64,000 nucleotides of DNA, from positions 928,001 to 992,000 of the forward strand of contig OY776215.1 in assembly GCA_963675495.1 (NCBI GenBank), written 5' to 3'. Under the pieces are notes generated by a model that was not told where the DNA came from, did not search any database, and was given only the letters and a program-made list of their open reading frames with translations. Each line of letters starts with the position of its first letter. Positions within the stretch are counted from its first letter, which is position 1. The DNA comes from an uncultured Methanolobus sp. GTDB lineage: Archaea > Halobacteriota > Methanosarcinia > Methanosarcinales > Methanosarcinaceae. Positions 1-64,000 of the stretch are shown piece after piece. Both the position numbers and the translations under genes were made by a program.

Positions 1-191
1 AGTGCCTGGATTATATCGTGAATGGTGAACTCGCCTTTTGCAACCCTGAGAACCATCGGATAGATGAATGAACAATCATCAATGGCACTCCAACGCTTTT
101 CCCCAACTGTTCTTATCAATTCGTCCATAACCTTCCCGCACTCATTACAATATCTGGTTTCACTTTCAATACCACAAACAATACAGTTCAT
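1..191 (-). CDS. Small Cys-rich (zinc-ribbon-like) hypothetical protein, truncated by the window edge
   Basis: Hand translation from ATG at 191 (minus): MNCIVCGIESETRYCNECGKVMDELIRTVGEKRWSAIDDCSFIYPMVLRVAKGEFTIHDIIQA. Two CxxC motifs and a GGAGG SD just upstream. Not in the supplied ORF track. Confidence 0.7.
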   Translation of the reverse strand, partial: MNCIVCGIESETRYCNECGKVMDELIRTVGEKRWSAIDDCSFIYPMVLRVAKGEFTIHDIIQA

Positions 192-429
192 GAATTTTCC
201 TCCACATTTTTGTTTTACCACAGGTTCCAATCTATGGTTATTTTAAATGTTTGTACTGATACTATTTAGGTTTTGAGTTACGAAATGGTCAGTTGTATAC
301 ATATTTGGAAAAACGGACATACATTAATCTTCTAAAAATACTTTGTACATGAATTCCCCAGATAATACGGTCATTTCTACGATATCTTTTAGTACATTAG
401 CATAAAAACGTTAATCAGTTAATGAAAAA

Positions 430-1719
430 ATGGGGGAAATGATATTGATACCTAATAATATCGAACGGATTCATTTTGACAGCATAAATACATGCAACCT
501 GTGCATGATGGAACTGGAAAATGTGTATGAAAATTTGATTCTTTCATCAGAAGAAATTGACCTGCTCGACATGCCAAAACGTTCCTTTACGGTTCATTTC
601 CCAATCCGTATGGATTCAGGAGATACAAAAATGTTCGTTGGACACAGGGTCCAGTATAACGATGCACGGGGACCAACAAAAGGAGGTATCAGATATCACC
701 CCGAACTTAACCTTGAAAATCTCAAGAACCTTGCATTTTTGATGGCAATAAAATGTGCTCTGGTAAACATACCTTTTGGAGGAGCAAAGGGTGGAATTGT
801 TGTCAATACGAAGGAAATCAGCAGGGACGAAATGGAAAGGATAACAAGAGCTTATATTCGTGAAATATCGGACATAATCGGACCATTCAAGGACATACCT
901 GCACCCGACGCGTACACTGATGAAAAGGTCATGGTATGGATACTTGACGAATTCGAAAGGATCAAAGGAAAGCATGTCCCTTCGATAGTTACAGGCAAAC
1001 CAATTGAACTGGGAGGCAGTGAAGTAAGAAATATTTCTACAGCTCTAGGCGGGGTTTATGTACTTGAGGAAGCCCTGAAAACAACAGATCTGGACAAAGC
1101 CACCCTTGGTGTTGCGATCCAGGGATTTGGAAACGTAGGGAGGAATGCCGCTGAGATCCTTTATGAAAGAGGATACAGGATATGTGCTATTAGTGATTCC
1201 AACGGCGGAATAGCCAACAAAGATGGCCTTGATATCCCTAAAGTAATAGAGCATAAATATCAGACAGGAACTGTTCTTGATTTCCCAAATAGTAAAAACA
1301 TAAGCAACGAGGAATTGTTGACATCAGACTGTGATATCCTTATACCTGCTGCTCTTTCAAAACAGATCGATGGGAAAAATGTCAGGGACATTAAGACAAA
1401 GATAATCATGGAACTGGCAAATGCACCTACAACACTTGATGCCAGCAAGATGTTGATCGATCAGGGAGTATTGGTCATACCTGACATACTGGCAAATGCA
1501 GGTGGTGTAGTGGTAAGTTACTTCGAATGGATACAGAACCTCAATCAGGACTACTGGGAAGAGGAAAAGGTCCTGAAAAAACTCAAGCAGACAATGGTAA
1601 ATGCCTTTGCAAATGTCCACATTATCTGCATTGATGAAAAATGCACCATGAGACGGGCAGCACTGCAATTTGCAATAAGGAGTATTCTTCATGCAGAGAG
1701 ATTAAGGGGTAATCTTTGA
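430..1719 (+). CDS. gdhA: Glu/Leu/Phe/Val dehydrogenase family, glutamate dehydrogenase (true start may be slightly downstream)
   Basis: RVQYNDARGPTKGGIRYHP, GGAKGG, DIPAPD, QGFGNVG nucleotide-binding motif and PDILANAGGVVVSYFEW. Confidence 0.9.
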   Translation: MGEMILIPNNIERIHFDSINTCNLCMMELENVYENLILSSEEIDLLDMPKRSFTVHFPIRMDSGDTKMFVGHRVQYNDARGPTKGGIRYHPELNLENLKNLAFLMAIKCALVNIPFGGAKGGIVVNTKEISRDEMERITRAYIREISDIIGPFKDIPAPDAYTDEKVMVWILDEFERIKGKHVPSIVTGKPIELGGSEVRNISTALGGVYVLEEALKTTDLDKATLGVAIQGFGNVGRNAAEILYERGYRICAISDSNGGIANKDGLDIPKVIEHKYQTGTVLDFPNSKNISNEELLTSDCDILIPAALSKQIDGKNVRDIKTKIIMELANAPTTLDASKMLIDQGVLVIPDILANAGGVVVSYFEWIQNLNQDYWEEEKVLKKLKQTMVNAFANVHIICIDEKCTMRRAALQFAIRSILHAERLRGNL

Positions 1720-1865
1720 GCGTTGATATTTTTAATTTGTATTCCGCTCAAAATTTCTTCATACTACTTTTTTGGCCCTAATCGAAATTACAGCGTTATA
1801 TTAATAAAATAACCGTCCATTATTCAGCGACATAATACTAATTCATATTTTCCAGAGGTAAAAAC

Positions 1866-3011
1866 TTGTCAGATAATATTTTTGATATTAAGGTCGGTAA
1901 TTTCTCTTTCAGAAACCCAATTGCACTTGCTCCCATGGGAGGAATAACCAACAGTAGTTTTGCAAATGAAAAAGCAAAGGATGCAGGTCTTGTAATAATT
2001 GGAGGATACAACCTTGATGCTGCAACACAGAATGCAGCATCTGAAATGCTTGCAAGAGGAAGAGAAGATTTCGTATCGGACGAACCTTTGAAGCTCATTG
2101 AAAACGAGATCAAAGCAGTGGATGAAGGACCTGTCGTAGGCGTCAATGTAAGGAGTGCAACGATAGAACCCCTAATTGAAGCTGCCACAATTGTAAAGGA
2201 AGCAGATGCCATTCTGGAACTGGATGCCCATTGCAGGCAAAAAGAGATCACAGATATAGGAACAGGACAGGCACTTCTCAGTGACCTTACGAAACTCTGT
2301 GAATGGATCGGCAGGATCAAGGAAACCGGTGTTATCCTTTCTGTCAAGGTGCGTGCTAATGTAGTTGATGACATTGCGCTGGTAAAGAAAATAGAAACAG
2401 CAGGAGCTGACATACTTCACCTTGATACAATGAAGGAAGGTGCCGGAGCTGATCTCGATCTCATAAAGAATGTACGTGATTCCACAAGGATGTTCCTCAT
2501 ATGCAACAACTCTGTGACTGACATAGATGCTGCAAAAGATATGTTCACAAGAGGAGCAGAGATGGTTTCCGTTGCAAGGGGAGTACTTGAGCAACCAGGA
2601 CTTATAAGTAACCTTGTCAACAGAATATCCACCCAGCAGGAAGATATGGGCTGGTACAATGCACCAAAACATATTTGCAGAGGACAAGGAGACCTGAGAG
2701 GACTGGCATTTTGTTGTATGCCTGTTAAACAATGCCCCATACATAATAGCATCGCAAAACTTGGTTACTCTGCTCAGGAATTTGCAGATACTAAAATGGA
2801 GTTTGCTAAAGGTACTATGTTAGAATATGGAGATAGCACTTGTTTTGGAAGTCTGGCATGGTGCTGTAAGCTATCAAAACCCTGTTATCTCAGAGATGGA
2901 GTACTGGAAACATTGGGAGTTTCAGATGCAGAATATATGCGCCTGAAGAAAGAACTTGCAGATTACATTATTGACAATGCTAAAAAGCCCATCAACGGCT
3001 CAAAGAATTAA
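1866..3011 (+). CDS. Methanogenesis marker 9 domain protein (MJ0144/Dus-like TIM barrel plus Cys-rich C-terminal domain)
   Basis: LAPMGGIT, ELDAHCRQ and SVKVRAN TIM-barrel motifs; C-terminal GDLRGLAFCC..CFGSLAWCCK..PC. Confidence 0.85.
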   Translation: MSDNIFDIKVGNFSFRNPIALAPMGGITNSSFANEKAKDAGLVIIGGYNLDAATQNAASEMLARGREDFVSDEPLKLIENEIKAVDEGPVVGVNVRSATIEPLIEAATIVKEADAILELDAHCRQKEITDIGTGQALLSDLTKLCEWIGRIKETGVILSVKVRANVVDDIALVKKIETAGADILHLDTMKEGAGADLDLIKNVRDSTRMFLICNNSVTDIDAAKDMFTRGAEMVSVARGVLEQPGLISNLVNRISTQQEDMGWYNAPKHICRGQGDLRGLAFCCMPVKQCPIHNSIAKLGYSAQEFADTKMEFAKGTMLEYGDSTCFGSLAWCCKLSKPCYLRDGVLETLGVSDAEYMRLKKELADYIIDNAKKPINGSKN

Positions 3012-3017
3012 GCAGAC

Positions 3018-3974
3018 ATGAAAGACTCACTTTACGCAATTGATAGAGGAAACTATCCCCTCTCATCCTACATTGCACGCTGTGCCCAGCTTGCAATGTG
3101 CCTGGAAGTTTCCGCCTCTCCAAAACCGGGGAACATTGACAGGCACAATGACTATGAAGATACACGCTACGAGCATTTCCTAGCATCAGCTACCGGTATT
3201 TATCCGGTGATCGAGGAGGCTTCATCAAAAACAGAGGGTGTTGGCAAGTTCATCAGAAATGCCGTTACCGAGAGCGTAAGATGGCAAAGGGGTGGAAATA
3301 CACACTTTGGAGCATTCATACTTCTAATGCCTCTTGCAATGGCCGCCGGGGAGATTCTTCAGGAAGATGAACCTTTTACCATCCAACAACTGATAGAGTG
3401 CGCATACAGGATTGCAAAGAACACAGATACATCCGATTCGGTTAACTTTTATAGCTGTTTTGAAGCGGCAGGCGTAAAGGTAAATCCTGCAGATGAGTTT
3501 GATCTTCAGAATAAGGAAGCTATTGGTGAGCTTAACGAAAAAGACATGAGCCTCTACAAGCTCATGGATATTGCCAGGGGATATGACCTGATAGCAAACG
3601 AGTGGGTCACTGGCTTTAAAAGATGTGGCGCATGTGCTGAAATAATAATTGATGGTATGAACGGTAACCTTAATCCAAAAGTTAAAGCCGACATCAATGA
3701 CGTAGCAGTCTATGCTTTTATGAAGACACTTGCTGAGAATGAAGACACCTTCATCAGTACTAAGTACGATAATGAAACCGCTGCATATGTGTCAGGTCAG
3801 GCAAAATTAATAATCGAAGAAATATATAAAACTAATGAAGACTTTAATACTATACTACCATTGATAAAAAAACTGGATGAGGAGCTTCTGGAAAGAAAAA
3901 TAAATCCAGGGTCCACGGCAGACATTGTAATTGCCGGTCTGTTTATCTCACTGCTTGCAGGAGTCAGGTTCTAA
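3018..3974 (+). CDS. citG: Triphosphoribosyl-dephospho-CoA synthase (CitG) family protein
   Basis: LEVSASPKPGNIDR, NTHFGAFILL and INPGSTAD motifs. Confidence 0.85.
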   Translation: MKDSLYAIDRGNYPLSSYIARCAQLAMCLEVSASPKPGNIDRHNDYEDTRYEHFLASATGIYPVIEEASSKTEGVGKFIRNAVTESVRWQRGGNTHFGAFILLMPLAMAAGEILQEDEPFTIQQLIECAYRIAKNTDTSDSVNFYSCFEAAGVKVNPADEFDLQNKEAIGELNEKDMSLYKLMDIARGYDLIANEWVTGFKRCGACAEIIIDGMNGNLNPKVKADINDVAVYAFMKTLAENEDTFISTKYDNETAAYVSGQAKLIIEEIYKTNEDFNTILPLIKKLDEELLERKINPGSTADIVIAGLFISLLAGVRF

Positions 3975-4561
3975 TGCTTAATAAGATAAAATATGACCAT
4001 TTCGGAATTTATGACGGCATATCAGAAACCATTGTTACAACAAGCAGAGGATGGACACCAAACGCCGCCCCCATGGGCATCATCCGGAAAAAAGACAAAT
4101 TATTCGTACGTATGTTCAAAGGTTCTAATACCTACAACAATGTGCTTTCAGAGAAAACTCTCGTCGTAAATATTACTCTGGACCCTTTGGTCTTCGTCAA
4201 TTCAACATTCGCTGACCTTGATGATTCTGATTTTGAAAGTGTGAACATGGGCGGCAGGAATTTTGTTGCTCTGAAAAAAGCCCAATGCTGGATCGCTTTT
4301 GATTGTGCGAACACCAAGCTCACATCAGAAGCACTTGTAACAGAACTTGTACCTGTAGGAACCCGTATGAACAAGCCACTAATAAGAGCTCCTAACCGTG
4401 GTCTTTTCGGAGTCATCGAGTCATGCATACATGCAACCAGGTATCAGCTTACATCTGAGGATAAATACCTCAAGCTTATCAAAGCATACGGGGACATAGT
4501 AGACAAATGCGGCGGAGATAATGAAAAAGAAGCAATGAAATTGCTCTACGGCTATCTCTGA
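3974..4561 (+). CDS. DUF447 family protein
   Basis: ETIVTT..PNAAPMGI..GSNTYNN and NRG..ES.IHATR; start overlaps the citG stop. Confidence 0.8.
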   Translation: MLNKIKYDHFGIYDGISETIVTTSRGWTPNAAPMGIIRKKDKLFVRMFKGSNTYNNVLSEKTLVVNITLDPLVFVNSTFADLDDSDFESVNMGGRNFVALKKAQCWIAFDCANTKLTSEALVTELVPVGTRMNKPLIRAPNRGLFGVIESCIHATRYQLTSEDKYLKLIKAYGDIVDKCGGDNEKEAMKLLYGYL

Positions 4562-4609
4562 ACTGTCCCGATGAAAAGAATATAATACAAAAAAGACTAT
4601 TTCCTCCCC

Positions 4610-5314
4610 ATGAAAAAAACGATAGCATGGGGAATCACCGGAGCCGGTCATTTCCTTACATCCAGTTTCGGGATATTCAGGCAACTTAAAAATGAGAACG
4701 ACATCAGAGTGAATACTTTTCTATCCAGTGCTGCCGAAGAAGTTGTAAGGATGTACGGACTTGAAAAGGAACTGGAAACAATATCCTGTGGTGAATATCT
4801 TGAAGAGATCTTCCTTGAGACACAGCAGGGAAAAAGCTGGCCAAAAACAGGACGTTTCCTGCTTGACAAATATGATGCACTCATTGTCACTCCGGCTACC
4901 TCCAACACCGTATCCAAGATTGCACACGGTACTGCAGATTCGCTAGTCAGCAATGCTGTTGCACAGGCTGTGAAAGGAAGCGTACCGGTCTATATCGTGC
5001 CTGTTGACATTGCAGGTGTTGTGGTATCGGAACTCCCTTTTGGCATTGCCAGGGAACTATGCCAGAAATGTGACCCATGCCCACCAAGGGATAGCTGTCC
5101 TAATAATGCTATAAGCGACCAGATAGACCTGCTCAAATGTAGTGGATGTGGAATTTGCAAGGAACTTTGCAATTTTAATGCTATCAAGGGCGGACCTGTT
5201 GAATTGAAGGTAAGGGATATCGATGCAAGGAACGTAGACATCATCAAAGAACTTGAAGGCATAACAGTATTGGAAAAACCGGAAGACATACCGGGAATTC
5301 TTGCAGATATCTAA
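4610..5314 (+). CDS. dmrX: Dihydromethanopterin reductase (acceptor), flavoprotein with 4Fe-4S motifs
   Basis: IAWGITGAGH and PATSNTVSKIAHGTADSLV (HFCD/AfpA flavoprotein) plus CQKCDPC..CP and CSGCGICKELC. Confidence 0.85.
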   Translation: MKKTIAWGITGAGHFLTSSFGIFRQLKNENDIRVNTFLSSAAEEVVRMYGLEKELETISCGEYLEEIFLETQQGKSWPKTGRFLLDKYDALIVTPATSNTVSKIAHGTADSLVSNAVAQAVKGSVPVYIVPVDIAGVVVSELPFGIARELCQKCDPCPPRDSCPNNAISDQIDLLKCSGCGICKELCNFNAIKGGPVELKVRDIDARNVDIIKELEGITVLEKPEDIPGILADI

Positions 5315-5337
5315 GTTCGGCACTTCATATGATCCTA

Positions 5338-6009
5338 TTATCTTATTCCAAGACGTCTGCCAAGTTTATTCACATGGCCGATAAACATCTGTTTTACAAC
5401 AAAGGACATTGGAGTTTTTCCACCACCGGGACTGGTACGGCCTTGGCGTATGGCAGCCAGCACATCTTCAACTGTTCCGGACTCGACGTCTATATTTGTA
5501 TATGACCTTCCAACCATCTCTGCTTCGTGAGAATCACTTCCGCCGACCATGGGAAATCCCAGTTCCTGGGCAGCATTCCTTGCTTTGTTGTTAGGACCAT
5601 CAGTTACACAACGGGAATTCAACACTTCCACAGCATCAGTATCAAGCCCTTCAACGTAACCTATGCCATGGGATGTTACCTTAAATGGGTGAGGGATTAT
5701 TACAACAGCTCCCTGCTGTCGTGCCCTTTTGATAGTTTCTTCAGGACTTAGTCCAGGTTCTATAGGTTCATGGATACCAAGTGCAAGAATGTGACCTTTA
5801 GAAGAACTCACTTCCACCCCAGGTATGACGATCATGTCCGAACCGATTTCCTTTGCCCTTCTGGAACATTCTATGCCGCCTTCTATGACATCATGATCAC
5901 ATACGGCAAAACCGTCAAGCCCATTTCTTGCTGCATATTCGAGAATATCATCAAGACTGGCATTGCTATCTTTTGAATAACAGGAATGAACGTGAAGATC
6001 GAACTTCAT
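5338..6009 (-). CDS. PHP domain metal-dependent phosphoesterase
   Basis: DLHVHS, DHD, PGVEVS, GHIL, PHPF and GGSDSH motifs. Confidence 0.9.
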   Translation of the reverse strand: MKFDLHVHSCYSKDSNASLDDILEYAARNGLDGFAVCDHDVIEGGIECSRRAKEIGSDMIVIPGVEVSSSKGHILALGIHEPIEPGLSPEETIKRARQQGAVVIIPHPFKVTSHGIGYVEGLDTDAVEVLNSRCVTDGPNNKARNAAQELGFPMVGGSDSHEAEMVGRSYTNIDVESGTVEDVLAAIRQGRTSPGGGKTPMSFVVKQMFIGHVNKLGRRLGIR

Positions 6010-6049
6010 GGAAGTATCTTAGTCTTCAGAGTTTATAAAGATAATTTAG

Positions 6050-6150
6050 AACAAGGAGAATTGGTTGGTTGCGAACGGGCAATAGAATTTTGGTGGTTGG
6101 GTGGTTGGATAGGATTGGTGGTACATTAGAGAAGTTACACCCGTTCGCAT
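6050..6150 (-). ncRNA. Candidate small RNA: 10-bp closing stem around a C-rich (CCACC/CCAACC) loop
   Basis: TGCGAACGGG (6070-6079) and CCCGTTCGCA (6140-6149) form a perfect inverted repeat. TATATATA lies about 25 nt upstream on the minus strand (6172-6182), and a pyrimidine/U-rich tail follows. No credible ORF. Confidence 0.55.
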
Positions 6151-6223
6151 ACATACAAACTACCTTATCACATATATATATAGCGCTGCTAATAAAATTG
6201 GTTAAAAGCAGATATTATGTAAT

Positions 6224-7474
6224 TTAAGGCAGTTTTTCCACTAAAGAAATGGCTTTATTTATAATCTTGTCCCTTGCTTCAAAATCTATTGAAATATCTT
6301 TATCGTACTTTATGTTGTGAACAAGACCTTCATCAAATATCCATGCTACAAGGGACATCCCTTCCTCGGACATAGGGAAAGAGAGGCTTATGCGTTCCCA
6401 TTCAGGAAGTTGATGACGAATCTGCGCTTTTAGTTCATCGAATCCAGAACCACTTTTTGCTGACACAGATACAGGATTAGGAGCAAGATACCCAAGAGCC
6501 AGCATACTTTCTGTCAGTTCTTTTTCGTCTACAAGGTCAGTTTTATTGAAAACTGTAACAATAGCAACATCCTGTAGTTGATTCCACATTGTTTCGTGGC
6601 ATACAAGCAATTTTTTGCGTATATTTTCCAGGTCTTCGGAAGAATCAACAACAAGAAGAACAACATCTGCAAGGAATATTTCGTCAAGGGTCGATCTGAA
6701 AGCATCCACCATCCAGTGAGGAAGATCTTCAATAAACCCTACTGTATCCGTTAGCAGAACATCACGACCCTCTACGTTCAAAGAGCGGGTTGTAGGAAGT
6801 AGCGTAGTGAACAACATATCCCTGGACTCAACACTCTCATCTACAAGAGCATTGAAAAGGGTACTTTTTCCTGCGTTGGTATATCCTGCAAGTGCCACCA
6901 GTGAAAAACCCCGGGAATGCCTGTGAGCCCGGAGGGATTCGTTGTCCTTCTGTATCGTTTCCAGCTCTTTGCTGATACGGATCATACGGTTCTTTATATC
7001 CTGAGCATAGGAATCCTCGTAACCTCCAAGACCCATAAAACCCGGCCTCTCATCTTTTTTAAGGATAGATATCACAGCTCTGGCCCTTGGGAGCTCATAT
7101 TGGAGCCTTGCCAGTTCGACCTGTAGTTTGGAACGGTGAGTCGTTGCTCTGGTTGCGAATATCTCAAGAATTAGCTGGAATTTGTCTATGGTTTCACAAC
7201 GACATATTTCTGAGATATTGTATATCTGCATCGTGCTTAATGGATTATGGAATATTATTTTATCAGGTTTCAGATGAACAACCATTTGAGCTAATTCATC
7301 CACCTTCCCCCTTCCAAGATGGAACTTCCTGTCAGGATGCCTGGTCTGGGTTAATTCACACAGAACTTCATAACCTGCGGCACTGGCCAGTTCCCTGAGC
7401 TCATTGAGCTGAAGTAGGTTCTTTTCATCTTCAGACCTTGGGTCATTCCGCTTTACTAAAATAACGCTTTTCAT
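6224..7474 (-). CDS. hflX: GTPase HflX
   Basis: LQVELARLQY, G1 GYTNAGKST, DTVGFI and NKTD. Start taken at ATG 7474 because the longer ORF start overlaps the upstream gene. Confidence 0.93.
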   Translation of the reverse strand: MKSVILVKRNDPRSEDEKNLLQLNELRELASAAGYEVLCELTQTRHPDRKFHLGRGKVDELAQMVVHLKPDKIIFHNPLSTMQIYNISEICRCETIDKFQLILEIFATRATTHRSKLQVELARLQYELPRARAVISILKKDERPGFMGLGGYEDSYAQDIKNRMIRISKELETIQKDNESLRAHRHSRGFSLVALAGYTNAGKSTLFNALVDESVESRDMLFTTLLPTTRSLNVEGRDVLLTDTVGFIEDLPHWMVDAFRSTLDEIFLADVVLLVVDSSEDLENIRKKLLVCHETMWNQLQDVAIVTVFNKTDLVDEKELTESMLALGYLAPNPVSVSAKSGSGFDELKAQIRHQLPEWERISLSFPMSEEGMSLVAWIFDEGLVHNIKYDKDISIDFEARDKIINKAISLVEKLP

Positions 7475-7499
7475 GAGGATAACCTGATTTCCTGAATGG

Positions 7500-7892
7500 T
7501 CATTGAATGCCCAGCTCTTTAAGAAGGAGTTTTCTTGAACTAAGCGATACATGATGGGCAATCTCAATGCATCTTCTTTCGCTCAAGGATTCCTGATATT
7601 TGAAATCATCAGAGAACATGCTGTCAATAAGCCATTGGGGTTTATTGTACATATCACCGGCTTCTGTGACGATGGTACCACTGAACCTGAGTTCTGAAAC
7701 AGTATCTTCGATCATCTTCACAACATATGGGATGTCAGGGGCAGATCTACTCCTGAATGACCTGATGGCTATCTGGTTGACCTTCTCTACATGATCAGCG
7801 GTAACGGATGCAGCAACAACTGCACATACCATCAGATATTCGTCACCGTTCTTATGACGTCCTGAAATGTCCACTGCTATTATGTCAAACAT
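7500..7892 (-). CDS. DUF2209-like conserved methanogen protein
   Basis: IAVDISGRH...MVCA N-terminus and IEIAHHVSLSSRKLL; lies between endA and hflX. Confidence 0.7.
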   Translation of the reverse strand: MFDIIAVDISGRHKNGDEYLMVCAVVAASVTADHVEKVNQIAIRSFRSRSAPDIPYVVKMIEDTVSELRFSGTIVTEAGDMYNKPQWLIDSMFSDDFKYQESLSERRCIEIAHHVSLSSRKLLLKELGIQ

Positions 7893-7956
7893 CTGCTAAA
7901 GCAAATACAGGTATATTATATAAGTTTGAGCAGAATTTTTACATTTGCATAGACAT

Positions 7957-9024
7957 TTACATCTTTATTCTGCCGATGTCGATATACTCAATACCACTTG
8001 CAAATTCCACAGCATACAACATCTGTTTCCTGACACTGTTGGCAAGTCTTACTGCCCTGGACATTAGAGGTAGGAAAAATTCATAGTCCTGCGGAATTGC
8101 ATGGACCAGATGATCTGAATGAGGAAGCTTGTTCAGGGATTTTACTTCATTGTATACCCTGAAATGAGTACCGAACTTAAAGCCGGTCTTTGGAACAAAA
8201 CCCCTACTTCGAAGATCAACATATGTACTGTACTTGCGTTCAAAATCAGGATCTATGGATGCTGCCGTCTCGGAAAATCCGACAAGGTCTGGAATATTCC
8301 CTGTTGTGCCATCCTTTATCTCTATGAGACCCTGCTCCAGCAAGTGTGCAGACTCTACCAGGGACAACTGGAGACGCTCATTATCAAGAGGCTTGCCGTA
8401 AAAACCATTTTCATAAAGCAAATGTGAAGCCTGTTCATCCCATATCAGGACACGATCCTCCAGCATAGTTGCAGCAATTGCCCCATCCTGTGGAATGACA
8501 GCTTCCATGCCGCCTTTAATATCTGCTTTTTTGACCTCATAATAGGTCAGATCACTTTCCTCATCAACGATGGCAAGCACCATTTGCTTGCGAACATTCA
8601 CCGCTGCAGTGTACTGGGAAAGAAGGTCCTTAATAGGCATGGGGATACGCTCGGACCTTACGTAGACAAACATCTTTGCCTGGGTCTTGCCGGGGTGGCC
8701 TCCCCTTGGATATACCCTGAAATCCGTAACACTGGGCTGGACGTAGTATCCTCTCTCACGGAGGTCCTTGTAAACGATATACTTCAATTCAAAGAACTGC
8801 TGCCTTTTTGAGGCTTCTGTGAAAAACTCCTCAAATGTAAGAGGTTCTTCATCCATGGCAATCTCAAGTTTGCTCTTGTAAAGCAAATATGCTGCTTCAA
8901 CAAGTGTGAGTTCAAGAACATCGCCCTTTGGACGCCCGTAATACCCGGTGTTATACAGCTCATTGATAGCCTGTTTCCCGGCCTTTACCCTATCTTTGAC
9001 AAGTTTTCCGATCAAAAAGTTCAC
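7957..9024 (-). CDS. endA: tRNA-splicing endonuclease (tRNA-intron lyase), homodimeric two-repeat type
   Basis: Two repeats: LELTLVEAAYL..VYKDLRERGY and LQLSLVESAHL..DLRSRGFVPKTGFKFGTHFRVY..HS..RLANSVRK. Confidence 0.92.
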   Translation of the reverse strand: MNFLIGKLVKDRVKAGKQAINELYNTGYYGRPKGDVLELTLVEAAYLLYKSKLEIAMDEEPLTFEEFFTEASKRQQFFELKYIVYKDLRERGYYVQPSVTDFRVYPRGGHPGKTQAKMFVYVRSERIPMPIKDLLSQYTAAVNVRKQMVLAIVDEESDLTYYEVKKADIKGGMEAVIPQDGAIAATMLEDRVLIWDEQASHLLYENGFYGKPLDNERLQLSLVESAHLLEQGLIEIKDGTTGNIPDLVGFSETAASIDPDFERKYSTYVDLRSRGFVPKTGFKFGTHFRVYNEVKSLNKLPHSDHLVHAIPQDYEFFLPLMSRAVRLANSVRKQMLYAVEFASGIEYIDIGRIKM

Positions 9025-9169
9025 CTGAATTGAATAAAAATATGTGTAAGAATGTATATGAGTTCAAATATTGGACTACCTATTTAACCATAGTGGACTG
9101 GAATCTGCGATTTCAAAAAACAATCCAATTTTTGTAGTAGAGAAAAATGAAAGAGGAGAAAGTTGATAC

Positions 9170-12100
9170 TCAATTTCGCTTTCTCAGAACTATACAGCAA
9201 CCTGCAAGGAAGACTGACAGCATAGCCATCATGCCTTCAAAGCCAGAAGTAGTTTTTGATTGAATATCTCCAGTGTTGTCCAACCCGGATACATCCGCAT
9301 CATTAACGTCTCCTGTTGACATTTTAGTTTCAGTATATTCTTCAACCCCTATTTCAGGATAGCCCACAATTGCAAAAGGAGAGAATCCCGGAGTCTTTGC
9401 TTTAAAGTGGAGATATCCATCTGCCTCATTTACCAGACTAGTATCAAGTTCTTCCCATTCCTCGTTGGAATAGTGCAAAAGCCTTATAGAACTTTCACTG
9501 ATACCATTCTCCAGTAGCCATGATTTGCTGACCTTAAATCCGATCACACAATCCTTTATGTTGTCAGGGTCAGAGAAACCTGATTTCCCAACCCATATGT
9601 TGAGATTGCGATACACGGTTCCTTCAGGTTCCTTGTCAACAAGTGCAGATCTATCATGCAGGCATTCTATAGTTGCTGATATCTTACCCCAGTTCCTGGA
9701 AGCTGTGAACTGGATGTATTCCAGCTCATTGTTCTCATCTAAGAAGTCATAGGATGTGACAGAGTCCTTTTTCACGAATTCTGATCTTACGTCCTTGAAT
9801 GCAATGTTCTCGTAGAGTTCACCTGTGGCACCTCCACCACCGCCTCCTCCACCACCACCGGAGCTGGTGGATGTGGTGGAAACTGGATTTGAAGGTAACT
9901 CTTGTTCTGATGATGCATTCATATGGGCAATTATAAGACCATTCGAATGGTCTGCTATGTAAAAGGAATTGTTAGAAACTGCAATGTCCTGTGCAAAAGT
10001 AGTCTCATAAATTCCTGCAACCACGGGCAGATCTGGCTTATGAGCATCAATTATAATAACACCATCATTTCCAGCTGCTACATACACATAATTGTTATAA
10101 ATCGAAATTCCAAATGCCTGGTAAGTATATGGAGAATTACTTCCCGGATAGCTACCAAATAAAGTTGGAGAGGAAGGAATACTTACGTCAATTAAGTAAA
10201 GACCATCATCTCCGTAAGCGGTTACATAAGCATAATTTCCTAAAATAGCAATATCAGCTATACCATCTGGGAAAACATAATTCCCAATCAATTCAGGTTC
10301 AGAGGAATTGCTAACGTCAAAGATTACAAGCTCATCGCCACTATCTAAATACACGTAATTACCAGAAACAGCAATGGCACTTGAAAAACCGCTTAAATCA
10401 TATGTTGCATCCAGAATCGGATTCTTAATATCACTTATATTTAGAATAGCAAGGCCTTTCGTGCCATCAGCTAAATACGCATAATTACCGGAAACAGCAA
10501 CATCCTCCAAATATCCAGCTGTATTATATCCAGAGACATACGTTGGGGCAGATGGAATGCTGATATTCATAATTTTGAGACCATAATAACTATCTGCCAC
10601 ATAGGCATAGTTACCATCAATAGTTACCTCCTGTGCTCTATACACAGACTCAAACTTGCCTTTAACTACTGGTTTTTCTGGATTGCTCATATCAACAATA
10701 AAGAGATATCCAGAATCATCTGCCATATAAGCATAATTTCCAACAAGTTCAATACTGTCTATTATCGTGATACATTCATATGTACCTGCAAGTTCTGGTG
10801 AGTTGGAATCGCTGATATCAACAACTAAAAGTCCACCATCATAAGCACCCATATAGGCTAGGTTATTATTGAGGGCAATGCTGTACACACCCCTATTGTA
10901 GATTGCGTCCAGAATGGGAGCTGTAGGATCACTTACATCAATAATATGGAGACCAGCCATTGATTCACAATAAACAGAGCCATTATAAAATTCAATGAAA
11001 CCTGGATTACAATCAATATAGTAGCTGCCATCAAGCTTTGGATTAGCAGGATCAGTTACATTAAGGATGAAAAGACCCTGATCATATGAAGAAACGTAAA
11101 CATGATTATTTGAAGCGGATATCGAACCAATACCTCCTCCCAAAGAATAGTTGCTAATAAGTTCAGGCAAATAAGGATCACTTACATCAATAATATAAAT
11201 TTCATCACCATAATTAGCTGCATACACATATTCACCTAAAACATCCACAAAATCTAAATGAACATCCTCATAACTACTTTTATAATATGGAGAAGAGGGA
11301 TCACTGATATCAATAATAATAAGTCCATTCCACCCAGGCACATAAGCATTGTCTCCTGATATAACAATATCATCTAAATACTTGGCACCGATAGTGTCAG
11401 CAACACAAGTGCCTACAATTGATGGATTTTCCGGGTCACTTATATCAACTATAACTAGACCACTACCATATGTTGCTACGTAAGCATATTCACCTTCAAC
11501 AACAACTTTTTCCCCCCTTGACAAAGTTGGTATTCTTGATAATTCGAATATGTTAGATGAATTGCTGATGTCTAGCACAACAATGTTTTGCCCTTGCAAA
11601 ACATAGGCATTGTTACCGGAAATTGCGATATCTGGCATAAAGCCGCCATAATATGAATCTAAAGTTATGTCTAACGATGTTTTTTTGTCAATTACAGAAA
11701 ATGAAGTTGAAACTTCGTCAGAACATTGATAATCATCATCTTTTACGCTGAAGTAAATGGTATGGTTGCCGATAGACAGGTCAGAAGTGCTAAAGTTTGC
11801 TGAATTACTCAAATAACCGTCGATACTTGATACCCATTTATAAGAAACAACTCTACCGTCACTGTCATGCCCTTCACCACTGAAAGTGACCATGTCACCA
11901 AAAGCATGTGTGATGTTAACTATGGAAGCTACCGGCTTCTGAAGCGGGACTGATGAAACTAAAACTTTATCCAGAACAATAGGTGACAGGAACCCATCAT
12001 TGTCCTCCACCTGGAAGCTAATAGTATGTGTACCGTTTGAGAGAGAACTTGTACTGAAGCTGGACAAATTGCTCAAATGGCCATCTATACTGGAAATCCA

Positions 12101-15100
12101 ATTGCATGAAACAATCGTACCATCATAGTCAGTACCACTTCCTCTAAATTGTACTTCATCACCAAAACTACATTTTGCAGGATAGATATCCACAATAGAA
12201 GCTGTTGGTATCTGTGAATATGAAGATTTTCCTAATCTTATTTCTCTAAATGGATAGAATCTCAGATCAGAGTCATCTGCAACCCTGAAATACATTCCAG
12301 GAGCAAAAGGAATATCGTTTCCTGCGATTAAAGATAAGTTGCCGGAGTTTTCCATATGGACACTACCATAAGATGTTGATTTTACTTCCAGTTCACCAAA
12401 CTGCTCACCAATATCCAGACTGACTATTTCACCAAAATCAATCAACCAGATACTTCCAATTGTTACTACATCACCTGTGGAATCTCCAAATACATCAACA
12501 ACTTCAGCACGGAAAACTAAAACATCATGAGTACCTGCAACATCTGTTCTGAAGTCCCATGTTACCGGACCGGATGACAAATCTACAATCTTATCTGAAA
12601 CCAGAGATCCATTACTATATAGCTCAAGATGGGCAGTCTTATTAGCTATATTTGTCTGATTTGCACAAATTTCAAATTCATCTGCAATTTCAAACTTTGA
12701 ATTGGTATTTAGTACAATATCTGCATCACTATCAAGAAGCAGTTCTGCAATCCAGGAAGCATTATCATCGTCCAGTGAGACATAATTCTGTCCAAAAAAT
12801 CCTAACACCGGATAAGTATAGGCACATGCGCCAGTGCCATCTGCATCAAATCTACCAGCATAATCAAGCTGTTGAATAGTCGAGTTGTAAGAAAGGTATG
12901 ATTCGGGAATCATGCTTCCTAATATGGAACTTGCAACCAGTTCTTCTCCACCAAGGTTGTTTTCAAAATCATAAATAAGCCCTGCAAAATTACGAGCATC
13001 CCAATAAGCTGAATTACCTGAAGCTACCGAACCTCTAACTTCATAGATACCAGGTTTTGACTGTTCCTTAAAAACATTGAATCTAAGTTCAGATGAATCT
13101 GCAACATCGATGTGGAAACCTTCTGCTATGTCAACAACAGAGCCTTGATTAAGTGTTAAATCACCCAAATTAGTCATTATTATGGACATTCCAACCGAAT
13201 CAACCTCGAGTTCACCAAACTCATCAGATGTTTCGATTTCCAACACGTTTTCATAATCAAGAAGCCAGACACCCTCAGTAACAACGAGGCTATCTACTTG
13301 CCCCTGATAAATATCAGTTAAAAGTAATCTAAAGACAATGACATCATTCTGAGAGCCTATATCAACATCATAATCCCATGTTGCTTCCCCCATTGCTAAA
13401 TCAATAACTTCATCCTCTACAAACACATCATCTTTGGAAAGTTCCATCCAGACCTTTTCACCTGGTACATCAATTTGTTTTGCCGTAAGAACATATCCAT
13501 TTGGAAGTTCAAGCTCTGTACCTTTGCTGAAAGTATGCTTGCCATCTGAGTCAATTAATAATTTGCAAATTTCACCAGCATCCGTATCAGATATTGGTAC
13601 AAATGTTTCTCCAAAAAATGATATCAAAGGATAGCTGTATCCTAAAGGATCAAAGGAATTGCTAGTATCGCTAGCAAAATCTGCAGTATAATTTTTCAGT
13701 ACAACCGATGCATTGTAAACAAGACCATCTTCTGGAATTGTTCTTGTGTCTGAAAATCTAAAGATACTTAGAGTTTCACAGGAAAGATCATCATCAAGGT
13801 CATACCATAATCCCGGGAAATCGAGTGCATCGATAATCAGGCTTCCTCCAGAAGCTCCAATAATGGAACTTAGATCATTGCCGCTGAATATCTGACTTCT
13901 GACTCTAAGAGAATCTACATGAGGAATAGCCTCTTTAACAGTCCATTCCCACTCATTTGTAAGATTTCCATTAATATTGGAAACTTCGACTTTTACTTTA
14001 TGCTCACCAACCAATGGAGGCTGCCCTAAATAAGAAGAACTTGTTAAACTTGGATTTTCCTGAACATTTGTACCATCTACAAACCATGTGAAATTGGAAA
14101 ACTGGTTTACAGATATTTCAAAAAGCTGGAACTCATTACCATAACTTTCTACATTAGAAAGAGGAGAGTATGATTCCATGCTTAAAGCATATGGGTTTTC
14201 CACTGTAGGGTATTCTATTACAGGTGATTCAAAAATAAATTTTTTCATAAATGGATAGTATCTTAGATTTGTATCGTCTGCAACTAAAAAAAATAAGTCC
14301 TCTGCAAGATAAACTACTTTATCCCTGGTCAAAGAGATATCATCTGGATTTCGCATTGAGATGGTACTTGAATCAATCGAATATACCTCAAATTCACCGA
14401 ATTCATCAGTCAAACCTATCTCCACAGTATTCGGATAGTCAGCTAGCCACAATCCTTCAAAGCTTACTTTTCCTTCTGCATTCTCCTGATAAACATCTGT
14501 GACTAAAATACGGAAAACAATAACATCCTGCAGGCCTCCTACAGAAGTCCTATAGTCCCAGGTAACAGGATCATTTGTGACATCTATAATCTTTGAAGTT
14601 ACAAAGCTACCATCTTTGTAGAGTTCGAGCTGAACAGTCTTAGATGATTCATGAACAGATTTTACAACTAAATTATGCTTGTTTGGCATCTGCAAAGTTG
14701 AGTTTTCTGACAATATGTGTTTATTAGTGTCGTCAACAAGAAGTTTTGTAACAATAGCAGGGAAATCATCTTTTAAAGGTACATATGGCATTCCAAATAA
14801 TCCCATGAGGGGATATGAATCATCATTAAGTCCTGTCACACCACTCTCGTTTGAGAAATTTGCTTTATAAGGTATTTGCATGATGCTAGTATCATAATGA
14901 AGGAAACCTGCAGGAATTGTAGTTCCAGACATATTATTCACAAATAGTTTTTCTCCACCTGCATTTTTACCAAAGTTGTAAACCAAACCTGAAAAATTGT
15001 AAGCATCCCAGAAAACAAATCCGTGTTCTGCAGTTGCACCTCGTATGAAATATTCACCAGGTTCACCCATTTCTTTTGCAAGAATAAATCTTAGTTCGTC

Positions 15101-16030
15101 CGAATCTGCAACTTCAAAAGTAATGCCTTCTGCCAGATCAACAGATTGGCCTGGATTCAATTGCATGTCAGCAGAATTGCTCATTCCTATTGAAGTACCA
15201 ACGAAATCAACTTCAAGTTCACCAAACTCATCAGCGATTTCAATTTGCAGCACATTTTCATAATCAAGAAGCCAAATACCTTCAACAACAGCAAGACTAT
15301 CTACTTGGCCCTGAAACACATCAGTCATAAGCAATCTAAAAACGAGAACATCATTCTGATTACCAACATCAACATTGTAATCCCAGGTTGCTTCTCCAGC
15401 AGTTGTGTCGATAACTTCATCCTCAACGAATTGTCCGTCCTTGGTAAGTGTCATCCAAACCTTATCACCTTCTACGTCAATCTGCTTTGCAGTGATCGCA
15501 TATCCGTTTGGAAGCTCGAGTTCGGAACCGGTTCTAAGTGTGTACTTGTCATCGCTGTCTACTAGCAATTTAACGCTTTCACAAGCGTCTGTGTCATCGA
15601 GAGAAACATGAGAATCCCCAAATACAGAAATAATAGGATAAGTGTAAGCAGACTGAGAATTTTGCTCCTGAGCAAAATCTGCCACATAAGCAGTTTGCAC
15701 TATTGATGTGACGTACGAAAGATCACCTGCAGCAATTGTTCTACCCTGAGTTCCCGATGAATTGCAAATAGTAAGAACTTCACTGGAAACATTGTTGTCA
15801 ATATCATACCACAATGCAGGAAAATCATTGAAATCTATTTTCAGGCATCCATTTCCTGATGAAGAGAGGAGAGATTGAATATCAGTTCCACTATATACTC
15901 CACTACGGAAAAAACAGCTATCATCAACACCTGGAATAATGATGTCCTCTGCTTCTGCAAAAGTGGATAAAGATAATATTAACAATAATAATGTAATCAA
16001 TTTTACAAATGAACCCATGCGTTTTTTCAT
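9170..16030 (-). CDS. Large cell-surface protein: signal peptide, Methanosarcina-type S-layer duplication domains (two pairs), Ig/PKD-like domains, LVIVD repeat propeller, Gly linker, PGF-pre-PGF domain, C-terminal TM anchor
   Basis: FPALWYDIDNN/AKQIDVEGDKVW/FQGQVDSL S-layer motifs occur twice; many YAYVA..GL.I.DISDP..P repeats; SGGGGGGGGGG; TPGFSPFAIVG; SGF-TM-RKRN tail. Confidence 0.85.
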   Translation of the reverse strand: MKKRMGSFVKLITLLLLILSLSTFAEAEDIIIPGVDDSCFFRSGVYSGTDIQSLLSSSGNGCLKIDFNDFPALWYDIDNNVSSEVLTICNSSGTQGRTIAAGDLSYVTSIVQTAYVADFAQEQNSQSAYTYPIISVFGDSHVSLDDTDACESVKLLVDSDDKYTLRTGSELELPNGYAITAKQIDVEGDKVWMTLTKDGQFVEDEVIDTTAGEATWDYNVDVGNQNDVLVFRLLMTDVFQGQVDSLAVVEGIWLLDYENVLQIEIADEFGELEVDFVGTSIGMSNSADMQLNPGQSVDLAEGITFEVADSDELRFILAKEMGEPGEYFIRGATAEHGFVFWDAYNFSGLVYNFGKNAGGEKLFVNNMSGTTIPAGFLHYDTSIMQIPYKANFSNESGVTGLNDDSYPLMGLFGMPYVPLKDDFPAIVTKLLVDDTNKHILSENSTLQMPNKHNLVVKSVHESSKTVQLELYKDGSFVTSKIIDVTNDPVTWDYRTSVGGLQDVIVFRILVTDVYQENAEGKVSFEGLWLADYPNTVEIGLTDEFGEFEVYSIDSSTISMRNPDDISLTRDKVVYLAEDLFFLVADDTNLRYYPFMKKFIFESPVIEYPTVENPYALSMESYSPLSNVESYGNEFQLFEISVNQFSNFTWFVDGTNVQENPSLTSSSYLGQPPLVGEHKVKVEVSNINGNLTNEWEWTVKEAIPHVDSLRVRSQIFSGNDLSSIIGASGGSLIIDALDFPGLWYDLDDDLSCETLSIFRFSDTRTIPEDGLVYNASVVLKNYTADFASDTSNSFDPLGYSYPLISFFGETFVPISDTDAGEICKLLIDSDGKHTFSKGTELELPNGYVLTAKQIDVPGEKVWMELSKDDVFVEDEVIDLAMGEATWDYDVDIGSQNDVIVFRLLLTDIYQGQVDSLVVTEGVWLLDYENVLEIETSDEFGELEVDSVGMSIIMTNLGDLTLNQGSVVDIAEGFHIDVADSSELRFNVFKEQSKPGIYEVRGSVASGNSAYWDARNFAGLIYDFENNLGGEELVASSILGSMIPESYLSYNSTIQQLDYAGRFDADGTGACAYTYPVLGFFGQNYVSLDDDNASWIAELLLDSDADIVLNTNSKFEIADEFEICANQTNIANKTAHLELYSNGSLVSDKIVDLSSGPVTWDFRTDVAGTHDVLVFRAEVVDVFGDSTGDVVTIGSIWLIDFGEIVSLDIGEQFGELEVKSTSYGSVHMENSGNLSLIAGNDIPFAPGMYFRVADDSDLRFYPFREIRLGKSSYSQIPTASIVDIYPAKCSFGDEVQFRGSGTDYDGTIVSCNWISSIDGHLSNLSSFSTSSLSNGTHTISFQVEDNDGFLSPIVLDKVLVSSVPLQKPVASIVNITHAFGDMVTFSGEGHDSDGRVVSYKWVSSIDGYLSNSANFSTSDLSIGNHTIYFSVKDDDYQCSDEVSTSFSVIDKKTSLDITLDSYYGGFMPDIAISGNNAYVLQGQNIVVLDISNSSNIFELSRIPTLSRGEKVVVEGEYAYVATYGSGLVIVDISDPENPSIVGTCVADTIGAKYLDDIVISGDNAYVPGWNGLIIIDISDPSSPYYKSSYEDVHLDFVDVLGEYVYAANYGDEIYIIDVSDPYLPELISNYSLGGGIGSISASNNHVYVSSYDQGLFILNVTDPANPKLDGSYYIDCNPGFIEFYNGSVYCESMAGLHIIDVSDPTAPILDAIYNRGVYSIALNNNLAYMGAYDGGLLVVDISDSNSPELAGTYECITIIDSIELVGNYAYMADDSGYLFIVDMSNPEKPVVKGKFESVYRAQEVTIDGNYAYVADSYYGLKIMNISIPSAPTYVSGYNTAGYLEDVAVSGNYAYLADGTKGLAILNISDIKNPILDATYDLSGFSSAIAVSGNYVYLDSGDELVIFDVSNSSEPELIGNYVFPDGIADIAILGNYAYVTAYGDDGLYLIDVSIPSSPTLFGSYPGSNSPYTYQAFGISIYNNYVYVAAGNDGVIIIDAHKPDLPVVAGIYETTFAQDIAVSNNSFYIADHSNGLIIAHMNASSEQELPSNPVSTTSTSSGGGGGGGGGGATGELYENIAFKDVRSEFVKKDSVTSYDFLDENNELEYIQFTASRNWGKISATIECLHDRSALVDKEPEGTVYRNLNIWVGKSGFSDPDNIKDCVIGFKVSKSWLLENGISESSIRLLHYSNEEWEELDTSLVNEADGYLHFKAKTPGFSPFAIVGYPEIGVEEYTETKMSTGDVNDADVSGLDNTGDIQSKTTSGFEGMMAMLSVFLAGCCIVLRKRN

Positions 16031-16231
16031 ACCGGTACCACCTACCCACTACATACTAAATTTTTAGTATAAAAACCCAGTTGTTTATAAATGGTTGTGA
16101 ATAAAATAATACTGTATATACACCAGATTTAGATTTTTAAGCATCTATGCACTAGCAGAAGAAATTTGTTTGATGGGTTAGTAACTTGTTAAAAAAAGCA
16201 AGGAAAAAAGAATTAAAGCCTGAAAACCTAC

Positions 16232-17917
16232 TCACAAATAAGCTTCAGTAACATACCTATGCATCATCCTGTGACTGTTGAAATAATAAGCTATCATCTC
16301 AATAGAGTCATTCATCAGATTTATCCACTCGTCCTTTCTCTGGTAATATTTTGGGATAAGGATGTATTCCAGTTTATTGTAAAGGTCATCAAGTTCCATC
16401 ATTTTCACCTGTTCAGGGGATTTGTCCACTTCCGGTTTGGGCCCTATGGCGTATCCGGTTACACCTTCCACACAACCCTCTATCCACCAGCCGTCAAGAA
16501 CACTAAAATTAACAACACCATTGTGGGCTGCCTTCATACCGCTGGTGCCTGAGGCTTCAAGTGGTTTTTTAGGATTGTTCAGCCAGATATCCACACCTGA
16601 TATGATTTTCAGAGAGAGATCCATATTATAGTTTTCCAGATAGGCGATCTTTATTTCGCCTTTGAGTTCTTCAGCATACTTGAATATGCTTTCAATGAAT
16701 TGTTTTCCCTGAGTATCCCGGGGATGAGCCTTTCCTGCAAATATCAACTGTATCTTTCCGGCTTCATTCACTTTTCTGAGCCTCTTTAGGTCGGAAAAAA
16801 TAAAAGTTGGTCTTTTGTACTCTGTGATACGTCTGGCAAAACCAATGGTCAGTGTATCATAATCCATATCAGTTCCGCATTCACTGTTGACATGATCTAT
16901 CAACTCTTTTTTTGCACTTCCGTGAGCTTCCCATATTTCTCCATCTGGTATGCTTCGGACCCTGACAAGGAGCTCCGGCTCATTTGCCCATCCTGGAAGA
17001 TATTTGTCATAAAGAGTTCTGAAATGGGGACAAACCCAGGTATAAGAGTGAACACCATTTGTGATCGAATTGAATTTGTATCCAGGGAACATCTTTTCGG
17101 ATATCTGCCTGTGCCTTTTTGCAACACCGTTGACATAGTTGGAAAGGTTCAGGCCAAGGACAGTCATATTCAATTGGTGCTCTCCACCATACTTCTTCAG
17201 GATCTCAAAATCCGAATTATTCCCTATCAACTCCATAACAAGATCATGTGAGAACACATCGTGTCCACTTTCAATAGGTGTATGAGTAGTGAAAACACAC
17301 AGCTCCTTGACCTTATACGAAGACATATCGTTCTGACGTAGTAATTCAAGAGACAGAAGACTGGAATGACCTTCATTCATATGATACTTCGTTATAGAAT
17401 AACCAAGCTCTTTGAGCATCCGGACCCCGCCAATCCCCAATATCATTTCCTGCTTCAATCGGTACTTTCTATCTCCGCCGTAAAGACTATAGGTTATCTG
17501 TCGGTCTTCTGCGGAATTACCTTCAACATCCGTATCCAGGAAAAGTACAGGAACTGTTTCCCGGGTCAGGCTTCGGTGTTCATAAACCCAAGCCTTTACC
17601 TTCACATCCCTGTTTTGAATTCGAACAGTCACTTCAGAAGGCAAAAGCTGCATGAAATCAGCTGGAGACCACTCCTGAGGATGTTCGGTTTGCCTGCCTG
17701 CAGAATCCAGTTTCTGCATAAAGTATCCCCTTCTGTTCAAGAGAGTGACACCAATAAGCGGAAGCCCCAGGTCAGCACTTGCCCTTATTGTATCGCCTGC
17801 CAGTATACCCAGACCACCGCTATATGTCGGGATCTCCTTCTTTAACCCGATCTCCATTGAAAAATAGGCTATCTTTCGCCCTTTTTCCAAAATGACACTA
17901 TCCATATTATCGTGCAC
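16232..17917 (-). CDS. glgP: Alpha-glucan (glycogen/starch) phosphorylase
   Basis: YFSMEIGL..YSGGLGILAGD, HMNEGH, FARRITEYKR, AGKAHP and PLP-lysine motif EASGTSGMKAA. Confidence 0.92.
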   Translation of the reverse strand: MHDNMDSVILEKGRKIAYFSMEIGLKKEIPTYSGGLGILAGDTIRASADLGLPLIGVTLLNRRGYFMQKLDSAGRQTEHPQEWSPADFMQLLPSEVTVRIQNRDVKVKAWVYEHRSLTRETVPVLFLDTDVEGNSAEDRQITYSLYGGDRKYRLKQEMILGIGGVRMLKELGYSITKYHMNEGHSSLLSLELLRQNDMSSYKVKELCVFTTHTPIESGHDVFSHDLVMELIGNNSDFEILKKYGGEHQLNMTVLGLNLSNYVNGVAKRHRQISEKMFPGYKFNSITNGVHSYTWVCPHFRTLYDKYLPGWANEPELLVRVRSIPDGEIWEAHGSAKKELIDHVNSECGTDMDYDTLTIGFARRITEYKRPTFIFSDLKRLRKVNEAGKIQLIFAGKAHPRDTQGKQFIESIFKYAEELKGEIKIAYLENYNMDLSLKIISGVDIWLNNPKKPLEASGTSGMKAAHNGVVNFSVLDGWWIEGCVEGVTGYAIGPKPEVDKSPEQVKMMELDDLYNKLEYILIPKYYQRKDEWINLMNDSIEMIAYYFNSHRMMHRYVTEAYL

Positions 17918-18096
17918 CTTAATATTCTATCAAAGATTATTGAAAATTCTGTTAAATTTCTCTAAGCAATAAAAGGGCGTTTTCACTAATATGCTTTCAC
18001 ATCAACCTTTTAAAAATTCGAGAATCTTTGAAGCCGGAATCTTTAGTTTCCTCTATGAAAGGATACCGTAATATACTATGTTAAAAAAAGATCAAT

Positions 18097-19569
18097 TCAT
18101 TTTCTCTTAATCATAAAGTCCACGAAGCTTCCCGCAAACTCCCTGTAAGAACTCGCAACCAGATGAGCATAGCATCCCAGCGTATTGTTAACCGTGAGCC
18201 CGTCCCAACCATCGATTATTCCAGTACCTCTGGAAAGTTTGATCGCGAACTTCGCATCTTTAGGGATGTTGGTCACTTCGGAGTGGTGGAACTCGTGACC
18301 ACGGAAAGAATTTCCGGTTTTGCCAATGACAGAATCCACATCCAATGAACCTATATTATAGCTGACAACACGTTTGTGACCCATTAGAGTATGTCCGGGA
18401 AGTGCACCAACCATATCATGGGTGGATTCAGGCATCTCAGCCATGTTATGAGCTCCCTGCCCTTTTACTCCAGTGCTGAGTTTTTCGGTCAGGTACATTA
18501 GACCGCCACATTCTGCATAGATGGGAAGACCGGAGCGTGACGCATCAAGGATATCCTCACGCATTGGGACATTATTCTCGAGTTCTGCGGCGAAAAGTTC
18601 GGGGTAGCCGCCGCCAAGATACAGACCATCGACATCCGGGAGTTGTTTGTCATGGATAGGGCTGAAATATTTGATATCAGCTCCTGCCATTTCAAGCAAT
18701 TCAAGATTGTCATGATAATAGAAATTAAAAGCTTCATCAAGGGCAACACCGATTACCGGACGATCACCTTCAATTTCACGGGGCGTAAAAACGGTCTTTA
18801 GCGGACGTTCAAGAGCAGGAGCTGTGTGAGCCATTTCCAGCAGAAGGTCTATCTGGATGCCATCTTTAATAGTAGTTTTAATGAAATCTATCCTTTCATC
18901 GTAATTATCAGCACGACGACGTTCCTCTATAGCAGGAACAAGACCGAGGTGTCTCATGGATATCTTCATAGAATTATTACGACGGATAACACCGATTACG
19001 GGAATGCCCGTATAGTGTTCAATTGCCTCGGTGGCTTTTTTCTCATGCCTTGGGCCACCTATGTTGTTGAGGATGACACCGGTTATACGTACATCCTTAT
19101 CGAAGTCCTTGAACCCATTTACAAGAGCCGCAGCGGAGCGGGTAATGCTTCTTGCATTGATTATAAGAATAACAGAACATTTGAGTATCTTGGCTATCTG
19201 TGCGGTGCTGCCAGTGTCCGTAAAGCTGTCAAAGCCTTCAAACAGACCACGAACACCTTCGATGATAGCGATATCTGCATCACCGTCAGCTTCTGTACCG
19301 TGGATAAAAACATCCCGCACACCATCTTCATCCATCAGGAAACCATCGATATTACGAGCCCTGCGGCCTGTAATTTCAGAATAATAACTGGGATCGATGT
19401 AATCCAGCCCGACTTTATACGGCTGGACCTTATACCCGGCCTCAGTAAGAGCCGCAAGCAGACCAATAGTAATAGTAGTCTTGCCTGAGGAGGAACTGCC
19501 TGCGGACAGGAGTATCCTTGGTATTTCTTTTGTTTCTGGTTTCAAAGGTGTGTAGGACATTGCGATCAA
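18097..19569 (-). CDS. cfbB: Ni-sirohydrochlorin a,c-diamide synthase (F430 biosynthesis)
   Basis: CbiA/CobB-like SGKTT, KVGLDYIDP, EGVRGLF and GATase YAECGGLMYL/GHEFH; context with cfbC/D/E. Confidence 0.9.
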   Translation of the reverse strand: MIAMSYTPLKPETKEIPRILLSAGSSSSGKTTITIGLLAALTEAGYKVQPYKVGLDYIDPSYYSEITGRRARNIDGFLMDEDGVRDVFIHGTEADGDADIAIIEGVRGLFEGFDSFTDTGSTAQIAKILKCSVILIINARSITRSAAALVNGFKDFDKDVRITGVILNNIGGPRHEKKATEAIEHYTGIPVIGVIRRNNSMKISMRHLGLVPAIEERRRADNYDERIDFIKTTIKDGIQIDLLLEMAHTAPALERPLKTVFTPREIEGDRPVIGVALDEAFNFYYHDNLELLEMAGADIKYFSPIHDKQLPDVDGLYLGGGYPELFAAELENNVPMREDILDASRSGLPIYAECGGLMYLTEKLSTGVKGQGAHNMAEMPESTHDMVGALPGHTLMGHKRVVSYNIGSLDVDSVIGKTGNSFRGHEFHHSEVTNIPKDAKFAIKLSRGTGIIDGWDGLTVNNTLGCYAHLVASSYREFAGSFVDFMIKRK

Positions 19570-19572
19570 CCT

Positions 19573-20367
19573 TTAACGTGTAAGTTCACGCAGTCTTTCA
19601 TCTTCAAGAGCTGAAGGCATAACTGAACCCTCATTGGACATGATGGTATGCGCAAGTTCACGATATACATCCGCAACAGGTGAATCCGGGGCTTTTTCAA
19701 GCACAGAGAAACCATCCCTTTCACAATCCTGGACGATCTGTTCCTTTGGAATGAAAGCCATGAGTTTGCTGCCGATCTCTTCTGAGAAATTCCTCACGAT
19801 CTCCTCTTCCCTGGTAACACTTCTGGAATTGCAGATAATACCTGACAGTGGGGTGTTTATCTTGGTAAGCCCCCTGCAGATATTGTTTGCAGCATAGAGT
19901 GGCATGTATTCACCTGATGTGAGAATGTAAGCCTGATTGACAAGTCCCTTGCGTATAGGTGCAACAAAGCCACCGCACACGATATCTCCAGGAACATCGT
20001 AGATGATAAGATCCATATCATCTATGGAAGTGCATACTTTTTTCAATTTCTGTATAGCAACAATGATACCGCGCCCAGCACATCCGATACCAGGTTCAGG
20101 TCCGCCAACTTCAACGCATTTGACGCCCTTATAACCTTCATGAACAATATCTTTCTCAGCAACATCGAGTTTCTGCCTCAGAAGGTCTAGAATTGTTGGT
20201 ATCCTCTTGCCTCCAAGAAGCGTAATGGATGAATCACTCTTAGGGTCACATCCGATTATCATAACTTTGTGGCCTTCGTCAGCACAGGCTGCTGCAACAT
20301 TAGAAGCAGTACTGGATTTACCGATGCCGCCTTTGCCGTAAATGGCTATCCTTTTCTGTGCCATCAA
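19573..20367 (-). CDS. cfbC: Ni-sirohydrochlorin a,c-diamide reductive cyclase, ATP-dependent reductase subunit (NifH-like)
   Basis: [30 protein letters not shown] and [11 protein letters not shown]. Confidence 0.93.
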
Positions 20368-21500
20368 ACAGCCTCCGAATCTCTTTCCAGCATATCTTTT
20401 GCAACTTCCCGCATCGTTGCTCCAAACTCGGATTCAACAATATGGTTCACACCAAGTGTCTTTGGATGCAGGTCTATCTCTACAATAACATTTTCATGTC
20501 CCATTTCTTTTAGCGGAATTACCTGTCTGGGACCATTGGTAACGGATATAACTTCCATTCCCTGAAGGTTGTCCATGGGTATTGCATGAGGTACACCAGT
20601 GATAACAGCAAAGTCAAAGTCACTGTATTTATCAGCTATCAGTTCACTGACCTTTTCACCTGCGATTGGGTATTCATCCATACCCCCGATGTCCTCATGG
20701 ATCGTGATTCCTTTTTCCGTAAAGTCATCCATTATGGATTTTGCGTGATGACGCACCCGTGGAAGACCAAGGGTATCGTCCACGTTTGCCATGTTGATAA
20801 CGTTATTTTCCATGCCAAGCTGTGCAGCCACTTCATTAATGGCGACGGTGATGTCAGCGAACATGTAACCAGTCTCTTTCTTGGCATTCATAATAGTAAG
20901 ACAGCGTTTGCCCTCTTTCAAATAGTTGATAACCTTCTCAGCTACCTTATACTTCAGATCTCCGCGTGAAGGAGTCAGATATTCTCTGCTTGCTGCACCA
21001 TGGCGTTTCTCAACATTTGTTGCTTCCTCAAGAAGGATCTTCTGCCTTCCAAGTTCCCCTGCATCAATGATGCCTGCATCACATGCGGATTCCAGTGCTA
21101 TCAGAACACCTTTTGTATTATTAGGATATCCTGCATGCACTTCCACTTCAATGACAGGTACGTCCAGATTTGCATCCTGGACAGGCTCACGAAGTTCTTC
21201 ACCAATGATCATACTGGCACATGTCCCCACAACACCGATGAGTTTTGGATCGAACATCTCATTTACCTTGGTAAGTAAAGATGAGAGTTCATCGCGTCCT
21301 CCAAAGACAAAGCCATTCTCATCAAGAGCAGTAGTAACAACATGGATCCCATCTTCTTCAAGAAGTCTTGCGTGTTTGAATGAGCAGCCAGGTGGACCGT
21401 GAAGTATAGCAACATCAACATTCAGGTCACGTAACGTGTACAACGCAGCCACGATAGAACTAGGCCGCGGGTGTATTATTGAGATATCGTTTTCCGCCAT
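20364..21500 (-). CDS. cfbD: Ni-sirohydrochlorin a,c-diamide reductive cyclase catalytic subunit (NflD)
   Basis: [35 protein letters not shown] and [10 protein letters not shown]. Confidence 0.93.
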
Positions 21501-21686
21501 ATCGATCCCTTTTATTTCTACTAGAGTAATCTAATTATTATAATTGTCAAATTTCGTATTAAATAGTATACTTAAAATATAGGTGTTTTTCTGCACTATC
21601 TAGTTCTTTATCGTATAAAAGCACTAATCATAACAAAAAAACAGAGGATAAAATAAAGATAGAATAAATTATAAAAAGAGCTTGTT

Positions 21687-23057
21687 TCACCTGAAACATT
21701 TCACACACGACAATATAATATCACGTTGTAAAGAGACTTCAAGTGCCATTGCAAGTCCTTCATCAAGTCCGGAAGCGTATACAGCATGTCCCCCACCCAT
21801 CCCCTGTATCCTTTCACCCACTAGTATCAACTGTCCTATATCCTTACCACGCCTTATGACAAGCTCTGAAACTTTCTCAGGAGGAAGGCCTTCGCAAACC
21901 TGGGCAGCTTCTTCCCCAAGCACCATTATAATCCTTTCAGATTTGGTCTTTTTTTTACTCAAAGCATAATCCAATGAGCGCTCTGCTGAGCGTATATCCA
22001 TACCGGAGTTAGAATTATCAATTAGCTTTCTTCCGGAAAGTTCCTTCTCCTGCATCCTTCCCTGCAAACCTTCAAAAGAACCAATGACTTCGGATATATC
22101 CTTTGTAGATACCCCCATCCACATTGCCACGGAAACTGAAGCTGCAAAAGCAGTCGCATATGACCTATAATTATAACCGGACGATAGTTGTGAGGAAAAA
22201 CTAACATCCCTGTGATCTAGAACTAAAGACTCGTCCTCAAAATGAAGCTTAAGATCAGCGTTAACTTCTGCAGAATCACAGAACGTGAAAAATGTCCTGT
22301 TATTTTTCCCTGCCTTATTCAATGCCTGACTATCCCTTGAATTCAGGAAGAATATCTCTTCGGGCTTGCATTGGGAAAGTGCCTTCATCTTGGAATCGCT
22401 TGCATCGGAAGTTGAAGCTGCTATTTTGTAATCAGGCTCCAGTGTGGTAATTACCCCTACATCTGCAAACCCGGTCAGACCAATTGAAATTTCAAGAATA
22501 TAACAATCTGCAGCAATATCTAACTCAGCCAGTCTGTCAAGCGCAAGCAATATGCTCCCGGGAGCGATACTTAAACCAAGGTGAACTATACTGGAATGTC
22601 CTCGCTCCCACAATTCAAGACCTCTGGAAGTATGAAGTATCACCTTCATCTTTCGTGAAAGCATATCAGCAAGCAGGGATGCTGAACTGGTTTTGGCTTT
22701 TGAACCTGTTATCTCGATTACAGTGGCATCATCAAGAACACCTGTCATGGACAATATCAAGCCCACTGCATCGTGGTGGGTCATAATATCAATGTCCTTT
22801 TTCCCGGCGTCTGCCAACATGGCATATCCCGGGTCCAGATGTGCAGGACTTACTATAAGATCGAATCCATCAACATGTAAAGGGTCCTTTGAAGTTATTA
22901 TACCATGTTCAGATTCCATTTTTGAGAGAATGGCCTCATCCACTGTCCCGTAGACATCTATTGCTGTCACATTGTAACCAAGGCCAGCAAATTTTTCTGC
23001 GATGATAATGCCCGCATGCGTCAGGTCAAGAACTACGACGTTGGTATGATCTAACAT
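21687..23057 (-). CDS. cfbE: Coenzyme F430 synthase (Mur-ligase-like)
   Basis: LDLTHAG N-terminus, EITGSKAKTS, DNSNSG, GEEAAQVCEGL and terminal CVKCFR. Confidence 0.9.
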   Translation of the reverse strand: MLDHTNVVVLDLTHAGIIIAEKFAGLGYNVTAIDVYGTVDEAILSKMESEHGIITSKDPLHVDGFDLIVSPAHLDPGYAMLADAGKKDIDIMTHHDAVGLILSMTGVLDDATVIEITGSKAKTSSASLLADMLSRKMKVILHTSRGLELWERGHSSIVHLGLSIAPGSILLALDRLAELDIAADCYILEISIGLTGFADVGVITTLEPDYKIAASTSDASDSKMKALSQCKPEEIFFLNSRDSQALNKAGKNNRTFFTFCDSAEVNADLKLHFEDESLVLDHRDVSFSSQLSSGYNYRSYATAFAASVSVAMWMGVSTKDISEVIGSFEGLQGRMQEKELSGRKLIDNSNSGMDIRSAERSLDYALSKKKTKSERIIMVLGEEAAQVCEGLPPEKVSELVIRRGKDIGQLILVGERIQGMGGGHAVYASGLDEGLAMALEVSLQRDIILSCVKCFR

Positions 23058-23134
23058 AGTACCAGTATGATATAGAATTGAAAAGAGAAAGAATAAGTTA
23101 AGGATAATAATGAAAAAGAGAGAATAGAAAGAAC

Positions 23135-23761
23135 TTAGTTCTTTCCATCGTCTGCTTCATCATCCTTATAACTGTCAGAACCTACCATTGCAGCAGCAAT
23201 TGAATCGATACCATCGAGCCATTCTGCTACGAGACCGTAAGGAACTTCTTCCATTACTTTTTCAGTGAGCTCTTTACCACTGATAACAAGAGCACCTATC
23301 TCTGCAACTGTGCCAAGAGCTATCTCGATATCATCAGAGGATTCTGCTTCAAGAGCAACTTTTACAAGGTCTGCGATATCAACGCTGCTGTCATAGTCAC
23401 CACTCAAGTAAGCTTCACATGCTGCAAAACCACCCATGAGAGATGCCTGAAGAGAATCGATCATCATATCCGCATCCTCTGAGATAGGGTCTATTTCTGC
23501 AAGTGCGATATCCCTGATCTGTGCAATATACTCCAATGCAGACTCCGGGGAGATCTGTTCCTTTTCGCATTTTGCAATTATCTTCAAACATGCAAGAACG
23601 ATATCATCTTCCATGTTAACAAAGATAGCTCCTTCCTTGCCCTGTGGCTCGTCGGACTCATCAAATTTGAAATCGCTTTCTTTTACCTGATTGATCCAGT
23701 TATTCCAGCGTTCTGCTGTGTAAAAATCATGATGTAACACATCACCGTCCTTCCCTGCCAT
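23135..23761 (-). CDS. DUF2150 family protein
   Basis: FYTAERWNNWI..NMEDDIVLACLKI..WLDGIDSI; acidic; upstream of the cfb genes. Confidence 0.75.
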   Translation of the reverse strand: MAGKDGDVLHHDFYTAERWNNWINQVKESDFKFDESDEPQGKEGAIFVNMEDDIVLACLKIIAKCEKEQISPESALEYIAQIRDIALAEIDPISEDADMMIDSLQASLMGGFAACEAYLSGDYDSSVDIADLVKVALEAESSDDIEIALGTVAEIGALVISGKELTEKVMEEVPYGLVAEWLDGIDSIAAAMVGSDSYKDDEADDGKN

Positions 23762-23847
23762 ATAATTACCTCTGTATAATAGTATTATTTTAATATTTTA
23801 TTTTATTCTACGAATTGCTTTTTATATAAAAGATGTTCGCAATGAAA

Positions 23848-24315
23848 CTATACTTTTAGTTCCACCATTTTTAAAGAACATCCTGAAACCATATCTTCAT
23901 CCATAGGACCGAGCACCTTTACAACTGTACATTTGTCCCCTTCCTTAAGGCCTTCGGGATAAAGGATGTCATATACACTGTCATCTGAAGTCTGGCATTT
24001 TGGATGTTCGTAGCTTATCTTGGAACCTTCCACTGCCTTGCGGGACTCGATCGCCGCAACGATTGGGGAACTTTCAACATCAACAGTCAGCACACCACCA
24101 TCATGAATAAAACATTCGTGAACTGTGTCACTTCTAACCTTTGCAACACGATACTTGCGACCAGGCACAAGATTCAAACAGGTACGCCTTAGCTTGCATT
24201 TCTTACATTCACGGGACTCACCCATAAATATGAAATCCTCGCCTTCCTTTGCAAGCCTTGAGCCAATAAGTGTAATGGTAGTATTATTATCTGTCATATA
24301 AATCACCTTGATCAA
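23848..24315 (-). CDS. UPF0179 family protein
   Basis: ITLIGSRLAKEG.DFIF.G..RECKKCKLRRTC.NL..G..Y.V and ECFIHDGGV. Confidence 0.8.
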   Translation of the reverse strand: MIKVIYMTDNNTTITLIGSRLAKEGEDFIFMGESRECKKCKLRRTCLNLVPGRKYRVAKVRSDTVHECFIHDGGVLTVDVESSPIVAAIESRKAVEGSKISYEHPKCQTSDDSVYDILYPEGLKEGDKCTVVKVLGPMDEDMVSGCSLKMVELKV

Positions 24316-24333
24316 TTGAATTTAGCTATTCTA

Positions 24334-25413
24334 TTATGAAATAACTTTTGTTAAGCGTGCGACCTTCTCTGCAGCCTCGGAAGTAAGACCTGCACCAAGT
24401 ATCGTATATCTCTCAGGACGTATCTCATGTGCAACTAGAAGCGCCTCTAATATATACCTATCTTCAATCCCAAGTTCTTTAGCAGTAGTCGGGGCTCCTA
24501 TTACCTCCAGGCATTCCTTTATGGTCTTCCAGTCGCCACCGTGCAGGTACATCATCATTATGGTACCTACGCCACATTGTTCACCATGAAGGGCTGTGTT
24601 TGGGACGAGCATATCAAGTGCGTGGCTGAACATGTGTTCCGAACCGGAAGCTGGCCTGGATGAACCCGCTATGCTCATTGCAACTCCACTTGAGACGAGT
24701 GCCTTGACAACTATCCTCACTGAACTTTCCAGTTCGGGTTTAATATCTTCAGGTGAATCCATCAATATCTGGGCTGTCATTCTGGAAAGAGCAGCTGAAT
24801 ACTCACTAAACGGTTCATTTCTCAACCTGTGGGCAAGTTCCCAATCAAGGACCGCAGTGTAGTTTGAGATTATGTCCCCGCATCCCGCAGCAAGCAACCG
24901 GTAAGGAGCACTGGCTATTATATGGGTATCCGCTATCACGGCCATTGGTGCATTTACCTCGATGGATGTTTTCTTTCCCTTGTCGTGTATTGAAGCCCTG
25001 GAAGACACAATACCATCATGCGATGCCGCTGTGGGAACACTTATGAACGGAAGATCAAGCTGCGTTGCCGCAAGTTTCGCCACATCTATGGACTTACCAC
25101 TCCCGACTCCTATCAGGTACTTCGAGTTTGATTCCTTTGCCTGCACAGCCGCTTTTTTGACTTCGGCCATGGATGCTTCTTTTGAAACAGTAATAGACGG
25201 GTTGTAACCACATTCATCCAGCAGGTTAAATACAACATCTCCTGCTATCTTCTTAGTATTGTTTCCCGTAACAATAAAAGCACCTTCCCTAAGTTTCAGG
25301 TCATCGCAAACATCCTTCATATCATAGATAACATCAGGACCTACAACGACATCCCTTGGTAACTGCATCCATTTTTTCTTGCCTTTTGTCGGGATCACAC
25401 ACATACCTGCCAA
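24334..25413 (-). CDS. egsA: sn-glycerol-1-phosphate dehydrogenase (archaeal lipid backbone)
   Basis: [38 protein letters not shown] and LHGEQCG. Confidence 0.93.
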
Positions 25414-25574
25414 AAATTGGATAAGTGAATTTTTTAATAATCAAATACTATCAAGCATCAGCTCCAAATAGGAACATGACTTGATTTGGGAAATTTCTTT
25501 TGATATATTAGGTATTTCCCATAAGCTATTAAATATTAGTTGTATTTAGGATATTCCTATATTATGCTACTGCT

Positions 25575-26432
25575 GTGATTATAATGCCATTAATAGATAA
25601 AGTTACCCAATTCATTAACGATTATTACATAGACCCTATTCTTCATGATAGTGGTTACAATATCGTTAATACGGTTACGTGGGCGATATTGCTGGGAATA
25701 TGTATTTTCGGCGTTGTGAAATTGTTGAAAAAACTGGATATAGAGATAGATGACAGGTTTACAGTATCTGTGATTCCTTTCATCCTTGCAGGTTCATCTC
25801 TTAGGGTCATAGAAGATACAGGAATCCTAACTTCTCCCGCAAGTTACCTGTTCATAACCCCAAACATCTATTTTGTCGTATTTGCAATAACAGTGTTCTT
25901 CCTTGTCCTTTCAAAATGGATCGCGAAGTTAAATGGAACGGGAGATTATCGAAAGAACTTTGCAAGTTTTGGGATTGCATGGTTCCTTGTTAACCTCACA
26001 GCCCTGTTCTATCTTGAAGATATGATACTTCCCTGGGTACCTGTTTTTGTCGTATGTGCGGCAAGCCTTATAGTGTACCTTACAAAATTCATATTCGACC
26101 GTATAGGTTTTGGCCTGCTCAAAAGTAAGATCAATGTAGCAATACTCTGGGTTCACCTTCTAGACGCATCTTCAACTATTGCAGGAATTGATTTTCTTGG
26201 ATATTACGAAAAGCATGTAGTACCAGCATACCTTATCGACCTTACAGGTACTGCATTTGTGATGTATCCATTAAAACTATCTATATTCATCCCGGTACTA
26301 TATGTACTGGATAATCATTTTGATGAGGACGAAGAATCACAGACATTAAAGACCTTCCTGAAACTGGTCATCATAGTCCTTGGATTATCACCTGCATGCA
26401 GGAACACTATCAGAATGGCATTTGGAGTTTAA
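25575..26432 (+). CDS. DUF63 family membrane protein
   Basis: GYNIVNT, LRVIED, HLLDASST..G..YYEKHVV and LGLSP..R; multiple TM segments. Confidence 0.8.
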   Translation: MIIMPLIDKVTQFINDYYIDPILHDSGYNIVNTVTWAILLGICIFGVVKLLKKLDIEIDDRFTVSVIPFILAGSSLRVIEDTGILTSPASYLFITPNIYFVVFAITVFFLVLSKWIAKLNGTGDYRKNFASFGIAWFLVNLTALFYLEDMILPWVPVFVVCAASLIVYLTKFIFDRIGFGLLKSKINVAILWVHLLDASSTIAGIDFLGYYEKHVVPAYLIDLTGTAFVMYPLKLSIFIPVLYVLDNHFDEDEESQTLKTFLKLVIIVLGLSPACRNTIRMAFGV

Positions 26433-26436
26433 GCCA

Positions 26437-27042
26437 ATGCATGATGAAAACAAAAAAGAAGCGTTCAGGACATATATTGATGAGCTGATACCTTTCGTAA
26501 GGATCAGTCTTTTACTTTTTCTATTGTCAACTATTGCAGGCTACGCCTATTACACAATTGAACCTTCATACGCGTTGGATTCACTTAGTGGACTTGAAGA
26601 GCTCGCAGAAATGCTTCAGGGTCTTTCTGCTTTTGAGATAATGCTGCTCATTTTTGTGAACAATTCTGTGAAAATGTTCTTTTCGATACTACTGGGTGTT
26701 GCCCTAGGCATAGTTCCTTTTGGGTTTTTGGTGTTAAACGGCTTTATTCTGGGAGTATTCGCCCATTATATGGCAGTTGAAAATGGAACCCTGTTTGTGA
26801 TCGCAGGTCTAACACCCCATGGGATCATAGAGATACCCATGCTGATAATATCATCTGCAATTGGAATGAAGATAGGATATGTGGCACTAAATACCATCCG
26901 ATCACAACCTTCAGACCTTAAAGTAGAGATAATCAGAGGTATCAAATTTTACCTGCACTGGCTTTTCCCACTCATATTACTTGCAGCTATTATAGAGACT
27001 TTCATAACACCCGTGATAATTTATCTGGTGGCTGGAATTTGA
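26437..27042 (+). CDS. Stage II sporulation protein M (DUF95) family membrane protein
   Basis: IFVNN..LNGFILG..PHGIIEIP..AAIIETFITP; ATG 5 nt after the DUF63 stop. Confidence 0.8.
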   Translation: MHDENKKEAFRTYIDELIPFVRISLLLFLLSTIAGYAYYTIEPSYALDSLSGLEELAEMLQGLSAFEIMLLIFVNNSVKMFFSILLGVALGIVPFGFLVLNGFILGVFAHYMAVENGTLFVIAGLTPHGIIEIPMLIISSAIGMKIGYVALNTIRSQPSDLKVEIIRGIKFYLHWLFPLILLAAIIETFITPVIIYLVAGI

Positions 27043-27121
27043 AATTCCAAACAAAGCATTTTGACGTGAACAGGTTTATTAATACTAAATACAATGTCTG
27101 GAAAAAAATCGAGGGCATACA

Positions 27122-28279
27122 ATGATAGACAGAAAAGAGATCGCAGAGATCATTGAAGATTATGATATGGACAAGGTCAAGATAGGTGCTGTTGCATCAC
27201 ACTCGGCACTAGATGTTTTTGATGGAGCAATTGAAGAGAACTTCAGAACATATGCAGTCTGCCAGCAGGGCCGTGAAAAAACGTATACAGACTACTTCAA
27301 GTCACAAAGAGACAGCAACGGCAATGTCGTCCGGGGCATTGTAGATGAACACATATTGTTAAACAAGTTCAGTGAAACCACAAAGCCGGAGATCCAGAAA
27401 AAACTGGTTGAAGACAATGTGCTTTTCATACCTAACCGTTCCTTTACATCATACTGTGGTATCGATGAAGTGGAAAATGATTTCAAGGTACCTCTTGTTG
27501 GAAGCAGGAACATGCTTCGCAGTGAGGAAAGAGGTATGGACCGCGATTATTACTGGCTCCTTGAAAAAGCAGGATTGCCCTTCCCAGAGAGGATCAATGA
27601 CCCTCAGGACATAGAGGAACTTGTGATGGTAAAGCTCCCTCACGCAGTTAAGAAACTCGAAAGAGGATTCTTCACCGCAGGAACCTATGAGGAATACAAA
27701 CAAAAAGCACAATCTCTCTTGAAACAGGGAGTTATCACTCAGGATGCTCTTGACAATGCAAGGATAGAACGCTATGTAATAGGACCTGTGTTCAACTTTG
27801 ACATGTTCTATTCGCCTCTTGAGACAGAGATGAACAAGCTTGAGATACTTGGTATCGACTGGCGCTTTGAGACAAGTCTGGATGGACATGTACGTCTGTC
27901 TGCACCGCAGCAGATGACACTTGCAGAGCACCAGCTTACACCCGAATACACGGTATGTGGCCACAACTCCGCAACCCTCAGGGAATCACTCCTTGAAGAA
28001 GTGTTCAGGCTCTCTGAGAAATATATAAAGGCTGCAAGCAAATATTATGATCCGGGAGTAATCGGTCCGTTCTGTCTGCAAACCTGTGTTGACAAAGACC
28101 TGAATTTCTACATATATGATGTAGCACCAAGAGTTGGTGGCGGAACAAATGTGCACATGTCGGTCGGACACCCATACGGAAACACCACATGGAGAAGACC
28201 AATGAGCACAGGTCGCCGTGTTGCCCACGAGATCAGAAGGGCTATTGAGACCGATCAGCTCGATAAGATAATAACATAA
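27122..28279 (+). CDS. purP: Formate-phosphoribosylaminoimidazolecarboxamide ligase family (PurP-like ATP-grasp)
   Basis: ASHSALD, FIPNRSF, ERGFF, GPFCLQ and DVAPRVGGGTN. Confidence 0.85.
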   Translation: MIDRKEIAEIIEDYDMDKVKIGAVASHSALDVFDGAIEENFRTYAVCQQGREKTYTDYFKSQRDSNGNVVRGIVDEHILLNKFSETTKPEIQKKLVEDNVLFIPNRSFTSYCGIDEVENDFKVPLVGSRNMLRSEERGMDRDYYWLLEKAGLPFPERINDPQDIEELVMVKLPHAVKKLERGFFTAGTYEEYKQKAQSLLKQGVITQDALDNARIERYVIGPVFNFDMFYSPLETEMNKLEILGIDWRFETSLDGHVRLSAPQQMTLAEHQLTPEYTVCGHNSATLRESLLEEVFRLSEKYIKAASKYYDPGVIGPFCLQTCVDKDLNFYIYDVAPRVGGGTNVHMSVGHPYGNTTWRRPMSTGRRVAHEIRRAIETDQLDKIIT

Positions 28280-28411
28280 ACGATATGTTTTGTAATGATC
28301 TGGACAGCTAAGTTCAGACATCTTTTTATTTTTTAATTCACTCCAATATAAATCCATACACATGCATGAATAAAAGTCTTTTTATACAACCATTGATATA
28401 ATATATCGTGC

Positions 28412-29167
28412 ATGGAAATCAACCGGGTTCCAACAGGAATTTATGAACTTGATGAAATACTCGAAGGTGGGTATCCTTCACAACAAGGCATTCTTATAAG
28501 TGGACCCCCTGGATCGGGAAAAAGTATCCTTGCAACTCATTTTCTTCACAGGTCATGCAAAGACGGAAAAAAATGTATGCTAATGCTCACCCAGGTTAAC
28601 GTTGAGAGTTACCTTGAACAGGCGTTGAGCATAGGAATTGATTTTCAGACTTGCATTGACAAAGGAACCCTGCTTATTACTAAATCATTTGAAACCCGCA
28701 CGAACAAAATATATAATGCTGAAAGACACGGAACAGGAATAGGATTCCTTGAAAGAGATTGTGTTCAGAACGTGCAGGACATACCTGATGACGTAGAGAT
28801 CGTAGTAATAGACAATCTTGACATGTTGTCCCTCTATCACAGCACAGAAGAATTTGCTGACAAGTTCTTTGCCATAAATGACATCCTCTTCGCTAAAAAA
28901 TGTACAGCACTTTTTTTGATAGGCCAGGAAGACTCTACGACAAAACATGCCATCGCACAGCATACGTCTTTTGGGAACATCGAACTTTATACGGACCGTG
29001 ATCCTGCAACAGGAAGAGGTATGCGCCAAATGTACATTCCAAAAATGAGATGTACATATATTTCACTTGACCCTCTTAATTTCAAGATAACAAAAGAAGG
29101 TATAAGAATAGAGAAAATATTTCAGAGGGATGAGATTATAAAAGGTGCCCTCAGTGCTTTTGTTTAA
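28412..29167 (+). CDS. KaiC/RAD55-family single-domain ATPase
   Basis: RVPTGIYELDEILEGG, Walker A GPPGSGKS, Walker B VVIDN and KMR..F.IT.EGI. Confidence 0.85.
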   Translation: MEINRVPTGIYELDEILEGGYPSQQGILISGPPGSGKSILATHFLHRSCKDGKKCMLMLTQVNVESYLEQALSIGIDFQTCIDKGTLLITKSFETRTNKIYNAERHGTGIGFLERDCVQNVQDIPDDVEIVVIDNLDMLSLYHSTEEFADKFFAINDILFAKKCTALFLIGQEDSTTKHAIAQHTSFGNIELYTDRDPATGRGMRQMYIPKMRCTYISLDPLNFKITKEGIRIEKIFQRDEIIKGALSAFV

Positions 29168-29406
29168 GAACTGTAAATTCAGGCACTATCTTCTATGTAC
29201 CCTTTTTCGTAGTAAGCTATATACGTCATTAAAAGAATAAGACCTGTTTTGCCATACAATAGGCATTTGTACTTTCTGTTTTGTTCGAAATCATTTAAAT
29301 AGGATTAGTCGAATGATACACCACAATCTAAACAGATAATATATTAAACTTATACTGAAGTTATTACGCTTTTAGAATATTGCCCAACCGGGAGGGAAAT
29401 CAAAAA

Positions 29407-30633
29407 TTGAGTCAACCTTGTGTTAATATCGGCATGGTAGGTCATGTCGACCACGGAAAAACCACACTTGTCAGCGCGCTGTCAGGAGTCTGGACAGACA
29501 CGCACAGCGAAGAGCTGAAGCGTGGAATATCTATCAGGCTAGGATACGCCGACGCCACGTTCAGAAAATGCCCCAACTGCCCCGAACCTCAGTGTTATAC
29601 TGTAGCCGACACTTGTGAGGGATGTAGCGAACCATCTGAAGAGCTAAGGACAGTATCATTTGTAGATGCGCCAGGTCACGAGACATTGATGGCAACTATG
29701 CTATCAGGTGCAGCTATAATGGATGGTGCAATGCTTGTTATTGCAGCGAACGAGACATGCCCACAACCCCAGACAAAAGAACACCTGATGGCATTGAACA
29801 TCATAGGTATCAAGAACATTGTCATCGTGCAGAACAAAATAGATCTTGTACCCAAAGAAAAGGTCATCGAACACTATCATCAGATAAAGGAATTCGTTAA
29901 GGGTACTGTTGCTGAAGATGCTCCAATTGTGCCAATATCAGCACAGCAGAACATAAACATCGATGCACTAATTATGACGATGGAAGAAATTATCCCAACG
30001 CCTGTGCATAAGAGTGACAAACCACCTCATATGCTTATTGCAAGATCTTTTGACATTAACAAACCAGGAACCCCTATTAAGAATATAACTGGTGGAGTCA
30101 TTGGTGGAACACTCACAGAAGGTGTCCTGCATCCTAATGATGAACTAGAGATAAGACCTGGCAGGAAAGTAGAAAGTGACGGAACTACCAGATGGGTCCC
30201 CATACAAACAAAGGTATCAATGGTAATTGCTGGCAAGGATGAACTAGAAGAAGCGACCCCTGGAGGACTTCTTGCAGTCGGTACAAGCCTTGACCCCACA
30301 CTTACAAAAAGTGATTCACTTACAGGACAAGTTGCAGGTCTGCCAGAAACTTTACCACCTATCCATGATGATTTCAAACTTGAGCTGCATCTGCTTGAAA
30401 GAGTTGTTGGAGTTTCTGACGAAGAAGAGATCGGCCCTATTAAGACCAGCGAGCCACTTATGCTGAATGTAGGTACAGCCACTACAGTGGGAGTAGTTAC
30501 CAGTGCACGTAAGGATATCGCAGAGGTAAAGTTAAAGAGACCCGTATGCGCAGAGATCGGATCCACAGTAGCCATCAGCAGACGCGTAGGCTCACGCTGG
30601 AGACTTATAGGCGTAGGAGTTATCTCAGCTTGA
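29407..30633 (+). CDS. eif2g: Translation initiation factor 2 gamma subunit
   Basis: [33 protein letters not shown] and RWRLIG; TTG start after a GGAGGG SD. Confidence 0.95.
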
Positions 30634-30998
30634 AGGTAATTATTGATACAAATGCATTGATGATACCTGTTCAGTTCAATGTTGATATTTTTGAAGAGTT
30701 GAAGCGACTGGGATATGACACATATCTCACCCCTACAGCAGTTATCAACGAACTGGATATCCTGATAAAAAATCTCAAAGGGAAAGACAGAACAGCTGCA
30801 AAGGTTGCGCGAGCAATGGCAGATAGGTGCGAGATAATCCAGGCAGAAGGACATGCAGATGATGTCATCCTGGACCTTGCTACCAATCATGCGGCATCTG
30901 TGCTCACCAATGACATCGGGTTACGGAAAAGATTGGAAAAAAGAGATCTACCCGTCATATGCCTGCGACAGAAGAACAGGCTTGAGATAATATCATAA
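30630..30998 (+). CDS. PIN domain protein (Fcf1/Utp24-like)
   Basis: [19 protein letters not shown]; TTG start overlaps the eif2g stop; conserved operon position. Confidence 0.85.
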
Positions 30999-31075
30999 CA
31001 GGATAATTATAGATTAATTTAAAATCATATAAGTTGTTAAAGGCTAATTATACAGTATTATTGGAGTTAGTCACC

Positions 31076-31642
31076 ATGTACAAAAAGATGAAGCTTGCCG
31101 ATACAATTCGCGTTGCACCCGACCTTTTAGGCAAGGACGTTAATGAAAATGTTAAGAATGCCCTGAGACATAAACTTGAAGGCAGGATTGACAAGGAGAT
31201 AGGAGCAATTGTTGCCATTACACAGATAAACGAGATAGGAGAAGGACATATTCTCGTAGGCGATGGTGCTGTATATTACGACGCGGTCTTTGAGGCAATA
31301 GTATTCGTACCAACTATCCAGGAAGTAATAGAAGGAGAAGTTGTTGAAACTGTTGATTTCGGAGCATTTGTAAGTATCGGAGCTATGGACGGACTCCTTC
31401 ACGTGAGCCAGGTCACTGATGACTTCATGTCATATGACGGTAAGAATGGGAGACTGGTCAGCAAAGCTGGTGGCAGGTCACTTGCTGAAGGCGATAAGAT
31501 CAGGGCACGTATAGTTGCGGTAAGTATCAATGAAAGAGACCCAAGGGAAAGTAAAATAGGACTGACCATGCGCCAGCACTCCCTGGGTAAGATGGAATGG
31601 CTTGAAGAAGCTAGAAAGCCATCCGCAGAAAAGGAAGAATAA
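31076..31642 (+). CDS. rpoE1: DNA-directed RNA polymerase subunit E' (Rpo7)
   Basis: GDGAVYY, S1 domain FGAFVSIGAMDGLLHVSQ and KIGLTMRQ..LGK. Confidence 0.95.
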   Translation: MYKKMKLADTIRVAPDLLGKDVNENVKNALRHKLEGRIDKEIGAIVAITQINEIGEGHILVGDGAVYYDAVFEAIVFVPTIQEVIEGEVVETVDFGAFVSIGAMDGLLHVSQVTDDFMSYDGKNGRLVSKAGGRSLAEGDKIRARIVAVSINERDPRESKIGLTMRQHSLGKMEWLEEARKPSAEKEE

Positions 31643-31658
31643 TATCGGAGAGTATTAG

Positions 31659-31844
31659 ATGAGTGAACAGGTTTGCCGGGAATGTCACCGAATAATCAAT
31701 GGCCAGACATGTGCCATTTGCGGATCAAGTAATCTCAGTTCCGACTGGAGCGGTATGGTAATTATCATAGATCCGGAACGCTCAGAGATAGCAAAGAAAA
31801 TTGACGTGAAAGTTCCGGATAAGTATGCATTGAAGGTGCGCTAA
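31659..31844 (+). CDS. spt4: Transcription elongation factor Spt4 (RpoE'')
   Basis: CRECH..CAICGS..WSG..IIDPERSEIA..YALKVR. Confidence 0.93.
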   Translation: MSEQVCRECHRIINGQTCAICGSSNLSSDWSGMVIIIDPERSEIAKKIDVKVPDKYALKVR

Positions 31845-32438
31845 TTGGGCCTTCATTTAACTTTACCCGATACACTTCGACCACGTTTTCGGGAGAGTTT
31901 TGGGAGCCTTTACAGAGGTAAAGGTGATGACACCATCAAAAAACTTTCCAAGGATCTCGGTAGTCCCACAAAACTTATATCCGTAGGTGATGTTACTACC
32001 TTCCACTTGCTCAATCTTGGAATAATACCGGACATCCTTATAGTGGATGACCGCACTAAACGCGGACCGGCATCAGACCGGGTCGTAGTAGGTACCAAGC
32101 ATAAAGGGTTCACCGAAATATCCGTTGACAATCCAGCAGGGGTAATAACCGAAGATCTGATAGACGCTGTAAGAAATGCGTTGAATGCAGATGAAAATGT
32201 CAGGATATTTGTGCGCGGCGAGGAGGACCTGGCTGCTGTGCCTGCGATTCTTATGGCACCAGAAGGCTCAGCTGTTCTTTATGGACAGCCGGACGAAGGT
32301 GTTGTACTTGTTAAGATAACATTACCTAAAAAGGAACAAATGAAGAACCTGTTAACTGAGATACTCAAAGAACAGGATCATGATTCAGAACAAATAGAAA
32401 CTATTCGGAGGAAACTGGATGGATATCAAAATCATTAA
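31845..32438 (+). CDS. GTP-dependent dephospho-CoA kinase (DUF359)
   Basis: SVGDVTT, VDDRTKR, NPAGVIT, GEEDLA and YGQPDEGVV. Confidence 0.88.
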
Positions 32439-32754
32439 CGATAAAAATAATGCGCTTCTCAACAGGCGTGAATTAAACCTCACTGTCACTTTTGACGGAG
32501 CAACACCGTCAAGAGATGATGTGAAAGGCAAGATTGCAGCTATGCTCACTGTACCACTGGAACTTGTGATCGTTCAGAAGATAGAGAACGAGTTCGGTAA
32601 GCAGGAACTTAAAGCATATATCAAGATCTATGAAGATGAAGCCCGCATGAAGCAGGTTGAAGAAGCATATGTGCTTGAAAGAAACAAGCTTCCTGAACCA
32701 GAGGTCGCTGAGGAAGAAGAAGAAACACCTGCAGAAGAGTCTTCAGAGGAATAA
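32419..32754 (+). CDS. rps24e: 30S ribosomal protein S24e
   Basis: [22 protein letters not shown]. Confidence 0.93.
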
Positions 32755-32756
32755 TC

Positions 32757-32906
32757 ATGGCAGTAAAAGATTACTACAAGGTCAGCGGCGATTCCATCGA
32801 GCGTACCCGTCAGTCCTGCCCACGCTGTGGCGAAGGAGTATTCCTCGCAGAGCACAAGGACAGACGCACTTGTGGAAAGTGCGGATACACCGAATTCAAG
32901 AAATAA
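32757..32906 (+). CDS. rps27ae: 30S ribosomal protein S27ae
   Basis: Hand translation [49 protein letters not shown] (49 aa, below the ORF-track cutoff). Confidence 0.95.
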
Positions 32907-33310
32907 TTATTTTATAGTACGACCCATAAAGGGTTGTCTTCTCTTTTTTAGATTTTTTTTCTTAAAAACCAGATGCACTAGTTACATCTGTATTAGACCT
33001 GAAAGATTTACATTTTAACTATTGTTTTTCAAATAACATCATTTTTTCTTCCTGTGGCATAATATAATATTTCTTGAATATATTTGCATCAATACATTGT
33101 GAAATTTTGTACTGCCTGATGCATATTTCATATGAGAAAATTCCGAAAGATTTAATAATAGGTAGATTGTTTGCACTTATTAGTTAGAAAGCAAACACTC
33201 ATGTTTTGGTTTTTTACATACATTGCTTAAAACTTAATTTGTGGGTGGTAGTTATTCATAACAATTAGTTAGATAGATATACATAATAAATTATAAAAAA
33301 GAGGAATTCG

Positions 33311-33985
33311 ATGAGCTACGTTTATGCAGCGGTGGTAGGCATACTAATAGGCATCTTCATATTTGGTTTGAAGACCGGAGTAGGATGTGGTTTTTCCACT
33401 GTCAGAAAAAGAGATATCCTGATACTTGCAAGCAGTTACTTTGTCATTTCCATAATACTTGGAAGTCTTGTAGAAATAGTGGACCAATCCTATATTGAAG
33501 CTATTTCAAATCTTGGAATGACATTACATGTATTCATAGCACTTGTCCTCATTGGTGCAGGGATATATACACAGAAAAAATGGTCTTGTGGTCATGACGT
33601 TTCCAAAAAAACGTTCCTTGTGATCTCTGTACCCTGCCCGGTTTGCCTTACAGCTCTTTTTGTTTCATGCATGATACTGGCATCAACCCTTGATGTCAGC
33701 GGCTGGAAGGTCGGGGTGCTTGTAGGTTTTGTTTTCTTTATATCAGTAATATCATCAACATGGGTCTTCAGAAAAATGAAAAGAACACCTGAAGATCTTG
33801 GAACAACAATGATGTTCCTTGGAATTTTCTACCTTCTAGGAGCAATGATAGTGCCAGCTTACATCAAGGCAAAGAAACTCAACCTGGCACTAACTAGCGG
33901 GGGAGAGTTTGAGATCATTCCACTGTTGATATTCACTATCTTCATAATAGGGGGCTATGCCCTCAATAACATTAGAGGTCAATAA
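33311..33985 (+). CDS. DUF2162 family putative transporter (HmuT-like position)
   Basis: About 6-7 TM helices, FGLKTG.G and PCPVC motif; first gene of the DUF2162-ExbB-DUF2149-CobN cluster. Confidence 0.75.
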   Translation: MSYVYAAVVGILIGIFIFGLKTGVGCGFSTVRKRDILILASSYFVISIILGSLVEIVDQSYIEAISNLGMTLHVFIALVLIGAGIYTQKKWSCGHDVSKKTFLVISVPCPVCLTALFVSCMILASTLDVSGWKVGVLVGFVFFISVISSTWVFRKMKRTPEDLGTTMMFLGIFYLLGAMIVPAYIKAKKLNLALTSGGEFEIIPLLIFTIFIIGGYALNNIRGQ

Positions 33986-33987
33986 AA

Positions 33988-34611
33988 ATGGATGCTACTT
34001 CTTCATTGTTTGGTATATTGTACACATTTTCAGCTTCATTGCTGTACCCGGTGATCATTATTCTCATACTGCTGGTAGTCTTCTCCCTGATGCTTATAGG
34101 AGAATTCCTGTCAGAATATGCAAAAAGACATAGAGATATCGGAAACCTTGAACTGTGTTGTAACAAGGTAAGAGAACATGTCAGTTCCCAGAAATACGGA
34201 GAGGCTGCCAATTCACTACGCAATATAGAACAGAACTTCATGGTTACAAGCTTTGCAACTTCTGCTGCCGATCATCTTGAAAAGAACATGCTACCTGCTG
34301 TTGAATGGCTCTCCCAGGAATATGAGATAAAAATGGCAAAGAGACTTGAACAGACAAGGATCGTTGCAACTATCGCACCAATGCTCGGCCTGATGGGAAC
34401 TCTTATTCCCCTTGGACCTGCACTTATAGGTCTTTCACAGGGAGATATCGTACAGCTTGCAAACAACCTCATGATAGCTTTTGCTACAACAGTGATCGGT
34501 CTTTTCGCAGGAATTATCGGTTATGTGCTTACCCAGGTAAGAAAAAGATGGTACTGGCAGGATATGGCTGATATAGATTATATCCTCGATACTCTGGAGG
34601 TTGCGGAGTGA
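33988..34611 (+). CDS. MotA/TolQ/ExbB proton channel family protein (HmuU-like)
   Basis: IAPMLGLMGTLIPLGPAL..L..AFATTVIGL. Confidence 0.88.
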   Translation: MDATSSLFGILYTFSASLLYPVIIILILLVVFSLMLIGEFLSEYAKRHRDIGNLELCCNKVREHVSSQKYGEAANSLRNIEQNFMVTSFATSAADHLEKNMLPAVEWLSQEYEIKMAKRLEQTRIVATIAPMLGLMGTLIPLGPALIGLSQGDIVQLANNLMIAFATTVIGLFAGIIGYVLTQVRKRWYWQDMADIDYILDTLEVAE

Positions 34612-34976
34612 AGAGGAGAAGAAGCCGACGAACAGGACTCATAAATAATGAGGATGAACAAAACCCTCTTACAGGGGTTGCCAATCTTTTTGACATTGCG
34701 ATGGTTTTCTCAGTTGCACTTCTGGTAGCATTGGTTATGTCCTACCAGTTACCGGAACTTCTCAGTCCTACGGAAGATATAACGATAGTAAAGAATCCCG
34801 GGCAAAAGGACATGAAAATAATCATCAAGGATCAGGGTAAACCCATTGAGGTCCTGAACATGACAGACCAGATAGGCGGTGGAACAGGAGAAGCTCTCGG
34901 TACGGCCTACAAACTTGCAGACGGAAGAGTTGTTTATGTGCCAGAGGAAGAGGGGGCAAATACGACCTCTACTTAA
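34608..34976 (+). CDS. DUF2149 protein (ExbD/MotB-like single-TM partner, HmuV-like)
   Basis: NPLTGVANLFDIAMVF TM with Asp, TIVKNPG and G..LGTAYKLADGRVVYVPE; GTG start overlaps the ExbB-like stop. Confidence 0.85.
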   Translation: MKRRRSRRTGLINNEDEQNPLTGVANLFDIAMVFSVALLVALVMSYQLPELLSPTEDITIVKNPGQKDMKIIIKDQGKPIEVLNMTDQIGGGTGEALGTAYKLADGRVVYVPEEEGANTTST

Positions 34977-35083
34977 ATTTTCATTTTTTTTATTATCATT
35001 TAAACAAGTTAATTTGTTTTAAAACAATTTATATTTACTAAATCATAAAAATGGTGGATGAAAAGTCAGTATAAAATGATCAG

Positions 35084-38000
35084 ATGGTGGTCGATATGAT
35101 AGAAAAGAGAATGGTTGGAAAAAATTACATAGGAATTGCTGGAAAGATCAGTTTGATCCTTCTTTTAAGTATACTTATTTTTTCAGCCAATGCAATGGCA
35201 TTGGATCTGAACCAGTTTGAGTTTGTTGCGAATACGACCAGTGACTCAAGTGGAAATTTTACTTTTGAGAATATTCCAAATGGAGAATACGTCCTGTACT
35301 CAGTAAATGAATCATATTCTAAAAAATATGACGAATGGAGATGGTACAATGGAAAAATAGACATTAAAGTGAATAGTTCAGACATTACAGGTCTTGAACT
35401 TGAAGTAGCCAGTGGATCAGATATAGATCAAAACGAAGTATTGGCATATCTGGACAAGTCAGCAATAACAGGAAATACTTACCTCTATGCAATGAGCAAG
35501 TACTACTACAAAGCAAGTACGTTAGTTCTCATTGACAAACAAACAGATGAACTTATAGCTAACACCACATCTGATAGCAGCGGAAATTTTACTTTTGAAG
35601 ACATTCCAAATGGAGAATATGTCCTGTACTCGGTCAATGAATCATATTCTAAAAAGTATGATGAGTGGAGATGGTACAACGGAAAAGTAGACATAGAAGT
35701 AAACAGCTCAGACATTACAGACCTTGAACTTGAAGTAGCTAGCGGATCAAATATAGATCAAAACGAAGTATTGGCATATCTGGACAAGTCAGCAATAACA
35801 GGAAATACTTACCTCTATGCAATGAGCAAGTACTACTACAAAGCAAGTACGTTAGTTCTCATTGACAAACAAACAGATGAACTTATAGCTAACACCACAT
35901 CTGATAGCAGCGGAAATTTTACTTTTGAAGATATTCCAAATGGAGAATATGTCCTGTACTCGGTCAATGAATCATATTCTAAAAAGTATGATGAGTGGAG
36001 ATGGTACAACGGAAAAGTAGACATAAAAGTAAACAGCTCAGACATTACAGACCTTGAACTTGAAGTGGCCAGCGGATCAGATATAGATCAAAGCGAAGTA
36101 TTGGCATATCTGGACAAGTCAGCAATAACAGGAAATACCTACCTTTATGCAATGAGCAAGTACTACTACAAAGCAAGTAACGTAGTTCTGCTGAAACAAA
36201 AATCTTCTACTATCACCAATGAGCCTCATCTGAACGTATCAATAATTACCGGATATTCATCCTATGAGGAAGAGCTTGCCAATTTCACAAACAGGATTAA
36301 TTCCAATCCAGAGCTCAACATAAATGTTAGTACGTATATAACCACAAAATTACCTGACGATATAGATCTCAGCAATACGGATATAGTTTACATTAAGATG
36401 GTTACTCAGAGTGCTTCAGAATTTGAGGATACGCTTCAGGAAGCTATTGACAATGGTGCCCTTGTAATTGGTCAGAATACTTACCTGCCTGAGAGCAATT
36501 ACACACATCCATCAAATCCAAATTATGATACAATTACCAAATTCAAAGATCATTTGGATGATTATTGGTCAGGAGCCTCATTAGATGATACAAACTTTGA
36601 CAATCTCATATTCTATCTGGCACAGGAATATTACGGTCGTGCTGACCTCACTGTAGAAGAACCTAGTGTAATACCAATGGCAATCTATCATCCGGGAATG
36701 AAAGACATGCCTGCTGAATACCTCGTTGTCAATGCAGAGGAGTATTTTGGATGGTATGCTAACAGAACGGATGGACATGCTTTCGATGCAGATGCACCAA
36801 CTATAGGCATTACATTTTATGGTTCATACTACATGGATGACATGGACCCTATTAACAAACTCATAGAAGGGTTTGAAGAAAACGGTGCAAATGTAGTAGC
36901 ATGTTATGGTGGTACCAAAAATCATCTTGATGGATACCTGAATTACAGCAGCCAGACAAAAGTTGATGCTGTTGTTTCCTTCCACTATCGTGGAAATTAC
37001 TTTGATCTTGAGGAGCTTGGAGTACCTGTCATGAATGCCATACTCAACGGGTACATGAATACAAGCCAGTGGATTGAAACCAGCACTCCATTGCCAGTAA
37101 CTAATATGCTAAGACTTTACAGACCTGAAACTGAAGGTGCTATTGATCCTATTATGATCGGAGCTCTGGAAACGATTGTTGAGGACAACAGTACAGTAGA
37201 GAAGTACATTGGCCACGATGAACAGATAGATTGGCTTGTTGAACGTGCCATATCCCAGGCAAACCTTTCCATTGAAGAGGAATCTGACAAGAAGATAGCT
37301 ATCATCTACTACAACCATGGTGGCGGAAAGGACAATATCGGTGCCTCATATCTGGAAGTTGCACCAAGTATTGTGAACCTCCTTGTAGGAATGGATGATG
37401 CTGGTTACGACGTGAATGGAACACTCATACCCAACAAGACAGAACTCGTGGACCTCATGGTCTATCAGGGAAGAAATGTAGGTACATGGGCTCCAGGAGA
37501 ACTGGATAAGATGGTTGAGACCGGAAAGGCCGAGCTCATACCTGAAAGCACATATCTGGGCTGGTTCAATGAGCTTCCAGAAGTAAGACGAACAGAAGTT
37601 ATCGATATGTGGGGAGAAGCTCCAGGAGAGATAATGGTCTACACCGATGAAAGCGGTGACAGATTTATTGTCATCCCAAAGATAAGCCTCAGTGACAATG
37701 TGATCCTTGCACCACAGCCAACAAGAGGATGGTTGCAGGACAACGAAGTACTCTACCATGACGAGGAACTTCCACCTCATCACCAGTACATTGCATTCTA
37801 TCTGTGGATGCAGAACGAGTTCGATGCTGATGCAATGGTTAACATGGGAAGACACGGAACCGTTGAATGGTTACCAGGCAAGGACTTCTGCCTGCTCAGT
37901 GAGGAATGGCCTGCTATCATGACAGGTGATATACCTGTTGTCTATCCATACGTGATGGATGGTATGGGAGAAGGTCTCCAGGCAAAACGCAGAGGTAATG

Positions 38001-40357
38001 CAATTATCATCGACCACCTGATACCACCTGTTGTGTCAGCTGGAAGTTATGGAAACTACAGTGTATTGAACAACAAGATCAGTGTTTACACAACCTCGGT
38101 CACTGAATCCGAAGCACTGCTCCAGGCTCATTTGCAGGATATAATCACCCTTACAATGGAACTTGGACTGGACAGCAGAGTGAATATGAGTCTTGCACAG
38201 GACAATGCAACTGTGGGCATCTTCCTTGATGATCTGGATGACGTACTAAGAGAACTGAGAAGCCAGTCCATGCCTTACGGACTTCACATACTTGGTGAAG
38301 CACCACAGGGCGATGAGCTTGTAGGAATGGTCAAATCCATGCTTGGAGATGACTACACAGATGCTGTAGCAGCTTATAATGACACGGAATCTGCACCATT
38401 TGATATGTTGAGCCTTGTTCTGCTCGATAGTATGAACATCACAGATGCCCAGATGCAGGTTCTTGGAAATACTTCTGCAACAGTGGAGACCGATCTGACC
38501 AATGCCATCAATTACGCAGAACTTCTGGCTGAATCAGATAACGAGATCCAGCAGGTCCTAAAGGCAATGGATGGAGGATACATCGAACCAAATCTTGGTG
38601 GAGATCCGATACTCCGTCCTGATACACTACCTACTGGCAGGAATTTCTATGCATTTGATGAGCAACTGATACCAACAGAAAACGCATGGAATGATGGAAC
38701 AGCACTTGTGGACCAGTGGATAGCCGATTACTATGCAGAACACGGTGAGTATCCAAATAAGGCAGGATACATCCTTTGGGCAGGTGAATCAACCCGTCAC
38801 GAAGGTGTAATGGAAGCACAGATATTCTACCTACTTGGAGTCAAACCTGTATGGGATGAGGATGATAGTGAAGTCGTTGATGTGGAACTTATACCAGCAG
38901 CTGAACTGGGAAGACCTCGCATCGATGTCATGGTACAGATATCAGGACTTTACAGGGATACTTTCCCAATGAAGGTAGACCTTATCGACAAAGCTGTAAG
39001 ACTTGCTTATGAGCAGGATGAACCTGACAACTATGTCAGGGAGAACACCAATGCTCTTCAGCTAGCACTTAACGACACGATCGGTAACTACAACCTGTCA
39101 CTTGACATTGCACAATTCAGGATATTCGGTCCGGAAGATGGTTCCTATGGTACCGGAATGGCAAACGCTGTGTCAGCCAGTAATACATGGGAAGACAACA
39201 GTGAACTCGCTGAACTTTACATCAATAAGATGAGCTACATTTACGGTGAAGATATCAGAGGGCAAACTGTTGAGGAGTACATAAAGCAAAAAACCGGAGA
39301 GGATATCCAGATCGATGACACTCTTGTCTTTGAGAACATACTTGATGGAACTGACGTACTTGTACATAGCAGAAGTTCCAACACATACGGTGCCACAAAT
39401 ACCGATGAGTTCTATCAATATCTGTCAGGCCTTTCCAATGCCATTAAGGCAGTATCCGGTGAAGAGCCAGACCTGCTGATAGCAAACCTGGAAAATCCTG
39501 CTGACCTTAAAGTAGAGGATGTGGAAACATACCTTGAGAATGAACTGTACACTGTGTTCAGTGATATGAATATCCAGGGATGGATGTCACACGGATACGA
39601 AGGTGCCAGAATGATGATGAACTTCGTTGAGAACCTCTGGGGAATTGAAGCCCTGACACCTGGTCTTGTAACCGAAGACATGTGGGCTCAGACCTATGGA
39701 AAGTTCGTTGCAGATAAGACAGTATCAGACTGGATGAAAGATGCCAGTCCGTATGCCTATGAGTCAACAACCGGCAGACTGATCGAAGTAGTCAGAACAG
39801 GAAACTGGAATCCTTCAGATAAAGTACTGGAAAGTCTTGTGAATGAGTATATTGACACTGTTGTTGAAAATGGTGTAACATGCTGTCACCACACCTGTGG
39901 TAATCCAACGCTTGATGAATTCATTACGAGTGCGGTTGATTCCGGAAAGATACAGGTTTCACAAGCAAAGATGGACGAGTACAAAAAGATCATGGAAGAA
40001 ACCAGAAATCCACTTCCAAAAACTCCAACATCAGCACCAACTCCAACAACAACTCCAAGCAGCAAAAAGAGTTCCAGTAACACGGGGACTGAACTGAATG
40101 TTGTCGAAACCAGTGGAGGTAACCAGAGCACCTTCACAGATTCCGGTGCAGGAGACATACTGGAAGAGGAAGCATCCATGAAGTCACCTGTTGAAGACAG
40201 TTATGTCGAGGGATATGAAATGACAAGAGAAACTGTTGAGGATGATTCTGAAAGTAGTCCATATTCCATATCGGGTTCAGATGTGATAGCATCTGTACTG
40301 GTGATCGGACTTGTAGGAACGATGTATATAGGATTCTGGAGAAGGAGGAAATTGTAA
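35084..40357 (+). CDS. CobN/ChlH-family chelatase-like protein 1, secreted and C-terminally anchored, with three N-terminal beta-sandwich repeats
   Basis: Signal peptide, GRHGTVEWLPG, LPTGRNFY, RHEG, RPRIDV..SGLYRD, TCCHHTCGN and TM-GFWRRRKL; exact start uncertain (35084/35096/35111). Confidence 0.88.
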   Translation: MVVDMIEKRMVGKNYIGIAGKISLILLLSILIFSANAMALDLNQFEFVANTTSDSSGNFTFENIPNGEYVLYSVNESYSKKYDEWRWYNGKIDIKVNSSDITGLELEVASGSDIDQNEVLAYLDKSAITGNTYLYAMSKYYYKASTLVLIDKQTDELIANTTSDSSGNFTFEDIPNGEYVLYSVNESYSKKYDEWRWYNGKVDIEVNSSDITDLELEVASGSNIDQNEVLAYLDKSAITGNTYLYAMSKYYYKASTLVLIDKQTDELIANTTSDSSGNFTFEDIPNGEYVLYSVNESYSKKYDEWRWYNGKVDIKVNSSDITDLELEVASGSDIDQSEVLAYLDKSAITGNTYLYAMSKYYYKASNVVLLKQKSSTITNEPHLNVSIITGYSSYEEELANFTNRINSNPELNINVSTYITTKLPDDIDLSNTDIVYIKMVTQSASEFEDTLQEAIDNGALVIGQNTYLPESNYTHPSNPNYDTITKFKDHLDDYWSGASLDDTNFDNLIFYLAQEYYGRADLTVEEPSVIPMAIYHPGMKDMPAEYLVVNAEEYFGWYANRTDGHAFDADAPTIGITFYGSYYMDDMDPINKLIEGFEENGANVVACYGGTKNHLDGYLNYSSQTKVDAVVSFHYRGNYFDLEELGVPVMNAILNGYMNTSQWIETSTPLPVTNMLRLYRPETEGAIDPIMIGALETIVEDNSTVEKYIGHDEQIDWLVERAISQANLSIEEESDKKIAIIYYNHGGGKDNIGASYLEVAPSIVNLLVGMDDAGYDVNGTLIPNKTELVDLMVYQGRNVGTWAPGELDKMVETGKAELIPESTYLGWFNELPEVRRTEVIDMWGEAPGEIMVYTDESGDRFIVIPKISLSDNVILAPQPTRGWLQDNEVLYHDEELPPHHQYIAFYLWMQNEFDADAMVNMGRHGTVEWLPGKDFCLLSEEWPAIMTGDIPVVYPYVMDGMGEGLQAKRRGNAIIIDHLIPPVVSAGSYGNYSVLNNKISVYTTSVTESEALLQAHLQDIITLTMELGLDSRVNMSLAQDNATVGIFLDDLDDVLRELRSQSMPYGLHILGEAPQGDELVGMVKSMLGDDYTDAVAAYNDTESAPFDMLSLVLLDSMNITDAQMQVLGNTSATVETDLTNAINYAELLAESDNEIQQVLKAMDGGYIEPNLGGDPILRPDTLPTGRNFYAFDEQLIPTENAWNDGTALVDQWIADYYAEHGEYPNKAGYILWAGESTRHEGVMEAQIFYLLGVKPVWDEDDSEVVDVELIPAAELGRPRIDVMVQISGLYRDTFPMKVDLIDKAVRLAYEQDEPDNYVRENTNALQLALNDTIGNYNLSLDIAQFRIFGPEDGSYGTGMANAVSASNTWEDNSELAELYINKMSYIYGEDIRGQTVEEYIKQKTGEDIQIDDTLVFENILDGTDVLVHSRSSNTYGATNTDEFYQYLSGLSNAIKAVSGEEPDLLIANLENPADLKVEDVETYLENELYTVFSDMNIQGWMSHGYEGARMMMNFVENLWGIEALTPGLVTEDMWAQTYGKFVADKTVSDWMKDASPYAYESTTGRLIEVVRTGNWNPSDKVLESLVNEYIDTVVENGVTCCHHTCGNPTLDEFITSAVDSGKIQVSQAKMDEYKKIMEETRNPLPKTPTSAPTPTTTPSSKKSSSNTGTELNVVETSGGNQSTFTDSGAGDILEEEASMKSPVEDSYVEGYEMTRETVEDDSESSPYSISGSDVIASVLVIGLVGTMYIGFWRRRKL
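35224..36180 (+). repeat. Three tandem 330-bp (110-aa) intragenic repeats
   Basis: ANTTSDSSGNFTF..YKAS unit recurs at 330-bp spacing; copies 2 and 3 are nearly identical in DNA. Confidence 0.92.
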
Positions 40358-40360
40358 AGT

Positions 40361-40400
40361 GTTTTTGGCGCTTTTAAAAAAAGCGTCTTTTCTTTTTTAT
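40361..40400 (+). terminator. Hairpin plus U-tract terminator after CobN-like 1
   Basis: GGCGCTTTT..AAAAGCGTC followed by TTTTCTTTTTT. Confidence 0.75.
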
Positions 40401-40578
40401 TTTTACAATGATAATGAATTCATTTATATGCGGAAAGAGTTATTACTTTTTATGCTAATGTATATACACATTATAATCACATAACTAAGTAAAACACAAT
40501 TGTTTGTGATTTTAAATAATTCTATATACATATTTAATTAGAATTTAAGAAGTTTTGAATTGATTGATCAATAGTTAT

Positions 40579-40645
40579 GAGCACTCCTGAATAACCGCCA
40601 AACAAAACGGAGAGTGTTCTGAACACGTTATCGGGGGATAACATG
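40579..40645 (+). promoter_or_regulatory. Conserved structured 5'-leader element, copy 1 (riboswitch-like)
   Basis: P1 GAGCACTC/GAGTGTTC around loop ATAACCGCCAAACAA; P2 GTTATC-GGGG-GATAAC abutting ATG 40643. Confidence 0.7.
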
Positions 40646-43600
40646 CAATTAAAAATAAAATCGATATTACTAGTAAGCATATTATTGCTTGTTGCACTAA
40701 CTGGTGTTGCAGCAGCAGATGAACAGAAAACAAAAATAACTTACATAGCTTATTCAGATGCTTATTCAGAGAACGAGGCACTGCAGATAGCAAGTCAGAG
40801 CAACGACCACAGTGACCTGATAGAATACACGTTCATTGAATACGGAAACTCAACATTTGGTGCAAGCCCGGAGTTGCTTGCGGCCGCTGAGAGTGGTTTC
40901 CTGGGAACACAGGATGTAATATTCTGTGATATGATGGGAAGCAAGACATTTAACGCATACAATGGAACCATAAATGAAAGTTTTAAGCATGCACAGGACA
41001 ATGGAGCAGAGCTTTACAGTATACGTACCAGCAGCACTCCATCATACTTCGACTATGTAATATCAGGTGCTGCAGAGCCAGATCCGATATGCACATACTA
41101 TCAGGCAATAGACACTACTGAAGAAGGCATAGAGAATGCTGAGAACCTGCTGATGTACCTCGCAATGAGAACGAGGATTACCTACATAGCTTATTCAGAT
41201 GCTTATTCAGAGAACGAGGCAATGCAGATAGCAAGTCAGAGCAACGATCACAGTGACCTGATAGAATACACGTTCATTGAATACGGAAACTCAACATTTG
41301 GTGCAAGCCCGGAGTTGCTTGCAGCTGCTGAGAGTGGTTTCCTGGGAACACAGGACATAATATTCTGTGATATGATGGGAAGCAAGACATTTAACGCATA
41401 CAATGGAACCATAAATGAAAGTTTTAAGGATGCACAGGACAATGGAGCAGAGCTTTACAGTATACGCACCAGCAGCACTCCAGCATACTTCGACTATGTA
41501 ATATCAGGTGCTGCAGAGCCAGATCCGATATGCACATACTATCAGGCAATAGACACTACTGAAGAAGGCATAGAGAATGCTGAGAACCTTCTGATGTACC
41601 TCGCAATGAGAACGAGGATTACCTACATAGCTTATTCTGATGCTTATTCAGAGAACGAGGCAATGCAGATAGCAAGTCAGAGCAACGACCACAGTGACCT
41701 GATAGAATACACGTTCATTGAATACGGAAACTCAACATTTGGTGCAAGCCCGGAGTTGCTTGCAGCTGCTGAGAGTGGTTTCCTGGAAACACAGGACATA
41801 ATATTCTGTGATATGATGGGAAGCAAAACATTTAACGCATACAATGGAACCATAAATGAAAGTTTTAAGGATGCACAGGACAATGGAGCAGAGCTTTACA
41901 GTATACGTACCAGCAGCACTCCATCATACTTCGACTATGTAATATCAGGTGCTGCAGAACCAGATCCGATATGCACATACTATCAGGCAATAGACACTAC
42001 TGAAGAAGGCATAGAGAATGCTGAAAACTTTCTGATGTATCTGGCAAAACACGATGACACCTTTGTAGAAACTGCTCTTATGAGTACAGATACAAGTACC
42101 AGTCTTGTTGAAGATGGGGACCTATTATTCATTCTGGGTACCGATCATAATGAAGCAGACCTGATCAATGCTGCAAATGATACAGAAATTTCCTCCAGTT
42201 TGAATATTACTATCCTGACAAATGACAATATCCCACCTGCAGACTATGATTTTTCACCATATTCATTGATCTTCATTGAATCACAGGATGAAAATGTAGT
42301 GGAAGGATGGAGTTCCAGTATAAACTCATCAGCCAATGTCATTGGTTATAATCTGTCATCCAATATTACATTGCCAAACGTTGACCTGTATTCAGATGAG
42401 TACACAGATATTGAAAGATACTGGATACAGGGCGGAGAGGCAAATATGAAGAATATGCTTAAGTTCATGGCAGGAAATTCAGCCATAGATGAACCTGAAA
42501 TTGTTCTTCCAAAGGCAAACCTGACATAAATTCTCAGTTCTGACAGCAGTGTTGCTTATATGACAAAGGTTATTGAGGAAAGAGATGTCATCACAGACCG
42601 TTTCAACGTCAATGTAATGGGCACCCTTGAAGCTATCGACAGTACTGTGGACCTCAGCAATGAGGATGTTATAATAATACATATGATGGGATCAGAAGGA
42701 GCTGCTGAAATAAAGGACCGATTGCTTGAAGCAAAAGCCAATGGTACCGAGATCGGGCAGTTCGATTGTGTAGCTGATATCTATGGATTTACCACCTTTG
42801 ACATAGAAAGCGATTATCCCACAATTCCATATTATCTATACAATAATGGATTTTCCAATATGGAGTACTGGATACGCTGCACAGGAGTTACTTTTGGGGA
42901 TGCATACATAGAATATACTGATCCAATAGAACCTGTTGTTCCTGAAGACGGAATCTACCACCCTGATGCATTCCCAAGGATATTCGAGGACAGTGCAGAA
43001 TACCTTCAATGGTATGAAGAGCAAGGCTATGACCCATCTGCACCCACCATTGGTATAATTGGAAACAAATTTGGTCAGACCTCCATTGAATTTACCACAG
43101 AGGATGCAATAATCCGATATCTGGAATCCCAGGGATGCAACGTGATCCATGCCAGTTACATTGTCGCTAGCGAAGATGTGGATATTTTCACTAAAGACGG
43201 AGAAGTTCTGGTTGATGCTATCATTTCCATAAAAGGATTCTACCTGAATTATAATAGTCCGGAGGCAGGTGTTGAGTACCTTCAGAACAAGTACAATGTT
43301 CCTGTGTTAAAGGGTGTAACTGACTACTACCAGTCACCTGAAGAATATATTGCAAATGTTCAGGGACTGAGTTCCGCATCAATTCCATCCCAGGTCACAC
43401 AGCCTGAAATTGACGGTCTGACCGACTACATATGGATTTCTGGAAGAACACAGGATCCTGATACTGAGCAGTATTACTACGAACCATTGGATTATCAGGT
43501 TGAATGGATCTGTGACAGAGCAATTGCCTGGGCAGAACTTGGAGAGACAGATAATGCTGACAAGAAGATAAGTATTATTTATTACAACCACGAAGGCGGT

Positions 43601-46600
43601 AAGAACAATATTGGCGCCAGCTATATGGATATTGGTTCAAGTTTCACACTGCTTATGGAAGGCATGAGAGATGCCGGATATGATGTTGGAAACGATACAA
43701 TTCCAAACGGAAGCGAGTTCATTGATCTGTTTATAACCAGCAGGAACGTTGGTTCATGGGCACCAGGAGAGCTTGAGAAGGTCGTTGAAAGCGGCTATGT
43801 GACAATGGTTCCTGTAGATGAGTATCTACAATATTACAATGAACTTCCTGAAACTGTCCGTGAAGAGGTTGAGGATACATGGGGAGAAGCTCCCGGAGAC
43901 ATCATGACCTATGAGAACGAAAGCGGAAAGTACTTTGTAATACCAACCATACAGCTTGGTAACATCAATTTCATTCCCCAGCCAACAAGAGCAGGACTCT
44001 CTGACGAGACACTTATCTACCACAATGAATCCATACCACCAACACACCAGTATCTTGCAACATACTTCTGGATCAATAATGGATACGACGCAGATGCACT
44101 GATCCACTTTGGTACTCACGGTACTCAGGAATGGTTACCTGGTAATGAAGTAGGACTCTGGAGATATGATTATCCATCTATCATGGTTGCAGAAACTCCT
44201 GTTGTTTATCCATACATCATGGATAATGTAGGAGAAGGTACTCAGGCAAAACGCCGTGGCAATGCTGTCATAATCGATCACCTCACACCTGCTATAGTTG
44301 AAGCCGGACTTTACGGTGAACTTGCTATAATGCACGACAAGATTCACAACTATGGAGAGGCAAAGGATGACGATGATACCGATATGATGGTACGTTATAG
44401 AAACAGTACTATACAGCTATACGATAATCTTACCCTCGGTGAAGATCTTGGTGTTTCAACCGAAGAATTGTCTGCCATGACAGATGATGAGTTTGAGAAC
44501 TTCCTTGACAGTGTATTGCATGAATACCTCCATGAATTACAGGAAGAACTAATGCCTTATGGACTACACGTTTTCGGTGTTGCACCTGATGACTTCAAAC
44601 TTGTCTCGATGGTCAAATCCATGCTTGGCAGCGATTTTACTGATGATATCTACGACGTACTTCCAAAGACCAGCGGAAGTCAGGAAGACTGGGAGGATGA
44701 AGCAAGTACTGATGCAACATTGCTACTGAATGCGACATTGCTTGATGATGTAAATGTATCAGATGCACAGGTTGAAGTGTTTGGACAGGAATACACCAAT
44801 ATCACAGTTGATCTGGAACTTGCACTTGAATATGCAGATAATCTGGAACAAACGACCCGTGAAATAAGCCAGACACTGCGCGCTCTTGATGCAGAATACA
44901 TTGAACCTGTAACCGGAAATGATCCGATTCGTAACCCAGGTGCATTACCTACTGGTAATAACTTCTACAGTTTTGACCAGAGAACAATACCAGATGAGGA
45001 AACTGAAGCACAGGGTCGTCAAGTAATCAGAACATGGCTTGATTCCTATTGTTCAGAGAACGGAGAATATCCTAATAAGGTATCCTTTGTACTGTGGTCT
45101 GTTGAAACAATGCGTCACGAAGGTCTGATGGAAGCACAAATATATGAGTTGCTTGGAGTGGAACCTGAAAGGAGCTCCGGCAGACTGACAGGAGAGTTCA
45201 CTGTAATACCTGTTGAAGAACTTGGACATCCAAGAATTGACGTACTGCTTGTACCTTCCGGACTCTACCGTGATACATTCCCATTCCAGCTCGAACTACT
45301 GGACAATGCAGTTCGTACGGTTTCTGACCTTGACGAGACCAATGAGACAAACTACGTGAGAATGAATTCACTTGCAATTGAAAATGCCATGCTTGAACTG
45401 GGATACAATGAAAGCATTGCACACTACATTTCAAGGTCAAGGATATTCAGTGAAGCTGAAGGCACCTACGGCACCGGTGTGACCGAAGCCGTAGAGGCAA
45501 GTGAGACTTGGGAGAATTCAACCGAGATCGCTGACCTGTTCATCGCCAGAATGGCAAACGTTTATGGAGCAGATGTATGGGGTGACAACTATGAGGATGT
45601 GCTCAAACTCAACCTTGTCGATGTAGATGCAGCAATACACAGTGATTCAAGCAACCTCTACGGTCTTATAGACAATGATGATTACTACCAGTATCTTGGT
45701 GGACTCGGACTGGCTATAAGGTCACTTGGAGGTGGAGATCTTTCAATGTATATTGCAGACTTTACAACTGTTGACAATCCTGAGATCATCACTCTTGAAG
45801 AAGCTTTCAGTAAAGAGCTGACTGCCAGATATCTCAATCCTAGCTGGTTGAATGGAATGATGGAGTATGATTATGCTGGTGCCAGGGAAATGATGAAAGC
45901 AGTCGAGTATATGTGGGGCTGGGAAGCAACTACACCAGGCCTTGTAACTGACTCGGATTGGAACAAGATCTATGAAACACTTATACTTGATTCACAAGAT
46001 ATAGGTGTGGATGACTTCCTGAAAGAAAACCCATATCAATATCAGTCTGCTCTGGCAAGGATGGCAGAAACTATAAGGAAAGATGGTTGGGATGCTGATG
46101 ATGGAGTTTTGAATAACATCGTCAAAGAGTACGTTGAATCTGTTGTCAATGATGGTGTCACATGCTGTCACCACACCTGTGGAAATGCAAAATTAGATGA
46201 TTTCATAACGGGTAATATGGCAGCAGCAGGAGTCAGCCAGGAAGTACAGGATGCATACAAGCAACTGATGTACGAAGCAACCCACAAGACAGAGATCCAG
46301 CAACAACCTGAAACTACAACTACTGCCAAAAGCAGCTCAGGCAGTCAGACCGGAACAGATCTGAATGTAGTAGAAGCAGGCTCTGGCTCATCCAATCAGA
46401 CCATGACAGCAGATTCTGGAGGAGCTGGTCTGGATTCTAATACACCTGTTCAGGATTCTGCAAAATCAACCCCTGATAACTATGTGGAAGGTTATGAGAT
46501 GACAAAGGAAAGTGTTGTGAACAACGACAACACAAATAGTCCATCAGTATCCAGTTCTGACATAATAGCTTCTGTCTTTGTTCTTGGAGCAGTAGGAGCA

Positions 46601-46636
46601 ATGTATGTAGGATTCTGGAGAAGAAGGAAAATGTAA
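40643..46636 (+). pseudogene. CobN/ChlH-family chelatase-like protein 2, interrupted by one in-frame TAA (42527-42529)
   Basis: ORFs 40643-42529 and 42560-46636 are in the same frame with an open 30-nt gap (..ANLT*ILSSDSSVAYMTK..). Signal peptide on the first part; HFGTHGTQEWLPG, TCCHHTCGN and TM anchor on the second. Confidence 0.75.
40735..42050 (+). repeat. Three tandem near-identical 441-bp (147-aa) intragenic repeats
   Basis: GCTTATTC anchor at 40748, 41189 and 41630; unit ITYIAYSDAYSENEA..ENAENLLMYLA. Confidence 0.93.
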
Positions 46637-46650
46637 AGTGCTGTAAAGTG

Positions 46651-46690
46651 TTTTTGGCGCTTTTCAAAAAAAGCGCCTTTTCTTTTTTTA
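46651..46690 (+). terminator. Hairpin plus U-tract terminator after CobN-like 2
   Basis: GGCGCTTTT..AAAAGCGCC followed by a T-tract. Confidence 0.75.
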
Positions 46691-46700
46691 TCGCGTCAAA

Positions 46701-46720
46701 GCGAAAACTTTATATATATA
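46701..46720 (+). promoter_or_regulatory. Probable BRE-TATA promoter of CobN-like 3
   Basis: GCGAAAAC TTTTATATATA directly after the terminator; implies a leader of about 250 nt. Confidence 0.55.
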
Positions 46721-46929
46721 ACAATTATTAGTTTTTATGATTATACACATAAGTATAAACACAATTAGCATTGTGTTTCAATAAAGTAATGTAATCATAA
46801 ACAATGTGGTGGTTCGTTGAAAAAATTATATATATACTCATTAAAACACACGTAGTGCTATGCAAGAAGAAACTAAGTTTTGGAAAAGCATAGTATATTT
46901 TATGCTTTTTTAATTCCAGATTATAATTA

Positions 46930-46999
46930 TTGTGAATGCTCCTTTGCAGCCGCCAAGCAAAGAAGGGAGTGTCCTCACAAGTTATCGGGGGATAACATG
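46930..46999 (+). promoter_or_regulatory. Conserved structured 5'-leader element, copy 2
   Basis: P1 ATGCTCCTTT (46936-45) / AAGGGAGTGT (46963-72) around CAGCCGCCAAGCAA; P2 GTTATC-GGGG-GATAAC abutting ATG 46997. Confidence 0.7.
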
Positions 47000-49900
47000 C
47001 AAATGAAAATAAAATCAATATTAATATTAGGTATATTGTTGTTGGTATCGCTAAGCGGTATTGCTGCAGCAGATGAACAGAAAATAAGCATAATGTATGT
47101 AGCATGGATGCCAGATCCAGCCCTTGAACTGGCAAGCCAGAATAGTTTATTTGCCGGGGATATAAATTACATATATATTCCATCTTATAACACGACTACA
47201 TGGACAGGACCAAGTGATGAGCTTATAGAAGCTGCAAATAATGGTCTTCTGGAAGAACAGGACATCATATTCTGTGATATGTTATCAGCAGCGGTTTTTG
47301 ACCCAATTAACACCTCATTCAGCCAGGCACACGATGCAGGAATATCACTTATCGACATCAATTCCATCAATACACCTTCCTATTTTGATTATATCAGTGA
47401 TGGAACTGATGACGATATGATCTGTAACCTGTACAATAACATGGGTACAGCTACAGAAACTGAGAGGCAGAACGCAGAGCACTTGCTCAAATATCTGGCA
47501 CAGGAATACGGAAACCATTCTGAGATAACAGATGAATGGGACAAGATCCGCGTACTGTGTATTGCATGGGAACCAAGTGCCGCCCTTCAGATGGCTTCTG
47601 AAACTAACAAACACAGAGATGTTATAGAATACACATACATACCTTCATACAACACAACAACATGGACAGGACCCAGCGATGAACTCATTGAAGCAGGAAG
47701 CAGCGGAGTCCTGAATGATCAGGATGTGATTTTCTGTGATATGCTAGCATCATCCATCTATGAGCCCATGGATAATGTCTTTTCAAATGCCAGTGAGAAC
47801 GGAGCGGTCTTTGTTGATCTCCGCTCTGCAGACACACCTGACTACTTCGACCATGTATATTCCGGCTCAGAGGATAACGAGCTATGCAACCTTTACAACA
47901 GTATGGGAACCATTACCGAAGAAGAGATTAAAAGTTCAAAGGATTTCCTGACTTTCCTTGCAAGTGAATATGGGGACCGTACGGACATAACGGATGACTG
48001 GAACAAGGTCAATATTCTCTACATCGCATATGCACCAAGCACCGCACTACAACTGGCAAGCGAAATGAGTGAGCATACTGATGATATCAAATTCAGTTAC
48101 CTGCCTTCGTACAACACCACAACATGGGCAGGACCCAGTGATGAACTCATTGAAGCGGGGAACAGTATTTTCCTGGAAAAACAGGACGTGATTTTCTGTG
48201 ACATGCTGTCTGCATCTGTATTCGATCCTATGAACAGCTCATTCTATGCAGCACAGGAGACTGGTGCCTCCTTACTCGATATTCGTTCAGTAAATACACC
48301 AGAATACTTTGATTACGTTTCCAACGGTTCTATCGACGATACCATGTGTAATTATTATAACAACATGGGTACCGAAACAGATGACGAGCAACTGAATGCA
48401 CAGAACCTTCTGGAGTATCTGGCAACTGAATACGGCGACAGGGACGAGATCACTGATACCTGGGACAATAAGATCAAGGTAATGTATATTGCATATGCAC
48501 CAGCTCAGGCACTTGAGCTGGCAAGCCAGAACAATATGCACAGTGACGAGATAGAATACACATACATACCATCATACAACACCACAACCTGGGCAGGTCC
48601 CAGCGACGAACTTCTGGAAGTTGCAAGCAGCGGTCTTCTGGATGAACAGGATGTAGTATTCTTTGACATGGTGACTGCAAGCGTATACGAGCCATTGAAC
48701 GATTCACTGATTAGCGCAAAGAACAATGGTGTTTCATTTGTAGACATCAGATCCATGAATACACCAGAATACTTTGATTATGTATCAAATGGTTCAATAG
48801 ATGACCCCATATGCAACTACTACAACAGTATGGGAATTAACTCAGAAGTAGAGAAGAAGAATGCGGAGAACCTACTCATCTACCTTGCAAAAGAGTACGG
48901 AAACCATCCGGAAATTACTGACAACTGGATAGCCATAAAGGTAATGTACATTGCATGGGCACCAAGTGACTCTCTGGCAACTGCAAGTAAGACAAACCCA
49001 TACAGCCAGAATATTGATTACACCTATATCGCTTCCTATAATACCACAACGTGGGCAGGACCCAGTGATGACCTGCTGGCTGCAGGTGAGGGAGGACTGC
49101 TGGAGGAGCAGGATGTGATATTCTGCGATATGCTCGCAGGAAGTATCTTTGAGCCAATTGACCAGTTCCTCAGAAATGCACATGATAATGGTACTGTTCT
49201 GGTGGACATACGTTCTACCAATACTCCTGACTACTTTGATCATGTATACAATGGATCTGAGAACAATACCCTGTGCAATTATTACAACAACATGGGAACA
49301 GCAACTGGCGCTCAGTTGAACAATGCTGAGAACCTGCTCATTTATCTTGCGAAGGAACTTGGCGTCAACCCTGGACTTACAGATGATTGGCAGTACGCAA
49401 CCCTCGGTCCAATATCACTTCCTGATGTTGGTCTTTATCACCCGGACTATGAAGGAAAGTATTTTGAAAGTACCGATGAATACCTGCAGTGGTATGCAGA
49501 GGATACCGGTACACACAGAATGTACGACCCTTCCAGACCGACCATAGGAATGTGGATGCACAGGTCGGATGTCAAAGATGGTCATACGGAAGTTGTAGAT
49601 GCACTTCTGCGAGACATTGAATCAAAGGATTGCAATGTCATTTTAGGAATCGATACCTTTGATGATATTGTAAAATTTTATTGTGACGAGAACAACGAGT
49701 CACTTGTTCAATCTGTAATCTCACTGAAGAGTTTCAGACTTAATTATTTCGATAATGAGAAGGGATTGCGTGAACTTGAAGAACTTGATGTACCGGTCCT
49801 CAGGGGAATAGTTGTTGAAACAACCAACGTTTATGACCCTGCAGATGAGAACCGTGGAATACCAAATGGTCAGGTCGTGCGAAAGACCATAGGACCGAAT

Positions 49901-52900
49901 GTTGATGGTATTTTTGAGTACATAGTAGTTGGAGACAGCACATATGACCCTACTACTGAAACCAGTTCATATACATCAAGGGATGCGCAGATTGACTGGA
50001 TAGTGAACCGGTCCATAAACTGGGCTGAGCTGAAACTCAATGAGAACAAGGACAAAAAAGTTGCAGTCATCTACTACAACTATCCATCCGGGAAGGACAA
50101 TATCGGTGCAAGTTACCTGGACACCATCTCAAGCATGAGACTTATGCTCAACAAAATGAATGAGAGTGACTTTTCAGTTACAGGCATTCCTGAGAACAAC
50201 AGCCAGCTTCTGGAAATGTTGTGGGCACAGGGTATCAATGCCGGTTCCTGGGCACCTGGCGTCATGAACGAGATGGTTGAGAACAAGACCGAATGGGGAC
50301 TTCAGCTCATACCAATGGAAACGTATCACCAGTGGTTTGAAGAGGAGATCCCTGAGGAGCTCAAAGAACAGGTAATACAGGAATGGGGAGAACCATGGTC
50401 CGAAGACCTGCCACAGAACAAGAGTCTCATGATGTGGGAGAATGATATCGGTGAGAAGTACCTGGTCATCCCGACTGTCCAGTTCGGTAATGTCTGGCTC
50501 ATGCCACAGCCTGCAAGAGGATTCCTACAGAACGATAATGCACTCTACCATAGCAGCCTTGTTCCTCCACCACATCAGTACATTGCTTTCTATCTATGGC
50601 TGAACAATGACTGGGATGCCGATGCTATAATCCACTTCGGAACTCATGGTACACATGAATGGCTACCGGGACAGGCATACGGAATGAACCGCTCTGCTGA
50701 GTGGGCACCGGTACTGTTGCAGGACCTACCTAACATCTATCCATACATAGTGGCAAATGTCGGTGAAGGTCTTACTGCAGAATATCGTGGCAATGCACTG
50801 ATAATTGATCATATGACACCAACCCTTGAACGATCAGGGACCTATGGTGAACTGGCAAACATGTCACGGTTCATACAGGAATATTACGGACCTGAGATGT
50901 CATTGCAAACCAAGCAAGCGTATCAGATGGCTATAATCGATGAAATGGTAATTTCTGGCGTCGACGTAGACCTTGAGGTTAATTCAACCGATCTGTATCT
51001 CTATAGTGAGGCAGAGTTTGATATCTTTGTCAAGGATATACTTCACGAATATCTGGAAGATATCGAAGGTGAGAACATTCCTTACGGAATGCATATACTT
51101 GGTGAAGTACCTTCAACGAATGCCACAGGCCCATACAGGGATGAACTCTCGGGTATGGTACGCTCAATGATGGGAAGTTACTTTGAGGAGAACGTAACAG
51201 CAGCATTCTATCCTCTGGAAGAGTACCCACTTGGAATCCCATTCAATGATACACAGGTAGAACTGCTGGTCTGGGAAGTCATAAGCAACGGAACAAGTCC
51301 CAATGACGCACAGATCATGGTCTATGGTGAGGTAAATGAATCACTGAACATCGATCTGGAATTCGGCCTCTCATGTAAACAGAATCTCATTGACAGTTCC
51401 ATTGAAATGGACCGTGTGATCCTTGCACTGAGTGGTGGTTTCATTCCTGCAGGACCGGGAACCGATCCTGTGATGAACCCCAATGCAGTACCAACTGGAA
51501 GGAACTTCTATGGTGTCAATCCTGAACTCTATCCTTCAGAAGCAACCTGGAAGCTGGGCAAGATGCTTGCACAGCAATTGATAGATGACTACTACCAAAA
51601 CCATGGTGAATATCCACGTAAAGTATCATTCTCAAGGTTTGGTGTAGAGTTCATCAGGGACCATGGTACCCTGGAAGCAGAAGCACTGTATATGATGGGG
51701 GTCCAGCCAGTCTGGGACAGGAATGGAAAGGTGATAGGTGTTGAGCTGATACCTGAAGAAGAGCTAGTTCCAGACTACGACACCTCAATTGCCGGCAGGC
51801 CACGTATTGACATCGTTTACACCACCGCAGGCATGCGTGATGCATTCCCTGAAAAGTTGAAGATGCTTGATAATGCTGCAAAAATGGCAAATCTTGCTGA
51901 ACCTGGTAACTATCCAAACTATGTGAACATCAGTACACAGGCAATCTATACGGATCTTTACGCTTCATTCCTTAACAGCACCGGCAATGAAACATATTCA
52001 GCTGACTTGGCAGATACACTATCCACCATGCGCTGTTTCGCTGTTCGTGACGGAACCTATGAAATAGCTGTTGGAAATGCCATTGAGGCCAGTGGAACAT
52101 GGGAAAATGAATCAGAGATAGGAGAGCTGTATCTTGATAAGATGGGATATGCCTATGGCAGTGAGCTCTGGGGATACGATTGTTCTGACCTGCTCAGAGG
52201 CAATCTGATGAATGTAGATGCTTCAGTACATTCAGACTCATCTAACCTGTACGACACACTGGACAATGATGATTTCTTCCAGTATTTCGGTGGTTTGAAC
52301 CTTGCAACAAGATATGTGAGCGGAAAAACACCTGATATGTACGTTTCCGACACAAGGAATCCAGATAAGGCAGAAATTGTCGAGCTTGGCAGGTACATCA
52401 ACGTAAACATGCGTTCCAGATATCTTAACGATAAATGGATAGAAGGTATGAAGGGTTCAGGCTATGCCGGTGGCAGAATGATGGCTGAGTTCGTGGACAA
52501 TCTCTGGGGATGGGAAGTATCCAATTCCGAACTTGTTGACGATAAAATGTGGGAGAACGTGTTCAACACATACACCACTGATGAAATGAAGGAGTTCTTC
52601 AATGCAAACAACCCAGGAGCCTATCAATCCATTACAGGCAGGATGCTGGAAGGTGTACGCAAGGGATATATTGACCTGCCAGACGATGCTGTCAATAAGC
52701 TTGTGAAAGACTATATGGAATCAGTTGCAGAGAATGGAGCAACATGTTGTCACCACACATGTGGGAATCCATCGCTTGATACCTTTGTTCAGGGTAATAT
52801 ACCAGCTGACTTTAGTCAGCAAACGATAGATGCATACAAGAATCAGATGTTCGAGGCAACGTTGAGAAAAGAACTCCAGACACAGCCTTCTGAGAGTACG

Positions 52901-53227
52901 ACAACATCCAGTAGCATTCCAAGTAGTAGTTCAAGTAGTAGCACCGGAACCGAGCTGAAGATCACTGAATCCGGGTCAGGTTCAGCAAATCAAACATTGG
53001 AAGCAAACGGTGGTGCAGGAATGGACATGAACGCACCTGTCCAGGACTCTACAAAATCAACCCCTGACAACTATGTAGAAGGTTATGAAATGACAAAAGA
53101 GACAACTGCAACTACGTCTGAAAACAGTGGCTTTACGGCTAGCAGTTCAGACATAATAGCTTCGGTATTTGTTCTTGGTGCAGTCGGAGCTATGTATATA
53201 GGATTCTGGAGAAGAAGGAAGTTCTAA
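46997..53227 (+). CDS. CobN/ChlH-family chelatase-like protein 3, secreted and anchored, with five diverged N-terminal head-domain repeats
   Basis: Start MQMKIKSIL parallels paralog 2 (MQLKIKSIL); HFGTHGTHEWLPG, VPTGRNFY, TCCHHTCGN and GFWRRRKF. Confidence 0.9.
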   Translation: MQMKIKSILILGILLLVSLSGIAAADEQKISIMYVAWMPDPALELASQNSLFAGDINYIYIPSYNTTTWTGPSDELIEAANNGLLEEQDIIFCDMLSAAVFDPINTSFSQAHDAGISLIDINSINTPSYFDYISDGTDDDMICNLYNNMGTATETERQNAEHLLKYLAQEYGNHSEITDEWDKIRVLCIAWEPSAALQMASETNKHRDVIEYTYIPSYNTTTWTGPSDELIEAGSSGVLNDQDVIFCDMLASSIYEPMDNVFSNASENGAVFVDLRSADTPDYFDHVYSGSEDNELCNLYNSMGTITEEEIKSSKDFLTFLASEYGDRTDITDDWNKVNILYIAYAPSTALQLASEMSEHTDDIKFSYLPSYNTTTWAGPSDELIEAGNSIFLEKQDVIFCDMLSASVFDPMNSSFYAAQETGASLLDIRSVNTPEYFDYVSNGSIDDTMCNYYNNMGTETDDEQLNAQNLLEYLATEYGDRDEITDTWDNKIKVMYIAYAPAQALELASQNNMHSDEIEYTYIPSYNTTTWAGPSDELLEVASSGLLDEQDVVFFDMVTASVYEPLNDSLISAKNNGVSFVDIRSMNTPEYFDYVSNGSIDDPICNYYNSMGINSEVEKKNAENLLIYLAKEYGNHPEITDNWIAIKVMYIAWAPSDSLATASKTNPYSQNIDYTYIASYNTTTWAGPSDDLLAAGEGGLLEEQDVIFCDMLAGSIFEPIDQFLRNAHDNGTVLVDIRSTNTPDYFDHVYNGSENNTLCNYYNNMGTATGAQLNNAENLLIYLAKELGVNPGLTDDWQYATLGPISLPDVGLYHPDYEGKYFESTDEYLQWYAEDTGTHRMYDPSRPTIGMWMHRSDVKDGHTEVVDALLRDIESKDCNVILGIDTFDDIVKFYCDENNESLVQSVISLKSFRLNYFDNEKGLRELEELDVPVLRGIVVETTNVYDPADENRGIPNGQVVRKTIGPNVDGIFEYIVVGDSTYDPTTETSSYTSRDAQIDWIVNRSINWAELKLNENKDKKVAVIYYNYPSGKDNIGASYLDTISSMRLMLNKMNESDFSVTGIPENNSQLLEMLWAQGINAGSWAPGVMNEMVENKTEWGLQLIPMETYHQWFEEEIPEELKEQVIQEWGEPWSEDLPQNKSLMMWENDIGEKYLVIPTVQFGNVWLMPQPARGFLQNDNALYHSSLVPPPHQYIAFYLWLNNDWDADAIIHFGTHGTHEWLPGQAYGMNRSAEWAPVLLQDLPNIYPYIVANVGEGLTAEYRGNALIIDHMTPTLERSGTYGELANMSRFIQEYYGPEMSLQTKQAYQMAIIDEMVISGVDVDLEVNSTDLYLYSEAEFDIFVKDILHEYLEDIEGENIPYGMHILGEVPSTNATGPYRDELSGMVRSMMGSYFEENVTAAFYPLEEYPLGIPFNDTQVELLVWEVISNGTSPNDAQIMVYGEVNESLNIDLEFGLSCKQNLIDSSIEMDRVILALSGGFIPAGPGTDPVMNPNAVPTGRNFYGVNPELYPSEATWKLGKMLAQQLIDDYYQNHGEYPRKVSFSRFGVEFIRDHGTLEAEALYMMGVQPVWDRNGKVIGVELIPEEELVPDYDTSIAGRPRIDIVYTTAGMRDAFPEKLKMLDNAAKMANLAEPGNYPNYVNISTQAIYTDLYASFLNSTGNETYSADLADTLSTMRCFAVRDGTYEIAVGNAIEASGTWENESEIGELYLDKMGYAYGSELWGYDCSDLLRGNLMNVDASVHSDSSNLYDTLDNDDFFQYFGGLNLATRYVSGKTPDMYVSDTRNPDKAEIVELGRYINVNMRSRYLNDKWIEGMKGSGYAGGRMMAEFVDNLWGWEVSNSELVDDKMWENVFNTYTTDEMKEFFNANNPGAYQSITGRMLEGVRKGYIDLPDDAVNKLVKDYMESVAENGATCCHHTCGNPSLDTFVQGNIPADFSQQTIDAYKNQMFEATLRKELQTQPSESTTTSSSIPSSSSSSSTGTELKITESGSGSANQTLEANGGAGMDMNAPVQDSTKSTPDNYVEGYEMTKETTATTSENSGFTASSSDIIASVFVLGAVGAMYIGFWRRRKF
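47080..49400 (+). repeat. Five diverged ~155-aa intragenic repeats
   Basis: SYNTTTW(T/A)GPSD and QD(V/I)(I/V)F(C/F)DM each recur five times. Confidence 0.88.
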
Positions 53228-53230
53228 AGT

Positions 53231-53270
53231 GTTTTTGGTGCTTTTCAAAAAAAGCACCTTTCTTTTTTAT
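53231..53270 (+). terminator. Hairpin plus U-tract terminator after CobN-like 3
   Basis: GGTGCTTTT..AAAAGCACC (compensatory change relative to the other copies) plus a T-tract. Confidence 0.75.
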
Positions 53271-53447
53271 TTTTTCAAAGTTAATGAATTGTTTTATAAG
53301 TATAAACATGTATAATTGTTTTTACTAACATATGTAAATCTAATATTAATTTACATCGTGTTTTCGAATACGCGTATAATTTAAATTAATTCTACGTAAA
53401 ATGAGGATGATAATCAAGATGTTTTGAATTAATAAAACAATGGTCAT

Positions 53448-53512
53448 GAACACTCCTGTTCAGCCGCCAAGCAATTGCAGGAGTGTCCAACACATTGTCG
53501 GGGGACAATATG
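53448..53512 (+). promoter_or_regulatory. Conserved structured 5'-leader element, copy 3
   Basis: P1 ACACTCCTGT (53450-59) / GCAGGAGTGT (53477-86) around CAGCCGCCAAGCAA; P2 ATTGTC-GGGG-GACAAT abutting ATG 53510. Confidence 0.7.
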
Positions 53513-53620
53513 CAGTGTAAATATATAATATTGTTAATATTAAGTTTTTCCCTATTTTTTTCAATAACGAATGTATCATCAATTGATTATCGTAGTATAG
53601 ATCAAACAAACTTGATTTAA
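53510..53620 (+). CDS. 36-aa upstream ORF resembling the signal peptide of CobN-like 2/3 (leader peptide or remnant)
   Basis: MQCKYIILLILSFSLFFSITNVSSIDYRSIDQTNLI*; starts at the ATG held in the conserved P2 hairpin. Confidence 0.4.
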   Translation: MQCKYIILLILSFSLFFSITNVSSIDYRSIDQTNLI

Positions 53621-53657
53621 ATCAACTTACATGACTAACTTGGTGGTGAGGTACGAT

Positions 53658-56600
53658 ATGGTACTTAAAAACATTAAAAGATACAAAAATATCTTTGCAG
53701 CAGCCCTTATAATAGTATTCTTAGCAACAGCATTTGCTGCTGCGGAGAGTGCTGGTAACGATACAATAAATTCAACAGGCAATACAGTAGATGCAGCTTT
53801 ATCTGAAAACGATACAATTGATGCAAATACTTCTACTATAGTGAAAATTCCGGACATGGATATAAAGCCAAAAATAAGCTACGTGCTGTCGCGTCCTTAT
53901 GCGGTTACACTTATGCAGAACGTAGCTGCAGACCCTCAGATAAGCTCACAGATGGACATAAGCATCTATCTTGGCACATCCTATGCAGACCTGGGTTTTG
54001 ACCTGAGCGATCAGGATCTGGTTGTTCTGAGAAACCTCGATGCCTATGTTGTGGACACTATCGCACCAACAGTAAATGAAGCGAAAACAAACGGTGCACA
54101 CGTTGTCTCAATAGGAGAGACCCTGGAAGCCTATGGACTTCATAACGTAAATATATCAGACCCGGAATACTTCGATATCAACCTGTATCAGACATACTCA
54201 TCTCAGGAAAATTTCAAAGGACTCACGACTTTCCTGGGAGTTAAGTTCTTCGGTTTGAACTATAGTATCACAGCACCTGTGGAAAGACCTGTCTACGGCA
54301 TCTATCATCCTCTTGCGCCCCAAATATATGGAAATCTTACTGATTACCTTGATTGGTATAGTTCAACAGGAACATATGATGCAGACAGACCTACCATTGC
54401 GATAGTAACTACCAGTTACATAAGAGTGGAAAGGGATATGCCCCTGCTTGACCCACTTGTTGAGGATATAGAAGGAAAAGGATACAACGCAATTGTAACA
54501 ACTTATGCCTACAAGGATGATAAGTCCCTGAGCTACCTTATGAAGGACAACAGATCCATTGCAGATGCTGCTATTGTGATCTCACGTGGGTCACGCCTTC
54601 ATTATTCTGATAACGAACATGGAATTTCCGACCTGCAGACACTTAACATAACTGTCCTGAACGGTGCCCGCCTGTTCTCAGGAGTCAGTGTGGAAGAATG
54701 GGAGAACAGTGTTCATGGTGTGCCACCTGCCCAGCAGTATCAGGTAGCCTACGCAGAACTTGACGGGATCATCGAACCAATTGTAATCAGCGGAAAAGCC
54801 ATAGATGAAGCAACTGGAATCGAATATAACCAGCCAATTGATTATCAGATAGACTGGCTCGTCGACAGAACAATAGCCTGGGCTGAACTACACCAGAAAT
54901 CAAATTCAGAGAAGAAAGTGGTCATACCATATTATAACCCGGAAGGTGGTAAAGCAGACATGGGTGCGGATATTGATTACTATCTTGACGCACAGGCAAG
55001 TCTGGCAAACATTCTTGAAGCTATGCAAGAGAGAGGTTATGACGTTGGCAGTGAACCACTTCCAAATTCCAGCGAACTTGCAGGTATGATGATGGAAAGC
55101 GGGCACAATATTGGTAGCTGGGCTCCCGGAGAACTGACCGAATGTGTTGAAAATGGCAGCACAATACTCATACCTGAATCCCAGTACATGGAATGGTTCG
55201 AAGAACTCCCACAGGATAAAATTGATGAAATGACAGCAATGTGGGGTGAAGCACCTGGAAATATCATGGTCTATGAGAATTCCACAGACAAATATCTGGT
55301 CATACCTGTGCTCGAATTTGGAAATGTTCTTCTTGCACCTGACCCACAACACGGATGGTCCTCAAGTGAAAAAGCAATGTATAACAATGCTTCATATCCG
55401 CCAACACATCAGTGTTTTGCTTTTTACAAGTACATGTCAAGGGAATACGAAGCTGATGCATTGTTCACCATATTCTCAAGCGTTGAGCTGATGCCCGGTA
55501 AAGAATGCGGTCTTTCCGCAAAGGACTGGGGAGCACTCTTACTTGAAGATATGCCACATATCCACGTACTTCCAATGGACGCAGAAGGTGTCTTTGACAG
55601 AAGAAGAGCAAATATGCTCATCATTGATTTCATGACACCGACAATAGTGCCGGCAGGTCTTTATGGCGACCTTGCAAACCTCCAGCAGGAGATCACATTA
55701 TTCAAACAGGCAACAGACAGCGCGGTGAAAGAGAGTTACAGGGAGAGCATCATAAACCAGACAAGAAACCTGAGCCTTGACAATGACCTCAGTGTTGACC
55801 TGGACCCAATTTCAGGTGATGCAGACCTTACAGATACTTTCATTGATGAACTCTCGGATTATCTCTATGAACTGAAGACTGCCTACATGCCGTATGGATC
55901 TCACATACTTGGTGAGGTTCCTGAAGGCGAAAGTCTCATCATGCTCATAAAAGGGATGCTTGGAGACGAATATGTAGATCATGTGGAAACACTTGGTGGA
56001 AACGAGGAAATTTCAATCTTACTATTGAATGAAACAATACTGAACGGAAGCACCCCTTACGATGCGCAATTAAAGGTACTTGGTCAGAACTCCACAGAAC
56101 TTGGAAGTGATCTGGATCTGGCTCTTGAATATATGGGAAGGATACAGGACTGTGAATGTGAGATTACTAAGATACTCGATGCACTTGATGGTACGTATAT
56201 CACACCGGGACCATCCGGTGACCCTATCAGGAACCCTGATGCATTGCCAACAGGCAGGAATCTCTACACATTTGATGACCGCCTTATACCTACAAAAGCA
56301 GCATGGGATGTTGGTTCACAACTTGCAGACGATATGCTTGTATTGAAACTTGAAGAAGATGGTCAATATCCTGAAAAGATAGCTTTCCTGCTATGGTCTG
56401 TGGAAACCACAAGAAACCAGGGTGTCATGGAATCCGAGATATTCAAACTTCTGGGAGTAGAACCCTATTATGACAGCAAGAACAGAGTAAAAGGGTTCAC
56501 ACTAATCGATTCCGAGGAACTTGGCAGATCAAGGGTAGACGTGATGGTGTTAACCTCAGGTCTTTACCGTGATGTGTATCCAAGCAAGATAGAACTCATA

Positions 56601-57935
56601 GATGAAGCTATCAGAATGGCAGCAAGAGCTGACAATGATACATATCCCAACTATGTCAGACTACATTCCAATGAAACATATCAGGGTCTCATAGATGAAG
56701 GATACAATGAATCAGTGGCATACAACCTATCAGTTTCAAAGATATTCTGCCCTCCACCCGGCGGATATACACCGGGAATCCAGGAAGCCATAAGCAGTGA
56801 TACATGGGAAGATTCAGACGAGATAGCCGACCTCTACATTGACAGGATGGGATACATCTATGGTCAGGAAATATGGGGAGAGCATTACTCAAGCGTATTG
56901 AAGAAAAACCTTGCAGATGTTGATACTGCAGTGTTTAGCAGAACATCGAATCTTTACGGTGTGCTTGACCACAATATGGTAGCCGCTTATTTCGGTGGTT
57001 TGAGCATGTCAGTTGAAAGAATCAGCGGCTCTGCACCTGACATGTATATCAACGATCTCAGCAGCTCTGCAGATATTGAAACCCTAAGTGAGTTCCTTAA
57101 CAAGGACTTACGCTCACGTTACCTTAATCCAAACTGGATAGAAGGAATGATGGGTAACGGTTTTGACGGTACAAGATATATGGATTCAGTCTTTGAAGTC
57201 CTGCGTGTGTTTGATGTAACAGACCCATCTCTTGTTACTGATGACATGTGGAATGAGATGTATGATGTCTACGTCGAGGACAAATATGACCTTGGTGTAA
57301 ACGATTACCTTGAAACTACAAATCCATATGCTTCTCAGTCAATGAAGGCTACATTAATGGAGTCCATTCGCACGGGCTATTGGAACCCATCAGATGAAGT
57401 TACCCAAAAAATCGTGAAGGAATACGTTGAATCGGTTAACGAAAATGATGTTACCTGCTGCCACCATACCTGCGGCAATCCATTGCTGGATAAGTTCATA
57501 CAAGAGAATATGGATGCAGCAGACATTAGTCAGCAAGATCAGGAAGACTACAAGAAAAAAATGTACGATGCAACCCTGAGAGAAGTGATTCAGACACCAC
57601 AAACTGAACAAGAAGAAACGGTTAGCAGACAAAGTAGCAGTTCAGCTGGAACGGATTTGAAAATCGTTGAAGCCAGTTCAGGTTCAGGGTCGACCAACCA
57701 GACAACTGCGACTGATTCCGGAGCAGGGATGGATGCTGACACACCTGTACAGGATGTACAACGATCTACACCGGATGATTACGTAGAAGGTTATGAAATG
57801 ACAAAGGAAAGTGTCACGAATACCGAAAGCTCAAGCGGTTTCTCAGTAACAGGTTCGGAGCTGGCAGCTTCTATACTTGTGCTTGCCGGAGTAGGAGCTA
57901 TGTATGTAGGATTCTGGAGAAGGAGGAAATTATGA
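53658..57935 (+). CDS. CobN/ChlH-family chelatase-like protein 4, secreted and anchored, lacking the HxGxHG motif
   Basis: GGTGGTGAGG SD before ATG 53658 (alternative start 53631), signal peptide, LPTGRNLY, SGLYRD, TCCHHTCGN and GFWRRRKL; FTIFSSVELMPG replaces HFGTHGTxEWLPG. Confidence 0.88.
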   Translation: MVLKNIKRYKNIFAAALIIVFLATAFAAAESAGNDTINSTGNTVDAALSENDTIDANTSTIVKIPDMDIKPKISYVLSRPYAVTLMQNVAADPQISSQMDISIYLGTSYADLGFDLSDQDLVVLRNLDAYVVDTIAPTVNEAKTNGAHVVSIGETLEAYGLHNVNISDPEYFDINLYQTYSSQENFKGLTTFLGVKFFGLNYSITAPVERPVYGIYHPLAPQIYGNLTDYLDWYSSTGTYDADRPTIAIVTTSYIRVERDMPLLDPLVEDIEGKGYNAIVTTYAYKDDKSLSYLMKDNRSIADAAIVISRGSRLHYSDNEHGISDLQTLNITVLNGARLFSGVSVEEWENSVHGVPPAQQYQVAYAELDGIIEPIVISGKAIDEATGIEYNQPIDYQIDWLVDRTIAWAELHQKSNSEKKVVIPYYNPEGGKADMGADIDYYLDAQASLANILEAMQERGYDVGSEPLPNSSELAGMMMESGHNIGSWAPGELTECVENGSTILIPESQYMEWFEELPQDKIDEMTAMWGEAPGNIMVYENSTDKYLVIPVLEFGNVLLAPDPQHGWSSSEKAMYNNASYPPTHQCFAFYKYMSREYEADALFTIFSSVELMPGKECGLSAKDWGALLLEDMPHIHVLPMDAEGVFDRRRANMLIIDFMTPTIVPAGLYGDLANLQQEITLFKQATDSAVKESYRESIINQTRNLSLDNDLSVDLDPISGDADLTDTFIDELSDYLYELKTAYMPYGSHILGEVPEGESLIMLIKGMLGDEYVDHVETLGGNEEISILLLNETILNGSTPYDAQLKVLGQNSTELGSDLDLALEYMGRIQDCECEITKILDALDGTYITPGPSGDPIRNPDALPTGRNLYTFDDRLIPTKAAWDVGSQLADDMLVLKLEEDGQYPEKIAFLLWSVETTRNQGVMESEIFKLLGVEPYYDSKNRVKGFTLIDSEELGRSRVDVMVLTSGLYRDVYPSKIELIDEAIRMAARADNDTYPNYVRLHSNETYQGLIDEGYNESVAYNLSVSKIFCPPPGGYTPGIQEAISSDTWEDSDEIADLYIDRMGYIYGQEIWGEHYSSVLKKNLADVDTAVFSRTSNLYGVLDHNMVAAYFGGLSMSVERISGSAPDMYINDLSSSADIETLSEFLNKDLRSRYLNPNWIEGMMGNGFDGTRYMDSVFEVLRVFDVTDPSLVTDDMWNEMYDVYVEDKYDLGVNDYLETTNPYASQSMKATLMESIRTGYWNPSDEVTQKIVKEYVESVNENDVTCCHHTCGNPLLDKFIQENMDAADISQQDQEDYKKKMYDATLREVIQTPQTEQEETVSRQSSSSAGTDLKIVEASSGSGSTNQTTATDSGAGMDADTPVQDVQRSTPDDYVEGYEMTKESVTNTESSSGFSVTGSELAASILVLAGVGAMYVGFWRRRKL

Positions 57936-57937
57936 AG

Positions 57938-57980
57938 TGTTTTTGACGCTTTTGATGAAAAAGCGTCTTTCCTTTTTTTT
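57938..57980 (+). terminator. Hairpin plus U-tract terminator after CobN-like 4
   Basis: GACGCTTTT..AAAAGCGTC followed by TTTCCTTTTTTTT. Confidence 0.75.
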
Positions 57981-58132
57981 ATAGAATTGTGTCAACATGT
58001 ATTAAAATAAATAGTAAAAATATACTTTTTTTCATATATTCACTGTGTTTTATATAGGTGCTTGACCGAATATATATACTAGTTAAGATACTTCTAATTC
58101 TATATCTCAGCACAAAAACAGGAAATTGGCTT

Positions 58133-61100
58133 ATGAATCTAAAAAAAATCATATTCATCTGCATTATTATGATCCTGCTTTCTTCTATGACCGTTGCGGC
58201 AAATGATGACAATCAAATCCTTTTGAAATCATCCTGTTTAGATACAGACATCGTATCAACACAAAAAGAAAACTTTCGGGATGAACCAAAAACAATTCCA
58301 ATGTCCGGATTAATTGAATGCTCTGATAAATACTATATAGTACAATTTGAAGGACCAATTATTCAGGAATGGAAAGATGAGATTCAAACTATAGGAGTTG
58401 AATTTTTTGATTATATTCCAAACAATGCTTTTGTGCTCAGGATGAATGAAACTGAAAGGCGTCTTGTTGACTCACTTGAATTTATACGTTGGACAGGGGA
58501 ATATCTGCCGGAATATAAGTGCACATCCGATATAGTAACCATTCCTGATAAGAATATAACATCAGACTCCGAGAACATAATTGATCTGGTAGTGTTTGTT
58601 TTTGACCCGGATGAAATTTCAAGAATAGAATTGGATATCTTAGCAATCGACGGATTAGTATTTGAAAGATCAGATACTATCCTGGGAATACGGATAGAAA
58701 CAAAGAATATTGAGAAGCTTTCTTTCATCGATGGGATAAGCTGGATAGAGCAATACGAAGATCCTTTCTTATCAAACGATGTTGCAACAAGTATAATCAA
58801 TGTTGACACGGTACAAAACACATTGGATCTGAAAGGATTTGGTCAAATTGTCGCAGTTTGTGATACAGGACTTGACACCGGAGTGAATGACGACTCAATA
58901 CACGCTGATATTAGAGGCAGAATCCTTAGTATCACTGATCTCTCAGGTGATGGAGCCGCAGATATCAGTGGCCACGGCACTCACGTGGCAGGCTCTGTTC
59001 TTGGAAACGGAGCAATGTCAAGTGGACAATATGCAGGCATGGCACCCGAAGCTTCACTTATATTCCAGGCTGTCGAAACAAATGACGGAGCACTTTCCGG
59101 AATACCGGTCAATCTTTATAGTATCTTCCAGCCTGCATATGATGCAGGGGCAAGGATACATACTAACAGTTGGGGAGTTAATGCCAGTGGAGTATATAAT
59201 TTCCGTTCATACTACGTAGATCATTTTGCATGGAATAACCCTGATATGTTGATACTCTTCTCTTCCGGCAATGAAGGGAAAGACCTTGACTCGGATGGAC
59301 TGGTCGACCCTGATTCGCTGAATTCGCCCGGAACTGCAAAGAACTGTATAACTGTCGGAGCATCTGAAAATGACAGGGGAGAAACATTTTCAATCGGCTG
59401 GTATTCAACATGGGGCACACGCTGGCCATCTTTGTTCGATGAAGATCCACTAAAAAATGACTATATGGCTGACGATAGCAATGGAATTGCTGCTTTCAGC
59501 AGCAGAGGACCAACAGATGACGGAAGGATCAAACCCGACATAGTTGCCCCCGGTACATTTATAATTTCTACAAGGTCAAGTCGAGCCACCTGGTATGATT
59601 GGGGTGTTGTTCAGGAGAATCCAAGTTATGCATATTTAGGCGGATCAAGTATGTCCACACCAATTGTTGCAGGCTCTGCAGCTCTTGTCAGGGAGTACTA
59701 TACCGAAATAGAAAAAGTGACAGATCCAAGTGCTTCATTGATGAAAGCAACTTTGCTTAATGGCGCATACGATATGACACCAGGACAATATGGCGAAGGA
59801 ACTACACAGGATATCGACGGCAGACCTGACTACTCACAAGGATGGGGACGTCTTGATGTCGATAACTCAATACTGGCAGAATACCCGGAAGTAATAGCAT
59901 ATTTCGATTATATTCCGATAAATAGTACTTCTGATTCATGGGACCACACATACGACTATGCAAAAAGTGGCCAAGAAATAAAAGCAACGCTTGTATGGAC
60001 TGATTTTCCAGGAACACCTGCCACATCAAAAGCACTTGTAAACGATTTGGATCTGACGATAACAGGCCCATCGGGAACATATTACGGCAACGATGGCCCG
60101 GACCACACAAACAACGTTGAAGGAATTGAAATCGAAAACGTTGTTGAAGGCGACCATACAATTGAAGTTGAAGCATATAATTTACCCAAGGCCCCACAAA
60201 ACTTTGCACTGGTATGCGCCTTTACCTGCGATAATAATGAGTACCCTGCAAATGGATCATATGCAGAGAACAGTACAACTGAAGTATCAGCCGATATCGT
60301 GCACCCTGGAGGCGTGGACCAGGATTCTATAGATTTAGAAATAAACGGTGTCCATGTGGCTTTCAATACTTCCACTATACAGGACGGATATAGAATATGG
60401 CACAATACACCTATTCCTTACGCAAGTGGAGAAAATAATGCATTTATCACAGCCCTGACAGATAGTGGTCAACAATTTTCCTACACTTGGACGTTCAATA
60501 TCAGACCTGAGATAAGCAACTTCAAGTTTGAAGGACTTGAACCGATAGTTGAAGGACTTGTAGATGAAGAAGCAAAGACGGTAACTCTTTCAGTGCCTTA
60601 TGGAACCGATATAAACGCACTGGTTCCAACAATAGCACATACCGGAGTAAGCATTGCGCCAAATACGGGAATTGCACAAGATTTCACTAATCCAGTAACA
60701 TATACTGTAACGGCAGAAGATGCCAGCACACAACAATATACAGTTACGGTGAATATAGCTCCAAACACAGCTAAAGAAATAACAAGTTTTGATTTTGAAG
60801 GATTAAATCCGGAAGTAGTAGGGCTAGTGGACGAAACAACAAAAACAGTAACTCTCACAGTACCTTATGGAACCGATGTTAACGCCCTGATTCCAACAAT
60901 AATACATACCGGAGTAAGCATATCGCCAAATACGGGAATTGCACAAGATTTCACGAATCCGGTAACGTATACTGTAACGGCAGAAGATGCCAGCACACAA
61001 CAATATACAGTTACGGTGAATATAGCTCCAAACACAGCCAAAGAAATAACAAGTTTTGATTTTGAAGGATTAAATCCGGAAGTAGTAGGGCTAGTGGACG

Positions 61101-63352
61101 AAGCAACAAAAACAGTAACTCTCACAGTACCTTATGGAACCGATGTTAACGCCCTGATTCCAACAATAATACATACCGGAGTAAGCATTGCACCAAATAC
61201 AGGAATTGCACAAGATTTCACGAATCCGGTAACGTATACTGTAACGGCAGAAGATGCCAGCACACAACAATATACAGTTACGGTGAATATAGCTCCAAAC
61301 ACAGCCAAAGAAATAACAAGTTTTGATTTTGAAGGATTAAATCCGGAAGTAGTAGGGCTAGTGGACGAAACAACAAAAACAGTAACTCTCACAGTACCTT
61401 ATGGAACCGATATAAACGCACTGGTTCCAACAATAGCACATACCGGAGTAAGCATTGCACCAAATACAGGAATTGCACAAGATTTCACGAATCCGGTAAC
61501 GTATACTGTAACGGCAGAAGATGCCAGCACACAACAATATACAGTTACGGTGAATATAGCTCCAAACACAGCCAAAGAAATAACAAGTTTTGATTTTGAA
61601 GGATCAAATCCGGAAGTAGTAGGGCTAGTGGACGAAGCAACAAAAACAGTAACTCTCACAGTGCCTTATGGAACCGATGTAAACGCAATGGTTCCAACAA
61701 TAATACATACCGGAGTAAGCATTGCGCCAAATACGGGAATTGCACAAGATTTCACGAATCCGGTAACGTATACTGTAACGGCAGAAGATGCCAGCACACA
61801 ACAATATACAGTTACGGTGAATATAGCTCCAAACACAGCCAAAGAAATAACAAGTTTTGATTTTGAAGGATTAAATCCGGAAGTAGTAGGGCTAGTGGAC
61901 GAAGCAACAAAAACAGTAACTCTCACAGTGCCTTATGGAACCGATGTAAACGCAATGGTTCCAACAATAGCACATACTGGAGTAAGCATTGCGCCAAATA
62001 CGGGAACTGCACAGGATTTCACTAATCCGGTAACGTATACTGTAACTGCAGAAGATGCCAGCACACAACAATATACAATTTCAGTGAATATAGCTCCAAA
62101 CACAGCTAAAGAAATAACAAGTTTCAAGTTTGAGGATCTTGCCGTTGATGGAGTGATCAATGAGGATATAAAAACCGTAGTTTTGACAGTGCCTTACGGA
62201 ACAGATGTAACCTCACTGACACCAACAATCGTGTACAAGGGAGCTAGCATTGATCCTGACACTGGAATGCCAAAAAACTGTACTGAGCCAGTAACATATA
62301 CAGTTACAGCAGAAGATGGGACCTATCAGGAATATACGGTGACAGTGAAAATCGCGGCAAGTTCAGATAAAGCAATAACAAGTTTCAACTTTGCAGAGCT
62401 TGACCCGACAGTCATAGGGACAATCGATGAAGAAGCGAAGACCGTTAAATTAACAGTTCCTTATGGAACAAACGTAACGGCCCTTATACCATCTATAACA
62501 TACATAGGATCAAATATATCGCCTGATACCGGAGAAGCACAGAACTTTACAAGCCTGATGAATTACACAGTAACAGATGCAAATGGCATCACTCAAAACT
62601 ATACGGTGAGTGTGACAATTGCAGCAAATGTAGAGACCACACCAACCGTAACACCAACAAGTAGCGGTGGAGGCGGCGGAGGTGGCGGAGGTGGCACTAC
62701 CGGAGAGGAATATGAGAATATTGAACTCAAGGATGTCAGTTCCATGTTTGTAAGAAAAGATATGTCAGTGAAATTTGAGTTCAGAAATGAAAGCAATGAC
62801 ATTCTGTACGTTGCGTATAAATCACTGAAAAATTCAGGGACCATCTCTGTTACGATAGAAAGTCTGAAAGACAGATCGACCTTTGCTGAAGCATCACCAA
62901 CCGGAATAATCTACAAGAACATTAACATATGGGTCGGAAAAACAGGATATGCAACTCCGAATAATATTGATGAACCTATAATTGGTTTTAGAGTGAACAA
63001 TAATTGGATAAAGGACAATGACATCGATCCAAATAGCATTGTTCTTAACCGATATGATGATAGTTGGAGCCAGCTTTCAACTGTTCAGACAAATTCAGAT
63101 GATGACTACCACTACTTCGAAGCAAGTACACCGGGCTTTTCACCTTTTGCAATAACTGGTGAATCTCTGGGAAGTGAAGAAAAGCTAAATGATGTATCTG
63201 AAAACTTATCTTCAATCCAAGATGATATCTCATCTGAACCCAATGGTTCAGAAGCAAATGAACCTCAGCCGGAAAATCCACTTAGTGCTCTGTCTGCTTT
63301 AGTCACTTGCCTGATAATATCTTTTGTCTGCTTCCTTATACGGAATCAGTAA
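58133..63352 (+). CDS. Secreted S8 subtilisin-like serine peptidase with Ig-like (DUF5018-like) repeats, PGF-pre-PGF domain and C-terminal TM
   Basis: Signal peptide, propeptide YIVQF..YIPNNAF, triad motifs VCDTG/HGTHVAG/GSSMSTP, SSGN, FSSRGPTDDGRIKPD, Gly linker and TPGFSPFAITG. Confidence 0.9.
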   Translation: MNLKKIIFICIIMILLSSMTVAANDDNQILLKSSCLDTDIVSTQKENFRDEPKTIPMSGLIECSDKYYIVQFEGPIIQEWKDEIQTIGVEFFDYIPNNAFVLRMNETERRLVDSLEFIRWTGEYLPEYKCTSDIVTIPDKNITSDSENIIDLVVFVFDPDEISRIELDILAIDGLVFERSDTILGIRIETKNIEKLSFIDGISWIEQYEDPFLSNDVATSIINVDTVQNTLDLKGFGQIVAVCDTGLDTGVNDDSIHADIRGRILSITDLSGDGAADISGHGTHVAGSVLGNGAMSSGQYAGMAPEASLIFQAVETNDGALSGIPVNLYSIFQPAYDAGARIHTNSWGVNASGVYNFRSYYVDHFAWNNPDMLILFSSGNEGKDLDSDGLVDPDSLNSPGTAKNCITVGASENDRGETFSIGWYSTWGTRWPSLFDEDPLKNDYMADDSNGIAAFSSRGPTDDGRIKPDIVAPGTFIISTRSSRATWYDWGVVQENPSYAYLGGSSMSTPIVAGSAALVREYYTEIEKVTDPSASLMKATLLNGAYDMTPGQYGEGTTQDIDGRPDYSQGWGRLDVDNSILAEYPEVIAYFDYIPINSTSDSWDHTYDYAKSGQEIKATLVWTDFPGTPATSKALVNDLDLTITGPSGTYYGNDGPDHTNNVEGIEIENVVEGDHTIEVEAYNLPKAPQNFALVCAFTCDNNEYPANGSYAENSTTEVSADIVHPGGVDQDSIDLEINGVHVAFNTSTIQDGYRIWHNTPIPYASGENNAFITALTDSGQQFSYTWTFNIRPEISNFKFEGLEPIVEGLVDEEAKTVTLSVPYGTDINALVPTIAHTGVSIAPNTGIAQDFTNPVTYTVTAEDASTQQYTVTVNIAPNTAKEITSFDFEGLNPEVVGLVDETTKTVTLTVPYGTDVNALIPTIIHTGVSISPNTGIAQDFTNPVTYTVTAEDASTQQYTVTVNIAPNTAKEITSFDFEGLNPEVVGLVDEATKTVTLTVPYGTDVNALIPTIIHTGVSIAPNTGIAQDFTNPVTYTVTAEDASTQQYTVTVNIAPNTAKEITSFDFEGLNPEVVGLVDETTKTVTLTVPYGTDINALVPTIAHTGVSIAPNTGIAQDFTNPVTYTVTAEDASTQQYTVTVNIAPNTAKEITSFDFEGSNPEVVGLVDEATKTVTLTVPYGTDVNAMVPTIIHTGVSIAPNTGIAQDFTNPVTYTVTAEDASTQQYTVTVNIAPNTAKEITSFDFEGLNPEVVGLVDEATKTVTLTVPYGTDVNAMVPTIAHTGVSIAPNTGTAQDFTNPVTYTVTAEDASTQQYTISVNIAPNTAKEITSFKFEDLAVDGVINEDIKTVVLTVPYGTDVTSLTPTIVYKGASIDPDTGMPKNCTEPVTYTVTAEDGTYQEYTVTVKIAASSDKAITSFNFAELDPTVIGTIDEEAKTVKLTVPYGTNVTALIPSITYIGSNISPDTGEAQNFTSLMNYTVTDANGITQNYTVSVTIAANVETTPTVTPTSSGGGGGGGGGGTTGEEYENIELKDVSSMFVRKDMSVKFEFRNESNDILYVAYKSLKNSGTISVTIESLKDRSTFAEASPTGIIYKNINIWVGKTGYATPNNIDEPIIGFRVNNNWIKDNDIDPNSIVLNRYDDSWSQLSTVQTNSDDDYHYFEASTPGFSPFAITGESLGSEEKLNDVSENLSSIQDDISSEPNGSEANEPQPENPLSALSALVTCLIISFVCFLIRNQ
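60510..62620 (+). repeat. Tandem 267-bp (89-aa) repeats: about six near-identical and two diverged copies
   Basis: KEITSFDFEGLNPEVVGLVDE..TVTLTVPYGTD..PVTYTVTAEDASTQQYTVTV unit; the antisense shadow ORFs recur every 267 bp. Confidence 0.93.
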
Positions 63353-63482
63353 TTTTTTAATTGTGTTTGTACGAACCAGGTATAAAAGATGCATTAACAT
63401 ACCACTTTTTATTGAACAGCACTTATAAATATATTTGAAATAATATACATGCATTCAGAATGTAACTGGTGGATGCTGGCTC

Positions 63483-64000
63483 ATGCATACAAAAAACAAA
63501 ATACTGATAATACTCATCCTACTAATATCAATCACCGCTTTGACTGCCTCTGGAAGCACAAGCAATATGGAGGAAGCTCCTAATAGCCTCATCCTGCTGA
63601 AAGCCGGGTACGTTAATACGGATATGATCACAGAACTTGGAAATCAAACATATGAACAGTCTCCCATGGTTCAGTCTGCCCAATCCATTGGATATTCTGA
63701 AAAATACTATATTGTGCAATTCACCGGACCAGTACAAGATATATGGAAACAGAATATAACTTCAATCGGAGCTTCTGCTTACAATTACATCCCGAACAAT
63801 GCATTTGTTTTCAGGATGAATGAAGAGGTAAAAAGTCAAGTATATTTAATGGATCATGTAAAATGGATAGGAGAGTACAGACCATCTTACAAATATGAAC
63901 CTGAACTAATATCCAATGAAGATGAAAACACATACAACATATTACTTTTCTCTTCAGCAGATAAAGAAAGAATAAACTATGAAATCCAATCACTTGGCGG
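63483..64000 (+). CDS. Second secreted S8 peptidase paralog, N-terminal part (runs off the window)
   Basis: MHTKNKILIILILLIS signal; ILLKAG..KYYIVQFTGPVQDIWK..YIPNNAFVFRMNE..WIGEYRPSYK matches the propeptide of 58133-63352; frame open to the end of the window. Confidence 0.82.
   Translation, partial: MHTKNKILIILILLISITALTASGSTSNMEEAPNSLILLKAGYVNTDMITELGNQTYEQSPMVQSAQSIGYSEKYYIVQFTGPVQDIWKQNITSIGASAYNYIPNNAFVFRMNEEVKSQVYLMDHVKWIGEYRPSYKYEPELISNEDENTYNILLFSSADKERINYEIQSLG

Follow-up and report, generated by a model that had tools for sequence, protein, structure and literature searches.

Exported, membrane-tethered CobN-family proteins behind a DUF2162-ExbB-DUF2149 gene trio in Methanolobus: a candidate system for processing metallo-tetrapyrroles outside the cytoplasm

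What do proteins of the CobN family do in an archaeon that encodes them next to a set of small membrane proteins rather than next to their usual AAA+ partners? According to a passage of the 2025 structural paper on HmuS (PMC12583661), it is unclear how Archaea use their homologs of HmuS, CobN and ChlH. The Methanolobus genome segment studied here, a stretch of 64,000 nucleotides referred to as the window, encodes a DUF2162 protein, a MotA/ExbB-family protein, a DUF2149 protein and four CobN-family proteins. Pfam matches placed the gene trio where it had originally been predicted, and the four proposed CobN/ChlH homologs correspond to four ORFs with PF02514 scores of 975-1090 bits; these are the only CobN homologs in the whole genome (2.87 Mb). 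The locus comprises:

33311..33985, + strand: DUF2162 membrane protein of 224 aa with 8 predicted helices and, within the membrane, invariant Cys and His residues (PF09930, 231.9 bits)
33988..34611, + strand: MotA/TolQ/ExbB-family channel protein, homolog of HmuU (PF01618, 47.6 bits vs a cut-off of 22.9)
34608..34976, + strand: DUF2149 protein with one transmembrane helix and a small outside domain, homolog of HmuV (PF09919, 119.5 bits)
35084..40357, + strand: CobN1, with signal peptide, three Ig-like (CarboxypepD_reg) repeats, chelatase body and C-terminal anchor WRRRKL
40643..42529, + strand: N-terminal piece of CobN2, a 628-aa ORF with signal peptide and three near-identical chelatase head-like domains
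42527..42529, + strand: in-frame TAA that splits the CobN2 gene
42560..46636, + strand: catalytic part of CobN2, without a signal peptide of its own, C-terminal anchor WRRRKM (PF02514, 1089.9 bits)
46997..53227, + strand: CobN3, with signal peptide, five head-like repeats (47078-49351), chelatase body and C-terminal anchor
53631..57935, + strand: CobN4, with signal peptide, chelatase body without the HxGxHG histidines and the DNDD motif, and C-terminal anchor

Judged by sequence features alone, a basis on which CobN2 qualifies only when joined to the upstream ORF across the TAA, the chelatase-family enzymes are exported, tethered by a C-terminal helix and encoded directly behind the membrane-protein trio. 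The original prediction had let all four face the outside, each with a signal peptide and a C-terminal transmembrane helix with an RRRK tail. The tail was found on all four proteins, each of which closes with W-RRRK behind a hydrophobic helix. A signal peptide was present on CobN1, on CobN4 and, if translation is taken to start at the ATG at 46997 instead of the listed TTG at 46880, on CobN3; in the case of CobN2 it lies on the upstream ORF. The outward orientation is further borne out by Sec-type N-termini, by N-terminal additions consisting of Ig-like domains or repeats, and by an enrichment of N-glycosylation sequons (1.0-2.4 per 100 aa in the CobNs vs 0.48 for a pool of 11 cytoplasmic window proteins). 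The signal peptide and the C-terminal anchor were both present in 14 of 15 CobN ORFs linked to the module in other genomes, the 15th not being readable to its end. Just before the anchor, the archaeal proteins, a homolog from Trichlorobacter (Geobacter) lovleyi and HmuS share a juxtamembrane V-x-G-x-x-M motif that is absent in cytoplasmic CobNs.

CobN1 harbors a 330-bp tandem repeat (35252-36189, 2.8 copies at 94%), and the N-terminal piece of CobN2 one of 441 bp (40742-42047, 3.0 copies at 97%). The latter piece is 36-41% identical to the N-terminal extension of CobN3. A structural model of the head-like repeat (pLDDT 96.2) gave the head domain of ChlH as the top structural match (4zhj_A residues 21-209, Z 10.8), and extra copies of this chelatase head domain occur three times in the CobN2 gene and five times in CobN3. 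Such arrays find no mention in the consulted passages of the papers cited here. The upstream ORF and the catalytic part of CobN2 share one frame and are separated by the single TAA, which therefore leaves the catalytic part without its own signal peptide. In all four congeneric genomes that hold the gene, the frame is open at this position, with Phe (three genomes) or Tyr (one). The TAA is unchanged in contigs of four runs from two samples of one study, runs that may be the assembly's own source. The closest relative, with CobN at three places, yielded no hit for the CobN2 junction query; taken together with the stop, this indicates that at least the CobN2 copy is dispensable. In CobN4, the conserved motifs read 'AL--FTIFSS' and 'DHNM'; the same changes occur in the orthologs of two other loci, with which CobN4 forms a clade (support 100). 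The initial wording of four (de)chelatases was thus too strong, since CobN4 lacks the conserved HxGxHG histidines, and this protein is probably a non-catalytic binder.

HmuS has been shown experimentally to be a heme de-chelatase (parts of PMC12583661), and its functional residues were compared with those of the archaeal proteins. The equivalents of the essential HmuS residues His-538 (cis non-Pro) and Glu-577, which characterize the whole superfamily rather than HmuS alone, occur in three of the four paralogs (CobN1, with the motif 'NMGRHGT' retaining the catalytic His equivalent, CobN2 and CobN3) and in 15 of 18 archaeal sequences; CobN4 has Phe at the His-538 position. The site-1 ligands Met-79 and His-254 occur together in none of the four paralogs (CobN2 has only the Met, CobN1 only the His), and the full HmuS set of Met-79, His-254-Gly-Arg, Gln-299 and His-1209 in none of the 18 archaeal sequences, while M/G/H-G-R/Q is present in 9/9 HmuS proteins of Bacteroidota. 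The Met-rich insertion of domain IV is missing as well: the segment aligned to HmuS 770-905 comprises 30-39 residues with 0-3 Met in 18/18 archaeal sequences, compared to 32-139 residues with 6-21 Met in 9/9 Bacteroidota HmuS. At the Asp-1208/His-1209 dyad (D-H in 9/9 HmuS), the window paralogs have D-E, D-D, D-D and N-M, and D-D is the state of canonical, insertion-type CobN. We therefore rejected an assignment as HmuS in the strict sense, given that the heme ligands Met-79 and His-254, the Met-rich insertion and the Asp-His dyad are all missing. Because the heme-site residues and this insertion are absent, the heme de-chelatase role is not directly transferable.

The paralogs also fall short of the canonical families. 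They score 473-555 bits against TIGR02257 (canonical CobN, cut-off 822) and 530-599 bits against TIGR02025 (Mg-chelatase H, cut-off 829); the cut-off of NF004645 ('cobaltochelatase subunit CobN', 1619) is passed by CobN1 only, at 2391 bits, the others reaching 1126-1255. In a phylogenetic tree taken without ChlH, the archaeal CobNs and the T. lovleyi module gene form a clade of their own (support 96), separate from canonical CobN (support 100) and from HmuS (support 100). The canonical CobNs in this tree are five proteins with ChlID/CobST neighbours, and the window proteins fall outside them, which agrees with the initial expectation that they would not group with canonical CobN. In this sequence comparison the paralogs are old lineages, and they probably differ in substrate.

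In the membrane trio, the relationship to the Bacteroidota hmu locus is clear for two genes. The layout hmuS-T-U-V was found in 8/8 Bacteroidota loci examined, and U and V are homologous to the archaeal pair: the ExbB-like protein is 34-41% identical to HmuU, encoded between hmuT and hmuV, and DUF2149 is 42-46% identical to HmuV (8/8 loci each). The proposed comparability to hmuSTUV hence holds for HmuU and HmuV and fails for the third component, DUF2162. HmuT has no Pfam family; DUF2162 was compared to it by hhalign, and at a probability of 0.3%, an identity with HmuT was rejected. DUF2149 occupies the position where ExbD would sit, and its single N-terminal helix bears the predicted Asp (Asp29 in 'NLFD'), invariant in 14/14 archaeal homologs and parallel to the Asp in ExbD/TolR/MotB. 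The likeness to ExbD/TolR is confined to topology and this residue, as the family model PF02472 matched neither DUF2149 nor any other protein in the genome.

DUF2162 appears to resemble NicO/DsbD-type transporters; fold searches did not yield a clear relative. Its motif reads P108-C109-P110-V-C112; K21, G25-C26, D96 and P108-C109-P110-x-C112 are invariant in 19/19 homologs, and H73 and C120 are kept at 90% or more of the homolog alignment. Aligned by hhalign to the genome's own NicO/DsbD_2-type protein, it matched with 90.5% probability (E 1.4e-6, 118 columns), and the P-C-P motif lined up in the comparison with this single protein. The latter adjoins cbiMQO-like ORFs, as read from the sequences of the neighbouring ORFs. 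The AF2 model of DUF2162 (pLDDT 81.6) has 8 helices; no Foldseek match reached E <= 0.001, and the highest Z score in VIA, 7.5, lies within the noise for helical bundles, so no convincing structural relative emerged.

Within the phylum, 94 of 301 genomes encode DUF2149. Of 20 loci retrieved around such hits, 19 have DUF2162-ExbB-DUF2149 and 15 an adjacent CobN gene, and the order DUF2162-ExbB-DUF2149-exported CobN is thus a recurrent one in this phylum. An identical arrangement of the four genes is present on pGLOV01 of T. lovleyi, whose CobN gene is the only bacterial member of the archaeal CobN clade. This bacterial module lies behind two upstream cobalamin riboswitches (107 and 65 bits), is flanked by TonB-dependent receptors and is located next to cobT/bzaF. 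Such a relative under cobalamin riboswitches speaks for corrinoids or cobalt no less than for heme. The concept of BtuS, a third CobN family of the salvage type, goes back to Rodionov et al. 2003 according to a passage of PMC6460266. By the definition, which we took from that passage only, genes of this family are CobN-like, lie outside cob clusters and are linked to uptake genes or B12 regulation; the window CobNs were found to form a clade with a riboswitch-controlled gene. Homologs in Methanosarcina barkeri, putative orthologs at most of the window genes, have already been named BtuS, and the amounts of two of these proteins vary with the source of iron and sulfur (both in a section of PMC10846266).

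As originally predicted, ChlI/ChlD or CobS/CobT genes are missing among the window ORFs scanned. Elsewhere in the same genome, CobS was not found (score 19 bits), and a ChlI-like/ChlD-like pair is located at G000 2212602-2215317, about 1.2 Mb from the window. This pair has no cytoplasmic CobN to serve, an observation that counts against the salvage reading given below. The genome also contains two small CbiX genes (class II) and cfbBCDE-like genes, by which biosynthetic chelation is covered. For this reason, the automatic label 'cobaltochelatase', already suspected to be wrong, is doubtful. No riboswitch matches were obtained in the window at gathering thresholds, and HmuY and HmuR are absent from the window ORFs scanned.

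We consider it somewhat probable (roughly 0.55) that the module is an extracytoplasmic processing or salvage system of the BtuS/HmuS kind for metallo-tetrapyrroles, suited to a cell without an outer membrane. A sharper version of this reading, in which external corrinoids or their cobalt are captured and DUF2162 provides the cobalt or corrinoid route, is possible but tentative. The corrinoid demand of the host organism is very high, which is the premise of this version. It would fit the sole bacterial clade member behind its cobalamin riboswitches, near cobT/bzaF and TonB-dependent receptors, the profile match of DUF2162 to the NicO-type protein beside cbiMQO-like ORFs, and a cobalamin-linked role without CobS/T as argued in a part of PMC3403914 on the pGLOV01 cluster. 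However, the window itself is without a riboswitch match at gathering thresholds, the M. barkeri BtuS-named proteins respond to iron and sulfur source (PMC10846266, same section), and the four paralogs, being old lineages, speak for more than a single substrate. The iron response would suit heme-iron harvesting as in Bacteroidota, with the archaeal proteins as functional HmuS equivalents that release Fe(II) from heme; the anchor, the tail motif and the HmuU/V partners are in common, and HmuS (9d26, 422 bits) is, narrowly, the best solved relative of CobN2 (ChlH 402, CobN 401). Nevertheless, we regard this as rather improbable, since the full heme-site set and the Met-rich insertion are each missing from all 18 archaeal sequences, HmuY/HmuR are absent, HmuT is replaced and HmuS forms a separate clade.

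That the annotation is correct after all, with the proteins as biosynthetic cobalt or nickel chelatase subunits working with the ChlI/ChlD-like AAA+ pair of the genome, appears very improbable. The presence of that pair, the NF004645 score of CobN1 and the D-D at 1208-1209 as in canonical CobN are outweighed by export and anchor signals conserved in the 14 readable relatives, by a clade apart from the CobNs beside ChlID/CobST genes, by TIGR02257 and TIGR02025 scores below the cut-offs and by the class II CbiX chelatases; the nickel chelatase of F430 synthesis is itself a small CbiX, CfbA. A different view concerns the motor. In 5/5 Methanolobus genomes examined, an S-layer-type protein is followed by ExbB-DUF2149 without DUF2162, and NosD-like anchored proteins adjoin such pairs at one further locus (L023), so the motor may serve anchored surface proteins generally. 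The pair would then be a general, Tol-like envelope motor under the S-layer for C-terminally anchored proteins, and the CobNs could act without it. According to a section of PMC12583661, purified HmuS converts heme without HmuU/V, and the motor is thus unneeded for HmuS catalysis, in line with this view. We nonetheless hold it to be unlikely, as CobN and DUF2162 accompany the pair in archaea and Thermodesulfobacteriota alike and HmuS does so in Bacteroidota, and as the tail motif is confined to exported chelatase-like proteins among those compared.

Returning to the salvage reading, the tethered enzymes would bind environmental metal-ring compounds (corrinoids, heme or Ni-tetrapyrroles) under the S-layer, maybe aided in substrate capture by the extra head domains of two paralogs, and would release the bound metal or hand it on. 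DUF2162, as a Cys/His-lined putative relative of the NicO/DsbD type, would transport the soft metal so released, be it Co, Ni or Fe, through the membrane. The ExbB-like/DUF2149 pair could convert the ion gradient into mechanical work on the anchored enzymes and, outside the cell, replace the ATP-driven ChlI/ChlD motor of cytoplasmic chelatases. It is a doubtful proposal that this stator pulls on the conserved chelatase tail to drive the removal or exchange of the tetrapyrrole metal, with DUF2162 as a dedicated soft-metal gate. If true, HmuU/HmuV-type pairs would serve a chelatase-like protein and not an outer-membrane receptor, and the same pair beside S-layer-type proteins would mean a general archaeal Ton/Tol-like force transmission on anchored surface proteins. 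As the archaeon has no outer membrane, pairs of this type are expected to cooperate with the chelatase-like protein or with its partner in the membrane and not with a TonB-dependent receptor. If the salvage reading holds, many genes of methanogens carry a misleading 'cobaltochelatase' label, and these archaea and their relatives would be able to extract Co, Ni or Fe from organic rings in metal-poor sulfidic sediments, which bears on the trace-metal limitation of methane production. With exported copies, HmuU/V homologs, a NicO-like protein and a B12-regulated closest bacterial relative at hand, the question how archaea use these homologs is now testable.

How does the module compare to known systems? 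Like the hmuYRSTUV operon, it encodes a class I chelatase-family protein outside the cytoplasm with a C-terminal helix anchor, together with one protein of the ExbB family and one of the DUF2149 family (34-41% and 42-46% identity, respectively). With HmuS, described as membrane-anchored and periplasmic in an excerpt of PMC13227078, the archaeal proteins have in common the V/G-x-x-M juxtamembrane motif before the anchor (PDB 9d26) and, in three of the four window copies, the catalytic His/Glu equivalents. Unlike the six-gene operon hmuY-R-S-T-U-V, the window has neither the HmuY hemophore nor the HmuR receptor, has the unrelated DUF2162 in place of HmuT and follows the order T'-U-V-S instead of S-T-U-V. 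Its CobNs, several tandem paralogs of which some bear extra head-domain arrays, belong to a separate clade and lack Met-79/His-254, Gln-299, His-1209 and the Met-rich insertion.

In the T. lovleyi cluster, the CobN has a signal peptide, a V-E-G-x-E-M motif and a C-terminal anchor and is sister to the archaeal clade (support 96). The cluster sits, however, between TonB-dependent receptors and a true ExbB-ExbD-TonB set, whereas the archaeon, with four paralogs instead of one, is without outer membrane, receptor or riboswitch match. With the CobN-CobST/CobN-ChlID and ChlH-ChlID systems, the window proteins share the full-length PF02514 body with HxGxHG and NVGEG motifs and, with CobN, the D-D at HmuS positions 1208-1209; these canonical class I chelatases are cytoplasmic, anchorless and encoded beside AAA+/VWA partners, in contrast to the exported window proteins with no such partner nearby. 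Finally, compared to ExbB-ExbD, TolQ-TolR and MotA-MotB, the archaeal pair lacks a TonB, Pal or flagellar partner and works in a host without an outer membrane, and it likewise combines an ExbB-family channel with a small bitopic protein bearing an invariant transmembrane Asp.

The module region comprises nine ORFs, all on the same strand. DUF2162, an ExbB-like gene and DUF2149 abut or overlap one another, and this trio is followed by four CobN-family ORFs (PF02514; CobN1 to CobN4), with a 628-aa ORF between the first and the second. These four are the only PF02514 matches in the genome, a single contig of 2.87 Mb. The upstream part of the window, in gene content that of a Methanosarcinales-type archaeon, holds a PF07752 S-layer protein, archaeal translation genes, and genes resembling CobB, NifH/NifD and Mur ligase. 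The features are as follows.

9170-16030 (-): 2286-aa surface protein (four PF07752 S-layer domain stretches, nine LVIVD repeats, PKD domain)
18097-23057 (-): CobB/CobQ-like amidase, NifH-like, NifD-like and Mur-ligase-like genes in a row, about 10 kb upstream of the module
33311-33985 (+): DUF2162
33988-34611 (+): MotA/ExbB-family (ExbB-like) protein, passing PF01618
34608-34976 (+): DUF2149
35084-40357 (+): CobN1
40643-42529 (+): 628-aa ORF
42560-46636 (+): CobN2
46997-53227 (+): CobN3
53631-57935 (+): CobN4
58058-63352 (+): 1764-aa subtilase (Peptidase_S8) encoded next after CobN4; eight DUF5018 stretches, one PGF-pre-PGF domain, hydrophobic C-terminal end

We take the genes at 18097-23057 to resemble cfbB, cfbC, cfbD and cfbE of F430 biosynthesis. 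The DUF2149 protein is 98% identical to a named protein of Methanolobus sp. ZRKC4, and its best 120 matches in a protein search all belong to Methanosarcinaceae. No Rfam family, riboswitches included, was found in the window at gathering thresholds.

Each of the four CobN ORFs closes with a hydrophobic helix and a W-RRRK tail, and Sec-type signal peptides are present on CobN1, CobN4 and, if started at the ATG at 46997, CobN3. These tails were named in the original prediction, as were the CPVC motif of DUF2162 (P-C-P-V-C at residues 108-112) and the TM Asp of DUF2149 (Asp29 in its single TM helix), and all of them are indeed there. The signal peptide that it assigned to each CobN homolog is found on three; CobN2 has none, its signal peptide being located on the upstream 628-aa ORF and nearly identical to that of CobN3. 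The 628-aa ORF and CobN2 lie in one frame, separated by a single TAA (42527-42529). Among the four congeners with this gene, this position encodes Phe in three and Tyr in one, and the frame is open in all four, so that CobN2 in this strain is a nonsense-interrupted copy. Contigs of four runs, drawn from two samples of a single study, show the same TAA; the assembly's own source may be among them. Pyrrolysine read-through of the split gene was rejected, as the stop is TAA and not TAG. In G079, the closest of the sampled relatives, a query spanning the CobN2 junction found no match, and three CobN places stand in tandem.

The module recurs in the phylum. PF09919 (DUF2149) was present in 94 of 301 sampled genomes and in 34 of the 36 from the window's family. 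Methanosarcina acetivorans has matches to PF02514, PF09930, PF01618 and PF09919. We fetched 20 loci around PF09919 matches from several families; DUF2149 is present there by construction, DUF2162-ExbB-DUF2149 occurred in 19, and a CobN-family gene directly adjoined in 15. Apart from one adjoining CobN ORF whose end is masked and which was left out of the count, all of them (14/14) begin with a hydrophobic signal segment and end in a helix with a basic tail. Sequon density is 1.0-2.4 per 100 aa in the CobN proteins of the window, compared to 1.36 in the S-layer protein, 0.48 in 11 cytoplasmic proteins pooled and 0.23 in a cytoplasmic CobN of Haloferax. Judged from these export and anchor signals in relatives together with the sequon density, the predicted placement of the CobN proteins outside the cell, already proposed in the original prediction, is well supported by sequence. 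The tails of 18 CobN sequences have G22, V41-x-G43-x-x-M46 and G83 in common, and a similar motif occurs in HmuS, the heme de-chelatase of Bacteroidota. In the family, CobN genes often stand in tandem, with two to five places per array (five in G218, three each in G012 and G243). Some genomes of the family also contain shorter CobN-family frames of 1268-1277 aa, with the highest PF02514 scores (1263-1313 bits), which may be cytoplasmic forms (G023:C47:19941-23285; G164:C70:18624-21968; G326:C310:7140-10439; G312:C1:1556173-1559499).

Comparison of 18 upstream regions by k-mers and regular expressions revealed no element common to all. Repeated words resembling GTTACCCAAA, partly inverted, occur 58-183 bases upstream of DUF2162 in loci of three other genera of the family (L010, L011, L014), whereas the window lacks them; they may be a regulator site. 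At another locus (L015, 1-200), a run of pyrimidine-rich repeats, each about 45 bases long and nearly identical (CCCTCTTCTTTCTCTCTGTTCTCCGTGTTTT...), precedes a DUF2162-ExbB-DUF2149 trio without CobN.

To what kind of chelatase do the CobN proteins belong? By sequence score CobN2 is nearly equidistant from the solved structures of HmuS (422 bits), ChlH (402) and CobN (401). A quick maximum-likelihood tree (33 sequences, 1273 columns, LG+G4, SH-aLRT support only, with many rows of deviant composition), from which ChlH/BchH, a Sinorhizobium row (911-aa ORF only) and the L025 row (masked C-terminus) were left out, resolved three groups: CobNs adjoining ChlID- or CobST-type genes (five sequences) and HmuS of Bacteroidota (nine sequences), both with support 100, and, with support 96, all 18 archaeal module-linked proteins together with a plasmid gene of Trichlorobacter lovleyi. 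Having only these groups and no outgroup, the tree does not bear on a sister relation between HmuS and the archaeal clade. Within the archaeal group the window paralogs are not mutual nearest kin: CobN2 groups with proteins of loci L014 and L016, CobN3 with those of L011 and L013, and CobN4 with those of L020 and L024, both of other families, so that the array brings old lineages together.

Residues set the archaeal proteins apart from HmuS as defined in PMC12583661. The full set of Met-79, His-254-Gly-Arg, Gln-299 and His-1209 is present in all nine Bacteroidota HmuS and in none of the 18 archaeal proteins; positions 1208-1209 read D-H in the nine HmuS and mostly D-D, like canonical CobNs, in the 18; and the Met-rich insertion region holds 6-21 Met in HmuS compared to 0-3. 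With none of them carrying the full HmuS set, the archaeal module proteins are not HmuS in the strict sense. Equivalents of the essential His-538 and Glu-577 are retained outside the CobN4 clade. In that clade HxGxHG is replaced by 'FTIFSS' or 'FSIFS' and DNDD by 'DHNM' or 'EHPM', on account of which CobN4 is probably not catalytic. Of the four (de)chelatases originally predicted, CobN2 is split by its stop and CobN4 is without HxGxHG.

Both the 628-aa ORF and CobN3 carry additional domains. The former contains three units of about 147 aa (a 441-bp DNA repeat in 3.0 copies, 97% matching), the latter five more divergent ones. A profile of the units gave weak matches to the N-terminal domains of the same proteins (E 3e-5 to 3e-3). 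The AF2 model of one unit (pLDDT 96.2) had as its top match among 48,161 chains, searched with VIA-wide, the N-terminal head domain of ChlH (residues 21-209 of 4zhj_A; Z 10.8, with 125 residues aligned at 2.6 Å rmsd), followed by a second-best match at Z 8.3 and with M. tuberculosis CobN residues 3-121 at Z 7.5; Foldseek returned only generic periplasmic-binding/flavodoxin-like lobes (E ~1e-3), the ChlH match coming from VIA-wide only. In HmuS, heme is bound at the head/neck interface (PMC12583661). That the arrays of head domains would serve capture is a reasonable inference, nothing more.

The likeness to hmuSTUV that the original prediction had drawn stands in part. Among 1.84 billion representatives, 505 relatives of DUF2149 were found. 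A locus search with a 7-sequence DUF2149 alignment returned the Bacteroidota-like subgroup only, which led to 80 Bacteroidota-type loci. All eight loci examined have the order ~220-aa ORF, ~715-aa ORF, CobN-family gene, ~233-aa membrane protein, ExbB, DUF2149; Pfam, run on L058 only, identifies the ~220-aa ORF there as HmuY and the ~715-aa ORF as a TonB-dependent receptor. The CobN labelled B. thetaiotaomicron has 1463 aa, as does the solved HmuS chain. Identity to the window proteins is 34-41% for ExbB and 42-46% for DUF2149 in these hmu-type loci, showing that HmuU and HmuV have archaeal homologs. HmuT, by contrast, is without a Pfam family, and profile comparison with DUF2162 gave 0.3% probability and no similarity, so DUF2162 does not stand as its equivalent. 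The original prediction was thus largely right in what it observed, with two corrections; its interpretation was right on topology, partial Hmu homology and the doubtful annotation, and wrong in equating DUF2162 with HmuT and in counting four intact (de)chelatases.

HmuS was shown to be a heme de-chelatase, and its authors call the archaeal homologs unexplained (PMC12583661). For P. gingivalis, PMC13227078 describes HmuS as predicted periplasmic and anchored, HmuT as a putative permease, HmuU as ExbB-family and HmuV as a hypothetical protein. B. fragilis requires BtuS1 and BtuS2 for obtaining iron from heme, as stated in PMC6460266, where the idea of BtuS salvage is credited to Rodionov et al. 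2003. Two M. barkeri proteins called BtuS are higher in Fe(II)/Cys and FeS2 than in Fe(II)/HS- (PMC10846266). Besides the latter, a literature search on CobN/BtuS/cobaltochelatase, Methanosarcina and surface found no study of the archaeal module, nor was the name 'DUF2162' found in the literature searched.

Across 19 DUF2162 homologs K21, G25-C26, D96 and P-C-P-x-C are invariant, and H73 and C120 nearly so. The model has eight helices; Foldseek found nothing in the PDB at E <= 0.001, and the best VIA-wide matches (Z 7.5, half-MFS-like bundles) are within the stated noise for helical proteins. In profile comparison, DUF2162 matched the genome's own NicO/DsbD_2-type protein at 90.5% probability with the P-C-P motif aligned, and that protein adjoins cbiMQO-like ORFs. 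A CcdA-like route bringing reducing power outside would fit; we prefer to regard DUF2162 as a soft-metal transporter. At L023, from another family of the phylum, a 401-aa protein (10306-11511) joins DUF2162 to an N-terminal TPR/SNAP-like region; it is flanked by NosD-like anchored beta-helix proteins and by two ExbB-DUF2149 pairs.

DUF2149 is not ExbD by sequence, PF02472 having no match in the genome. At 736120-739946 of the window's own genome, a second ExbB-DUF2149 pair, lacking DUF2162, is encoded immediately behind an 871-aa protein that combines two PF07752 S-layer domains with a signal peptide and a C-terminal anchor. Such an S-layer-type protein (871-873 aa) with its pair was present in all five Methanolobus genomes examined (L127, L129, L131, L132, L133), and NosD-like anchored proteins adjoin the pairs at L023. 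The pair therefore accompanies anchored surface proteins more generally, with DUF2162 as the part specific to the CobN module. Its recurrence behind S-layer-type proteins hints that ExbB-DUF2149 pairs act on such anchored proteins in general. Complex prediction from alignments of ExbB-like, DUF2149, DUF2162 and the C-terminal 90 residues of CobN2 scored 0.00, which is uninformative either way. CobS was not found in the genome, and there are two small CbiX genes. Adjacent ChlI-like (373 aa; AAA_lid_2, Mg_chelatase) and ChlD-like (526 aa; VWA) genes lie 1.2 Mb from the module (2212602-2215317, L139); this pair is present although the genome has no cytoplasmic CobN, every CobN homolog carrying export signals.

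The best plasmid match lies on pGLOV01 of T. lovleyi, with the annotated order TonB-dependent receptor, DUF2162, MotA/ExbB, DUF2149, CobN, ExbB, ExbD, TonB, TonB-dependent receptor. Its CobN has a signal peptide, a V-E-G-F-E-M motif and a C-terminal anchor; the genome paper describes a CobN without CobS/T, of unknown role (PMC3403914). The cluster adjoins cobT and bzaF, and two cobalamin riboswitches (107 and 65 bits) lie directly upstream, whereas the archaeal window has no riboswitch match. The riboswitches and the cob-gene setting in T. lovleyi tie the DUF2162-type module to the corrinoid/cobalt economy in bacteria.

What the first reader, a model, noticed from the sequence alone, without database searches (positions are those of the whole stretch)
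40579..53512. Candidate new archaeal riboswitch or cis-regulatory RNA: three covarying copies that sequester SD and AUG of the CobN-like genes
Seen: a ~65-nt GC-richer island in AT-rich leaders at 40579-40645, 46930-46999 and 53448-53512. P1 is an ~10-bp stem (GAGCACUC/GAGUGUUC; AUGCUCCUUU/AAGGGAGUGU; ACACUCCUGU/GCAGGAGUGU) preserved via G-U and compensatory pairs. It presents a conserved loop, YARCCGCCAARCAA. P2 is GUUAUC-GGGG-GAUAAC in two copies and AUUGUC-GGGG-GACAAU in the third, i.e. two fully compensatory pair swaps. P2 contains the GGGGGA SD and extends past one mismatch to pair CA with the UG of the start codon in all three copies. The loop CCGCC could contact the G-rich P2 loop, and GUG..CAC between P1 and P2 offers a small alternative helix. 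Known: few riboswitch classes are validated in archaea, and the element does not resemble the cobalamin or NiCo consensus that I can recognise. Inference: a translational switch responding to a metal, tetrapyrrole or RNA-binding protein. Caveat: the three copies are paralogous, so some similarity is simple descent; the covariation is the key evidence.
Basis: partly seen in the sequence, partly recalled or inferred. Interest (0 to 1): 0.9.

Follow-up and report, generated by a model that had tools for sequence, protein, structure and literature searches.

The report
Antisense RNA over CobN-like gene starts
A conserved two-hairpin element sits on the ribosome-binding site and start codon of secreted CobN-like genes in Methanolobus and its relatives, and the sequence evidence suggests it is read mainly as a small antisense RNA and not as a metabolite-sensing riboswitch.

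Summary
A covariance model finds the element in 78 of 151 genomes of the same family (12 of 16 genera) and in 0 of 136 genomes from 25 other families of the phylum. It sits almost always directly 5' of a signal-peptide ORF followed by a CobN domain. It matches no Rfam family.

P1 covaries strongly: 11 of 11 pairs show compensatory changes. Three results argue against a sense-strand riboswitch:
- The same 23 pairs are 95.7% paired on the antisense strand and 83.0% on the sense strand. In P2, A·C cells outnumber G·U cells 181 to 6.
- The conserved P1 loop is inverted in two clades and is still conserved.
- No covariation supports a loop-SD contact, and the GUG/CAC alternative helix gets no clear support.

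A BRE/TATA-like match lies on the antisense strand at one fixed place, inside codons 10-15, in 53 of 105 loci. It predicts a start at about +4, the first base of the antisense P2 hairpin. A U-run follows the antisense P1.

Best reading (about 0.5): a cis-antisense small RNA, about 90-120 nt, covering the SD and AUG, with mirror hairpins in the mRNA leader. No RNA data were available, so transcription is inferred.

The parts
40579..40619 (.). Copy 1, hairpin P1 / P1' (arms GAGCACUCCUG / CGGAGAGUGUUC). The conserved loop core ACCGCCAAACAA lies at 40594-40605.
40623..40646 (.). Copy 1, hairpin P2 / P2'. It holds the SD (GGGGGAU) and the ATG at 40643-40645. On the minus strand it is a continuous 10-bp helix that starts at the complement of 40646.
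   Evidence: antisense fold of the segment -23.5 kcal/mol, z -4.21; sense -19.2.
46934..46974 (.). Copy 2, hairpin P1 / P1'. Loop core GCCGCCAAGCAA at 46949-46960.
46977..47000 (.). Copy 2, hairpin P2 / P2' with the SD and the ATG at 46997-46999.
   Evidence: here the sense fold is the better one: -24.0 against -20.4 kcal/mol.
53448..53488 (.). Copy 3, hairpin P1 / P1'. Loop core GCCGCCAAGCAA at 53463-53474.
53490..53513 (.). Copy 3, hairpin P2 / P2' with the SD and the ATG at 53510-53512.
   Evidence: antisense -32.5 kcal/mol, z -4.71; sense -25.2.
53538..53553 (-). Copy 3, BRE/TATA-like match on the minus strand (AGGGAAAAACTTAATA, 9.3 bits), inside the 36-aa remnant ORF. It predicts an antisense start at about 53513-53518.
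47025..47040 (-). Copy 2, same position. The promoter-like match is weak (3.3 bits).
40671..40686 (-). Copy 1, same position. There is no promoter-like match (-2.0 bits).
53430..53513 (-). Predicted antisense RNA of copy 3: P2', P1', then UUUU at about 53433-53436. The 3' end is uncertain.
   Evidence: 89-nt fold -32.1 kcal/mol, z -4.10; for the U-run statistics. Transcription is inferred, not shown.
46884..47000 (-). Predicted antisense RNA of copy 2: P2', P1', then a hairpin at 46886-46913 ending in UUUU. The ends are uncertain.
46699..46716 (+). Strong sense BRE/TATA-like match (AGCGAAAACTTTATAT, 17.2 bits) about 219 nt 5' of copy 2's P1. The copy-2 mRNA leader probably contains P1 and P2.
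40643..42529 (+). 628-aa secreted protein of no Pfam family, downstream of copy 1. The CobN-domain gene 42560-46636 follows it.
46997..53227 (+). 2076-aa secreted CobN-domain protein downstream of copy 2.
53510..53620 (+). 36-aa remnant signal-peptide ORF downstream of copy 3. The CobN gene 53631-57935, with its own signal peptide, follows it.

Best explanation
The element is the template of a conserved cis-encoded antisense small RNA, roughly 90-120 nt. The mRNA leader carries the mirror-image hairpins.

Proposed anatomy:
- A BRE/TATA promoter is embedded on the opposite strand in codons 10-15 of the signal-peptide region.
- It starts transcription at about +4 to +9 relative to the ATG.
- The antisense RNA begins with a 10-bp hairpin (P2') whose C-rich loop is the complement of the SD.
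- It continues with hairpin P1', whose loop reads UUGCUUGGCGGC.
- It ends at a U-run just beyond P1'.

This RNA is fully complementary to the SD, the AUG and the P1 hairpin of the CobN-like mRNA. I infer that pairing begins through the complementary loops (GGGG with CCCC; GCCGCCAAGCAA with its complement). I also infer that it lowers translation or mRNA stability, or that the convergent promoter interferes with sense transcription.

P2 and the loop core are nearly identical among paralogs, so one antisense RNA could act on all copies.

Shown: the structure, its strand bias, the promoter-like and terminator-like signals, and the gene association. Inferred: that the antisense RNA is made, and the direction and mechanism of its effect.
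For: 1. Spread and association. Model R2 hits 78 of 151 genomes of the family (12 of 16 genera) and 0 of 136 genomes of 25 other families. Of 66 sense hits with at least 4.5 kb held downstream, 65 have a CobN domain on the same strand.

2. Helices are real. On a MAFFT alignment of 104 distinct copies, 91.3% of cells pair against 80.0% in shuffles (0 of 500 reach it) and 30-46% when partners are slid. All 11 P1 pairs have compensatory changes. The top mutual-information pairs are the helix pairs.

3. Strand bias. The same 23 pairs are 95.7% paired on the antisense alignment A5 and 83.0% on the sense alignment A4. For P2 the figures are 97.1 and 80.3; for the loop mini-stem, 97.1 and 66.6.
   - P2 non-Watson-Crick cells are A·C 181 against G·U 6.
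   - RNAalifold gives -20.7 kcal/mol and 20 pairs for antisense, -15.97 and 13 pairs for sense.
   - Single-sequence folds are more stable on the antisense strand in 89 of 104 (P1 part) and 93 of 104 (P2 part).
   - P2 5'-strand columns stay pure R or Y (col 58: 3 of 104 transversion-type letters; cols 62-64: 0). Free loop columns 38-40 are mixed.

4. Antisense promoter. A BRE/TATA matrix was learnt from 47 tRNA upstream regions of this genome.
   - It gives one sharp peak over -250..+200, on the antisense strand with its 3' end at +29: 53 of 105 loci score at least 8 bits, against a background of 0.0017 per position.
   - Controls: 18 of 1722 long ORFs, and 0 of 147 signal-peptide-like ORFs of this genome, reach 8 bits anywhere in +20..+40.
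   - Codon choice fits. Leu11 is TTA in 81 of 84, Ser12 is AGY in 87 of 87, Leu14 is TTG in 89 of 93. Genome-wide usage is 9%, 33% and 11%.
   - The element persists where the ORF is truncated: median 9.3 bits, 8 of 14 loci at 8 bits or more.
   - The predicted start coincides with the first base of P2' (C at +4 in 101 of 104).

5. Terminator-like tract. A run of at least 4 U lies within 30 nt after P1' in 77 of 104 loci. The equivalent T-run on the sense strand occurs in 17 of 104.

6. Inverted loops. In 7 loci of the genus and in a second clade in genus g8, the P1 loop is reverse-complemented. It remains conserved while the flanks diverge. This is neutral if both strands are transcribed.

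7. Held-out test. In 18 more divergent hits not used to form the idea, P2' is a continuous 10-11 bp 5'-terminal antisense hairpin in 10 of 11 distinct P2 sequences. The promoter match reaches 8 bits in 9 of 18.

8. Background. Antisense transcription is common in a Methanolobus: 1110 antisense start sites in 908 ORFs (PMC5378194, passages read).
Against: - No RNA evidence. No RNA run holds this locus, so neither the antisense nor the sense transcript was seen.
- In the window itself the antisense promoter match is good only for copy 3 (9.3 bits). Copy 2 scores 3.3 and copy 1 scores -2.0. Copy 2 folds better on the sense strand (-24.0 against -20.4 kcal/mol).
- 52 of 105 loci score below 8 bits at +29.
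- P1 taken alone shows only a mild strand bias in the column counts: G·U 52 against A·C 75.
- In the 18 held-out whole elements the antisense fold wins in only 10 of 18, and G·U counts are similar (57 sense, 49 antisense).
- A perfectly complementary cis pair does not by itself explain why the loop core is so strictly conserved (A32 in 104 of 104).
- The sequences are related paralogs and orthologs, so the counts overstate the number of independent events.
- The 3' end is only a U-run guess; 27 of 104 loci lack one within 30 nt.
Confidence: 0.5

Rival explanations
1. Sense-strand riboswitch (the finder's reading). The P1 hairpin with its conserved loop is an aptamer for a metal, a tetrapyrrole or another small ligand. 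P2 is the expression platform that hides the SD and AUG.
For: - It lies in the leader of a functionally coherent gene family.
- It has 12 conserved unpaired loop bases and a covarying P1.
- The SD and AUG lie inside P2.
- Plausible sense promoters lie upstream of P1 in the window (7.1, 17.2 and 7.3 bits).
- It matches no known class, so it would be new.
Against: - P2 is interrupted on the sense strand: 80.3% paired, A·C 181 against G·U 6. It is continuous only on the antisense strand.
- The loop core is inverted in two clades yet stays conserved. An RNA aptamer would be destroyed by this. 5 of the 7 genomes with the genus-g1 inversion have only the inverted copy.
- No covariation supports a loop-SD pseudoknot, and there is no clear covariation for the GUG/CAC alternative helix.
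- It does not explain the nucleotide-level conservation in codons 8-15.
Confidence: 0.1
2. Sense-strand leader structure read by a protein, or acting only as an mRNA stability or translation element, with no antisense RNA. The strand bias would then be a side effect of constraints on the SD, the AUG and the second codon.
For: - P1 pairs well on the sense strand too (inner P1 95.4%).
- The 3' strand of P2 is fixed by the SD, the AUG and the CAA/CGA codon, so only its 5' strand can vary.
- In the held-out set, whole-element folds are not clearly biased: antisense wins in 10 of 18.
Against: - It does not explain why the free 5' strand of P2 varies only by transitions that keep antisense wobble pairs.
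- It does not explain the conserved inverted loops.
- It does not explain the fixed-position promoter-like match with matching codon bias, kept even in truncated ORFs.
Confidence: 0.2
3. DNA-level element. The inverted repeats are operator sites for a dimeric transcription factor, or cruciform or hairpin DNA. The loop core is a double-strand binding site that works in either orientation.
For: - The conserved loop works in either orientation.
- The P2 arms look like 9-bp half-sites, CAYRTTATC.
- Quasi-palindromes can keep their arms complementary and flip their loops by template switching. This last point is from my own knowledge; no call tested it.
Against: - P1 arms differ between copies within one genome while staying complementary.
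- The P2 spacer varies: 4 nt in most copies, 5 nt in about a third (37 of 104 have a letter in column 75), and up to 11 nt.
- Departures from Watson-Crick pairing are almost all of one wobble type on one strand. That is an RNA signature, not one of duplex DNA or a protein half-site.
Confidence: 0.08
4. No function of its own. The similarity is shared descent and gene conversion among tandem paralogs that share a 5' end.
For: The genes are tandem paralogs with very similar 5' ends.
Against: - It is conserved across 12 genera while the flanking intergenic DNA diverges.
- There are compensatory changes in 11 of 11 P1 pairs.
- It is kept in front of truncated ORFs.
Confidence: 0.03

Closest known systems
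Cis-encoded antisense RNAs that cover a ribosome-binding site (bacterial RNA-OUT of IS10, Sok of hok/sok, SymR, CopA; named from my own knowledge, not from a call)
   Same: - A short structured RNA made from a promoter inside or next to the 5' end of the target gene.
- It is fully complementary to the SD and AUG.
- Hairpins present complementary loops. The antisense P1' loop contains CUUG, which fits the YUNR U-turn pattern (the pattern is recalled from memory).
   Different: - Archaeal BRE/TATA promoter, embedded in signal-peptide codons.
- The target is a family of secreted CobN-like genes, not a transposase, a toxin or a replication gene.
- The loop core is strictly conserved across genera.
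- The transcript has not been observed.
Antisense transcripts mapped in methanogens and haloarchaea (Methanolobus psychrophilus dRNA-seq, PMC5378194, passages read; Halobacterium salinarum antisense transcriptome, PMC6523106, abstract in the search listing only)
   Same: Same kind of organism and the same class of transcript. In M. psychrophilus, 28.7% of ORFs have antisense start sites, and BRE/TATA elements lie about 19-22 nt from the start sites.
   Different: Those studies list start sites. I saw no description of a conserved, covarying antisense RNA family at CobN-like genes. The per-gene tables are in supplements that were closed.
Cobalamin (RF00174) and NiCo (RF02683) riboswitches, which control cob and metal genes in bacteria (accession numbers recalled)
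   Same: Leader position in front of CobN-type or metal-related genes.
   Different: No match of any of the 4227 Rfam families at gathering score in the whole window. None at E up to 10 around copy 1 except two chance snoRNA hits. This element is much smaller and has a different architecture.
Guanidine-II (mini-ykkC) riboswitch: two small hairpins whose loops kiss (recalled)
   Same: Two tandem hairpins. The second holds the SD. A loop-loop contact is conceivable.
   Different: No ACGR loops, no Rfam match and no covariation between the two loops.
hmu operon of Bacteroidota (HmuS heme dechelatase, PMC12583661, passages read)
   Same: The gene context. A CobN/HmuS-type protein outside the cytoplasm lies next to MotA/ExbB-like, DUF2149 and DUF2162 genes.
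   Different: This is a likeness of the regulated genes, not of the RNA. That paper says the function of the archaeal homologs is unclear.

Membership tests
Known riboswitch classes in Rfam 15 (cobalamin, AdoCbl variants, NiCo and all others) | Match to the family covariance model at its gathering score | tested here: not met
   0 matches in the 64-kb window on both strands. With E up to 10 on 40400-40760, only two snoRNA chance hits.
Riboswitch (generic) | Conserved, covarying aptamer structure on the mRNA strand | tested here: inconclusive
   P1 covaries. The fold is no better on the sense strand than on the antisense: 83.0% against 95.7% paired for the same 23 pairs.
Riboswitch (generic) | Conserved unpaired bases kept in one orientation on the RNA | tested here: not met
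   The loop core is reverse-complemented in 7 loci of the genus and in a second clade, and is still conserved.
Riboswitch (generic) | Expression platform with mutually exclusive helices | tested here: inconclusive
   GUG/CAC alternative: pair 51-58 shows no clear covariation, and pair 48-61 has 35 A·C cells. Loop-SD pairing: observed 3.88 against 3.97 permuted.
Riboswitch (generic) | Direct binding of a small ligand | not testable with these tools
   Needs in-line probing or SHAPE.
Cis-encoded antisense regulatory RNA | Promoter on the strand opposite the target, at a fixed place | tested here: met
   A BRE/TATA matrix from this genome's tRNA genes peaks on the antisense strand at +29 in 53 of 105 loci. 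Controls: 18 of 1722 and 0 of 147. Codon bias fits.
Cis-encoded antisense regulatory RNA | Secondary structure conserved on the antisense strand | tested here: met
   95.7% of cells paired, 14 of 23 pairs with changes on both sides, 0 of 500 shuffles reach it. The held-out set agrees for P2'.
Cis-encoded antisense regulatory RNA | Complementarity to the target's SD and start codon | tested here: met
   By position. P2' spans the SD, the ATG and +4.
Cis-encoded antisense regulatory RNA | Termination signal that defines a short RNA | tested here: inconclusive
   A run of at least 4 U within 30 nt after P1' in 77 of 104 loci, against 17 of 104 for the other strand. No run is evident in window copy 1.
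Cis-encoded antisense regulatory RNA | The antisense transcript is detected | not testable with these tools
   No RNA holder was listed for the locus. The published antisense start-site table is in a closed supplement.

The most novel reading that the evidence does not exclude
A two-strand RNA module. The mRNA leader and an antisense RNA, driven from inside the signal-peptide codons, carry mirror hairpins that kiss through conserved loops. Together they control the whole family of extracytoplasmic CobN/HmuS-like proteins in trans.

The strictly conserved P1 loop core would be a sensor for a metal, a tetrapyrrole or a protein. It would work on whichever of the two RNAs carries it. That would explain why natural loop inversions recur and are tolerated.
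Probability: 0.12. Interest if true: 0.85.

Novelty: new member of a known kind. Interest (0 to 1): 0.62.

Why it matters
**An uncharacterised protein family.** Methanogens carry many CobN/HmuS-type chelatase homologs whose role is unknown. The 2025 HmuS paper says so directly (PMC12583661).

**What was found.** A whole family of methylotrophic methanogens keeps a dedicated, structured RNA element on the translation start of the secreted members. That implies tight post-transcriptional control.

**What it makes testable.** It gives an experimental handle. Finding what turns the antisense or sense RNA on or off (iron, nickel, cobalt, heme, corrinoids) would point to what these proteins do.

**New archaeal regulatory RNA.** If confirmed, it adds a conserved, covarying antisense RNA family to the few archaeal regulatory RNAs with comparative support.

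**A method point.** Counting G·U against A·C pairs and checking for inverted loops can tell which strand a leader motif belongs to before it is called a riboswitch.

Tried and rejected
- **Loop-to-SD kissing or pseudoknot within the sense RNA.** The best contiguous pairing is 3.88 observed against 3.97 when partners are permuted, and 278 of 300 permutations reach the observed value. No loop-SD pair appears among the top mutual-information pairs. Rejected for lack of covariation.
- **GUG/CAC alternative helix.** No clear covariation.
- **Pairing between the conserved coding block (+25 to +45) and the leader.** Only same-letter, lineage-type correlations were found.
- **P1 3' strand as an SD mimic.** Dropped, because many copies have CCGAAAUG-type arms.
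- **A trans partner carrying the complement of the loop core.** The own genome has 0 reverse matches of GCCGCCAAGC. The one extra forward match lies inside a permease-like ORF on the other strand.
- **A conserved small ORF on the antisense RNA.** The ATG is lost wherever column 84 is U (25 of 104), and loop-length changes shift the frame (reasoned). Rejected.
- **A simple TATA word scan.** No peak. The learnt matrix was needed.
- **A sense promoter at a fixed distance.** None was found. Only 20 of 102 loci have a hit of 8 bits or more within 300 nt 5' of P1, and these are scattered.
- **RNA evidence.** No RNA holder was listed for the locus. Read laying was not used because the four runs listed are kept as contigs and are not on record as RNA.
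- **My first guess of the clade was wrong.** I assumed Methanobacteriales, and searches were aimed there. One search corrected it.
- **Literature.** Searches found no description of this element. That is the basis for saying I found it nowhere in print, and nothing beyond those searches is claimed. One search served only to find the HmuS papers.
- **Closed or unused tools.** Supplementary tables were closed. The protein-level tools (structure, complex, atlas, homolog searches) were not used, because the question was about the RNA.

Full report
**1.

The three copies read as the finder described. Each has a P1 hairpin of about 10 bp with the loop YARCCGCCAARCAA and a short linker ending in CA. 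Each also has a P2 hairpin (GUUAUC-GGGG-GAUAAC in copies 1 and 2, AUUGUC-GGGG-GACAAU in copy 3), followed at once by ATG at 40643, 46997 and 53510.

Single-sequence folds give -19.2, -24.0 and -25.2 kcal/mol, with z from -2.4 to -3.0. The loop 11-mer alone is not beyond chance: 3 matches against 1.31 expected. The longer pattern CCGCCAANCAA(2-10 nt)GAGTG matches exactly these three places in the 2.87-Mb genome and none for the backwards-read control.

The downstream genes are these:
- Copy 1: a 628-aa secreted protein, followed by a CobN-domain gene.
- Copy 2: a 2076-aa CobN-domain protein.
- Copy 3: a 36-aa remnant ORF, followed by a CobN gene with its own signal peptide.

All four CobN-domain genes of the genome lie in this window. 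The fourth, at 35084, has no copy of the element.

**2. It is a family-wide element and is not in Rfam**

Rfam 15 gives no match at gathering score in the window. Around copy 1 it gives nothing but two chance snoRNA hits at E up to 10.

Covariance-model searches gave these counts:

| Model and scope | Genomes hit | Genera or families |
|---|---|---|
| R1 (3 copies), genus | 32 of 36 | - |
| R1, family | 70 of 151 | 9 of 16 genera |
| R2 (104 copies), family, E ≤ 0.001 | 78 of 151 | 12 of 16 genera |
| R2, phylum sample | 13 of 151, all in the window's family | 0 of 136 genomes in 25 other families |

The named relatives of the 628-aa protein are all Methanolobus records (6 of 6). ARAGORN finds a tRNA-Pyl. 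The family is therefore most likely the one that holds Methanolobus; this is my inference. My first assumption, Methanobacteriales, was wrong.

Over 100 sources the model found 125 matches, of which 115 are distinct. These break down as:
- 104 in the usual orientation;
- 7 with an inverted P1 loop;
- 4 opposite-strand matches at inverted-loop loci (3 of them on the same copy as one of the 7).

Of 66 sense hits with at least 4.5 kb held downstream, 65 have a CobN domain on the same strand. Of 96 with at least 1.4 kb, 89 have a CobN match or a match like the 628-aa protein.

**3. The helices are real**

I used a MAFFT alignment, not fitted to any structure, of the 104 usual-orientation copies (A4). 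The 7 inverted copies and the 4 opposite-strand hits were left out. Results for the finder's P1 plus P2:
- 91.3% of cells pair, against 80.0% in shuffles (0 of 500 reach it) and 30-46% when partners are slid.
- 14 of 19 pairs carry changes on both sides.
- All 11 P1 pairs have compensatory changes. For example, columns 15-48 read CG 63, UA 38, other 3.

The highest mutual-information pairs are the helix pairs.

**4. What does not fit a sense-strand riboswitch**

(a) *The wobble pattern is on the wrong strand.* In P2, extended to 10 pairs, non-Watson-Crick cells are A·C 181 against G·U 6. In P1 they are A·C 75 against G·U 52. An A·C on one strand is a G·U on the other.

Counting the same 23 pairs on both strands:

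| Helix | Antisense (A5) % paired | Sense (A4) % paired |
|---|---|---|
| All 23 pairs | 95.7 | 83.0 |
| P2 | 97.1 | 80.3 |
| Outer P1 | 90.7 | 86.1 |
| Inner P1 | 96.9 | 95.4 |
| Mini-stem in the loop | 97.1 | 66.6 |

Other measures agree:
- RNAalifold gives -20.7 kcal/mol and 20 pairs for the antisense strand, and -15.97 kcal/mol and 13 pairs for the sense strand.
- Single folds favour the antisense strand in 89 of 104 (P1 part) and 93 of 104 (P2 part).
- The free 5' strand of P2 varies almost only by transitions (column 58 has 3 of 104 off-class letters; columns 62-64 have none). Unconstrained loop columns 38-40 are mixed.

(b) *The loop can be flipped.* In 7 loci of the genus, the loop reads as the reverse complement of the core. 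It stays conserved while the upstream flank has diverged. 5 of those 7 genomes have only the flipped copy. A second flipped group appears in another genus.

(c) *No covariation for the proposed contacts.* No covariation supports a loop-SD contact, and there is no clear support for the GUG/CAC alternative helix.

**5. Signals for an antisense transcript**

I learnt a 16-nt BRE/TATA matrix from 47 distinct tRNA upstream regions of this genome; its consensus is ACCGAAAACTTTATAT.
- Scanning -250 to +200 around the ATG of 105 loci gives one sharp peak. It is on the antisense strand with its 3' end at +29, and 53 of 105 loci score at least 8 bits. The background is 0.0017 per position, and there is no peak on the sense strand.
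- With the usual archaeal spacing, the start falls at about +4 to +9. In M. psychrophilus, BRE/TATA elements were reported about 19-22 nt from start sites (PMC5378194, passages read).
- +4 is the first base of the antisense P2 hairpin, and it is C on the sense strand in 101 of 104 copies.

The match is not a by-product of signal peptides. Only 18 of 1722 long ORFs, and 0 of 147 signal-peptide-like ORFs of this genome, reach 8 bits anywhere in +20 to +40.

Codon choice fits the promoter:

| Codon | Observed | Genome-wide usage |
|---|---|---|
| Leu11 | TTA in 81 of 84 | 9% |
| Ser12 | AGY in 87 of 87 | 33% |
| Leu14 | TTG in 89 of 93 | 11% |

Further downstream the codons revert: Ser18 is TCN and Leu19 is CTN. 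There are no indels between the ATG and codon 14.

The element survives where the ORF is cut short: median 9.3 bits, with 8 of 14 loci at 8 bits or more. This includes one locus with a stop at codon 2. In window copy 3 the remnant ORF reads closer to the consensus than most intact genes do.

After the antisense P1 there is a run of at least 4 U within 30 nt in 77 of 104 loci. The equivalent T-run on the sense strand occurs in 17 of 104.

**6. Held-out check**

Eighteen more divergent hits were fetched after the idea was formed.
- The antisense P2 is a continuous 10-11 bp hairpin, starting at its first base, in 10 of 11 distinct P2 sequences. G·U pairs number 17 of 104 on the antisense strand and 2 of 88 on the sense strand.
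- The promoter match reaches 8 bits in 9 of 18.
- Against: whole-element folds there favour the antisense strand in only 10 of 18, and G·U counts are similar.

**7. The window copies**

| Copy | Antisense fold (kcal/mol) | Sense fold (kcal/mol) | Antisense promoter (bits) | Best sense promoter-like match 5' of P1 (bits) |
|---|---|---|---|---|
| 1 | -23.5 | -19.2 | -2.0 | 7.1 |
| 2 | -20.4 | -24.0 | 3.3 | 17.2 |
| 3 | -32.5 | -25.2 | 9.3 | 7.3 |

Folds are on identical segments. In this genome only copy 3 looks like a strong antisense unit. The copy-2 sense promoter lies at 46699-46716, so the mRNA leaders probably contain both hairpins.

**8. Reading**

The simplest account of all this is a cis-encoded antisense small RNA of about 90-120 nt. 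Its parts would be P2' with a C-rich anti-SD loop, P1' with the loop UUGCUUGGCGGC, and a U-run. It covers the SD and AUG of the CobN-like mRNA, whose leader carries the mirror hairpins.

Loop inversion swaps the two loops between the partners, so it is neutral. P2 and the loop core are nearly identical among paralogs, so cross-regulation in trans is possible.

The direction of control (repression by pairing, decay, or promoter interference) is inferred by analogy with known cis-antisense systems, which I name from my own knowledge. I put this reading at about 0.5. The rivals are:
- a protein-read or purely structural sense leader (0.2);
- a riboswitch (0.1);
- a DNA-level site (0.08);
- no function (0.03).

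**9. Context**

Upstream of the CobN array lie DUF2162, MotA/ExbB-like and DUF2149 genes. Together with CobN/HmuS, these recall the hmu operon, in which HmuS removes iron from heme. The same paper says the role of the many archaeal homologs is unclear (PMC12583661, passages read). A dedicated RNA control on the secreted members gives a way in.

**10. Limits**

- No RNA data: no RNA holder was listed, and the supplements were closed.
- The sequences are related, so the counts are not independent events.
- The matrix comes from one genome's tRNA promoters.
- The 3' end is a guess.
- The literature searches found no earlier description, but they cover only the held library.

Noticed in passing
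window 33311-34976 (+): Three genes directly upstream of the CobN array encode DUF2162 (predicted transporter), a MotA/ExbB-like protein and DUF2149. With CobN/HmuS-type proteins this resembles the hmuSTUV part of the Bacteroidota heme-uptake operon. The same small gene (DUF2149) also ends just upstream of the inverted-loop loci in other genomes.
   Followed up: partly
window 53510-53620 and 53631-57935 (+): Copy 3 is followed by a 36-aa ORF that looks like a cut-off signal peptide. The CobN gene behind it starts in another frame with its own signal peptide. A 36-aa ORF of this kind follows the matching copy in one other genome (L037), and an 18-aa one in another (L042).
   Followed up: partly
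window 46757-46778 (+): Perfect 9-bp inverted repeat AAACACAAT-TAGC-ATTGTGTTT. It lies about 40 nt downstream of a very strong BRE/TATA match at 46699-46716, inside the long leader of copy 2. It could be an operator for a transcription factor. A shorter ACAATTGT palindrome sits upstream of copy 1, around 40497-40504.
   Followed up: no
window 46886-46913 (+): Hairpin AAAAGCAUAGUAUAUUUUAUGCUUUUUU with U or A runs on both sides, inside the copy-2 leader. It looks like a two-way terminator and may end the antisense RNA of copy 2.
   Followed up: partly
window 35084-40357 (+): The fourth CobN-domain gene (1757 aa, with carboxypeptidase-regulatory-like repeats) has no copy of the element. Its predicted N-terminus is different. 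It occupies the position, just after DUF2149, where other genomes carry an inverted-loop copy.
   Followed up: partly
window 58058-63352 (+): A 1764-aa secreted protein with a subtilase (Peptidase_S8) domain and eight DUF5018 repeats follows the CobN array.
   Followed up: no
L140, L142, L143, L148, L149 (genus g8), at about 301-379 in each locus: A second, apparently independent group in which the P1 loop reads as the reverse complement of the usual core (GGCUGGCGGGCU). One of these genomes (G042) also has two usual-orientation copies.
   Followed up: partly
L017:1501-1574 and L090:501-573: Copies of the element whose ATG is followed at once by a stop codon (ATG TAA). The block at +29 to +44 is still promoter-like in L017 (9.6 bits) and weaker in L090 (5.8 bits).
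   Followed up: partly
G000:C1:1714997 (own genome, outside the window): ARAGORN calls a tRNA-Pyl, which fits a methylamine-using member of the Methanosarcina group.
   Followed up: no
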